Part shown: piece after piece, positions 1-48,451 of the stretch
Layout: every line of letters begins with the position of its first letter
Numbering within the stretch: the first letter of the stretch is position 1
Sequence record: DRR723986_7470
Reading direction: 5' to 3' (one strand)
Length of the DNA stretch: 48,451 nt
The notes under the pieces: generated by a model
The model's database searches: none
Told to the model about the DNA's origin: nothing
Seen by the model: the letters and a program-made list of their open reading frames with translations, nothing else
Position numbers and translations under genes: made by a program

Positions 1-1
1 C

Positions 2-787
2 GGCTTTTCAACCCACGATGCCAGCATGGGGTACTTCGAGAGCAATACCATCTTGCTTATCTGCAGCGTATTTATGGTCGTCTCGGCGATCAATTTCGGG
101 CTGCACTTCCTGGTCTGGCGCAATCGCAGCATGCGCGCCTATCGCCGGGACTCGGAGACCCGCTTCTTCCTGGGCGTACTGCTCGTGGGCATTGCCCTGA
201 CCTGCTCTTACCTGATCCTGACCGAAACCCTGACCCCCGCCGATGGCCTGGTGCACGGCCTGTTCCAGGCTATCTCGATCACCACTACCACCGGCTTTGC
301 CACCCAGGACTTTGCCCACTGGCCGGGGTTCCTGCCGATCATGCTGCTGATGTTTTCCTTTATGGGTGGCTGCGTCGGTTCAACCGGTGGCGGCATCAAG
401 GCGATGCGCCTGATGTTGATCTACAAGCAGGGTTTCCGTGAGTTGAAGCAGCTCGTTCACCCCCACGCGGTCATCCCGCTGAAGGTGGGCAAGCGGCGGG
501 TCGAGGCCTCGGTGGTCAGTGCCGTGTGGAGCTTCTTCGCGGTCTATATGTTTGCTTTTATCACGATCATGCTGGCGCTGATGGCCACCGGGCTGGATTT
601 TGAAACGTCCTTTTCTGCAGTTGCTGCCTCACTCAATAACCTCGGCCCCGGCCTGGGCGAGGTATCGGCCAACTACAGCAGTATCGGTGAGGCGGCCAAA
701 GGCATGCTGTGTTTCGCCATGCTGCTGGGCCGGCTTGAGGTATTCACCCTGCTGGTGCTGTTCACTCCCGCGTTCTGGCGGCCCTGA
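2..787 (+). CDS. trkH: Trk system potassium uptake membrane protein TrkH (5' truncated by window edge)
   Basis: Frame is open from position 2 (GFSTHDASMGYF). Pore-loop motifs TTTGF, GGCVGSTGGGIK, LNNLGPGLG and C-terminal MLLGRLEVFTLLVLFTPAFW are typical of TrkH. Confidence 0.95.
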   Translation, partial: GFSTHDASMGYFESNTILLICSVFMVVSAINFGLHFLVWRNRSMRAYRRDSETRFFLGVLLVGIALTCSYLILTETLTPADGLVHGLFQAISITTTTGFATQDFAHWPGFLPIMLLMFSFMGGCVGSTGGGIKAMRLMLIYKQGFRELKQLVHPHAVIPLKVGKRRVEASVVSAVWSFFAVYMFAFITIMLALMATGLDFETSFSAVAASLNNLGPGLGEVSANYSSIGEAAKGMLCFAMLLGRLEVFTLLVLFTPAFWRP

Positions 788-793
788 GCAGGC

Positions 794-1585
794 TCAGCGG
801 AGGCCGCGCGCCTTGCGCGCCATCTCATAAGCGGCCTGGATTTCCTGGGATTTTTCAGTGGCGAGTTTCACCATGTCTTCCGGCACGCCCTGGGCAATCA
901 GCTTGTCCGGATGGTTTTCGCTCATCAGCTTGCGATAGGCCCGCTTGAGCTCCTTGTCAGATACCGACTGCGGCACACCAAGGGCTGCGTAAGCGTCGTC
1001 CAGGCTGGTGCCGGGCTGCGCGCCGAAGCCTGAGCGCCCATGAAAGTGGTTCTGGGCCTGGGCCATGCGCAGCAGCTGGTCGACCTGGGCCTGGTTGATC
1101 CCGAACATTCCGGCCACCCGGTGCAGCACGGCGCGCTCAGACTCGTGCAGCTCGTGGTCCGCCAGCGCCAGCGAAGTCAGGAACAGCAGCAAGGTCTGTT
1201 GCAGCTGCTTCTGCTTGCCACAAGCGGCGAGGAAAGCGGTGACCGATGCATCCGGGTCAAATCCGGGCGCAGCACCCTGGCGGAACAGTTCGATCGCCCG
1301 CTGGCGCTGCTCGGCGTCCAGGCCCATCTGGCCGAACAGCACTTCGGTATGGTCAATTTCCTGCTGGCTGATGCGGCCATCGGCCTTGGCCATATGGCCT
1401 AGCAGCTGGAAGGTCGTCTCGAAAAAGCTCTTCTTTATTTTCGCGATCTGCTCCGGGGAGCCGAACTGCGCGGTACCCGCCAGGCCACGATCAAAGGCAT
1501 GACCGATAAACAGGCCGATTATCAGGCCTACCGGTCCTGCTACCAGCAGGCCCAGCACGCCGGCGACGATTTTTCCGTAGATCAT
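794..1585 (-). CDS. djlA: Co-chaperone DjlA (TM anchor, TerB-like domain, C-terminal J domain)
   Basis: N-terminal GKIVAGVLGLL...GHAFDRG, then AKADGRIS, and a J domain with RAYRKLMSENHPDKL. Confidence 0.95.
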   Translation of the reverse strand: MIYGKIVAGVLGLLVAGPVGLIIGLFIGHAFDRGLAGTAQFGSPEQIAKIKKSFFETTFQLLGHMAKADGRISQQEIDHTEVLFGQMGLDAEQRQRAIELFRQGAAPGFDPDASVTAFLAACGKQKQLQQTLLLFLTSLALADHELHESERAVLHRVAGMFGINQAQVDQLLRMAQAQNHFHGRSGFGAQPGTSLDDAYAALGVPQSVSDKELKRAYRKLMSENHPDKLIAQGVPEDMVKLATEKSQEIQAAYEMARKARGLR

Positions 1586-1594
1586 TCGCTCTCC

Positions 1595-2515
1595 TCAGCC
1601 GGGGCGGGGTGCCGAGCCCCGCTTCAAATCGTGGTACACATCCGGCCCCTGGCGCGGACGCACCTTGAAACGCTTGTATTCCCACTGGTACTGGGGAATG
1701 CAGTGGCGGACGCAGGCCTCGACACCACGGTTGAGCGCCAGCAGTGACACCCGGTCGTCCGCTGCGTAAATATCCGGTTCCGCCGGCAGGTAGCGTACAA
1801 CGAACCCGCCGGGCACCCGTTCGGCAAAGCCGAACACCGCCAGCGCCCCGGTGCGACGGATCATATTGCTGGCCAGAGTCGGGGTGAAACACGTGACGCC
1901 CATGAACTCGATATTCTGTCCGGAATTGACATCCCTCGGGGCCTGGTCCGGCAGGATCCCCGAGATATCGCCTCGCTTAACACTGCGCAGGAGGCGTGCC
2001 AGGCCGCGGCTGTCGGTGGGCACCAGGGTCGCACCGCTGCGCTGCCGGCCCCGCTCGATCATCGGGCCCAGCCCCGCGAGTTTGGGCGGTTCATACAGGG
2101 ACACGGTTGCGCCCAGCGTTCCCAGGTGCAGGCCCAGCACCTCCCAGTTGCCCAGGTGCGGCGCCAGCACGATCACCCCGCGCCCGCTGCCTACCGCGTC
2201 GCTGATCTGCTCCGCCCCGTGGACCTCGAGGATCAGGGAGCGCACGTAGTCCCAGGGACGCAGCCAGATGTGGCCCATCTCGGTAGCCAGCTCGAAGGTC
2301 GCGCTGAGGCTGCGTCGGGCCAGCTCAGCCTGCTCAACCGGGTCCAGTTCGGGGAAGGCCAGCTCGATGTTGCGCAGGGTAACCGCCCGATTACTACCAC
2401 CCAGGGGCCAGAGCAGGCGCGCTGCCAGCCGGCCCAGGAAGCGCGCCACCGATAACGGCAGCCAGGCAAACAGCTGCAGCATGGCCTTGATAAGACTGGC
2501 CTTGAATGAATCCAT
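1595..2515 (-). CDS. Lipid A late acyltransferase family protein (LpxL/HtrB-like)
   Basis: HxxxxE motif (APHLGNWE), ILPDQ, and C-terminal QYQWEYKRFK. Divergent from glyQ, as in Pseudomonas. Confidence 0.88.
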   Translation of the reverse strand: MDSFKASLIKAMLQLFAWLPLSVARFLGRLAARLLWPLGGSNRAVTLRNIELAFPELDPVEQAELARRSLSATFELATEMGHIWLRPWDYVRSLILEVHGAEQISDAVGSGRGVIVLAPHLGNWEVLGLHLGTLGATVSLYEPPKLAGLGPMIERGRQRSGATLVPTDSRGLARLLRSVKRGDISGILPDQAPRDVNSGQNIEFMGVTCFTPTLASNMIRRTGALAVFGFAERVPGGFVVRYLPAEPDIYAADDRVSLLALNRGVEACVRHCIPQYQWEYKRFKVRPRQGPDVYHDLKRGSAPRPG

Positions 2516-2633
2516 GGGGTGCGGGTCGGGTTCCAGCAGCTGTGCGGTGAATGCGCGTATTATGCCGCCAAAAGAGTCGGTATAATAGCCAGCTTTTTGT
2601 AGGCCCGGGTCCGTCCCGGCACCGGAATCCCAA

Positions 2634-3569
2634 GTGAAAACACTGACATTTCAAGAGCTTATCCTGCAGCTACAGCAGTTCTGGGCCGACCGGGGCTGCG
2701 TCATCCTGCAGCCTCTGGACATGGAGGTCGGCGCTGGCACCTTCCACCCGGCGACCTTCCTGCGCGCCGTGGGTCCGGAAAACTGGAACGCGGCCTACGT
2801 CCAGCCCAGCCGACGGCCAACCGATGGGCGCTACGGGGAGAACCCGAACCGGCTGCAGCACTACTACCAGTTCCAGGTGGTCATGAAGCCGTCCCCGGCG
2901 GAATTCCAGCAACTGTACCTCGACTCGCTGGCCGCACTGGGCATCGACAGCAGCATCCACGATATCCGCTTTGTTGAGGACAACTGGGAGTCACCGACCC
3001 TCGGTGCCTGGGGCCTGGGCTGGGAGGTCTGGCTCAACGGCATGGAAGTCACCCAGTTCACCTATTTCCAGCAGGCCGGAGGGCTGGAGTGCTACCCGGT
3101 CACCGGGGAGATCACCTACGGGCTGGAGCGCATCGCCATGTATCTCCAGGGCGTGGACTCGATCTACGACCTGGTCTGGGCCCGGGGCCCGGCGGGAGAT
3201 GTGACTTACGGCGATGTGTTCCACCAGAACGAGGTGGAGATGTCACGCTATAACTTCCAGGAGGCCGACGTGCCGCAGCTGTTTGGCTTCTTCGATCACT
3301 GCGAGTCCCAGGCCCTGCAGCTGGTGGAAAAGGGCCTGCCGCTGCCGGCCTATGAAATGGTGATGAAGGCGTCACACACCTTCAACCTGCTGGATGCCCG
3401 GCACGCCATATCCGTTACCGAGCGTCAGCGCTTTATCCTCCGGGTACGCACTCTGGCACGCTCGGTAGCGCAGGCCTACTTTGACGCCCGCGCAGCACTG
3501 GGTTTCCCGCTGGCGGATGCCGCCCTGCGTGACGAGGTGCTCGGGCGCCTGCAGGCGGAGGCCAGTTGA
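2634..3569 (+). CDS. glyQ: Glycine--tRNA ligase alpha subunit
   Basis: [53 protein letters not shown] start; TATAAT at 2581-2586 upstream. Confidence 0.99.
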
Positions 3570-3571
3570 CC

Positions 3572-5650
3572 ATGTCGAGCGCCACACTACTGGTAGAACT
3601 GGGCACCGAAGAACTGCCACCTACCGCTCTGAAGTCACTCGGCCTGGCGTTCCGCGATGGAATTACCGCCGGACTGGACAACCGGGAGCTGACTTACGGC
3701 GAGGTGACCTGGTACGCAACGCCCCGCAGGCTGGCAGTTCTGGCCCGGGATGTCGCACTCAAATCACCCGACCGGCTGGTCGAGGTTCTGGGGCCGCCCG
3801 CCGAGCGGGCGCGCGGCGAGGATGGCCAATGGACCCCCGCGGCCAGGGGTTTCGCCCAGAAGCAAGGCGTCGAGCCCGAGGCTCTGGAAACCATCGACAC
3901 CCCCAAGGGGCCGCGGCTGGGATTCCGCCAGCAGACAGTGGGTGCGCAAACGGCGGATTGCCTGAACGAGGTGATCAGCGAGAGCATTGCCGCGCTGCCT
4001 ATACCCAAGCGGATGCGCTGGGGAGCCTCTCGGGTCGAGTTCGTGCGCCCGGTTCATTGGGTGGTTGCAATGCTCGGGGAGGAGATCCAGCAGGGTAGCG
4101 TTCTCGGCATACCCATCGGCAATGTGACCCACGGGCACCGTTTCCACGGCACCGGCCCGATCAGCCTGCAACGACCTGAAGACTACGCGGAAGCGCTCGC
4201 CGAGCAGAAGGTCGTGGCCAGCTTCGACCAGCGGCAGCAGATGATTCGCGAGCAGGTGCAAACCGAAGCCAGCGCCCTGGGCGCCAGCGCGGTGATCGAT
4301 CCAGACCTGCTGGACGAGGTCACCGGCCTGGTGGAATGGCCGGTCGCCCTGACCGGAAGCTTTGAGCCACGCTTCCTGGAGGTACCGGCGGAAGCGCTGG
4401 TCTCCTCGATGAAGGAGCACCAGAAATATTTTCACCTGGTGGACCCGACCGGCAAGTTGCTGCCCAATTTCATCACCATCAGCAACATCGAAAGCCGTGA
4501 CCCCGCCCAGGTGATCGAGGGCAACGAACGGGTGATCCGGCCGCGCCTCGCCGACGCTGCATTCTTTTATGAAACTGACAAGGCTACAGCGCTCGCCGAC
4601 CGAATTGAAACCCTGCAGGGCATCGTATTCCAGCAACAGCTGGGGACCCTGCTGGACAAAACCCACCGGGTCGCCGAACTGGCCCGGAAACTGGCCCCCG
4701 GCGTCGGCGCCGACCCGGATCTGGCGGCGCGGGCGGGCCTGTTGAGCAAAACCGACCTGGTCACCGATATGGTGCTGGAGTTCGCAGACATGCAAGGCAT
4801 CGCTGGCTCCCACTACGCGCGCAACGACGGCGAGGCGGCGGAAGTCGCTGAGGCCCTGGAGCAGCAGTACTGGCCGAAGTTCGCCGGTGACCGTCTGCCG
4901 GAGAACCCGGTAGCCACCTGCCTCGCGCTGGCGGATCGACTGGATACCCTGGTGGGCATCTTCGGGATTGGCAAGCCGCCGACCGGCTCCCGCGACCCCT
5001 TCGCCCTGCGCCGCGCCTCACTGGCAGTGCTCCGCATCCTCGTCGAGAAGGAGATCGATCTCGACCTCGCGGCCTGCCTGGCCATGGCAGCGGAAGAGTT
5101 CACCGCGGGAACCCTGGGCGAGGGAACGCCAGGCAAGGTTCTGGATTACATGATCGAGCGCTTCCGTTCCTGGTATGAAGACGAAGACATCCCGGTTGAA
5201 GTATTCAAATCGGTCAGCGCGCTGGGGCTGACCCGGCCGGTGGACATCCAACGCCGGGTTCATGCCGTCGCGGCGTTCACCCAGCTGCCCGAAGCCGCGG
5301 CCCTGGCCGCTGCGAACAAGCGTGTATCCAACATCCTGGACAAGCTTGAGGATGGGTATTCGTTTGGCGAAGTAAGCGCCGACTTACTTCAGGAGCCACA
5401 GGAAATAGCCCTGGCGGAAGCGATGGCGCATATTCAGGAAGCCGTTGGCTCACTGTTGGCAAGCGACGCCTACCGTGAGGCGCTGGCCGGGATGGCCGCG
5501 CTGCAGGCACCCGTGGACGCCTTTTTCGACGGCGTCATGGTCAATGCAGAAGACCCGGCTCTGCGCAGCAACCGGCTCAATCTGCTCAAGCGCCTGCGCG
5601 ACCAGTTCCTGGAAGTGGCCGACATTTCCCAGCTCGCCGTCGCGCGCTAA
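3572..5650 (+). CDS. glyS: Glycine--tRNA ligase beta subunit
   Basis: LLVELGTEELPP, MRWG...FVRPVHW, GNERVIRPRLADA, DPFALRR. ATG at 3572 is preferred over TTG at 3566. Confidence 0.98.
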   Translation: MSSATLLVELGTEELPPTALKSLGLAFRDGITAGLDNRELTYGEVTWYATPRRLAVLARDVALKSPDRLVEVLGPPAERARGEDGQWTPAARGFAQKQGVEPEALETIDTPKGPRLGFRQQTVGAQTADCLNEVISESIAALPIPKRMRWGASRVEFVRPVHWVVAMLGEEIQQGSVLGIPIGNVTHGHRFHGTGPISLQRPEDYAEALAEQKVVASFDQRQQMIREQVQTEASALGASAVIDPDLLDEVTGLVEWPVALTGSFEPRFLEVPAEALVSSMKEHQKYFHLVDPTGKLLPNFITISNIESRDPAQVIEGNERVIRPRLADAAFFYETDKATALADRIETLQGIVFQQQLGTLLDKTHRVAELARKLAPGVGADPDLAARAGLLSKTDLVTDMVLEFADMQGIAGSHYARNDGEAAEVAEALEQQYWPKFAGDRLPENPVATCLALADRLDTLVGIFGIGKPPTGSRDPFALRRASLAVLRILVEKEIDLDLAACLAMAAEEFTAGTLGEGTPGKVLDYMIERFRSWYEDEDIPVEVFKSVSALGLTRPVDIQRRVHAVAAFTQLPEAAALAAANKRVSNILDKLEDGYSFGEVSADLLQEPQEIALAEAMAHIQEAVGSLLASDAYREALAGMAALQAPVDAFFDGVMVNAEDPALRSNRLNLLKRLRDQFLEVADISQLAVAR

Positions 5651-5654
5651 CCCG

Positions 5655-5704
5655 GCTGGCCTGTTCGCCGGGCAGCAACCTGCTTGCCCGGGCGACAGGT
5701 CAGC
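5655..5704. terminator. Long imperfect stem-loop after glyS (terminator or RNA-stability element)
   Basis: GCTGGCCTGTTCGCCGGGCAGCA pairs imperfectly with TGCTTGCCCGGGCGACAGGTCAGC. No clear U-tract. Confidence 0.4.
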
Positions 5705-5772
5705 ACGCACGATCCGCTTGAAACCCCCGCTGAACCACGGGATTGTTTTACACTGTGCTGGGGGAAAAGCTG

Positions 5773-7299
5773 ATGACCGACACCGAACTGCAACTTTACC
5801 TGCAACTCGCGCTCGCCCTGGGCGGCGGGCTTTTTCTCGGCTTTCTCTTCGGCGGCCTGCTGCGCCTGCGCAGGGTAGGGCAGCTGCAACAGGCCCTGCA
5901 GGATCGCGCCGAGCAATTGGCAGCCGGCACCGAAGCCTTGACCCTGGTAACCCGGGAGCGGGACGACCTGCGCGAACGCGAGCACGGCTCTGCGCTGCAG
6001 GCGGGTGTCCTCGAGTCCGAACTGAAGTCAGCTCGCGCGCGCCAGGAAGAATACGCCAACGATCTGGCAACGCTCAGGCGTCGCCTGGAGGCGGAGGCGG
6101 AGCGCTACCAGGCCCTGCAAAACAACAATACGGAACTGCAAACCCAGCAGGCGGAGCGTGACAGCCGACACGCCGAACAACTACAGCTGCTGAATGAGAA
6201 CAAAGAGGCACTAAAGCGGGAATTCGAAAACCTGGCCAACCGGATTTTCGAAGACAAGGGAAAGAGCTTCACCAGTACCAGCCGCGAATCGCTCGAGGCC
6301 ATGCTGAAGCCGTTCCGCGAACAGATTACCGGTTTCCAAAGCCGTATCAACGAGGTTCACAGCGAATCCGTGAAAGGTAACTCCACGCTGGAATCAGAGA
6401 TCAAAAAAGTGCTCGAGATTGGCCTGCAGATGAACGACCAGGCATCCAACCTCGCCATGGCCCTCAAGGGCGACAAGAAAACCACTGGCAACTGGGGTGA
6501 GGCCCAGCTGGAGCGCACCCTGGAAATGGCAGGGCTGCAAAGTGGCGAGCACTACGAATCCCAGGCCAGCTTCCGGGACCAGGCGGGCAAACGCAAATTA
6601 CCGGATTTCCTGATCAAGCTACCGGACGGCAAACACCTGGTGATCGACAGCAAGGTATCCCTGGTCGACTACGACCGGGCGATCGCCGCTGAAACCGACG
6701 AAGAACGCAGCGAGGCCATGGCGGCCCACGCCAGGGCAGTGCGCTCGCATATCGACGACCTGTCCTCCAAGGACTATGCCAACCTGCCCGGAATCGGTAG
6801 CCCTGACTTTGTGCTCATGTTCATGCCAATCGAGCCGGCCTACATCGAGGCGATGAAGCACAATAGGGAACTGTTCAACCAGGGCTACCAGAAAGGGGTG
6901 GTTATGGTGTCGCACACCACGCTGATGCCCATTCTGCGCACGGTCGCCAACCTGTGGATGGCGGACCGCAGCAACAAGGAGGCGCGCGAAATCAGCGCTC
7001 GCGCCGGCGACATCTACAACCAGGTCTGCCTGGTGGCGGAGCGCCTGCACAAGCTCGGTAACACCCTCAAGGCCGCGGGCAATCACTATAACGAGACCGT
7101 GACCGGGCTGATCGGCAAGCAGGGCCTGCATGGCAAAGTGGAGCGCTTCCAGAAGCTGTCCGCCTCAGCCAGCAAGGAAATGGCCCGCCTCGAGCCAATC
7201 CATGCTGACATCGACAATGACCGCCTGTCGCTGGTCATTGATAACCAGGCTCCCACCGACAAGACCAAGGCACTGGAAGACCCACCGCGCAAGACCTAG
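5773..7299 (+). CDS. rmuC: DNA recombination protein RmuC
   Basis: N-terminal TM, long coiled coil, GNWGEAQLE, nuclease-like PD...VIDSKVSL, and DFVLMFMPIEPA. ATG 5773 chosen over TTG 5743. Confidence 0.93.
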   Translation: MTDTELQLYLQLALALGGGLFLGFLFGGLLRLRRVGQLQQALQDRAEQLAAGTEALTLVTRERDDLREREHGSALQAGVLESELKSARARQEEYANDLATLRRRLEAEAERYQALQNNNTELQTQQAERDSRHAEQLQLLNENKEALKREFENLANRIFEDKGKSFTSTSRESLEAMLKPFREQITGFQSRINEVHSESVKGNSTLESEIKKVLEIGLQMNDQASNLAMALKGDKKTTGNWGEAQLERTLEMAGLQSGEHYESQASFRDQAGKRKLPDFLIKLPDGKHLVIDSKVSLVDYDRAIAAETDEERSEAMAAHARAVRSHIDDLSSKDYANLPGIGSPDFVLMFMPIEPAYIEAMKHNRELFNQGYQKGVVMVSHTTLMPILRTVANLWMADRSNKEAREISARAGDIYNQVCLVAERLHKLGNTLKAAGNHYNETVTGLIGKQGLHGKVERFQKLSASASKEMARLEPIHADIDNDRLSLVIDNQAPTDKTKALEDPPRKT

Positions 7300-7424
7300 C
7301 GCAGCGCGCCGACAAGCCCCAACACCCCGCCATAACTGGACTTTTCACCAGATTCTTATTGCCTGTCGCCAACAGGCAGGCAAAGCTGATAGTCGTTAAG
7401 CCTGAACGGAAACGGCGATACAAC

Positions 7425-8675
7425 ATGAACAATAACAACAGGCGCTGGCAACCCATCCTGGCTCTTGTCGGTGCGCTCTTTGCGGTACCCGTGGCGGCCA
7501 TCCCCGAGAGTCTGCAGATGGTGGGACTCGCGGTCCACCAGGAAACCGGACGGGACATCTATCTCGGCGCAATCCATGCCGATGGACGCGCACCGCAGCC
7601 CGGCGACCTGCGCCAGCATGACGGCGCCAAAGCCATGGAGTACCGGGTGATCGCGCGGCGAACCAGCATTCGCAGCCTGCTGGGAAGCATGTTGTTACAG
7701 GCAGAGCTCGCAACCGGCAGGGCCCCGGACAGCCAGACGGCGATGTTTGTGGATGACATCATGCACAGCGTCAAGGGCAGCCTCTATGCGGGAGACGCCT
7801 TTGAAATCACCCGGCGTGCCGGCGGCGAAACGCTTGCTGCACTCAACGGTTACCAGCTCGCCCGAACAGCAGACGCCGCAGTTTTCGACTACTTGCTGCA
7901 CGGCTGGCTGGGTGAGCGGGGTGCAAGCAGCCAGTTTCGCAGCAGCTTGCTGGCTACCAGTATCGACAGCAGCTTGCTGGCATCCTACCGCGCACACCAG
8001 ACCCCCAGCGAGCGCATCGCCGTGGTCGGTGAGTGGATTGCGCCTCCAGAAACACCCGACCTGGCGAACGATACCTCCGGCGATACAGCACTGGCGAGCA
8101 CCGACGAGCACCTAGCCGGCGCCGAGCCTGCACCGGAAGCAGTGCCAGGCACTGCCGCTGACACCAGCGAGCAGACTCCTGCCCTGGCGCAGCAGCAGGG
8201 CACTGAGCCGGCGCCGCCAACAGACACGGCTCTCGACAGCCCGGTGAGCGTCGCACTGGATCCGCCCATGCAACTGGCGATGATTGCGCCGCAGCGCTCA
8301 GCACTGGTCCCTGACTCCGAGGCTGGCAATGTCCTGGCGCTGGCACACTATTCCCAGCGCCTCGCCGAATTCAACTCGACTGTAATGCGGATGGTTAACG
8401 GCCGGATCCGCTATCCGCGCGCCGCCGTGCGCCGCAACCTGGAGGGCTCGCTGGAGCTGGATCTGCAGCTCACAGCGGAGGGCGCATTGAAAACCGCCGT
8501 TGTCGCGCGTAGCTCGGGGTACAGAATTCTGGACGAGGCCGCGCTCAGCGCAGCCCGGGAAGCGTTCACGGAAACAGCACTGGACAAGATAGACAAGGTG
8601 GCAGTGAGCGAGTATCGCGCCGACGACGGGAGCCTGCTGGTACCCGTACCGGTGAATTTCATTCTGATGCAATAG
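7425..8675 (+). CDS. Secreted protein: chalcone-isomerase-like domain + Pro/Ala/acidic linker + TonB C-terminal domain
   Basis: Signal peptide RRWQPILALVGALFAVPVAA. CHI-like segments LQMVGLAVHQETGRDIYLGAI, GSLYAGDAFEI and FDYLLHGWLGERGASSQFRSSLL. TonB-C motifs YPRAAVRRNLEG, SSGYRILDEAALSA and VPVNF. Confidence 0.75.
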   Translation: MNNNNRRWQPILALVGALFAVPVAAIPESLQMVGLAVHQETGRDIYLGAIHADGRAPQPGDLRQHDGAKAMEYRVIARRTSIRSLLGSMLLQAELATGRAPDSQTAMFVDDIMHSVKGSLYAGDAFEITRRAGGETLAALNGYQLARTADAAVFDYLLHGWLGERGASSQFRSSLLATSIDSSLLASYRAHQTPSERIAVVGEWIAPPETPDLANDTSGDTALASTDEHLAGAEPAPEAVPGTAADTSEQTPALAQQQGTEPAPPTDTALDSPVSVALDPPMQLAMIAPQRSALVPDSEAGNVLALAHYSQRLAEFNSTVMRMVNGRIRYPRAAVRRNLEGSLELDLQLTAEGALKTAVVARSSGYRILDEAALSAAREAFTETALDKIDKVAVSEYRADDGSLLVPVPVNFILMQ

Positions 8676-8703
8676 CCTGCCTGGGCAGCGGAGAACAAAC
8701 AAC

Positions 8704-9228
8704 ATGTCCGAATTTCAACTGACCCATGTCACTCTCGTCGGAGCCAGGATGTCGGCCTTCCGCAGCTACGGTTTTCAGTCCCGCAACGAGTTGTCATTGC
8801 GCTGCGTGGTACCGGAACTGACGGATTCACAGGTTGACCTTCTGGGCAGGCGCGAGTTGATCTCACGGCTCAAGAGCCAGTTCCCGATCTGGATTCACAA
8901 CATAGTGACCGATCCGGAGTTTCCGCTGCGCGACAAACTGCTCATGCCGCTGCGTCGCTTCGAGGGGGAGTTACGGGATAACCGCGATGACGAGGTTGTG
9001 TCAGCGGTACTCAACCAGGGCTTCAGGAATCGGGATTTTGACCCGCTTAACCTGCCCGACACCATGCCGCTGCGTCAGCGTTGCGCCATGGTGGTTCATA
9101 TCGCGGTATGGCAGGAAGCTTACAAACGTTTGGAAAATGATGTGGTCGCTATCCTGGCGGACCACGCCGACCTGATCGCCCGGTGGTGTGAGGCCGCGAG
9201 TCGGCCGGATTACGATATGGTGATCTAG
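8704..9228 (+). CDS. Hypothetical protein (174 aa)
   Basis: GGAG RBS upstream of ATG, 28 bp after the TonB-fusion stop, globular-looking composition. No motif recognised. Confidence 0.75.
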   Translation: MSEFQLTHVTLVGARMSAFRSYGFQSRNELSLRCVVPELTDSQVDLLGRRELISRLKSQFPIWIHNIVTDPEFPLRDKLLMPLRRFEGELRDNRDDEVVSAVLNQGFRNRDFDPLNLPDTMPLRQRCAMVVHIAVWQEAYKRLENDVVAILADHADLIARWCEAASRPDYDMVI

Positions 9229-9263
9229 CGCCGAGGGGGTTGCAGCAGGGGTCGAGCGCGCCT

Positions 9264-9608
9264 TCAGGCGCGCAGGATCTCATCTTCCGCCAGCTGGCGG
9301 CCGCAGTTACGCGTTACCACCCGCACAGTTCTCTGGCAGGTTTCCAGCCAGGGAATGTTGGTTTCCGTCTTGAGCGCGCGAACATAGCCGCCGTCCGTCA
9401 TACAGGCAATGCTGGTCTTATTCACTGTCCAGTCACCTTCGCTGGTGCGAGGCTTGCGGTTGCAGTAGAACCAGATGCCACGGCGATCCTGCATCACATA
9501 CTTGGCATCCGCCGGCAGGAAAACCTTGCGCCCGCCAATCACGGCAAACACTTCCAGTTCACTCTCAGAATTCGATTCCATGGTCGCTGTTGGGGTAATT
9601 GTCAGCAT
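9264..9608 (-). CDS. Hypothetical protein (114 aa)
   Basis: Strong RBS (AGGAGAGG) before ATG; own upstream regulatory region with a CRP-type box. Confidence 0.75.
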   Translation of the reverse strand: MLTITPTATMESNSESELEVFAVIGGRKVFLPADAKYVMQDRRGIWFYCNRKPRTSEGDWTVNKTSIACMTDGGYVRALKTETNIPWLETCQRTVRVVTRNCGRQLAEDEILRA

Positions 9609-9724
9609 AGCGAACCTCTCCTATTGGTTGTTGTGTTCCGCTGAAAACCCGATACCGCGGGGTAATCCTTTGCCGCGTTATGCGGTATGGAATTAGTTAT
9701 AGGCAGGAGGAATAACTGGGACAA

Positions 9725-9740
9725 TGTGATTTGGCTCACA
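9725..9740. promoter_or_regulatory. CRP/Vfr-family binding site
   Basis: TGTGA-TTTGGC-TCACA is an exact TGTGA-N6-TCACA match with A-rich flanks, in an intergenic region. Confidence 0.75.
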
Positions 9741-9795
9741 AAAACGGCCGATTTTCAAAAACAGCTGAATCGCTGCCAAAATTTTCTTTGCGGGC

Positions 9796-9822
9796 AAAAA
9801 AAATGGCCCTCGTGGGCCATTT
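9796..9822 (-). terminator. Rho-independent terminator ending the chemosensory operon
   Basis: Minus strand reads AAATGGCCC-ACGA-GGGCCATTTTTTTT, about 22 bp after the stop at 9845. Confidence 0.85.
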
Positions 9823-9844
9823 CCGGTGCCAAAACTTTATCGGC

Positions 9845-10258
9845 TCAATTGGGGATAAGTTCTAGCTGGGGCGGCGATCCGGGCACAGGGCGCATCATCC
9901 GCAGACTGCCGCTGCACTCTGCTGCAAGGTCGGAGGCTTCTTCCACTGAGCGCATGACCATATGCAGGGAGAGCGCCGACCTGCCCTCCGTACTGCCGGC
10001 ACGGCGCTTGATCGTCGCCAGACCGTGATCATCGATATGCCCCAGCACCACTGCGTTCAGCAGGTAGTCACGGATCACCTGCCGATTCACCTGGTCCTGC
10101 AGGTACTGCTGATAACCCTGGTCACCGAACACGCGATTGAGAACCGCTATATCGTCCTCGGTGAGCGGAGCGTCACTGAACGGCGTTTCGGCACCGAAGG
10201 CGTCTTCGATCCCGGCTAATACCTCGTTCATCTGCAACTGATTCTTCCTCGTTTTCAT
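9845..10258 (-). CDS. Hypothetical protein (137 aa), last gene of the chemosensory operon
   Basis: Starts 3 bp after the CheW-like gene stop and is followed by a terminator. Confidence 0.75.
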   Translation of the reverse strand: MKTRKNQLQMNEVLAGIEDAFGAETPFSDAPLTEDDIAVLNRVFGDQGYQQYLQDQVNRQVIRDYLLNAVVLGHIDDHGLATIKRRAGSTEGRSALSLHMVMRSVEEASDLAAECSGSLRMMRPVPGSPPQLELIPN

Positions 10259-10261
10259 TGC

Positions 10262-10714
10262 TCAGGCCTGTCTGGCCATTTCCACCATCCTGCCTTCGAG
10301 CGTGGCAAGGTCCGGCACCTGGTACAGCACGCCGTCCTGGCGAAAAGCGGTCAGGGCATAGTCAGCTGCATCGTCCGCCGCATCCTCTACCGCCTCGGTG
10401 ACGGCCTGAACCCTGAGCCCCGCAGAGCGCAGTACCACACCCCAGTAGGCGATACCCGTTGCCCCCGGGCCCAGCAGTACTGCAATCAATCCTGTGCCGC
10501 CATGCGCGGCGCCCCAGTGAGCGTCATCCCCTGCCTGCAAGTCAAGCACCGGAACCTGTTCACCGCGCCAGGTGATCTGGCGCGGCGGCGCGCTAGCGTC
10601 CGCGGGCCGGGTCACAATTTCAGCAAGACAGTTGTCGGGCACCGCCCACAGGTCACGCTCTGTGCAGGGAAGCACAACGCACTGCGTAGAAGCTGTTTTG
10701 TTCATGGCGTTCAC
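10262..10714 (-). CDS. CheW-like coupling protein (ChpC-like)
   Basis: CVVLP...WAVPDNCLAEIV, ITWRGEQVPVLDL and VYQVPDL-type ending. Overlaps the kinase stop (GTGA). Position after ChpA matches chpC. Confidence 0.75.
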   Translation of the reverse strand: MNAMNKTASTQCVVLPCTERDLWAVPDNCLAEIVTRPADASAPPRQITWRGEQVPVLDLQAGDDAHWGAAHGGTGLIAVLLGPGATGIAYWGVVLRSAGLRVQAVTEAVEDAADDAADYALTAFRQDGVLYQVPDLATLEGRMVEMARQA

Positions 10715-13700
10715 TGCAGGCTCAGCTGCCGACCGGTCAGCTTGTTAATGTCCTGGACCAGTAATGGGAAGTTAAACGGCTTGCCCATATACCCGTTACA
10801 ACCCGCTTCGGCGGCCAGCTTCCGGTGTTTCGACCCGGTCCTGGAGGTGACCATGATCACCGGGATCTGAGCATAGCGCGGCGTCTTGCGCAGTTCTTTC
10901 AGGGTCTGGATACCATCCTTCACTGGCATTTCCACATCCAGCAGGATCACGTCGGGCAAGCGCAGCGAGGCGTTCAACAGTTCCAGCGCGGCCATCCCGT
11001 TTTCCGCGGTGACAGTTTCAACGCCCAGGGTGTCAAATTTGCTGGTCGCCACCATCCGCTGGGTACGCGAATCGTCAACAACCATAACCAGCATCTGTTC
11101 CACCTTTTCCTCGGGCATCGCTACCCGTCTCACGCCATCGGCGGCAAGACTCTCCACCAGCGCATTCAGATCAAGCGCAACAATCGCACGACCATCGGCA
11201 GTCGTCGCGCCGCCCGCCAGACCCGGAACCCGGGCAAACTGTTTGCCCAGGGTACGGATGACCAGCTCCAGCGCCTGTTCCACGTTATCAATTGCAATTG
11301 CCATACAGCGTGAATCCCGCCCGGCCACAATGACCGGTATGGTCGCGCCCCAGGCCTTGCGCTCGGGCATGCTTTCACCATGGCAGATAGTGGCAAGATA
11401 GGCCGGCTCACAGGGCATGCCGAACAGGTCGAGGACCTCATCGTTTTCAATCGCCGTAAAGAAGCGCTCCACCGGAACGTGCTCCACTGCCACCAGCCCG
11501 TCCAGCGGAATGGCATAACTGTGCTCGCCTGCGGCAACCAGCAAGGCACCATTCGCGGTGATATTGGAAGGAATCCTGATGCTGAAAGTCGTACCCTGGC
11601 CAACGGTTGATTCGATATCGATATCCCCGCCAATGTGCTGGAGTTCGCTGAGAACGATATCCATACCCACGCCGCGTCCGGAAACCTCGCTGAGCCGTGC
11701 CGCGGTGGAGAAGCCCTTGTGGAAAATCAGGCGCAGCACCTCGGCTTCGCTCATCGCCTCTAGGTCCAGATCAAGACCCTTGCGATACGCTGTTTCCCGA
11801 ATAACTTCCGGGTCCATTCCCCGGCCGTCATCGGTCAGGCGCATGACGTAATCACCGCCCCGCTTGCTGATATCGATACTGATTCGGCCGCTGCGGGGCT
11901 TACCCAGTGCTACCCGGGTGTCCGGATCCTCGATCCCGTGATCCAGTGCGTTGCGGACCATGTGCTCAAGAATTACCTGGCAGCGATTGTAGTTATCACG
12001 GTCCAGCTTGCCGGTCTCGTTCAGCACCCGGAAAGTAACATCCTTGCCAAGGTCAGCGCCGACTGTCCTGACGATGCGGCGCAAGCCCGGCATCAGTCGG
12101 GAAACCGGTATGACCCGCGCTGCCTGGATCGCCGAGCGCAGGGATGACATCGCGCCATTCTGTTGCTTGAGCAGGGCTTCCACCATCGCATTCTGGCGAC
12201 TGGTGAGCTGGATCAGTTCACTGAGGTCTTCGATCCCCTCGCGCAGTATGCTGGCAGCTTCCTGTAGCTCGGAGTACTGGTCCATTTCCAGCGCGTCGAG
12301 GCTGGAGTTAGCGCGATCGCCGCGGGCGGTCACGTTCATCAATGCCCGATCGGCTACCCGGGTGATATGGGAGCGTACCGAGGACAACCTGCCCTGCAGT
12401 TCCCCGAGGGCCAGCTTGCTGCGAACCGTGCCCTGCGAGGAACGGACCCCGAGCTGCTGAGCCTGGTTGGTAAGGTTCATCAGGTTGTCGACGGCTTCTG
12501 CGCTGAGCCGGATCGTCTGCTGCGCCGCCAGGGCCTTGGCCCCTTCGTCGGCCAGCTTCTTGTCCCTGGCGCGGGTGGTCTCTCTGGAAACTTCCTCAGT
12601 CTCTTCAGCGGGAGCTGCGGCAATCGGCTGGCTGACCGGCTCGCTGACCTGCTGGCCAGGCTCAGCAGCGGCCGCGGTGTCCGGTGCTGCTGCAGGCTCC
12701 CCTGCCGGCAATTCTGATGCAATGTCTGCTCGGCTATCCTGAATAGATTCAAAGCCGCGGACAGCCGCATCAAGCCAGGCGTTGACGATCCTGAAGTAAT
12801 CGCCTGCGGCAGCCGCTTGCGGACGCGGTAACTGCTCGAGCAGCGTCTCAAAATTGTGAATGAGCGTGCCGTACCGTTGCAGGCCAACGCCCTTGGCTAT
12901 GCCTTTAAGGGTATGCAGTATGCGAGGTACCGGCGCGTAGGCTGAATCGGAATCAATGTCCTGCTCCCACTCGCTGATCGCGTCCTCCAGCTTTTCAAGC
13001 TCAAGCGCACCTTCCTCGATAAAGGCATCCAGGAAATCGGCGAAAAGTTCAGCATCGCTCTGGGAGCTGTAACTGAAGGTGATACCAGCAGGTATGCAGG
13101 AGACAGCGCCCACCGGAGAACTGGCGGCCTCAACCGGTACCGCCTGTTCGGGTTCGGACTCAGGCTCAATGACGGACTGCGGTGCGGATGTGTTGCTTAC
13201 TGTGATAGCTGCTACCGGCGGGGTTGGTGAAGCGACCGATGCCGCAGCACTGTCCGCATGATCTACCAGCGAGGGCATATCAAGTTCCGCGGCGAAGTCG
13301 GTTTCTCCCAGGCTCTGCAGCATGGCATCAACATCGGTCTCGGAATTCGAAGACAGCTGCCCGAAGTTGGCGTCATCGATATCCTCGCCAAAAATATCCT
13401 CCGCTTCCAAAACAGCGACGGGGTCACTATCGTGTTCCTGGCTTTGCTCTTCGCCAAATGCTTGTTGCTCAGGCTGCGCGGGGGCGCCCAGATCCATCGG
13501 AGATGCCGCAAGTTCCTCGGCGATGTCGATCTCTTCGGTAGCCGGGACGCTACCGAGATCCCAGTCACTGTCATCAAACAGGAAGTCATCGCCACCGGAT
13601 TCAAGCGCTACCTTGTCCGCAGCCAGCTCCATCGAAGCCGGCTGCATGGCAGCCTCAGATTCCAGAGGATCTTCATCGACATCACCCAGGAAGGATCCCA

Positions 13701-15048
13701 GCTCATCATTGGCGGACATCAGCCCGGCGTCACAATCCGCAGGCGTGTTCAGCAGGCGTTGCTCAACCGGACTGAAAATCGCGTCTGTGTCAGGGCCGAT
13801 ATCCTCTGCCGCCAGTTGCTCACCGTCAGCTGCGCCGTCGTTAGCCGGGTTCATGCTATAAAAGTCGATCGCGGGCAGGTCAGCCAATGCTTCAGGCTCT
13901 GACTCCGCTACAGCGATTGGCGGAATAAAATCATCCTGCAGTACGCGACTCCAGCCGGGATCAGCAGGAGTGGCCAGGACGCGCAGGGCAATGGCATCAA
14001 TCTCGTGCTGACCCAGGCGCTGCAGGCACTGCGGCAGTTGCGGGCTGAGTTCGGTGAGAGACACATAGCCCTGGGCAAGCAGCTCGGTGCTGCTCACCTC
14101 GTCGGTGGCAAGTGAGCAATCCAGCGCCAGCGTGTCTGCGGGAAGCTCGAATTGTTGCAGTACGGCAGCCACGCGCTGCTGGAGGTCGTCCATCAACTCT
14201 CCAAGCAAGGGAGTGACGGCCGCTACAATGCTGGAGGCACGGGCCAGCGGCTGGGCGAAGTCCTGATGGAACTCGATCGCTGTATCCCGCTCGTCTGCTT
14301 CCAGGCTGACCAGCTCTTCCTCAATCCGGTCATCATCAGCCAACTCAGCGACAGCCTCTTCATCCAGTAGTGAATCCAGCGCCGCCTCGTCTTCTTCCAG
14401 CACTAGGTCCAGCACGTCGTCAGCCTGCGCCAGCAGCGACCCACTTTCATCCTCTGCTTCGATAGCTGCAGGCGCGGGAATCACCGGCTCTTCCGCTGGG
14501 CTTGCGATAACGCTGTCAACCACAGCAGGCTCTGGCACCGGGTCCGGCTGGGTAAGCTCTACCGGTTTTGCACTCGGGACCTTCTTGATAACCAGGAAAC
14601 GCTCACCAATATCGTCCTGTTCACGCAGACCGAGGATATCGCTGCCAGAGTGCATCCGCGGCGTGGAAGCTGCCGGCTCCGGCCGCTTTGACCGGTGATC
14701 GACATACATCAGTTGAGCCTGAGCCTGCTCGCGCTCTGCCGGCCTTGATTCATTGCGGTAGATATCGCTGCTCTCGCCAACCGAGGAAACCACGATTTCC
14801 TCTTCGACAATCGCATTCAGTACCGCATCGTCATTACTCCCACGAATAAGTGGGCGCGCCGCCATCGCCGCCTCTGCTTCGGTCAGCTCGGCAAAGTCAT
14901 CCGCTTCCTGGCTAACGGAGAACAGCTTCTCTGACGGCTCGGACATATCCTGCTCCAGCAGCCAGCTGAGCGTTTTTTCCTGCTGCTCGTCTGCCGTTTC
15001 CGCTGCCTCGTTGGCAACCGCCTGGTCCTGCTTTTTTTCAGTCTGCAT
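10711..15048 (-). CDS. CheA/ChpA-like hybrid kinase: long acidic N-terminal region, Hpt, HATPase, CheW, receiver
   Basis: Hpt ILHTLKG; N box EHMVRNALDHGIE; G1 DDGRGMD; F box IFHKGFST; G2 SGRGVGMD; receiver VVDDS...LLDVEMP...MVTS...KPF. Start uncertain (15078, 15054 or 15048; GGAGA precedes 15048). Confidence 0.9.
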   Translation of the reverse strand: MQTEKKQDQAVANEAAETADEQQEKTLSWLLEQDMSEPSEKLFSVSQEADDFAELTEAEAAMAARPLIRGSNDDAVLNAIVEEEIVVSSVGESSDIYRNESRPAEREQAQAQLMYVDHRSKRPEPAASTPRMHSGSDILGLREQDDIGERFLVIKKVPSAKPVELTQPDPVPEPAVVDSVIASPAEEPVIPAPAAIEAEDESGSLLAQADDVLDLVLEEDEAALDSLLDEEAVAELADDDRIEEELVSLEADERDTAIEFHQDFAQPLARASSIVAAVTPLLGELMDDLQQRVAAVLQQFELPADTLALDCSLATDEVSSTELLAQGYVSLTELSPQLPQCLQRLGQHEIDAIALRVLATPADPGWSRVLQDDFIPPIAVAESEPEALADLPAIDFYSMNPANDGAADGEQLAAEDIGPDTDAIFSPVEQRLLNTPADCDAGLMSANDELGSFLGDVDEDPLESEAAMQPASMELAADKVALESGGDDFLFDDSDWDLGSVPATEEIDIAEELAASPMDLGAPAQPEQQAFGEEQSQEHDSDPVAVLEAEDIFGEDIDDANFGQLSSNSETDVDAMLQSLGETDFAAELDMPSLVDHADSAAASVASPTPPVAAITVSNTSAPQSVIEPESEPEQAVPVEAASSPVGAVSCIPAGITFSYSSQSDAELFADFLDAFIEEGALELEKLEDAISEWEQDIDSDSAYAPVPRILHTLKGIAKGVGLQRYGTLIHNFETLLEQLPRPQAAAAGDYFRIVNAWLDAAVRGFESIQDSRADIASELPAGEPAAAPDTAAAAEPGQQVSEPVSQPIAAAPAEETEEVSRETTRARDKKLADEGAKALAAQQTIRLSAEAVDNLMNLTNQAQQLGVRSSQGTVRSKLALGELQGRLSSVRSHITRVADRALMNVTARGDRANSSLDALEMDQYSELQEAASILREGIEDLSELIQLTSRQNAMVEALLKQQNGAMSSLRSAIQAARVIPVSRLMPGLRRIVRTVGADLGKDVTFRVLNETGKLDRDNYNRCQVILEHMVRNALDHGIEDPDTRVALGKPRSGRISIDISKRGGDYVMRLTDDGRGMDPEVIRETAYRKGLDLDLEAMSEAEVLRLIFHKGFSTAARLSEVSGRGVGMDIVLSELQHIGGDIDIESTVGQGTTFSIRIPSNITANGALLVAAGEHSYAIPLDGLVAVEHVPVERFFTAIENDEVLDLFGMPCEPAYLATICHGESMPERKAWGATIPVIVAGRDSRCMAIAIDNVEQALELVIRTLGKQFARVPGLAGGATTADGRAIVALDLNALVESLAADGVRRVAMPEEKVEQMLVMVVDDSRTQRMVATSKFDTLGVETVTAENGMAALELLNASLRLPDVILLDVEMPVKDGIQTLKELRKTPRYAQIPVIMVTSRTGSKHRKLAAEAGCNGYMGKPFNFPLLVQDINKLTGRQLSLQ

Positions 15049-15089
15049 GCTCATTCTCCGTTTCGCGGGTAGTGCCATTCCCTGGCAAG

Positions 15090-17510
15090 CTAGTGATGGC
15101 CCATCGATTGCGACGTCTGCCCCGAAGACTCTGCCGCTGCTGAAGGTTCAGTGACGGCTGCCTCGTCCGGCAGATCATCCGCCAGACCCACGATCGCTTC
15201 GGCTGCCCGGAAGCAGCGGTTGGTCAACTCACGAGTACGTCCCGCGTCGAAATCTCCCGGCGTGCGATAAGAGGCGACCAGCGCGGGCAGGGCCTGCACT
15301 ACGTCCTCGATCAGCGACTCCAGCCGGGCGTCCGCATCGAGTTCTCCTTCGAGTACCCGATCGAGCAAATCCTGTGCTGCCCAGCCCAACTCGCCCAGGA
15401 CATTGGCACCTACCGCACGTCCGTTGCCCTTGAAGGTATGGAAATGACGACGAATATCCCGCAGGTACTCATTGCTGACCGGGTCCTGCAGCCAGAGCGG
15501 GGTCAGCCGTTGCAATTCAGCTACGATTTCTTCTGATTCCTCCAGGAAAACCTCACGAAACTCCGGCGGCAATTCGCCGTCACGCACGTAGCCTGCTGCA
15601 CTGCCGGTCGCGGCGACTGTCGCCGACGCGCCCGGCGACAGGCCGTCAAGGTAAGCTTCTAGTTCGTCCGCACGTTGTTCTGCCAGTGCGATCAAGTGGG
15701 TGGTGTCATCCAGTGGATCGATAATCGACCGCTGCAGGTGCAGCTCGATCTGGGCAAACGCATCGGCAAAGCAGCGGAAGGCCTCATCCTCATGGACACT
15801 GCCTGCCTTACTGGCCGACTCCAGCCAGTCGCGACAGCGCTCGATCACCGTACCCTCTCGCTCCATGCCGGCAAAGGCCAGGGCGCCGGAGATCTCCGAC
15901 AGCAACTGCAGTGACAGGCGGATACCCTTGCGCTCAGGCGTGTCATCAAGCTCCGCCAGGAACTCCCGGGACAGGTCGAACAACAGATCGATATCCGGCT
16001 CCCCGCGATCAGCATCGCTTACCGCAGCGCGCAATGCCTCGTGCCCGCGATCACTCTTGTTGAGATAGCGATGCAGGGCCAGGGTAAGTTGAAGGGTTGT
16101 TTGCTCGTCATAGGGCTTGCGTGCCATCGCCCTGGAGAGGGCCTTGCGCCGCAGAATGGCGTGCAGATAGTTCTCTACCAGCGACATCTGGGCGAATGTC
16201 GCGTTGACCACGCTCTCCCTCAGCTCGAAGTCCTTGCTGGAAAACGAACTGCAGACGCCGTGTTCGAGCTTGTATTCAATGTCGAGTTTAACGTCAACGA
16301 TACTTCTTACGATCGAGGTGATGGCCTGTTCCAGACGCTCAGGTTCGTTGCGATAGCTTCCCTGGTAGACGCGACGCAGGCGCTCTGCGACATCCTCAAG
16401 GGAATCCGCATGGGCGACCTGGCCCGCAGCGTAGAGGCGATGCTGGGCCCGTTCGATCCCTTCGAGGGCAACACTGTCGTCAGGGTCGTCATCCTGGCCC
16501 TCGGCGATCGCCATATCGTTGGTGGTAATGTAATCGACGACCCCGTTGAGATTGTCCAGCGCGCCAGACAACGCGGTTACCAGTGCATCGATATGCACCA
16601 GCCCACTGCGAGACATCTCCAGCACGCTGTCGTCAATTGCAAAGGCTTTGCGAATCGCGGCGATGTGCACCGGGTGCGTCCTGACTGAGGCCATGTAGTA
16701 CAGCATCTGCAACTGGCATTCGTCATAGTCGACCGAGGTGTCAATCGCCGCGCCATTTTCGCGCGCGTACTTGATCATAAACGCGCCGGTTTTAAACAGC
16801 TGGGCAATGCATTCATCGGGTGCAATCAAACCGCCAGCGACGCCCTCGCAGATACCGATGAGAGTGAACCAGAAGCGCTCGGGCGGCGTGCCAGCAAACA
16901 GGGTCTGCATCTTGCGCGATATACGGGCGACAGTTTTCATGCTCTCGCGGGTATTTTGCTTGCGCAGTGCCGCTTTCGCCATTTCAAGGTAGAGGGCGAG
17001 CATGACATTCGCGCGATTCTTGATTTCCTCATCGTTGGCGGGAGTGGCATCAACGGTAATACCAGCGTCGGCAGGAATTTCCATATGGAAAAACAGGCCC
17101 TGCGGGCGCGGCCTTTCACCGACCCAGCGGCGAAGGTCATTCACGTACTGCTCCAGCCCGCGACCGGTATCCTGGCGCGCACTCTGCACATGGGCCAGAT
17201 AAGCAGGCAGTACCTTCAAGGCCTGCATCAGGCCGCCCATGGTGAGCTTGCGCCGCTCCCCTTCCACCTTGTCCTTATAGAGAAAGTTGAGGCTGCGTTC
17301 CATCTCAATGGTGAGCATTTCACCTTTGCGGATGCCAAGGGCCCGCAGCGTCGAGGTAATCTGGTGAACCGCCCACATACACTGCAGCAGCGGCTGCTTC
17401 TGGTTAGCGTCCTTGCTGTACTCGACCAGGGCCTGCTCGGCGTTTTCTGCCTGTTTATTCATCAGGCCGACAACCCACTTCAGGGAAACAATATCGGTTT
17501 TATGTGCCAT
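15090..17510 (-). CDS. ChpA N-terminal/FimL-like protein with C-terminal Hpt domain (no kinase core)
   Basis: N-terminus SLKWVVGLMNKQAENAEQAL...VHQITSTLRALG resembles the ChpA/FimL start. Pseudo-Hpt LSEISGALAFAG. Intact Hpt EVFLEESEE...RRHFHTFKGNGRAVG. Confidence 0.8.
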   Translation of the reverse strand: MAHKTDIVSLKWVVGLMNKQAENAEQALVEYSKDANQKQPLLQCMWAVHQITSTLRALGIRKGEMLTIEMERSLNFLYKDKVEGERRKLTMGGLMQALKVLPAYLAHVQSARQDTGRGLEQYVNDLRRWVGERPRPQGLFFHMEIPADAGITVDATPANDEEIKNRANVMLALYLEMAKAALRKQNTRESMKTVARISRKMQTLFAGTPPERFWFTLIGICEGVAGGLIAPDECIAQLFKTGAFMIKYARENGAAIDTSVDYDECQLQMLYYMASVRTHPVHIAAIRKAFAIDDSVLEMSRSGLVHIDALVTALSGALDNLNGVVDYITTNDMAIAEGQDDDPDDSVALEGIERAQHRLYAAGQVAHADSLEDVAERLRRVYQGSYRNEPERLEQAITSIVRSIVDVKLDIEYKLEHGVCSSFSSKDFELRESVVNATFAQMSLVENYLHAILRRKALSRAMARKPYDEQTTLQLTLALHRYLNKSDRGHEALRAAVSDADRGEPDIDLLFDLSREFLAELDDTPERKGIRLSLQLLSEISGALAFAGMEREGTVIERCRDWLESASKAGSVHEDEAFRCFADAFAQIELHLQRSIIDPLDDTTHLIALAEQRADELEAYLDGLSPGASATVAATGSAAGYVRDGELPPEFREVFLEESEEIVAELQRLTPLWLQDPVSNEYLRDIRRHFHTFKGNGRAVGANVLGELGWAAQDLLDRVLEGELDADARLESLIEDVVQALPALVASYRTPGDFDAGRTRELTNRCFRAAEAIVGLADDLPDEAAVTEPSAAAESSGQTSQSMGHH

Positions 17511-17513
17511 CCC

Positions 17514-18368
17514 CTAAACCTCCACTTTCAGATAGGCGGTAACGCCGCTTTGCGGCACCCGGAACATCGACGGGTGTTGCCAGCACACATCTTCACCAGC
17601 GCCCAGCACCAGCAGACCGCCGGGGCGAGTCCGCTGGACCAGCTGGTCCATGATGTGATGGCGCGTTGCGCGGTCGAAATAAATCAGAACGTTCTGGCAA
17701 AAGACGACGTCGAAATCCGCGAACGGCGCACTGTCTATATGCAGCAGATTGCTGTGAAAGAAATTGGTACGGGCGCGAATCCGGTCGGCAACGGTATAGC
17801 AGCCAGGGCCCGCAGGCTCAGTAAACGCATGCCGATAATGCAGCGGAATACTGTGCAGCGCCTGCTCGGAATACAGCGCCTCGCGCGCGGTGCTCACTGC
17901 GCCAAAACTGACATCGGTGCCGATACCATGCCATTCCACGTTGGCGCGATGCCGGCGGAAGACCCGCTCAGCAACCATACCCAGTGAATACAGCTCCTCC
18001 CCGGTCGCGCAGCCAGCGCTCCAGATCGAGAACTCGGGGCCGACACTATCGTTTTCCAGGCGCTCGTTGAGCGTGGTTTCAATGCAGTCGAAGGCTTCCA
18101 GCTGACGGAAGAACCGGGTCTCCTTGACCGTCAGCAAATCAATCAGGGCCAGCCATTCCGCCCTCGAAGCAATGCTGTCACCCAGCGCTGCAAGGTAGTC
18201 AGCTGGCTCCTGCATGCCCAGCAACTGCATGCGTTGATCGACATGGTCCGCCAGCACCCAGGGAGGACTCTCGATGGTAATGCCTATGCGCGCGCGCAAT
18301 TGCTGCAGCAGACTGGCGACCTGGTCGTCAGTCAAACCGGTGCGACGTTGAAGGGCTGTAGCTCTCAC
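17514..18368 (-). CDS. CheR-family methyltransferase (PilK-like)
   Basis: LTVKETRFFR, IWSAGCATGEELYSL, GTDVS, FDVVFCQNVLIYF. Confidence 0.93.
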   Translation of the reverse strand: MRATALQRRTGLTDDQVASLLQQLRARIGITIESPPWVLADHVDQRMQLLGMQEPADYLAALGDSIASRAEWLALIDLLTVKETRFFRQLEAFDCIETTLNERLENDSVGPEFSIWSAGCATGEELYSLGMVAERVFRRHRANVEWHGIGTDVSFGAVSTAREALYSEQALHSIPLHYRHAFTEPAGPGCYTVADRIRARTNFFHSNLLHIDSAPFADFDVVFCQNVLIYFDRATRHHIMDQLVQRTRPGGLLVLGAGEDVCWQHPSMFRVPQSGVTAYLKVEV

Positions 18369-20464
18369 ACGGACACCCGGTTATCGATAGTGGGATCAAC
18401 TTCCAGCGCACTCATTTCATCTTCGCCATACACCCTGCGCGCACTGTTGATATGCTCGACCTCGGCCCCGCCCTTAGCAGTCAACGGCGTGAGCTTGGCG
18501 TCTTCGGGGATACGGAACTGGCTGAGGTTCTCGGCCACATCGCGCATGGAGGCCTGCAGCTGCGACACGCCCAGCTGGGTGAATTCGCTGTATTCGCTGA
18601 TATCGACATTGCGCTCGCGGATTTCCGCCATCGAGTTGTTCATGTGCTGGGCACTGACGGCCGACTGGGCAGCCGCCTCGTCTACCGAGCGAACAATTGA
18701 ACTGATAGCGGTGGAACCCTCGTTAATATCTTCCAGCGCACTATCCAGACGTTCGATGTACTCGAGAATGGTGACCACGGTACCCACCGTGTTTTCCATG
18801 CTCTCCATATTTTCAGCCGACATGTTCTGCAACATGCGTACCTCGGAGATAATCTTGCGACCTTCTTCCTCAGCCTCGCGCAGTAAGTCACCGATCGCCT
18901 CGGCGATGCCCAGGAAGGGGCGGCCATACTCACCGGCCTTTTCGGCCTCGATGCGGGTGTTGATTGCAACGACCGAAATCTTGGTATTCAGTGCCTGGAT
19001 GTATTCAGCGGCATTGGTGACCGACTGGATAAGCTCGCCCTGGCGTTTCGCTGATTTGGACGTCTCCTGAACAGATTCACGTACATCAGCAGAGGCTTTC
19101 GACATATCCTTGGTCAGTTCATAACCGCGAGCGACACGGGCGCGATTCTGTTCAGAAGCCTTGGCCGCTTCCGCGGTCGAATGTTTGATCTCCTCACTGG
19201 TGCGGACCATTTCGGTTGCCGCAGTAGTTGACTCAACTACCGACCGGGTCAGCTGCTTACCTTTCTCAACCTGACCGCGGGCGGTCTTGCCGATCTTGCT
19301 GATTTCCTCGATCGATACTTCAAACGGTGTGCGAATATTGCGAATCAATTCCCGCTGGCGCTCGGTAGAAACATTGATCTCGTGGGCGATATCTTTGGTC
19401 AGCTCATTGTCTTCCGGCACATGTACCGTCAGGTCACCCTCTGAAATCTGGACCAATGCCCGGTTGATTTCTGCGACACCCGCCTCAGTGTTTACCACCC
19501 GACGACGCTGGCCGCGAAACATGATCACCAGCAGGCCAACGGCCAGCAGGGCCGGCGCGCCAAACAGGGTCATCAGCGTGCCACGGTCAAACATACGGGC
19601 ATTGTTGAGCCGGTCCAGGGCAGGGCCCGCCGCGGAGATCGCATCCGCCAGTTCCGGGCTGGATGCCACAATCTGCTCCCGGGCGCTGGCAGCCTCCACC
19701 ATCTGGGCGGAAGCACCCGCAATCTGGTCAATAGAGCGGGAAATCGTGGAGAACAGTTGGGACGCTTTGCTGATTGAGTCCAGAGCGTCCGGGTCGCGCA
19801 GACGCTCGACACCCATTAACCGGTTCCCGTTCTTCAGTGCCTCGACGATACGGTTGAAGCCGGCGGCGTCCTGGCGGAATTCGTCAGCAGCAGCCTGCGC
19901 CTGCTCGCCACCTTCAAGTATCTTGTCAATATTGCGGGCAATGCGCTCGGTCAGCCACAGGGTCTTCTGTGCCACGGCCACCGTGTCAGCAGAGACTTTC
20001 TCATCCCGGAGAATATCAACCACTGCTGCAAACTCGCTCTGGATCGGGCGGATGTTTTTCTCCAGCTCACCGGAGACACCGTGGATAAAGACAATGCCGG
20101 GACCAGCCTGGGTCAGGGTCTCCGCGCCACGCTTGACCGGTTGCCACAGGGCCTGGATCTCAGCGACCTGGTCGTCTATTCCGGCGCCCTGCATGCTGCC
20201 CAGCAACAAGTCGAACTCACCCACCTGCTGCTCGAGGCTGCGGAAGTTAGCGGAGTCGCCGGCCGACGTTTCCCGCGCATTAACCAGGATTTGCTGTTGC
20301 AGAAGCCGCATGTCGTTCGCGAGTACGCGGTATTCACTTTCCTGGCCGGCTTCCTGCTGGACCATAAAGAAGGTGTAGAAAACACCGCCCAGGCAGGCCA
20401 GGATCCCAAGTGTAATAACGCTCACCCAGAATGAAGATGCGCCGCTTTTGATTGCTTTAGCCAT
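18365..20464 (-). CDS. Methyl-accepting chemotaxis protein (PilJ-like)
   Basis: Two TM segments flanking a helical periplasmic domain, HAMP-like EGDLTVHVP, and signalling hairpin AINTRIEAEKAGEYGRPF. ATG 20464 with GAGG RBS preferred. Confidence 0.88.
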   Translation of the reverse strand: MAKAIKSGASSFWVSVITLGILACLGGVFYTFFMVQQEAGQESEYRVLANDMRLLQQQILVNARETSAGDSANFRSLEQQVGEFDLLLGSMQGAGIDDQVAEIQALWQPVKRGAETLTQAGPGIVFIHGVSGELEKNIRPIQSEFAAVVDILRDEKVSADTVAVAQKTLWLTERIARNIDKILEGGEQAQAAADEFRQDAAGFNRIVEALKNGNRLMGVERLRDPDALDSISKASQLFSTISRSIDQIAGASAQMVEAASAREQIVASSPELADAISAAGPALDRLNNARMFDRGTLMTLFGAPALLAVGLLVIMFRGQRRRVVNTEAGVAEINRALVQISEGDLTVHVPEDNELTKDIAHEINVSTERQRELIRNIRTPFEVSIEEISKIGKTARGQVEKGKQLTRSVVESTTAATEMVRTSEEIKHSTAEAAKASEQNRARVARGYELTKDMSKASADVRESVQETSKSAKRQGELIQSVTNAAEYIQALNTKISVVAINTRIEAEKAGEYGRPFLGIAEAIGDLLREAEEEGRKIISEVRMLQNMSAENMESMENTVGTVVTILEYIERLDSALEDINEGSTAISSIVRSVDEAAAQSAVSAQHMNNSMAEIRERNVDISEYSEFTQLGVSQLQASMRDVAENLSQFRIPEDAKLTPLTAKGGAEVEHINSARRVYGEDEMSALEVDPTIDNRVSV

Positions 20465-21020
20465 CACCCAAATCCTCATCACTTTCTGCTACGGCGATTG
20501 CGGCATCAGCCAACTCGCCCTCTTTTACCAGTTTGTCCAGATCCAACACCGCCAGGAATTCTTCCCCATGGGAAAATCCACCCAGGGTAAAACCCGCGAC
20601 TGCAGGATCTGCTTCCCGATTCATGTCCCGCTCATCCAGCGGAAATTTCATGCTGCGCCTTACCTCGCTCAAGGTAAGCGCGAAGTGAACACCGGGGCGG
20701 CGAACTACCATGCAGTAATCCCTGACCCGTCCCGTATAGGGTTCAGCGCGCAACAGCGCGTCGCCGCTCATAACCGGGATCAACCCGCCGCGATGGGTAG
20801 CCAGCCCCATAACCCAGGGTCGGGTTCCGGGGATAGGCGTCACCGCCGGTGTCTCAATAATTTCATCCAGCTCGCCTTCACCAACCAGCAGGGGAATGCC
20901 GGCAATCGCCAGCGCAGTCCCCGCCCAGTACATGACGTAGTCCTGCTCTTTGGGAGGCGATACCGCCGCAGTGGCAAAGCGCTGCTGCAGAGCGGTGAGC
21001 GTGTCCATGGCAAGGGTCAT
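20457..21020 (-). CDS. CheW-like protein (PilI-like)
   Basis: EII...TPIPGTRPWVMGLATHRGGLIPV is typical of PilI. Lies between the pilG-like and MCP genes. Confidence 0.88.
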   Translation of the reverse strand: MTLAMDTLTALQQRFATAAVSPPKEQDYVMYWAGTALAIAGIPLLVGEGELDEIIETPAVTPIPGTRPWVMGLATHRGGLIPVMSGDALLRAEPYTGRVRDYCMVVRRPGVHFALTLSEVRRSMKFPLDERDMNREADPAVAGFTLGGFSHGEEFLAVLDLDKLVKEGELADAAIAVAESDEDLGDG

Positions 21021-21025
21021 CGTCT

Positions 21026-21436
21026 TCAGGCCGCCTTGTCTGCGCCCGTATAGTTGAAGATGAGCTGACGCAATACGCTTTCCGGGGGAATCTTCGTAAC
21101 GTGCGCCGTTGCACCCCGCGCCTGGCCCTTGGCGATATCAAAAATGCCATCCGAGGAGGACAGCATGACTACCGGCGTGTTGCGGGTGTCTTCCGCGTTC
21201 CGAATAAGCGTGCAGGTCTGGTAGCCGTCAAGTTCAGGCATAGTGATATCGAGGAAGATCAGGTCCGGCTTGAAGCGTCGCAACATACCCAACGCCTTGT
21301 AGCCGTCCTCTGCACACTCGACTTCACAGCCCATGCCCTTGAGCGTATGGGACATCATCATGCGAATGGTTTTCGCATCATCGATGACGGCGACCTTGAC
21401 GCCGCTCACATCCATTTCCTGGTTTTGATCTGTCAT
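21026..21436 (-). CDS. Single-domain response regulator (PilG-like)
   Basis: KVAVIDDAKTIR, FLDITMPELDGYQTCTLI and PVVMLSSSDGIFDIAKG closely follow the PilG pattern. AG-rich RBS before ATG 21436. Confidence 0.88.
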   Translation of the reverse strand: MTDQNQEMDVSGVKVAVIDDAKTIRMMMSHTLKGMGCEVECAEDGYKALGMLRRFKPDLIFLDITMPELDGYQTCTLIRNAEDTRNTPVVMLSSSDGIFDIAKGQARGATAHVTKIPPESVLRQLIFNYTGADKAA

Positions 21437-21581
21437 GTTCACCCTCTCTCTTACCTTCGCCGACAAACGGCGCAACCATGGAAGTCGATTGCAGTATTTG
21501 GAGAGCGCGCTTTTGCTTCAAGGAAAAACCCGAGTTTTCCAAAGAATCTGGAGTTTTCGAATTCGGAGAAAAGTCAGGAAA

Positions 21582-22505
21582 TTACTTGCGACTGGCGGGA
21601 ACAGGCTCGCCGGGGAAGAGGAGGTGCAAGGCGGACGCCAGCTGTTCCGGTGTGCCACTTCGACTGACTTGTCCAGTGGCGAGTGCCGCCATGGGCATAC
21701 CGGCACAGACCGCGCTATCCGGATCCTGTATCCAGGCGCGTCCACCGGCCGCCACCAGCTGTGCCAGGGCCGCACTACCATCGTCACCCATGCCGCTGAA
21801 CAGGATAACCCCGGGCGCGGGCAGACCGGATGCGGCCAGCGTCGCGATCACTGCATTTATATCAGGCGCATGGCGGTCGCCCCAACCGAGTCCCAGCACC
21901 GACAGCCGCGCCGAGTCATCCAGGGTGATCCTGTGCCTGGGGGGAACAATAAACAGGTGGCCGGGGCGCAAGGTCTCGCCGCCACCTGGAATCGACATCG
22001 AAAAGAGCGGGTTCTCCGGGCCGAGCTGCTCAAGCTGTTCCTGATGATCCGGGTCGTAGTGCTGGGCATACAGGAAGGACACGGGCGGCACACGGGCAAA
22101 GGCATTGAGGAAAGCCTGTACGGCTCCGGTCGCTCCGGCGGATCCGGCCAACAGCCAGACCGGGAAGGGCCCGGATGACGGTGTGTCGTCGGCGCCAGCG
22201 AGCTCGAGCAAGCGCTGGGCCAGCAGTTGAGCCCAGGCATCCAGCGCCGCCGGATCCCGGCTGTCAGGCAGCACATCGAGAGCCAGCAGGCGTGCACCGC
22301 TGGCCCGCAGCTCTGTCAGGTAGTCCTCAGCGGAATCATCACACGCCCAAACCCGGCAGTGACCCTCACGCAGCAACACCAGCAACATTGAACGGGAGGA
22401 GGCGATTTCAGCCCTGCAACCTGCCCCCTTCAGCGCCCGAGAGAGGCTAAGTGCACAGGCTGGCGGCAGAGCCAGCCCGACGGTCAGGGCCCCGCGGTCA
22501 GTCAC
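21582..22505 (-). CDS. CheB-type methylesterase (ChpB-like)
   Basis: Catalytic triad motifs WLLAGSAG, YAQH and FSGMGDDG; also WIQDPDSAVCAGMP. N-terminal region is a degenerate receiver-like domain. Confidence 0.85.
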   Translation of the reverse strand: MTDRGALTVGLALPPACALSLSRALKGAGCRAEIASSRSMLLVLLREGHCRVWACDDSAEDYLTELRASGARLLALDVLPDSRDPAALDAWAQLLAQRLLELAGADDTPSSGPFPVWLLAGSAGATGAVQAFLNAFARVPPVSFLYAQHYDPDHQEQLEQLGPENPLFSMSIPGGGETLRPGHLFIVPPRHRITLDDSARLSVLGLGWGDRHAPDINAVIATLAASGLPAPGVILFSGMGDDGSAALAQLVAAGGRAWIQDPDSAVCAGMPMAALATGQVSRSGTPEQLASALHLLFPGEPVPASRK

Positions 22506-23109
22506 CGGGGAACAGGAAGTTCCGGAACGGTTCGAGGTGACCCGGCTGGAAGTCCTTAAGCTCGTAGATATTGAACTTGTGCATCAACGAGAGGCAGCGC
22601 TGGAAGACCCGGTCCGCATCGTAGGCAGAGGGCGGAATCTGGTACTTATCGGTAATCTGGGCAAATATCATTGAGGCGATCTTGCGGCGGGTCTCGTCGT
22701 CCCGATACATCACCTGGTCCACAGGCGATGGCACAATGGGCGCACCGTAGATGAGGAATGCCTCCCAGCGCCTTGGGTCTCGCGCATCCGGCAGTTGCGC
22801 CACCAGGAAGCGCACCATATTGCGCAGATCCAGCCGGGGCGGCAGCACGTCCCGCTGCAGCCAGTCCCGGACGTCACTTTCCCGCCAGTTCCTGTTGATG
22901 GCGAGAATACTGAGGATCCTGCCCTCGGTCTGGGGTGGGGCAGCCCCGGCCAGATCCCAGAGCAGATTCAGCCGGGCGGAAAAGCCGAGGCTGGTCGGCA
23001 GCTCTTCCAGGGCCAGCAGCTGGAATTCGGCCGCGTAGTCATCCACAGATTTGGGGAGGGTCGGGACTCCGATCTCAGGCTGTTCCGTCTTTCTCGTTTT
23101 CCTGGTCAC
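22498..23109 (-). CDS. Hypothetical protein with a probable Cro/CI-like HTH N-terminal domain
   Basis: FSARLNLLWDLAG...EGR...SDVRDWL...LP resembles repressor-type HTH domains. Overlaps both neighbours. Confidence 0.6.
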   Translation of the reverse strand: MTRKTRKTEQPEIGVPTLPKSVDDYAAEFQLLALEELPTSLGFSARLNLLWDLAGAAPPQTEGRILSILAINRNWRESDVRDWLQRDVLPPRLDLRNMVRFLVAQLPDARDPRRWEAFLIYGAPIVPSPVDQVMYRDDETRRKIASMIFAQITDKYQIPPSAYDADRVFQRCLSLMHKFNIYELKDFQPGHLEPFRNFLFPGD

Positions 23110-24413
23110 CCGCGCTCTCCCTCTGTGGTCGACAGCTGCTTGATCCGCTTGTTGTAAGTGGGTACTGACACACCTGCTATGTCAGCTTTTATAAGGGTTG
23201 GTACGCTTTTGTCCAGGCGCTGAAGGTGGGCAAGCAAGGTGTTTTCCAGCTGCAACAGGGGGGATGGGCCGCCCAGCGCCGCACCTCTAACCCATTCCCG
23301 GATCAGCCGCGCCGGCTCCCGCCAATGCTGGTTTGCCGCCCGCACCGCCGCGCGATCCTCGATTTTTGGCAACCAGCGGCCAATATTGCGCGACGGTGTC
23401 TGGAGAAACTCTGCTACCCGTGGCTGCTCCATCTTATAGCGATCGCCCGCGGCCAGAACCAGTTCATCCTGCAGCCAGGTGCCCAGCGGCCAGGGTGTTT
23501 CATCCTCGACTGCCAGCTGCAACACTTCGGCCAGCGCCGCTTCCAACTCCTCGAACGCCGTCGGTATATAGGTTTCCAGCTCGCCCTGGGGGCTATCCAG
23601 CACTTCCAGAAAATTTTCCAGCAGGGACGACATGCCCCCGTCGGTATCCAGGGGCACCCTGAGTCCGAGATCCGCCGGGGTGAGCCATTGACGACCACCC
23701 TGGTCCAGGGCCGAGCAGACCCGTTCGCGAACCTCGGTGATATTGCCGGGCCACTTATGGGCCAGCATGGCCCGCTCCGCCTCTGGAGTGAATCCCTTGA
23801 CTGACCTGCCGCGGGACAGCGCTTCCTGGTTCAATATCTTCTCGGCCCAACGCAACACAGCCCGACCCCGCTCCCGCAGAGGCGGAACCTGGATAGGGTA
23901 GCCGGCGAAGCAGCTGGCCAGGCGCTCTTCAAGGGCCTGCGTGGCGACCAAGCTTTCGAGCCGGTCGGGAAACAGGGCGATGAGACGCACGCGAGGCAGG
24001 TAGCGGGGCGGCCGGGCACCGATAAAGGTGCGAGTGCTGATCATTCTGGCCAGCTTGCCCTGGGTTTCCGGGTGCATCAGCTGGGGTGACTTGAACACCA
24101 GGGTTTTCCCCTCGGCCTGGTCGAGCAGTTCGCAGATCCGGCGGAAGGCCTGTTCGCGGCTGCGAAATTCCCGACAATCTATGAGCTGCAGAGCGTCCGG
24201 AGCGCCGCCACCGGCATCGTGAACTATTTTGGCGATATACATCTTGCCCGTTCCACGGGCACCGATCACCGCAACCGGCACATCAACGGCCGCCAGGAAT
24301 ATTGCCTGGTCGACCGCTCCTTCCATGCTGTCGACGACGTAACCGCCGGCGTTGTTGTCCAGGCCACCGGCTTGAGCCGGGCCTGGAACCGGGCCGGGTG
24401 TGTCACCAGCCAT
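23106..24413 (-). CDS. Degenerate sigma54-interaction (bEBP-like AAA+) protein
   Basis: Walker A GARGTGK, IQVPPLRER, HKWPGNITE. No GAFTGA loop; Walker B position reads LVFKSP. Start is ATG 24413 or GTG 24419, with an in-frame stop at 24441-24443 upstream. Confidence 0.8.
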   Translation of the reverse strand: MAGDTPGPVPGPAQAGGLDNNAGGYVVDSMEGAVDQAIFLAAVDVPVAVIGARGTGKMYIAKIVHDAGGGAPDALQLIDCREFRSREQAFRRICELLDQAEGKTLVFKSPQLMHPETQGKLARMISTRTFIGARPPRYLPRVRLIALFPDRLESLVATQALEERLASCFAGYPIQVPPLRERGRAVLRWAEKILNQEALSRGRSVKGFTPEAERAMLAHKWPGNITEVRERVCSALDQGGRQWLTPADLGLRVPLDTDGGMSSLLENFLEVLDSPQGELETYIPTAFEELEAALAEVLQLAVEDETPWPLGTWLQDELVLAAGDRYKMEQPRVAEFLQTPSRNIGRWLPKIEDRAAVRAANQHWREPARLIREWVRGAALGGPSPLLQLENTLLAHLQRLDKSVPTLIKADIAGVSVPTYNKRIKQLSTTEGERG

Positions 24414-24512
24414 GGCCACTGCCCCAACGCACGCAGTCGATCATAAAACCCGTGTTGAATTGCAGGTCAGGTGGCCAAACCGACATCGCCAGGCTATTGA
24501 TTCCGCGATGTA

Positions 24513-24529
24513 TTATCAAACTTTGATAA
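24513..24529. promoter_or_regulatory. Perfect 17-bp palindrome (candidate operator)
   Basis: TTATCAAA-C-TTTGATAA, about 100 bp upstream of the first gene of the chemosensory operon. Confidence 0.55.
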
Positions 24530-24653
24530 ACATACAAGAGTGCCGATTCCCTCTGGCAGACAGCTCAAACCCGGACCGTACCAGGCTAGCCGGTAAACCA
24601 ATTTACTATAAAAGTCCTGACCGGGACCACGCTCTCAGAACAGGCCTATCCCA

Positions 24654-25646
24654 TCACCCCATTCTCTCCATTTCGCGAAAGCGCCCCGGGGTCACCGCAG
24701 TCCAGCTTTTGAACGCACGGTTAAACGCACTCTGGTCCGAATAGCCAAGCAGGAGCGGGATCTCAGACAGCACCAGGGAGGTGCGGACGAGGTATCGTCG
24801 CGCCAGCTGCTCTCGAACTGCGTCCAGCAGGACCTGGTAAGAAAGGTCATAGTTGCCCAATCGGCGTTGTAAGGTCCTCGTCGACAGGTTCATCCCGGAT
24901 GCAACTTTCGGCAGGGTCGCACCACCTTCCGGTATCGACTTCAGTAACACCGATTGCAAGCGCTTCAAAAAGGGGTCGTCTGCACCCGCTACGCAGGAAA
25001 AAGCGTAATGCTGGTGCTGGCGCATGGCCTGATAGTTCTCCGGCAGTGCAGCGAAGATAGGCCGTTGAATCGCGGTCCCATCAAAGGTCAGTCCGGGGTA
25101 TTTCGAATTGAAGCTTACCGGGCAATCAAAGAATCGCTCGAAGGGAGCGATGTCCTCGGGTTCCTCGCCTGTCAGCTCAACTGCCAACAGCTCGCAACTA
25201 CCGGGGAATCGCTGCCGGAGAAAGGTTATCAGCGCCGTCAGGCCAACCTGCACAAACGACGCGTTTTCGTTACCCAGTTGATCAGGCCAGGCCAGCTTCC
25301 AGCCCGGGCCGACCACCGATAGCTCGGCAAAATTTACGCCGTAAAAATGACGCTCGCAGAGCAGATAGGTCTGCAATGCATCGGCAACGTTGTCGCTGTT
25401 CAACAACAGGTATCCCAACACACCGGCATGCCTTACCTGAACCTCAGAGCCAATCTGCAGCCCAACGGGCTGCCCGGGGGATAGGGCTTCCGCTCTCGCC
25501 AGCAGCGCGCGCCAATCCTCAACACTCACGGTTTCTTGTTGCGACAGAAGGGCCAGCCTGGTCTCCAGGTCCTGGCAGACGATGTTATGCCGCACCATCC
25601 ACAAATGGAGGATCTGGCTAAAACTGCCCGATATGCGAATCAACAT
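24654..25646 (-). CDS. AraC-family transcriptional regulator (OruR/VqsM-like N-terminal domain)
   Basis: GLQIG...HAGVLGYLLLNS, FFDCPVSF, and HTH region VASGMNLSTRTLQRRL...LGYSDQSAFNRAFKSWTAVTPGRFR. Confidence 0.93.
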   Translation of the reverse strand: MLIRISGSFSQILHLWMVRHNIVCQDLETRLALLSQQETVSVEDWRALLARAEALSPGQPVGLQIGSEVQVRHAGVLGYLLLNSDNVADALQTYLLCERHFYGVNFAELSVVGPGWKLAWPDQLGNENASFVQVGLTALITFLRQRFPGSCELLAVELTGEEPEDIAPFERFFDCPVSFNSKYPGLTFDGTAIQRPIFAALPENYQAMRQHQHYAFSCVAGADDPFLKRLQSVLLKSIPEGGATLPKVASGMNLSTRTLQRRLGNYDLSYQVLLDAVREQLARRYLVRTSLVLSEIPLLLGYSDQSAFNRAFKSWTAVTPGRFREMERMG

Positions 25647-25658
25647 GTGGTCATCGGT

Positions 25659-25698
25659 GTTGGCGTAATATGTATATAGGTTGGCGTAATATGTCTAT
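25659..25698. repeat. Tandem direct repeat with 21-bp period (candidate AraC-family operator)
   Basis: GTTGGCGTAATATGT at 25659-25673 and 25680-25694; extends to 19 bp with one mismatch. Confidence 0.7.
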
Positions 25699-25757
25699 TT
25701 CAGCCAGGAGACTCTACCTAATATCGGCCGTGAACGCAGCAACCGGTAATCACGCCT

Positions 25758-26063
25758 ATGTCTTTCAGCATAAGTCCCAGCGGCCAAGCCCGTGGCGCCA
25801 GCGTATGCGGCATCGATCTAGGCAAGGCGCTGGAAAGAGCCCAGGTCGCGAGGATTCGCGAGGCCTGGGTAGAACACGGGGTGCTCGTCTTTCCCGATCA
25901 GCACATTAACGACGATGACCTGGAGCGCTTCCAGTGTCGACACCAGTGGTCGAGCAATATGCTGCTTATGTGGGACAACCGCTCAGTACTGCACCGTGCA
26001 ACCGGAGGCTACGAGAGGTTCGATCGTCTTTTATACCGAACCACCATTGCTAGCGCTGCATGA
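25758..26063 (+). pseudogene. TauD/TfdA dioxygenase remnant with a large in-frame internal deletion
   Basis: TauD N-terminus (GASVCGIDL...IREAWVEHGVLVFPDQ) is joined directly to the TauD C-terminus (RHQW...WDNRSVLHRATG...RLLYRTT). The HxD motif region is absent. Only 101 aa. Confidence 0.85.
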
Positions 26064-27013
26064 ACAGCGAGCCAGCTAGCACTGCCCTGCAAGTGGTTTC
26101 CTCATTGCTTGCAGCACTGCCCGCCAGCCAGTTGCTCACCCTGGCCGCCCTGCCCATCATCCTTGTGCTCGCAGCGGTAGAGTGGTGGCATTTCCGGCGC
26201 GCCCGCATTTTCGAACTGAAAGACTCCGCCGCCAGTATCGTGATGGGGGCCGCTTATGTCCTGATAGCGGAGGGCGTCATGGTCGTGGCGTTAGTGTTGC
26301 CCGCCTATGAGTGGCTGTATCAATTCCGCATTTATACTCAGGGAGCAACCGCGGCCAGCCTGCTGCTGCTGTTTCTACTGGTGGATTTTTGCTTCTACTT
26401 GTTTCACCTGGCGGCCCATAGAATTCGATTCTTGTGGGGCGTGCATGAAGTGCATCATGCATCCGAGCATTTCAACTACACCGTCGCCTTTCGCCAGAGC
26501 ATTCTTTATGCCCTTGTCGGTGTGTACCTGTTTTTTATCCCGGCAGTACTGCTGGGGTTTACACCGGAATCCGTCTTGCTGATGTTGGCCGCTAACCTGG
26601 TGTTCCAGATCCTTCCGCATACGCAGTGGTTCGGGAGATTTCCAGAGCCGATCGAGTGGCTGTTCAACACGCCATCCAATCACCGGGTACACCATGGCCG
26701 AAATCCTGGCTACGTGGATCGCAATATGGGTGGTGTTCTCATGGTGTGGGACCACCTGTTCGGGACCTATGCCGCAGAAGCGGCCGACGAACCGGTTGAA
26801 TATGGTGTGGTCAGCCTGATTAACTCGAGCCCTGGATTCAACCCGATTACGCTGACCTTTCGGGAGTACTCCCGCATGCTCAGGGACCTCGCGAGGCCCG
26901 GCCCCCTGAACCAGCGCTTGAAACACCTGTGGGGTCCCCCGGAATGGGAACGACCCGCTACGCCAGGCCTTGATGGGCAAGGACCGGGGGCACAACAAGC
27001 TCCCGGCGCCTAG
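26060..27013 (+). CDS. Fatty acid hydroxylase/sterol desaturase family membrane protein
   Basis: His boxes FHLAAHR, HEVHH and NHRVHH, plus DRNMGG..VWDHLFGTY; hydrophobic segments. Confidence 0.9.
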   Translation: MNSEPASTALQVVSSLLAALPASQLLTLAALPIILVLAAVEWWHFRRARIFELKDSAASIVMGAAYVLIAEGVMVVALVLPAYEWLYQFRIYTQGATAASLLLLFLLVDFCFYLFHLAAHRIRFLWGVHEVHHASEHFNYTVAFRQSILYALVGVYLFFIPAVLLGFTPESVLLMLAANLVFQILPHTQWFGRFPEPIEWLFNTPSNHRVHHGRNPGYVDRNMGGVLMVWDHLFGTYAAEAADEPVEYGVVSLINSSPGFNPITLTFREYSRMLRDLARPGPLNQRLKHLWGPPEWERPATPGLDGQGPGAQQAPGA

Positions 27014-27065
27014 GTCCGTTATCGGCGGCAGAGCGCCCGGCTGGCGCGCGGACCATCAAGCCTCA

Positions 27066-29528
<2,463 letters not shown>

Positions 29529-30623
29529 TTAGTCAGCCGATATGACGTCGCCCTGTTCCACGTGGAACACTTTCAACCCCGCGTCAGCCGGCCAGAGCGC
29601 CTGTACATCCGCCTCGTTGACGCAGGTAATGAAGATTTGCGCCCCGAGTGCATCCAGGCTCTGGCAAATAAGCCGACAGTGCTGTTCGTCCAGTTCCGAC
29701 GGCAGGTCGTCGACCAGGTAGGCACAGTCTCCAGTGCCTCCCTCTGACATCAATTGCCCCTGGGCCAGCTTCAGGGCGCAGACCACCAGCTTCTGCTGGC
29801 CTCGCGACAAGGTCTCCGCAGCCAGGTAGCCATCCACCAACACCCTGATATCCGCCCTCTGGGGCCCAACATGGGTGTACCCCTGGGACCTGTCGGCTTC
29901 AAGGCTGTTACTCAGGGCGTCCTCATAACTGAGTGACCTGTCCCAACCCTGCCTGAAACTCAGCTGCAGCTTCCCAAGACCGGGCGAAAGCGCCTGGACA
30001 ATCGACTCGAATCGCGGGGAGAGGGCAGCAAAATAGTCCTTACGGAAGCTGTTGATCGCAACCCCGGAATCAACGAGATCCCGGGTCCAGGCCTCAATTT
30101 CTGAGGCGACCAGTTTATCACGTCGGAGCAGGTTGTTCCGCTGTTTAATGCAGCGCTGGAAGCGCTGCCATTGACCGAGAAAGCGGTGTTCCACGTGGAA
30201 CACTCCCCAATCCAGGTATTGTCGTCGGGCCTGGGGTGGGCCGGTCAGCAAATCAAAGCTGTCCGCATTGATCACCTGTAAAGGCAGGTGGCTTGCCAGC
30301 TCCGCCACTGTGCGCACGGTCTCTCCGGCTACCCGGATTTCCGCATCTCCCGCACTGCTCCGGCGCACGCCCACCGGGGTCTCACGCCCGGCAGAACCCG
30401 ACCGCAAAACCCCGTGTACGGTGCAATCTGCCTGGCCGTGCGCGATTAACGACTTAATGCTGGAGCTGCGGAAGGACCTGGCCATCCCCAGGATGTGGAC
30501 AGCCTCAAGAATGCTGGTTTTGCCACTACCGTTGGGGCCGGCAAACACGTTCACCCGGGACAGCTTATCCAGCCGAACCCGGGTGATGTTCCTTACCTGA
30601 TGGATATCAAGGCGATTTAGCAC
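29529..30623 (-). CDS. recF: DNA replication/repair protein RecF
   Basis: GPNGSGKTSILEA, LDWGVFHVE, GPQRAD, LSRGQQKL, LVDDLPSELD. Confidence 0.98.
   Translation of the reverse strand: MLNRLDIHQVRNITRVRLDKLSRVNVFAGPNGSGKTSILEAVHILGMARSFRSSSIKSLIAHGQADCTVHGVLRSGSAGRETPVGVRRSSAGDAEIRVAGETVRTVAELASHLPLQVINADSFDLLTGPPQARRQYLDWGVFHVEHRFLGQWQRFQRCIKQRNNLLRRDKLVASEIEAWTRDLVDSGVAINSFRKDYFAALSPRFESIVQALSPGLGKLQLSFRQGWDRSLSYEDALSNSLEADRSQGYTHVGPQRADIRVLVDGYLAAETLSRGQQKLVVCALKLAQGQLMSEGGTGDCAYLVDDLPSELDEQHCRLICQSLDALGAQIFITCVNEADVQALWPADAGLKVFHVEQGDVISAD
29554..29569. promoter_or_regulatory. parS centromere site inside the recF 3' end
   Basis: Perfect palindrome TGTTCCACGTGGAACA. Confidence 0.92.
30187..30202. 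promoter_or_regulatory. parS centromere site inside recF
   Basis: Perfect palindrome TGTTCCACGTGGAACA (extends to GTGTTCCACGTGGAACAC, 30186-30203). Confidence 0.92.
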
Positions 30624-30702
30624 GTTGGGGCGCTATCCAGGGCCACGGCCACCCACCTCAATGGAAACGCCGCGGCGAGGAAGGCGCCGGGCTCCGGGGC
30701 GG

Positions 30703-31806
30703 CTATAGCCGCATGGGCATGACAACATACAGTGAATCGTCCCCCTCGGTCTCCTCCAGCAGCGCGCTGCTATTGGGGTCCGACAGGGAAAGCTTAACCT
30801 GTTCTCCGCTCAACACACCCAGGACGTCGAGCAGGTAACTGACGTTAAAGCCGATTTCCACGCCATCGCCCTGGTAGTTTACCGGCACCACTTCCTCAGC
30901 CTGTTCTTGCTCGGGATTATTGGCGACGATCTCCAGGTTATCCGTTGCCAGCTTCAGCCGTACCCCGCGGTATTTCTCATTGGAAAGAATGGCGGTTCGG
31001 GTAAACGCCTGGCGCAGCTCCAGCCGCGAGCCGACAACAATCTTGTCGGCAGCGCGTGGCAGGACGCGCTCATAGTCGGGAAACTTGCCGTCGACCAGCT
31101 TTGAGGTAAAGGTAAAGTGCTCGGTGGTGGCACGCAGGTGATTGCTGCCGATTACAATGCCAATCTCGGCATCTTCATCCATCAGCAGCCGCGCCAGCTC
31201 GAGCACACCCTTGCGCGGGAGAATGACCTGCACATCACTGTCCGATTCCAGGGAGGAGGGCAGGGTGCACATGGCAAGACGGTGGCCATCTGTCGCCACT
31301 ACCCGCAGGTGACCCGACTTAAGTTCCCAGAGCATGCCGTTCAGGTAATAGCGAACATCCTGCTGGGCCATCGCAAACCCGGTGCGGTCGATGAGGCGCC
31401 GCAGCTGGCCCTGTTTCAGGTTGAACTGGTGCGTACCGAGCCCATCTTCAACGCTCGGGAATTCCCGCGCGGGCAAGGTCGAGAGTGTAAAGCGACTGCG
31501 CCCTGACCTGACCGTCACCTTGCCATCTTCAGCGGCAAACTGGATCTCGCTGCCTTCTGGCAAGGATTTACAGATATCCACGAGCTTGCGCGCGGGTACC
31601 GTTAGCTCACCGTTCTCCCCGGCTTTCGACAGCTTGACCCGGCCGATCAGCTCGACCTCCAGGTCGGTCCCGGTGAGCGACAGGTGCTCGCCCTCCAAAA
31701 CCAGCAGCACGTTAGACAAAATCGGCAGGGTCTGGCGCCGCTCTACCACGCCAGCGACCAGGTTGAGCGGTGTCAGAAGATCATCACGGGAGACAGTGAA
31801 CTTCAT
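30703..31806 (-). CDS. dnaN: DNA polymerase III beta clamp
   Basis: VVERRQTLPILSNVL, AQQDVRYYLNG, ATDGHRL, GKFPDYERV, YVVMPMRL. Confidence 0.99.
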   Translation of the reverse strand: MKFTVSRDDLLTPLNLVAGVVERRQTLPILSNVLLVLEGEHLSLTGTDLEVELIGRVKLSKAGENGELTVPARKLVDICKSLPEGSEIQFAAEDGKVTVRSGRSRFTLSTLPAREFPSVEDGLGTHQFNLKQGQLRRLIDRTGFAMAQQDVRYYLNGMLWELKSGHLRVVATDGHRLAMCTLPSSLESDSDVQVILPRKGVLELARLLMDEDAEIGIVIGSNHLRATTEHFTFTSKLVDGKFPDYERVLPRAADKIVVGSRLELRQAFTRTAILSNEKYRGVRLKLATDNLEIVANNPEQEQAEEVVPVNYQGDGVEIGFNVSYLLDVLGVLSGEQVKLSLSDPNSSALLEETEGDDSLYVVMPMRL

Positions 31807-31919
31807 AAATTATCGTAATCCTTGTATCACGCAGCAATTACGGCCGGACACCGCGGCTTCGCACCCGATCCCGGCCATCTCGTGTTTTATAAAACCAAGA
31901 TTCTTTTCCCGCGCAGCCC

Positions 31920-33401
31920 TCAGGTGGTGAGCGATCGCAAAAGATTCTTATAGTCTTCGCGAATATCGGAATTGGTCTCGCGAAGCTCCTTGATTTTACG
32001 ACATGCGTGAAGAACTGTCGTGTGGTCTCGGCCACCAAAGCTGTCGCCGATTTCCGGCAAGCTGTGGTTGGTGAGCTCCTTCGCCAGGGCCATAGCGACC
32101 TGGCGCGGGCGTGCAACCGAGCGGCTCCGGCGCCGGGACATCAGATCCGCAATCTTGATCTTGTAGTACTCGGCTACCGTGCGTTGAATATTGTCGAGAC
32201 TTACCTGCTTGTCCTGCAGGGCGAGCAGGTCCTTCAGGCTATCCTTGATCAGCTCGATATCTACCGCCCGCCCGGTGAAGTGGGCGCTCGCTATCACCCG
32301 CTTAAGCGCACCTTCTAGCTCACGGACATTGGAGCGGATACGCTGCGCGATGAAAAAGGCGGCGTCCGGCGGCAGGTCAACCCGCGCTTCCGTGGCTTTC
32401 TTCATCAGGATTGCGACCCGGGTTTCCAGCTCCGGCGGCTCAACGGCAACCGTCAGACCCCAGCCAAAGCGAGACTTGAGGCGTTCCTCGAGGCCATCAA
32501 TTTCCTTCGGGTAGCGGTCACAGGTCAGGATCATTTGCTGGCCGCCTTCGAGCAGGGCGTTGAAGGTATGAAAAAATTCTTCCTGGGACCGATCTTTTTT
32601 GGCGAAAAACTGGATGTCATCAATCAGCAGAGCATCGACTGACCGGTAATACCGCTTGAAGTCGTTGATCGCATTAAGCTGCAGAGCCTTGACCATATCG
32701 GCGACAAAACGCTCGGAATGCAGGTAGACAATTCGCGCACCCGGGTTTGCTACGCGTAGCGCATTACCGACTGCGTGCATGAGGTGGGTTTTACCCAGGC
32801 CGACACCGCCGTAAAGAAACAGCGGGTTGTAGGAATCGCCCGGATTCTCCGCCACCTGCCGGGCGGCTGCCAAGGCGAGCTGGTTAGACTTACCCTCAAC
32901 AAAGCTGTCAAACGTATAGTTTTCCACCAGATTATGCTGGTGTTGCGGGGTCTCCACCGCTGCCTGCGGCGGCTGGCTGCGGGTAACTGACGCCCGATTA
33001 TGGATAGGGTCTGTCGCACGATCACCGGAACGGAGCCGGGACTCCGGTTCGGACCACTGCCTGCTGACCGCCTGCCCGGAAACCGCGGGAGCTGAACCCG
33101 GGGCGTGCTGAACACCATTAGTAGATAGCGCCGGACTGTACCCATTGGCGGCGCTGGCGCCAATTTCCAGAACGACCTGGGGATGTACAGCATCGCTGAG
33201 CTCAGCGATCAATTCGTTTATCCGGGCGGAAAACTTGTCGGCGACAAATTCCTTAATGAAACGATTGGGTGCATAAAGATGGATTTCCTGACCCTGCTCG
33301 CTGGCCTGTAACGGCCTGATCCACGTGTTAAATTGTTGCGAAGGTAACTCATCCTGGAGTCTATCCACGCACTGCTGCCAAACTACTCCTGGCAAAACCA
33401 T
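31920..33401 (-). CDS. dnaA: Chromosomal replication initiator DnaA
   Basis: [45 protein letters not shown]. Exact start codon uncertain. Confidence 0.99.
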
Positions 33402-33509
33402 CCCCTTGAACCGGGTTTGACCGGTGTTTAATCAATTACAACAACAACTGTTAGTCTTTTTGTGCTCGGGCCGTTCTTTCCAGCCGAGCAACGCATCATA
33501 CTCTCGAAA

Positions 33510-33680
33510 ATATGACTTATCCACAAAAAAATTCGACTCGTATTATCAAATTATTTTCTTATATATCATATAGTTATCTATAATCCTGTGGATTTTTCCA
33601 GCGCCCGGCAAAATTTTTAATAAACAGGGTTTTCTGTGGATAAGTTGTGTGTATCTTTGGGGGAAATTGTGGGGCGATTG
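33510..33680. promoter_or_regulatory. DnaA-box cluster with AT-rich tract between dnaA and rpmH (oriC candidate 1 / dnaA promoter)
   Basis: TTATCCACA at 33517-33525, TGTGGATAA at 33635-33643, degenerate TGTGGATTT at 33587-33595, and an AT-rich stretch at 33541-33585. Confidence 0.75.
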
Positions 33681-33910
33681 CCCCAGCGCAGGGTCTGACT
33701 GCGTTTGCTGCCAGGGCTGGTCTATCACCTGACCTGCGACTCTGAGCACGCACCGGAGCCAACATCCGGGGCCCGTAGAGCGGGCACAAAAAGCCCTGAT
33801 CACCAATTGAATAACTGCCGTCATTTCAATAGAATAGCCGACCTTTTTTCGGCCCCGCCGCAAAACTGCCCTGGCAGTCTATCCGGCACGGCACCCAACA
33901 GATCTTTTGA

Positions 33911-34060
<150 letters not shown>

Positions 34061-34063
34061 TAG

Positions 34064-34486
34064 ATGCCGCTCCCGGTGAGCGGTGCTTCCGAACAAAGCC
34101 TCTGTACGTCAGGTTTCGGGAAGGACCGCCGCTTACTCACCGCGCCTGACTATTCATCCGTCTTCGACAACAGCGAAGCCCGCGCCTCACATCGCCACTT
34201 TCTGTTGCTGGGCAAGCGCTCATCGACACCCGTTTCCCGACTTGGGCTGGTAATAGCCAAGAAAAACGTGCGCAAAGCCGTACAGCGCAACCGGGTGAAG
34301 CGCCTGGTGCGGGAATGGTTTCGGCAGTTGCCCGATACGGCGCACCCTGTGGATATGGTATTCCTCGCACGCCACGGGGTAGACGAGTTGGACAATGAAG
34401 CGCTTTCATCTATATTGCGCGAGCAATGGCGGAAGCTGATCCGCCAGCTTCCCACCAACGATGAACCCGATCACAGAGCCGAGTGA
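34064..34486 (+). CDS. rnpA: Ribonuclease P protein component
   Basis: RLGLVIAKKNVRKAVQRNRVKRLVRE (RNR motif). Start may lie slightly downstream. Confidence 0.95.
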   Translation: MPLPVSGASEQSLCTSGFGKDRRLLTAPDYSSVFDNSEARASHRHFLLLGKRSSTPVSRLGLVIAKKNVRKAVQRNRVKRLVREWFRQLPDTAHPVDMVFLARHGVDELDNEALSSILREQWRKLIRQLPTNDEPDHRAE

Positions 34487-34713
34487 TGAGACGCCTTTTT
34501 ATTCTCATGATTGATATCTACAAGGCCTGCCTCAGTCCGTTCCTGGGGCACCATTGTCGGTTCTACCCCACGTGCTCCAGCTATGCCCAGGAAGCCATCG
34601 CGTCACATGGTGCAATAAAAGGAAGCAAGATGGCGTTGCGCCGCCTCGGTAAGTGCCATCCCTGGCATGAAGGTGGCGTGGACCCTGTACCCCAAATCCC
34701 GGAAAACAACTGA
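34483..34713 (+). CDS. yidD: Membrane protein insertion efficiency factor YidD
   Basis: CRFYPTCSSYA...RRLGKCHPWHEGGVDPVP. Confidence 0.96.
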   Translation: MMRRLFILMIDIYKACLSPFLGHHCRFYPTCSSYAQEAIASHGAIKGSKMALRRLGKCHPWHEGGVDPVPQIPENN

Positions 34714-34727
34714 CATAAGACAACCCT

Positions 34728-36422
34728 ATGGATCTGCAACGCTCACTGCTGATAGGTGTTATCGCCGTTCTCTCCTTCATGCTGCTTACCGAGTGGGTAG
34801 CATTCAAGGAGCAGCGCAGTGAGGTACCCAGTGCCCAACAGGACAGACTGACCGCCAACGGCGATGCCGTGATCGCGGGAAATCTACCGCCGCCACTGCC
34901 TGTTGCTATCGAAGCCAGCGACGACCTGCCCTCCCTGCCGGAATCCACTCCCGCCGCAGCGCCGGTTACCACCGCGAGTGGTTCGGGCAACATCATCCAG
35001 GTCTATACCGATGTCCTGCAACTGGCTATCGATCTCCAGGGCGGCGATATCGTGGAAGTCGCGCTGCCCAAACACCTGGAGGAAATCGACACCCCGGATA
35101 AACCCTTTGTACTGTTGGAGCAAAATACCAACCGTATCTATATCGCCCAGAGTGGACTGATTGGCCAGAACGGGATCGACAGCAAGGGCCGGGCCCAGTT
35201 CACCGCCAACGCTTCCCGCTTTGAACTTGGCGATGGCGACACAGAGCTGCAGATTGACCTGACCCTGGCCGAACCGGGTGATGCGAAGGTTATTAAACGC
35301 TTCACCTTGCGACCGGGCGACTACCTGGTGGACGTGGAATACCTGGTGACCAACACCAGTGACTCCCGCTGGCAGGCAAACCTGTTCGGCCAGATAAAGC
35401 GTGATAATTCACCCCAGCCAAGCAGCGACACCGGAGGCATGGGACTGCAGCCTTTCCTGGGCGCAGCTATTACCCGCCCGGACGAGCGCTTCAGCAAAAT
35501 CAGCTTCGACGATATGGCGGAAGAGCCGCTGAAGGAACAGTTGCCTGGCGGATGGATCGCCATGATCCAGCATTATTTCCTGAGTGCCTGGATTCCTAAC
35601 CCCAACCAGTCTCATACCTACAGCACCCGGGTTACCTCCGGTGGTTTCAATATCGCCGGGTTTACCAGCCCCGCACTTAGCCTGGACCCGGGCCAGAGCG
35701 GCAGCACCGGTGCCAGCTTCTACGCCGGACCCAAGGACCAATACCGGCTGGAGGAAATTTCCCCCTATCTGGATCTCAGCGTCGACTACGGCTGGTTGTG
35801 GTGGATCGCCCAACCGCTGTTCTGGCTGCTGATAAAAATCCATGCCCTGGTGGCGAACTGGGGTGTCGCTATCATCCTGCTGACAGTGCTGATCAAGGCG
35901 GCTTTCTTCAAGCTATCCGCTACCAGCTACCGCTCGATGGCCAATATGCGCCGTGTCCAACCCAAGATGGTGGATATTCGCGAGCAGTATGCCGACGACA
36001 AACAAAAGCAGTCGCAGGCAATGATGGAGCTCTATCGCAAAGAGAAAATTAACCCGATGGGTGGCTGCCTGCCGATCCTGGTACAGATGCCGGTATTCAT
36101 CGCCCTGTACTGGGTACTGATGGAAAGCGTGGAACTGCGCCACGCGCCCTTCATGCTGTGGATCAAGGACCTGTCAGTCATGGACCCGTACTTCGTGCTG
36201 CCGCTGATGATGGGAGCCAGCATGTGGTTCATGCAGAAACTCAACCCGCCGCCACCGGATCCCATGCAGGCAAAAATCATGCAGTGGATGCCGATTGTGT
36301 TTACTTTCTTCTTCCTCTGGTTCCCCGCGGGTCTGGTCCTTTACTGGGTGGTTAACAACCTGCTCTCCATGGCCCAGCAATACGTGATCACCCGGCAAAT
36401 CGAAAAAGCTGCCGCCGGATGA
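34728..36422 (+). CDS. yidC: Membrane protein insertase YidC
   Basis: VDYGWLWWIAQPLF, NPMGGCLPILVQMP, LSVMDPYFVLP, PAGLVLYW. Confidence 0.98.
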   Translation: MDLQRSLLIGVIAVLSFMLLTEWVAFKEQRSEVPSAQQDRLTANGDAVIAGNLPPPLPVAIEASDDLPSLPESTPAAAPVTTASGSGNIIQVYTDVLQLAIDLQGGDIVEVALPKHLEEIDTPDKPFVLLEQNTNRIYIAQSGLIGQNGIDSKGRAQFTANASRFELGDGDTELQIDLTLAEPGDAKVIKRFTLRPGDYLVDVEYLVTNTSDSRWQANLFGQIKRDNSPQPSSDTGGMGLQPFLGAAITRPDERFSKISFDDMAEEPLKEQLPGGWIAMIQHYFLSAWIPNPNQSHTYSTRVTSGGFNIAGFTSPALSLDPGQSGSTGASFYAGPKDQYRLEEISPYLDLSVDYGWLWWIAQPLFWLLIKIHALVANWGVAIILLTVLIKAAFFKLSATSYRSMANMRRVQPKMVDIREQYADDKQKQSQAMMELYRKEKINPMGGCLPILVQMPVFIALYWVLMESVELRHAPFMLWIKDLSVMDPYFVLPLMMGASMWFMQKLNPPPPDPMQAKIMQWMPIVFTFFFLWFPAGLVLYWVVNNLLSMAQQYVITRQIEKAAAG

Positions 36423-36428
36423 TGGTCG

Positions 36429-37811
36429 ATGGACAACGGCACGGCCGCTGACAGGGACACGATTGCCGCGATAGCCACGGCACCCGGGCGCGGCGGCGTC
36501 GGCATCATTCGTGTTTCCGGGCCCCGGGCACTGGCCATCGGTGAACAGATCACCGGCAGCCCCCTGCAACCCCGCCACGCTGGCTACAGCCAGTTTGTCG
36601 ACCGTGACCGCGGCCTGATCGACAGCGGTATCGCGATCTACTTCCAGACGCCAAACTCCTTTACCGGGGAAGACGTCATTGAACTCCAGGGCCACGGTGG
36701 CCCGGTAATCATGGACAGACTGCTCGCCGCCTGTATCAGGCTGGGCGCACGACAGGCGCGGCCCGGTGAATTTTCTGAACGCGCTTTCCTGAATGGGCGA
36801 ATGGACCTGGCCCAGGCTGAAGCCGTGGCGGATCTCATCAATAGCAGCACCGAGCAAGCTGCGAGCAATGCCATACACTCCCTGCAGGGGGTGTTTTCCG
36901 CTCGTATCAACGAATTGGTTTCAGCCGTTATTGCTCTGCGGGTCTATGTGGAAGCGGCGATCGACTTCCCGGAGGAAGAAATCGACTTTCTGCAGGACGG
37001 TGACGTAGCGCGCCAGCTCGAAGACCTTATCCAGCGCCTCGAGGATGTTCTCACTGAAGCCAGGCAAGGTAGCCTCATCCAGGAAGGTATGAAGCTGGTG
37101 ATCGCCGGGCGTCCGAACGCCGGCAAGTCGAGCTTGCTCAACGCCCTTGCCGGGCAGGACAGCGCAATCGTCACTGCAATTCCCGGTACGACCCGCGATG
37201 TACTGCGCGAGCATATCCAGATCGAGGGTATGCCGCTGCACATCGTCGACACTGCCGGTCTGCGTGATAGCTCTGATCCTGTAGAACAGGAAGGGATCCG
37301 ACGGGCATGGGATGAAATCAGCTCCGCAGACAGAATCCTGTTAGTAGTCGACAGCGCATCTACGCCCACCAACGAGGTCAGCGCTGATGTCCTGTGGCCG
37401 GAGTACCGCGATAGATTAACTGCTGAGATACCAGTAACTATCATCCTCAACAAGTGCGACCTGACTAATGACAGTCCAGCACTGGAAGCGCACGGTGCAA
37501 CGACCTGGCTGCGCCTCTCGGCCCAGACCGGGGCTGGTATGGACTTGTTACGACAACACCTGACAGCTTGCATGGGCTATAGCAGCGGGGGTGAAGGCAG
37601 GTTCAGTGCGCGCCGGCGACACGTTGTCGCCCTGGAACAGGCACGTGATTTCCTGCTCTCGGGAAAACAGCAGCTGCTGGGCGCAGCAGCCGGTGAGTTG
37701 TTGGCAGAAGATCTGCGCCTGTGCCAGGCCAGCCTCGGTGAGATTACCGGCACCGTCACCAGCGACCAGCTGCTGGGAGAAATCTTTTCCAGCTTCTGTA
37801 TTGGCAAGTAA
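36429..37811 (+). CDS. mnmE: tRNA modification GTPase MnmE
   Basis: [49 protein letters not shown]. Confidence 0.99.
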
Positions 37812-38200
37812 GTCACAGCCGACCCACAGCTTACCCCCGCTAGGTAAAAGCTATCCACAGGCTCGAAAGAGGATGTCTACAGGCCAGTCTGTTAATCGGC
37901 GGCGCTGTTGTCCCCTGTGGACGGTGCCCGGGATAATCAGGGAGTAAGATCGGTAGAAGCCGGGATGAATTCCGGGTGGCGACAGGCAAATTTGACAGGC
38001 AGTTATCTTGTACACACCGGGTGCAGAGCTTGTCACCGCCAGGCCACGTGCTTACCCGCTGCCTTATCCCGCGTGCAAGCTATTGAGTTGTCGGGTTTTA
38101 TCGGGGTTTTCCCCAGTCAATGCGTGGCCTAATAATTACAATAATAGTTCTATCTACTTACTTATCTATATATATCTAATACTTAATTATTTAATACAGC
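37812..38200. promoter_or_regulatory. Second DnaA-box/AT-rich region between mnmE and mnmG (oriC candidate 2)
   Basis: CTATCCACA at 37851-37859, TTGTACACA at 38008-38016, TTTTCCCCA at 38107-38115, then GGCC and a ~70-bp very AT-rich tract at about 38130-38198. Confidence 0.65.
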
Positions 38201-38227
38201 GAGCGTAATTTTCCCGCAGGCTGAATT

Positions 38228-38256
38228 TTGTACAGCCTGCCCGGTGGACGTATAAT
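38228..38256 (+). promoter_or_regulatory. sigma70 promoter for mnmG
   Basis: TTGTAC (38228-38233), 17-bp spacer, TATAAT (38251-38256). Confidence 0.7.
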
Positions 38257-38300
38257 CGCGAGCCTTTTTGCAAATGGCCAATGCGCCGCGAGACACCCTG

Positions 38301-40193
38301 GTGGATTACCCGGAACAGTTTGACGTTATTGTGATCGGTGGTGGACACGCCGGTACCGAGGCGTGCCTGGCTGCGGCGCGGATGGGCTGTCGTACGCTGC
38401 TGTTGACCCATAGCGTTGATACCCTTGGCCAGATGTCTTGCAACCCGGCTATTGGCGGTATCGGCAAAAGCCACCTGGTCAAGGAAGTTGACGCACTTGG
38501 CGGCGCCATGGCTCGGGCTACCGACCGGGCCGGTATCCAGTTCCGGGTTCTGAACGCGCGCAAGGGACCGGCTGTCAGGGCTACCCGCGCCCAGGCGGAC
38601 CGTGTCCTGTACCGCAACGCGATCCGCCAGATCCTTGAGGCTGAACCCAATCTGTCGATTTTCCAGCAGGCAGTCGATGACCTCGTGCTCGAAGGTGGAC
38701 GGGTTGCCGGCGCCGTCACCCAGATGGGTGTGACTTTTCGAGCGCCCTGCGTTGTTCTCACCACCGGCACTTTTCTCGGCGGTCGAATTCACATCGGGCT
38801 GGAAAACAGCGCCGGTGGTCGTGCCGGTGATCCGCCTTCGATTGCCCTCGCAGATCGGTTGCGCGAATTACCGTTCCGGGTTGAACGCCTGAAAACGGGT
38901 ACCCCACCAAGAATTGATGCCCGCTCGGTAGATTTCTCGCAGTTGGAGCAACAGTGGGGAGACCAACCGATCCCGGTCATGTCATTCCTGGGTGACGCGG
39001 CAGAACATCCGGAGCAACGCTGTTGCTGGATTACCCATACCAACGAGCGTACCCACGAGATCATTCGCGGCGGTCTTGACCGTTCGCCGATGTACTCCGG
39101 GGTGATTGAAGGTGTCGGACCGCGATACTGTCCCAGCATCGAGGACAAGATTCACCGCTTTGCAGACAAGAATTCGCACCAGGTGTTTATCGAGCCAGAA
39201 GGGCTGTCCACACCGGAACTGTATCCCAACGGTATCTCAACCAGCCTGCCCTTCGATGTGCAGATGGCACTGGTTCGATCGATCCGGGGATTCGAGCAGG
39301 CACATATCACCCGGCCCGGCTACGCCATAGAGTACGATTTCTTCGATCCCCGCGACCTGCGCTACTCATTGGAGACCAGGGCAGTACCCGGGCTCTACTT
39401 TGCCGGCCAGATCAATGGCACCACCGGTTACGAAGAGGCGGCTGCCCAGGGTCTGCTGGCAGGCTTGAATGCCGCGCTGGCGGTACAGGGTAAGGATCCC
39501 TGGTGTCCGCGCCGGGACGAGGCCTACATCGGCGTACTGGTCGATGACCTGATTACCATGGGTACCCTGGAACCCTACCGTATGTTCACCTCGCGCGCGG
39601 AATACCGTTTGCTGTTGCGAGAAGATAACGCGGACCTGCGACTCACACCCCACGGTCGTGAACTTGGCCTGGTTGATGAGGCACGGTGGCAGCGATTTGA
39701 CCAGAAACGCGAGGCGATTGAGCGTGAAACCTCCCGTCTGGCGAGCAGCTTTGTGCATCCCGGAAGCGACGAGTCCCGGGTGATTGAGGATAAGCTTGGC
39801 AAGCCGCTGTCGCGGGAGTATTCCCTGGCCGATCTGCTCAAGCGTCCCGAACTGGATTACGACGATGTGGCGGGACTCAAGGGTCAGCCCCTGGATGATC
39901 GGCAGGCTGCGGAACAGGTAGCGATTCAGGCCAAGTACGCCGGTTACATTGATCGGCAACAGGAAGAGATCGAGCGGCTGCGGCGGCATGAAAACACGCC
40001 GCTTCCCGCCGCGCTCGATTACGGCCTGGTAGACGGACTGTCGAACGAGGTACGCCAGAAGCTCTCGGAGGCCAGACCGGAAACCCTGGCGAGGGCGAGT
40101 CGGATTCCGGGTGTTACCCCGGCGGCGGTCTCGCTGCTGCTGATTCACCTGAAAAAGCGCAGCGCAGCGGAACCCGGGCGCCAGCTCGCCTGA
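38301..40193 (+). CDS. mnmG: tRNA uridine-5-carboxymethylaminomethyl modification enzyme MnmG (GidA)
   Basis: [58 protein letters not shown] 38301 is the likely start. Confidence 0.99.
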
Positions 40194-40194
40194 T

Positions 40195-40833
40195 TTGGAC
40201 GCAGCGCTGTTCGACAGGCTTGAAGCCGGCTGCGCCTCGCTGTCCCTGGCACTCGATCAGGCGCAACTGGATGCCCTCGGCCTGTATCTCGACCTGCTGG
40301 TCAAATGGAACCGGGCATACAATCTCACGGCAGTGCGTGACCCGGCGGATATGGTTACCCGGCATTTGCTGGACAGCTTGGCTGTAGCGGCCCTGTTACC
40401 GTCCGGACGATGCATTGACGTTGGTACCGGGGCGGGTCTTCCCGGTGTCCCCCTGGCTATCTGCTTTCCTGATCGGGAGTTTCACTTGCTGGACAGTAAC
40501 GGCAAGAAGACCCGTTTTCTTTTTCAGGTGAAAACCGGACTGGGCTTGGCTAATATGACGGTTCACCAGGCGCGGGTAGAGCAGTTCCGCCCAAGCCTAC
40601 CGTTCGATATTGTTGTATCGCGCGCGTTCGCTTCCCTGGAAGATATGGTCCGAGGTTGCAGGCATCTGCTGTCGCCCGGCGGTCGCTACCTGGCGATGAA
40701 AGGCGTCTTTCCGCAGGAAGAACTGGCTGCGGTGGAAGCCAAGGTCAAGCTACTGGCCTCGCACCGGCTGCACGTTCCCGGTCTGGACGAGGAGCGACAC
40801 CTGCTGGAACTGGCCGACGAACCGGCCGCTTAA
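40195..40833 (+). CDS. rsmG: 16S rRNA m7G527 methyltransferase RsmG (GidB)
   Basis: KWNRAYNLTAVRD, RHLLDSL, DVGTGAGLPG, SRAFASL. Confidence 0.97.
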   Translation: MDAALFDRLEAGCASLSLALDQAQLDALGLYLDLLVKWNRAYNLTAVRDPADMVTRHLLDSLAVAALLPSGRCIDVGTGAGLPGVPLAICFPDREFHLLDSNGKKTRFLFQVKTGLGLANMTVHQARVEQFRPSLPFDIVVSRAFASLEDMVRGCRHLLSPGGRYLAMKGVFPQEELAAVEAKVKLLASHRLHVPGLDEERHLLELADEPAA

Positions 40834-40837
40834 TCAA

Positions 40838-41662
40838 TTGGGAAACAGACCTTTGGCAAGGATTCTCGCAATCGCGAACCAGAAAGGCGGGGTTGGTAAA
40901 ACTACAACCTGCGTAAACCTTGCTGCTTCGCTGGCGGCAATGAAGCACCGGGTGTTGCTGGTTGACCTCGACCCGCAGGGCAATGCCACTATGGGTAGCG
41001 GGATCGACAAGTACGCGGTTGAGCGCAGTATTTATGATGTGCTGGTACATCGTGCACCGGTGGCACAGGTCGCACTCCGGGCAGAGGATGCCGGCTTCGA
41101 TGTATTGCCTGCGAATGGCGATCTGACGGCGGCGGAAGTTGAACTGCTGACCGTCGATGGCCGGGAGCGGCGACTGCGGGCGGCGTTGATCGAGGCTGCC
41201 GGCAGCTACGACTTCATGCTGATCGACTGTCCGCCCTCGCTGAACATGTTGACCCTGAATGGTTTGGTGGCCGCGGACGGTGTGGTTATCGCCATGCAGT
41301 GCGAGTACTTTGCATTGGAGGGACTGACTGCGCTGATGGAGACTATCCGCCGGGTAGCCGAATCGGTTAACCATGAGCTGCAAATTGAGGGCATACTGCG
41401 CACCATGTACGATCCGCGCAACAGCTTGACCAACCAGGTATCGGCGCAGCTCCATGAGCACTTTGGTGACAAGGTCTATCGTACCGTCGTGCCGCGCAAT
41501 GTGCGGTTGGCGGAAGCACCCAGCCACGGCGTCCCGGCCCTGCAGTATGATCGCTACTCCCGGGGAGCCAAGGCCTACATGGCCCTGGCGGGAGAAATCA
41601 TCCGCCGGGAAGAGAAAATCGCCCGGTCTGGACAGGCCGATCCGCTCGCACTGCGCGATTGA
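40838..41662 (+). CDS. parA: Chromosome partitioning ATPase ParA/Soj
   Basis: ANQKGGVGKTTT, DLDPQGNAT, IDCPPSL, PRNVRLAEAPSHG. True start may be the TTG near 40853. Confidence 0.97.
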   Translation: MGNRPLARILAIANQKGGVGKTTTCVNLAASLAAMKHRVLLVDLDPQGNATMGSGIDKYAVERSIYDVLVHRAPVAQVALRAEDAGFDVLPANGDLTAAEVELLTVDGRERRLRAALIEAAGSYDFMLIDCPPSLNMLTLNGLVAADGVVIAMQCEYFALEGLTALMETIRRVAESVNHELQIEGILRTMYDPRNSLTNQVSAQLHEHFGDKVYRTVVPRNVRLAEAPSHGVPALQYDRYSRGAKAYMALAGEIIRREEKIARSGQADPLALRD

Positions 41663-41678
41663 TGGGAGGTAACTGAGC

Positions 41679-42566
41679 GTGTCCAAGAAACGAGGACTGG
41701 GCCGAGGCCTGGATGCCCTGCTCTCTGCCAGCGCGTCGCCGGAACGGGCCGTCGGCCCGGCAGGCGATAGCACGGCTGCTGCTGTCGCCACCAGCCCAAA
41801 CGAATTACCGGTAGATGTGATCCAGCGCGGGCAGTACCAGCCCCGCCGGGACATTGATCCGGAGTCGTTGCAGGAACTCGCCGACAGCATCAAGGCTCAG
41901 GGTGTGATGCAGCCGATCGTGGTCCGGCCAATCTCCGACAAACGCTACGAAATTATTGCCGGTGAGCGACGCTGGCGCGCCACCCAACTGGCGGGTCTGG
42001 ATACGATCCCCGTGTTGGTCCGTGATGTACCGGATGAAGCCGCCATCGCCATGGCTCTTATCGAGAACATCCAGCGAGAAGACCTGAACCCCATCGAGGA
42101 AGCCATTGCCCTGCAGCGCCTGCAGCGGGAGTTTGAGCTGACCCAGCAGGAAGTAGCGCAGGCTGTGGGTAAATCCCGCTCCACCGTGGCCAATCTGTTG
42201 CGCCTGATGACCCTGGAAGAGGATGTTCGTACCCTGCTTGAACACGGTGACCTGGAAATGGGCCATGCCCGCGCCCTGCTTGGTCTCCAGGGCCGCGAAC
42301 AGGTAGTCGCGGCGCGCTCGGTGGTCGCCAAGGGTATGTCAGTGCGCCAGGCCGAAGCCCTGGTCCGCCGGTTCATCGCCCAACGGGACAAACCCGCCGC
42401 CGACAATCGCGCCCTTGATCCCAATATCCGCCAGCTGCAGGACGATCTTGCGGAAAAACTCGGGGCCAGGGTTCAGATCCAGCACAGCGCCAAGGGCAAG
42501 GGCAAACTTGTGCTGTCTTACAACAGCCTGGATGAACTGGACGGTATCTTAAGTCACATCCGCTAG
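41679..42566 (+). CDS. parB: Chromosome partitioning protein ParB/Spo0J
   Basis: KRGLGRGLDALL, IIAGERRWRA, ENIQREDLNPIEEA, HTH VGKSRSTVANLLRL. Confidence 0.98.
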   Translation: MSKKRGLGRGLDALLSASASPERAVGPAGDSTAAAVATSPNELPVDVIQRGQYQPRRDIDPESLQELADSIKAQGVMQPIVVRPISDKRYEIIAGERRWRATQLAGLDTIPVLVRDVPDEAAIAMALIENIQREDLNPIEEAIALQRLQREFELTQQEVAQAVGKSRSTVANLLRLMTLEEDVRTLLEHGDLEMGHARALLGLQGREQVVAARSVVAKGMSVRQAEALVRRFIAQRDKPAADNRALDPNIRQLQDDLAEKLGARVQIQHSAKGKGKLVLSYNSLDELDGILSHIR

Positions 42567-42713
42567 CTGCAATCTACCTTATCTAGTGGTTTGCCCGGGG
42601 CGGCATACCAGATGCTGTGGTGGTGAAGGCCGCGTCGGCAAGGCGCGCGGATATTGCAGCGAACAGCCGGGAAAACGCCGGTATTTCAGCGGGTTATTGC
42701 CGCTATCACGCGG

Positions 42714-42742
42714 TTGAACCTGTCGGGCAATCTGCCTATAAT
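42714..42742 (+). promoter_or_regulatory. sigma70 promoter for the atp operon
   Basis: TTGAAC (42714-42719), 17-bp spacer, TATAAT (42737-42742). Confidence 0.7.
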
Positions 42743-42793
42743 GCGCGCGCCCGAAACGAGGAAGAAACCCGTGTGGCAGACGGCAAGGGGAGT

Positions 42794-43186
42794 ATGGCGA
42801 GGCACACCGTAACGGGTGCCGCAATCGCGCGTCCTCCTGTCCATCGAATCACCCTGGCGCAATTAGCCATTCTTGTCCCGCTATGCCTGTTGACCTGGCC
42901 GATGACGGACGAGATAAGCGCCTACTCGCTGCTGTGCGGGGCACTGATATCGATATTGCCGCAGGCCTGGTTTGCCTCGGTAGCTTTCCGCCGACGCGGG
43001 GCGCAGCAAGCCCGCGCGATTGCCAGGCTGAGCTATGCGGGAGAAATAGGAAAGTTCCTGTTGAGTGTGGCCGGCTTTGCGTTGGTCTTCGCCATTGTTC
43101 GCCCGATTGATGGGCTGGCGGTGTTCATCGGGTTCCTCCTCATGTTGGGGATACAGATTTTTGGTAGCTGGCGCCTGCTCCGGTAG
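42794..43186 (+). CDS. atpI: ATP synthase protein I
   Basis: Small four-TM protein with YAGEIGKF, first gene of the atp operon. AAGGGGAG RBS before ATG 42794. Confidence 0.85.
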   Translation: MARHTVTGAAIARPPVHRITLAQLAILVPLCLLTWPMTDEISAYSLLCGALISILPQAWFASVAFRRRGAQQARAIARLSYAGEIGKFLLSVAGFALVFAIVRPIDGLAVFIGFLLMLGIQIFGSWRLLR

Positions 43187-43222
43187 CGGTAGCGCCGCAG
43201 ACTGAGTGAAGAGTTGGATTAG

Positions 43223-44101
<879 letters not shown>

Positions 44102-44136
44102 TTTACCTTAACTTCAACTTTGCTGTTTATAGCTAG

Positions 44137-44373
<237 letters not shown>

Positions 44374-44443
44374 GCGGCATCATTGACAGTCAGGAACGGG
44401 GCCGTGGAATTCAGCGACCCCCACAAATCGTGAGGAGCAAGGC

Positions 44444-44914
44444 GTGAATATTAATCTGACGCTGATAGGGCAGATGCTGGCGTTCGTAGGATTCGTCGTT
44501 TTCTGCATGAAGTATGTGTGGCCGCCGATCATCGCCGCCATGCAGGAGCGCGAACAGAAGATAGCCGACGGCCTGGCTGCAGCTGACCGCGCCAGCCACG
44601 ACCTTGAGCTGGCGCAGGAAAAAGCAGTTGAGCGCCTCAAGGAAGCCAAGGTAGAAGCCGCCGGCATCGTTGAGTCCGCCAACAAGCGTGCCAACCAGAT
44701 CATCGACGAAGCCAAGGATGCAGCGCTGGTAGAAGCGGATCGCGTCAAGGCTGCTGCGCAGGCAGAGATTGAGCAGGAAACCAACCGCGCCCGCGAACAG
44801 CTGCGCGGCCAGGTAGCGGCCCTGTCTCTGGCAGGTGCGGAGAAAGTTCTGGGCGCAACCATCGACAAGCAGGCCCACTCCGAGCTGGTCGACAAGCTCG
44901 CGGCTGAGCTGTAA
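44444..44914 (+). CDS. atpF: ATP synthase F0 subunit b
   Basis: [10 protein letters not shown]...FCMKYVWPP...IADGL. Confidence 0.98.
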
Positions 44915-44927
44915 GCGCGGAGAACCC

Positions 44928-45464
44928 ATGGCTGAACTGAGCACACTGGCGCGACCCTATGCCAAAGCGGCATTCGAGTACGCCCGCGACAACAGCGCGC
45001 TGCCGCAGTGGCAGGAACAGCTGGCGACGGTTGCCGCCGTCAGCATGGATCCGGCGATGGCCGCAGCCCTGAACGACCCGTCACTTACCGCGGAACAACA
45101 GGCCAGCACCCTGCTGGATGTGTGTGGTGACAGCGCCGGCCAGGGTGTGCGTAATTTTGTCGCCATCCTCGCAGCTAACAAGCGGCTTGGATTGCTGCCG
45201 GAGATACACGGCCTGTTCGCGCAGTTCAAGGCGAATCAGGAGAAAGCGGTCGATGTGGAAGTCATCTCGGCGTTTGACCTTGATGAGGCTACCTGCACCA
45301 AGCTCGCGGCGGTTCTCGGCAAGAAAATGGAACGCGAAGTAAAAGTCAGCACCACCACCGACAGTGATTTGCTCGGTGGGGTATTAATCCGGGCCGGCGA
45401 TATGGTGATCGACGGCTCCGTGCGCGGCAGGCTGAACAAGCTTGCCGAGGCAATGAATTCGTAA
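44928..45464 (+). CDS. atpH: ATP synthase F1 subunit delta
   Basis: [16 protein letters not shown]...[27 protein letters not shown]. Confidence 0.98.
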
Positions 45465-45480
45465 GATTGAGGAACAGAGC

Positions 45481-47025
45481 ATGCAGCAACTGAATCCATC
45501 AGAGATCAGCGAGATCATCAAGCAGCGCATCGACCAGCTTGATGTCAGCTCCGAAGCTCGCAATGAAGGAACCGTGGTGTCGGTAACCGACGGCATCATC
45601 CGGATTCACGGCCTCACCGACGTGATGTACGGTGAAATGATCGAGTTCGACGGCGGCGTTTACGGTATGGCGCTGAACCTCGAGCGCGATTCAGTGGGCG
45701 CCGTGGTCCTCGGTGAATATAAGGGTCTGGCAGAAGGCCAGAGCTGTCGTTGCACCGGCCGCATCCTCGAGGTGCCGGTTGGTCCCGAGCTTCAGGGTCG
45801 GGTAGTCGATGCCCTGGGTAGCCCGATTGACGGCAAAGGCCCGGTCAATGCGGCAATGACTGACGCGCTGGAGAAAGTAGCCCCGGGCGTTATTGCCCGC
45901 CAGTCGGTAGACCAGCCGGTCCAGATCGGCCTGAAAGCCATTGATGCCATGGTGCCGATCGGTCGAGGCCAGCGGGAGCTGATCATCGGCGACCGCCAGG
46001 TAGGTAAAACGGCGATCGCGGTCGACGCCATCATCAACCAGAAAGGCACCGGCATTAAGTGTATCTACGTCGCTGTCGGCCAGAAGGCCTCTTCCGTGGC
46101 CTCGGTGGTGCGCAAGCTGGAAGAGCACGGTGCGATGGACCACACGATCGTGGTAGCGGCGACCGCCTCCGATCCTGCGGCCATGCAGTTCCTGGCACCA
46201 TTTGCCGGCTGCACCATGGGTGAGTATTACCGCGATCGCGGTGAAGACGCCCTGATTATCTATGATGACCTGACGAAGCAAGCCTGGGCGTATCGCCAGA
46301 TCTCGCTGCTGCTGCGTCGTCCTCCGGGCCGGGAAGCCTATCCCGGTGACGTGTTTTACCTCCACTCACGTCTGCTCGAACGCGCTGCGCGAGTAAACGC
46401 AGATTACGTGGAGAACTTTACCAACGGCGAAGTCAAAGGCAAGACCGGCTCGCTGACCGCACTGCCGGTTATTGAAACCCAGGCGGGTGACGTTTCCGCG
46501 TTCGTACCGACCAACGTGATCTCCATTACCGATGGCCAGATCTTCCTGGAAGCGGACATGTTCAACGCGGGTATTCGCCCGGCCATGAACGCCGGTATCT
46601 CGGTATCCCGGGTTGGTGGCGCCGCCCAGACCAAGATCATGAAGAAGCTGTCCGGCGGTATTCGTACCGCGCTGGCGCAGTACCGCGAACTGGCGGCGTT
46701 TTCCCAGTTTGCTTCTGACCTGGATGAGGCTACCAAGGCCCAGCTGGATCACGGTGAGCGTGTTACCGAACTGATGAAGCAGAAGCAGTACAGCCCCAAG
46801 AGCATCGCGGAAATGGGCGTTGTCCTGTACGCGGCTAACGAGGGTCACCTGAAGGACATCGAGGTCAGCAAGATCGGTGACTTCGAAGGAGCCCTGCTTT
46901 CTTACATGCACGCGGAGCACGGTGACCTGATGAAGGACATCGTGGCAACGGGTAACTACAGCGACGAGATCGAGGCCAGCTTCAAAGGCGCGATCGAGAC
47001 GTTCAAAGCGACCCAGACCTGGTAA
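45481..47025 (+). CDS. atpA: ATP synthase F1 subunit alpha
   Basis: [31 protein letters not shown]. Confidence 0.99.
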
Positions 47026-47041
47026 TACCGAGGACCGCTAG

Positions 47042-47905
47042 ATGGCAGTCGGAAAAGAAATTCGCACCAAGATCTCGAGTATCCAGAGTACTCAGAAGAT
47101 CACCAGTGCGATGGAAATGGTCGCGGCCAGCAAGATGCGCAAGGCCCAGGACCGCATGGAGCTGGGCAAGCCCTACGCCCGCCGCATGCGCTCCGTCGTT
47201 GGGCATATTGCCAACTCCGCGCCGGAGTACAAGCACATTTACATGCAGGAGCGGGAGATCCGCCGCGTGGGATTTGTCGTGGTCTCAACCGACCGCGGCC
47301 TCTGCGGTGGCCTCAACATCAACCTGTTCAAGGCAACCGTCAAGGCGATGAAGGAGTGGGCGCAGCAGAACATCGAGATCGAGCTTTGCCTGATTGGCGC
47401 CAAGGCGGCGGCATTCTTCAACAGCTATGGTGGCAATGTAACTGCAGCCGTTCGTGACCTCGGTGAAGAGCCGGCCATTGCCGATCTTATCGGTGGCGTG
47501 AAGACGATGCTTGATGCCTATGAGGACGGACGAATCGATCGCCTGTTCCTGGTGAGCAACGAATTCGTTAACACCATGACCCAGAGCCCTACGGTTGAGC
47601 AGCTGTTGCCGCTTGAAGCCGAAGCAAGCGATGAGATGAAGCACCACTGGGACTACATCTATGAGCCGGACGCCAAGGAACTGCTGGAAGGTCTGCTGAC
47701 TCGCTACATCGAGTCCCAGGTTTACCAGGCGGTTGTGGAAAACGGCGCCTGCGAGCAAGCGGCGCGGATGCTGGCGATGAAGAACGCCACGGAAAACGCC
47801 GGTGAACTGATTGACGACCTGCAGCTGATTTATAACAAGGCGCGCCAGGCAGCGATTACCCAGGAGCTGTCGGAAATTGTGAGCGGCGCCGCGGCGATCA
47901 GCTAG
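47042..47905 (+). CDS. atpG: ATP synthase F1 subunit gamma
   Basis: [39 protein letters not shown]. Confidence 0.99.
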
Positions 47906-47977
47906 GTCAGAGAACAACAGGCGGCAACATTGGGTTGCGGCTGAGCAGAATTGAAATTCGAAACAGAGGATCCGAAC

Positions 47978-48451
47978 ATGAGCAGCGGACGAGTCGTACA
48001 AATTATCGGCGCGGTCATCGACGTGGAGTTTCCACGTGACAGCGTGCCGAAGGTTTACGATGCACTCAAGATCACCGAGAAGGAAATCACCCTGGAAGTC
48101 CAGCAGCAGCTGGGCGACGGCGTGGTCCGGGCGATTGCCATGGGTTCTTCCGAGGGCCTGAGTCGCGGACTGGCGGTAGAAAATACCGGCGCACCGATTT
48201 CCGTTCCTGTTGGGGTTGAGACCCTGGGCCGGATTATGGACGTGCTGGGTAACCCCATTGATGAGCGCGGACCCATCGGCGAGAAGGAGCGTGCTGCGAT
48301 CCACCGCGATGCGCCGACCTACGAAGAGCTGGCGGCTTCCGAGGAATTGCTGGAAACCGGCATCAAGGTTATCGATCTGGTTTGTCCGTTTGCCAAGGGC
48401 GGTAAGGTTGGCCTGTTTGGCGGTGCCGGCGTGGGCAAGACCGTAAACATG
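47978..48451 (+). CDS. atpD: ATP synthase F1 subunit beta (3' truncated by window edge)
   Basis: Manual translation [19 protein letters not shown]...ETGIKVIDL...[14 protein letters not shown]. Confidence 0.98.

Follow-up and report, generated by a model that had tools for sequence, protein, structure and literature searches.

The window, a stretch of 48,451 nucleotides (sequence record DRR723986_7470) from a Halieaceae chromosome, lies close to oriC and carries a series of minus-strand open reading frames (ORFs) between positions 9264 and 24419. All twelve ORFs are in place and their Pfam domains agree with the labels given in the earlier sequence-only reading, which confirms the co-oriented series that it had described, from a gene for a bEBP-like protein to a 114-aa orphan. 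Neighbouring genes overlap by 4–26 nt or are separated by gaps of 3–11 nt, the one exception being a 106-nt gap before the response regulator (REC) gene. In the direction of transcription, the features are:

23106–24419, minus strand: AAA+ protein of 437 aa resembling sigma-54 activators, degenerate and in its short form (Pfam Sigma54_activ_2 and AAA_lid_14 only)
22498–23109, minus strand: 203-aa XRE-fold HTH protein by predicted structure, 4-nt overlap with the AAA+ gene
21582–22505, minus strand: CheB-type methylesterase (CheB_methylest at residues 118–293), 8-nt overlap with the XRE-like gene
21529–21544, minus strand: dyad that recurs across the family, here as a degenerate copy, ahead of the pilG-like gene (alignment)
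21493–21544, minus strand: promoter region of the pilG-like gene, −35 TTGAAG (21516–21521), 17 nt, −10 AATACT (21493–21498) (alignment of 21 relatives)
21026–21475, minus strand: PilG-like single-domain response regulator (Pfam Response_reg)
20457–21020, minus strand: PilI-like CheW (CheW, 56 bits)
18365–20482, minus strand: PilJ-like chemoreceptor with a diverged signalling domain (MCPsignal, 42 bits)
17514–18368, minus strand: PilK-like CheR methyltransferase (CheR, 156 bits)
15090–17510, minus strand: ChpA N-terminal part, a separate 806-aa Hpt protein (Pfam Hpt, 60 bits)
10711–15078, minus strand: ChpA C-terminal part, 1455 aa, with Hpt, HATPase_c, CheW and REC (Pfam)
10262–10714, minus strand: ChpC-like second CheW, weak (CheW E 0.0032, below the cut-off)
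9845–10258, minus strand: conserved 137-aa protein encoded at the end of the operon, helical in its AF2 model (pLDDT 71)
9796–9824, minus strand: intrinsic terminator with an 11-bp stem, a 4-nt loop and a U run (fold −23.2 kcal/mol, z −3.6)
9696–9740, minus strand: promoter of the 114-aa gene with a perfect CRP-type box (9725–9740), −35 TTGTCC (9719–9724), 17 nt, −10 TATAAC (9696–9701)
9264–9608, minus strand: 114-aa conserved protein with its own promoter

The PilJ-like receptor, the two CheW proteins and a ChpA-type kinase would form the core of the pathway, and the kinase would phosphorylate the PilG-like regulator. The REC gene probably starts at a conserved ATG at 21436, giving a protein of 136 aa; an alignment of 21 relatives shows a conserved GAGGG ahead of this ATG. 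With 50% identity to the first REC of a canonical cluster and 31% to the second, the PilG-like protein is the product of the only REC gene in the cluster, which contains no PilH-like REC. The absence of PilH had been counted as a peculiarity of this locus, but it is common to a sister cluster in the same family, which we call type B, the form in the window being type A. The diverged tip proposed for the receptor fared similarly: its MCPsignal score of 42 bits is indeed low compared with the 150 bits of canonical PilJ, but type B receptors score equally low. The idea of five independent departures from the canonical system therefore does not hold. Against the PilJ domain model (PF13675) the receptor scores 16 bits (E 0.012), less than the cut-off of 26.6 bits, compared with 29–32 bits in type B receptors and 66 bits in canonical PilJ, to which it is 28% identical over 627 residues. 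The ChpC-like protein is 34–57% conserved in relatives. Residues 1–117 of the CheB-type protein contain no REC detectable with Pfam even at an E value of 10, and the residues that we take to be its Ser, His and Asp triad align with those of canonical ChpB. The cheB gene does lie upstream of the pilG-like gene, as the claim of a relocated ChpB had it, but CheB and CheR are variable components: the 67 type A loci include 23 with both CheB and CheR, 13 with CheR only and 31 with neither.

The kinase of the core, ChpA, is encoded in two parts. An HxxKG motif is found near residue 692 of the 806-aa protein and another near residue 724 of the 1455-aa protein, whose REC occupies residues 1331–1444; Hpt domains are present in both parts of this multi-Hpt kinase, which ends in a receiver. 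The two ORFs occupy different reading frames with 11 nt between them, an arrangement that a sequencing error or a pseudogene might also produce, but we regard that explanation as practically ruled out: the identical break is found in 63 of 63 testable relatives from independent assemblies, and both parts are conserved (38–76% and about 60–81% identity). The split that had been proposed is real and fixed in the lineage. In other genomes, the counterpart of residues 1–300 of the 806-aa protein is the N-terminus of fused ChpA, in ORFs of 1900–2800 aa. Order-wide, among the matches listed, the N-terminal part lies mostly within ORFs of this length, that is, in fused ChpA, while the shorter ORFs listed are mostly on short contigs and a split-length ORF outside the lineage occurs only in genomes G001 and G185 (818 and 849 aa). 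A search of the order with the kinase core gave a match in 180 of 201 genomes; fused ChpA proteins were 35–42% identical among the matches listed and scored about 350 bits, compared with about 150–200 bits for other CheAs of the same genomes. The Pil-Chp assignment made earlier is upheld by a tree of CheA cores, in which the kinase groups with ChpA in the Tfp clade with 99% support; with LG+G4 as well as with LG+C20, type A and type B come out as sister groups, again at 99%. ChpA thus appears to have been cut in two within the type A lineage. The 1455-aa protein is probably a self-sufficient kinase, because it keeps one HxxKG Hpt plus the kinase, CheW and REC domains, and the 806-aa protein, with an HxxKG Hpt of its own, may act as a separate phosphotransfer partner.

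The type B cluster has a fused kinase and no regulator pair. Among 121 family genomes it occurs alone in 12 and together with type A in 7, which lends some basis to the earlier suggestion of a second or orthogonal system; that suggestion does not extend to the five relatives searched whole, in which type A is the sole chemosensory pathway, since no CheW domains were found outside its cluster in any of them. The window organism, whose DNA is known from the window alone, may also carry a type B copy. In genome G248, checked by sequence, a reduced type A cluster keeps the regulator pair, the REC and both Hpt-bearing proteins and has lost the receptor, CheW and the kinase core, with an intact type B cluster alongside; judged from its gene spacing, G309 probably carries the same reduced form.

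Two apparently translationally coupled regulator genes precede the operon. The first seems to encode a relative of the sigma-54 activators that is a pseudo-ATPase and carries HTH motifs at its C-terminus. Alignment to NtrC1 showed that Walker A is kept (G..GTGK, with TGK invariant in 25 orthologues) and that other residues, kept across the 25 orthologues, stand in place of GAFTGA, the Walker B DE and sensor I. The GAFTGA loop position is occupied by EQAFRRI, and is similarly replaced in the 25 orthologues; Walker B reads TLVFKS, compared with TLFLDE in NtrC1, with an invariant Lys at the first acidic position and Ser as the next residue in 24 of the 25. The Fis-type HTH-like motifs at the C-terminus of the window's protein were read by eye only, and PF02954 was found in one homologue. 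Pfam detected no receiver domain in this protein, which is a short form without a GGDEF module. Of 80 relatives, 62 have an extended form that includes a degenerate GGDEF domain in which the RxxD site is retained, and in most relatives the AAA+ protein has its own PAS and GGDEF-like input. Because the RxxD site sits in the degenerate GGDEF domain of the AAA+ protein, a c-di-GMP input is suggested for most relatives.

The second regulator gave no Pfam or NCBIfam match even at an E value of 10. Its AF2 model (pLDDT 69) has a five-helix HTH fold at modest Z: residues 38–124 match lambda-repressor-type HTH domains, which make up most of the top 30 structure rows, the best with Z 7.3 and an rmsd of 3.5 Å over 76 aligned residues and further rows with Z about 5–6.3, rmsd 2.4–4.7 Å and 62–76 aligned residues. 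The mean column identity of the protein is 81% across 22 orthologues. Its distant relatives adjoin conjugation genes in all three neighbourhoods with annotated ORFs, and the five neighbourhoods of such relatives that were screened contain no Pil-Chp-like cluster; the protein may thus have its distant kin in conjugative elements. The claimed coupling of the regulator genes to the chemosensory system withstood a gene neighbourhood check across Halieaceae: among the 121 family genomes, 62 carry the XRE-like gene together with the split kinase, 2 the split kinase only and 4 the XRE-like gene only, so that the pair accompanies the split form in 62 of 64 genomes. In 78 of 80 loci the XRE-like gene has the AAA+ gene immediately before it, and in 70 of 73 a REC gene follows no more than 5 kb downstream.

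Upstream of the pilG-like gene, CTGGAG-N4-CTCCAG with at most two mismatches was found in 52 of 74 regions, compared with 7 of 1480 shuffles; the copy in the window has five mismatches. Dyad-like sites with at most one mismatch number 5 in genomes without the XRE-like gene and 10 in genomes with it. Because the dyad is degenerate in the window and similar sites occur in XRE-less genomes, no site can be tied to the regulator pair. At the other end of the operon, orthologues of the 137-aa protein (42–64% identity) are present in six of the seven loci that reach this point, and the protein has no family, PDB or fold match; the terminator that follows its gene was not listed by a simple terminator scan. 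The 114-aa protein, for which no family was found, is 63–80% identical in seven type A loci and has homologues (43–48% identity) beside type B clusters. Abutting the −35 hexamer of its gene, the perfect CRP-type box TGTGA-N6-TCACA exists as the earlier reading had claimed and is rare by chance, being the sole perfect match in 48 kb, with 0.04 expected and at least one in 3 of 100 shuffles. It is not conserved, however: none of seven relatives keeps it, their best matches reaching 5–7 of 10 positions. In eight aligned sequences of this promoter, TATAA is found at −10 in seven and TTG at −35 in six.

Starting from the observed domains, ChpA split, co-occurrence and type B paralogy, we infer the functional steps as follows. 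Pilus control is the likely output of the type A pathway, because the relatives have type IV pilus genes (PilM in 5 of 5) and flagellin was found in none of the five. A CyaB-like class III cyclase lies beside a Crp/Vfr-like gene in all five, and the usual cAMP route would therefore still be possible as a branch. The regulator pair would most likely bind DNA and set the expression of the operon or of a small regulon. On balance, we lean towards reading the locus as the type A form of the Halieaceae Pil-Chp (Tfp-class) chemosensory operon, with a split kinase and a pair of likely DNA-binding regulators, a variant common to about half of this marine family and apparently undescribed so far.

Three other readings were weighed against it. 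Because the linkage is confined to one family, common ancestry may account for much of it, and the pair and the chemosensory operon may be functionally unrelated neighbours. The conjugation-gene setting of the distant XRE-like kin and the lack of conservation upstream of the AAA+ gene in relatives fit this account, as do three exceptions: in G211 a type A cluster lies directly after gyrB without the pair, and L029 and L080 keep the pair without any CheA, the XRE-like gene being shortened beside an IS element in L080 and apparently intact in L029. In the window, however, the 4-nt and 8-nt overlaps tie the pair to cheB; the pair is missing from all 12 type-B-only genomes despite the similar neighbourhood of type B; and its gain or loss tracks the split form across the 121 genomes. 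We consider this account doubtful, although it is the most serious of the alternatives. That type A is simply the ordinary Pil-Chp orthologue of the lineage, with cosmetic differences, is less probable still. It is the only chemosensory cluster in the five relatives searched whole, the order from the pilG-like gene to chpC is canonical, and the literature already contains Hpt domains encoded by genes of their own and Tfp systems that lack CheB or CheR (PMC10782961 and PMC6391922). Yet the family also has a fused, regulator-less type B, found alongside type A in seven genomes, and both the split and the regulator pair are derived traits that have become fixed in the type A lineage.

At the opposite extreme, and in line with the transcriptional output suggested in the earlier reading, the pair could be the output of the pathway, a dedicated gene-expression arm in which the REC-less pseudo-ATPase, with a candidate RxxD sensor of c-di-GMP type in most species, and a domesticated XRE-like partner are controlled by the phosphorylated PilG-like protein or by the free 806-aa Hpt protein. 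If so, the arm would lead from pilus or surface sensing to transcription, and the splitting of ChpA would have freed an Hpt carrier to serve it. The strict co-occurrence with the split form, the translational coupling that joins the two regulator genes and links cheB to the XRE-like gene, the lack of a receiver in the window's AAA+ protein and the composition of the reduced clusters in G248 and probably G309 all point this way. Contact between pathway proteins and regulators is, however, putative, the pair persists without CheA in two genomes, the G211 cluster works without the pair, and the components of the cAMP route are present; moreover, the PAS and GGDEF-like input of the AAA+ protein in most relatives better fits an independent sensor. 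We therefore regard an output role as unlikely and retain the reading of a type A operon accompanied by likely DNA-binding regulators.

FleQ and VpsR are atypical sigma-54-type activators that respond to c-di-GMP, and both are among the PDB matches of the AAA+ protein (VpsR, E 1e-10; FleQ, E 1e-8). They share with it an AAA+ domain of the same family followed by an HTH region, but the protein here lacks GAFTGA and Walker B as well as an N-terminal REC-like domain, and the candidate c-di-GMP site in its relatives is the RxxD of the degenerate GGDEF domain rather than the AAA+ domain. The Che3 system of Myxococcus xanthus is linked to an NtrC-like activator, CrdA, which is a canonical REC-AAA+-HTH protein. 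There too a chemosensory cluster adjoins a sigma-54-type regulator gene, but the AAA+ protein here has neither a REC nor the sigma-54 contact loop and the kinase class differs.

The Flm pathway of Comamonas testosteroni is a Tfp-class system without CheB and CheR (PMC6391922, in the sections available). The methylation enzymes are likewise dispensable in type A, where 31 of 67 loci lack both. Flm, however, has one kinase gene and a pair of REC genes; attached regulators are not reported for it in those sections. A bipartite CheA with the Hpt as a separate gene has been described by Berry et al. 2023 (PMC10782961), where, in the portion available, adjacent genes of one operon specify the phosphotransfer domain and the kinase, as they do here. 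The kinase half here is not Hpt-less, because both ChpA halves carry an HxxKG Hpt, and the cut takes off about 800 residues of the multi-Hpt arm. Closest of all is the Pil-Chp system of Pseudomonas aeruginosa, pilGHIJK-chpABC, a Tfp-class pathway linked to cAMP-Vfr according to the available sections of PMC6391922. The two share the order REC-CheW-MCP-CheR-ChpA-CheW and a multi-Hpt kinase with a C-terminal REC and a core in the same clade, and type A relatives also have the CyaB-like cyclase and the Crp/Vfr-like gene. In contrast to P. aeruginosa, ChpA here is encoded by two genes and the REC gene is single, cheB is placed ahead of the pilG-like gene and encodes a protein with no recognisable receiver, the signalling domain of the receptor scores lower (42 bits, compared with 150 for a canonical PilJ), and two regulator genes are attached to the cluster.

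Twelve co-directional ORFs occupy the minus strand of the window from 24419 down to 9264. The sequence-only reading had described this stretch as a one-direction, overlapping series running from a degenerate bEBP through a ChpC-like protein to orphan genes, and the Pfam results fit these labels.

Genes of the cluster in the order of the series, with the Pfam result for each
AAA+ gene, minus strand, sigma-54-type AAA+ domain without a receiver
203-aa protein, minus strand, no family
CheB, minus strand, CheB catalytic domain
PilG-like gene, minus strand, REC
First CheW gene, minus strand, CheW
Chemoreceptor gene, minus strand, MCP
CheR gene, minus strand, CheR
806-aa protein, minus strand, Hpt
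1455-aa protein, minus strand, Hpt-HATPase-CheW-REC
Second CheW gene, minus strand, weak CheW
137-aa and 114-aa proteins at the end of the series, minus strand, no family

Neighbouring genes overlap by 4–26 nt or are separated by gaps of 3–11 nt, the sole exception being the 106 nt that precede the REC gene. The 137-aa gene is followed by a strong hairpin with a U run (folding energy −23.2 kcal/mol, z −3.6), in agreement with the terminator that had been placed there; a simple terminator scan did not pick it up, and an Rfam search of 9000–25000 gave no match. Since the window contains dnaA, dnaN, recF and gyrB (27066–33401, minus strand), the cluster is chromosomal and near the origin. The genes yidC, mnmE and mnmG lie at 34728–40193 on the plus strand, the GC skew changes sign near 36–38 kb, and the window spans the chromosomal origin region. 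A 101-aa ORF at 25758–26063, whose match is confined to the last 40 positions of a TauD dioxygenase model, lies next to a fatty-acid hydroxylase gene and is probably what remains of a gene.

The assignment of the pathway to the type IV pilus (Tfp) class was supported by its kinase. The kinase core was matched in 180 of the 201 genomes sampled from the order and, among the matches listed, aligned with long fused ChpA ORFs at 35–42% identity (about 300–380 bits), compared with about 150–200 bits for the other CheAs of the same genomes. Tfp-type kinase cores form one clade with 99% SH-aLRT in two trees (57 rows, LG+G4; 54 rows, LG+C20), both quick searches with SH-aLRT as the only support measure. 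The Pfam PilJ domain gives a sub-threshold match in the window receptor.

ChpA is divided between the 806-aa and 1455-aa proteins, each of which has one Hpt domain with an HxxKG motif. Residues 1–300 of the 806-aa protein match the N-termini of ChpA ORFs that, among the matches listed, are mostly 1900–2800 aa long across the order, the shorter ones lying mostly on short contigs; only two genomes among these matches, both Halieaceae, have an ORF of about 820–850 aa at the ChpA N-terminus. Within a set of 80 Halieaceae loci the two parts are separate ORFs in 63 of the 63 that could be tested. The split kinase proposed from the sequence is a real, old and fixed break. Separate Hpt genes next to CheA are already known in general, according to the available text of PMC10782961. 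Judging from its domains, the compact kinase half would probably be able to work alone, and the free Hpt protein would add a phosphotransfer branch.

The 80 loci were picked through the 203-aa XRE-like protein. The AAA+ gene lies directly upstream of the 203-aa gene in 78 of them, and a PilG-like gene is found within 5 kb downstream in 70 of the 73 loci with enough sequence. Among 121 sampled genomes of the family, 62 carry the XRE-like gene together with the split form, two the split form without the XRE-like gene and four the XRE-like gene without the split form; a different, fused form occurs alone in 12, and 41 have neither the XRE-like gene nor either form. This neighbourhood check supports the co-occurrence of the regulator genes with the split ChpA. 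One of the split-only genomes is cut by a contig end; in the other, G211, the regulator pair is truly absent between gyrB and the PilG-like gene. Two of the four XRE-like-only genomes are small assemblies and the other two have no CheA anywhere. In one of these latter two (L080), a C-terminally shortened XRE-like gene is followed by an IS-type transposase; in the other (L029), the core is deleted and the 137-aa homologue at 11243–11635 contains an in-frame stop.

The fused form is a sister cluster, here type B, with the order REC-CheW-MCP-(CheR)-ChpA-CheW and a ChpA of 1800–2070 aa. It lacks the regulator pair, and the genes beside it are homologues of those flanking the window cluster (type A): a TonB-like gene, a 174-aa gene and the 114-aa gene. 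The two types are sisters at 99% in both trees, which are quick searches in which both branches are long. Seven genomes have both types; in five of them the type A core is intact as judged by gene spacing. In G248, type A (locus L098) is reduced in its sequence to the pair, the REC, the 806-aa Hpt protein and a kinase protein minus its kinase and CheW domains, beside an intact type B cluster; the same reduction is probable in G309 from gene spacing only. The suggestion of a second or orthogonal system therefore has some basis in the seven genomes with two types, but in five of five relatives searched whole the only CheW domains are those of the type A cluster. The receptor described as diverged does have a low MCPsignal score, but type B receptors score equally low (43–48 bits versus 150 for canonical PilJ).

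In an alignment with NtrC1, Walker A and the sensor II arginine are retained in the AAA+ protein; EQAFRRI stands at the GAFTGA position, KS at the Walker B Asp-Glu position and LFP at the sensor I position. Across 25 orthologues, Lys at the first Walker B position never varies and Ser follows it in 24; all 25 also have a pair of Fis-like HTH motifs at the C-terminus. The protein is indeed a degenerate bEBP and, as judged by these replaced motifs, cannot be a working sigma-54 activator. A protein Atlas search with it returned generic sigma-54 activator clusters only. Its reading frame is open for 220–730 codons further upstream in 62 of the 80 loci, and in most relatives the resulting long form measures 720–1030 aa (among L003–L080; for example L045:7245–8699); the gene is of the short form in the window and at 14 further loci not near contig ends. 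The extension gives weak PAS and GGDEF matches, among them one to a solved GGDEF protein at E 0.0086, and an alignment of 21 loci has P.G..I at the GGDEF site with R..D kept five residues upstream (the RxxD motif). With this degenerate GGDEF domain joined to a pseudo-ATPase, the long form is a candidate c-di-GMP receptor. In the window, a perfect 8+8 palindrome, TTATCAAA-G-TTTGATAA, lies at 24513–24529, about 95–110 nt upstream of the AAA+ start; it was not found in relatives' upstream regions of this gene, which are not conserved.

The 203-aa protein had been read as HTH-like, and structure comparison supports this. Its model (pLDDT 69) matches lambda-repressor-type HTH domains at residues 38–124 (best Z 7.3, rmsd 3.5 Å, 76 aligned), further HTH matches falling mostly at Z 5–6.3; Foldseek found nothing at or below E 0.001, and a PDB profile search gave chance-level matches only. 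Mean column identity is 81% over 22 sequences, and the best matches are Halioglobus, Haliea and other Halieaceae records, the nearest from Parahalioglobus pacificus at 82% identity. Relatives are few: a profile search through 1.8 billion proteins recovered 73. Distant ones (L081, L082, L086) sit close to TraG, TrwC/TrwB or TraI-type conjugation genes in three of three annotated neighbourhoods, and none of five screened neighbourhoods of distant relatives held a Pil-Chp-like cluster. In Halieaceae, the gene resembles a mobile-element regulator that has been domesticated. A predicted complex of the AAA+ and XRE-like proteins scored 0.00 in a run without alignments or controls, which gives no verdict either way.

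Upstream of the PilG-like gene, a −35/−10 pair and a dyad, CTGGAG-N4-CTCCAG, followed by a T run, are common to relatives. The dyad occurs with at most two mismatches in 52 of 74 upstream regions versus 7 of 1480 shuffles; the window copy has five mismatches. As the definition of a regulon it yielded few extra sites. Two genomes each have a copy with A/T flanks shortly before a small DUF4124 gene (L154 in G004, L160 in G001). Genomes that lack the XRE-like gene have similar sites too, so we do not assign the dyad to the regulator pair.

The 114-aa gene has a promoter with a TATAA block at −10 in seven of eight aligned sequences and TTG at −35 in six of eight. The perfect CRP box reported in the window is present, directly against the −35 hexamer, and chance would give only 0.04 such boxes in the window, but it is kept in none of seven relatives' promoters. 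Most relatives have two or three A/T-rich TTTGGCA-like repeats before this promoter (window region 9774–9840), and the window's CRP-type box occupies the third repeat position. As a shared operator the repeat was rejected, with 4 matches in the window versus 5.3 expected. The 137-aa protein had no Pfam, NCBIfam or PDB sequence match, and its model gave generic helical bundles only in VIA-align (best Z 6.3); the 114-aa protein had no family in Pfam or NCBIfam and fell in unnamed protein Atlas clusters only.

All five relatives searched whole have PilM and a class III cyclase adjoining a Crp-like gene, and none has flagellin. The cluster is a lineage-specific Pil-Chp variant and neither an artefact nor a foreign island. 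Pilus control is its likely output. The regulator pair most likely acts on DNA, and in most species may receive a c-di-GMP-type input. The pair may sit upstream of the pathway, controlling the operon, or downstream of it, as an output; we favour local or small-regulon control, because the long forms carry sensor domains of their own and at least one genome has kept the pair after losing the pathway.

Pilus-based surface sensing in bacteria has Pil-Chp as its model, and to our knowledge almost everything known of this system comes from Pseudomonas; the hosts of this variant are abundant coastal bacteria. Full-text searching found no account of ChpA in Halieaceae, the matches listed for Halieaceae and pili held nothing relevant, and the available portions of the literature on GAFTGA-type enhancer-binding proteins with pilG chemosensory genes gave no account of the cluster, which we therefore call undescribed as far as literature searching reaches. 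In this natural variant a giant kinase has become two products, a free phosphotransfer protein plus a compact kinase, and two odd putative DNA-binding proteins accompany them, one of which has a likely c-di-GMP site. The variant could be used to ask what purpose ChpA's many Hpt domains serve, and whether pilus sensing can be linked to transcription and c-di-GMP other than through cAMP-Vfr. The cluster is also present in several cultured relatives, among them Parahalioglobus pacificus and Halioglobus japonicus, which makes the question accessible to experiment.

In L087, another genome from the order, a canonical cluster has the gene order REC-REC-CheW-PilJ-CheR-ChpA(2187 aa)-CheB-CheW, and the window proteins correspond to it gene for gene, with identities of 28% over 627 residues for the receptor against PilJ, 36% for CheR and 33% over about 770 residues for the kinase against ChpA. 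The canonical cluster has two REC genes, whereas the window cluster has one, whose product shares 50% identity with the first canonical REC and 31% with the other and is hence PilG-like, in keeping with the claimed absence of PilH from the series. ChpA is fused in L087 but forms two ORFs in the window, and CheB follows ChpA there but lies upstream of the PilG-like gene here. Across type A, CheB and CheR are both present in 23 of 67 loci, CheR only in 13 and neither in 31. The loci lacking both recall the Tfp-class Flm system, which, according to the available text of PMC6391922, is without CheB and CheR.
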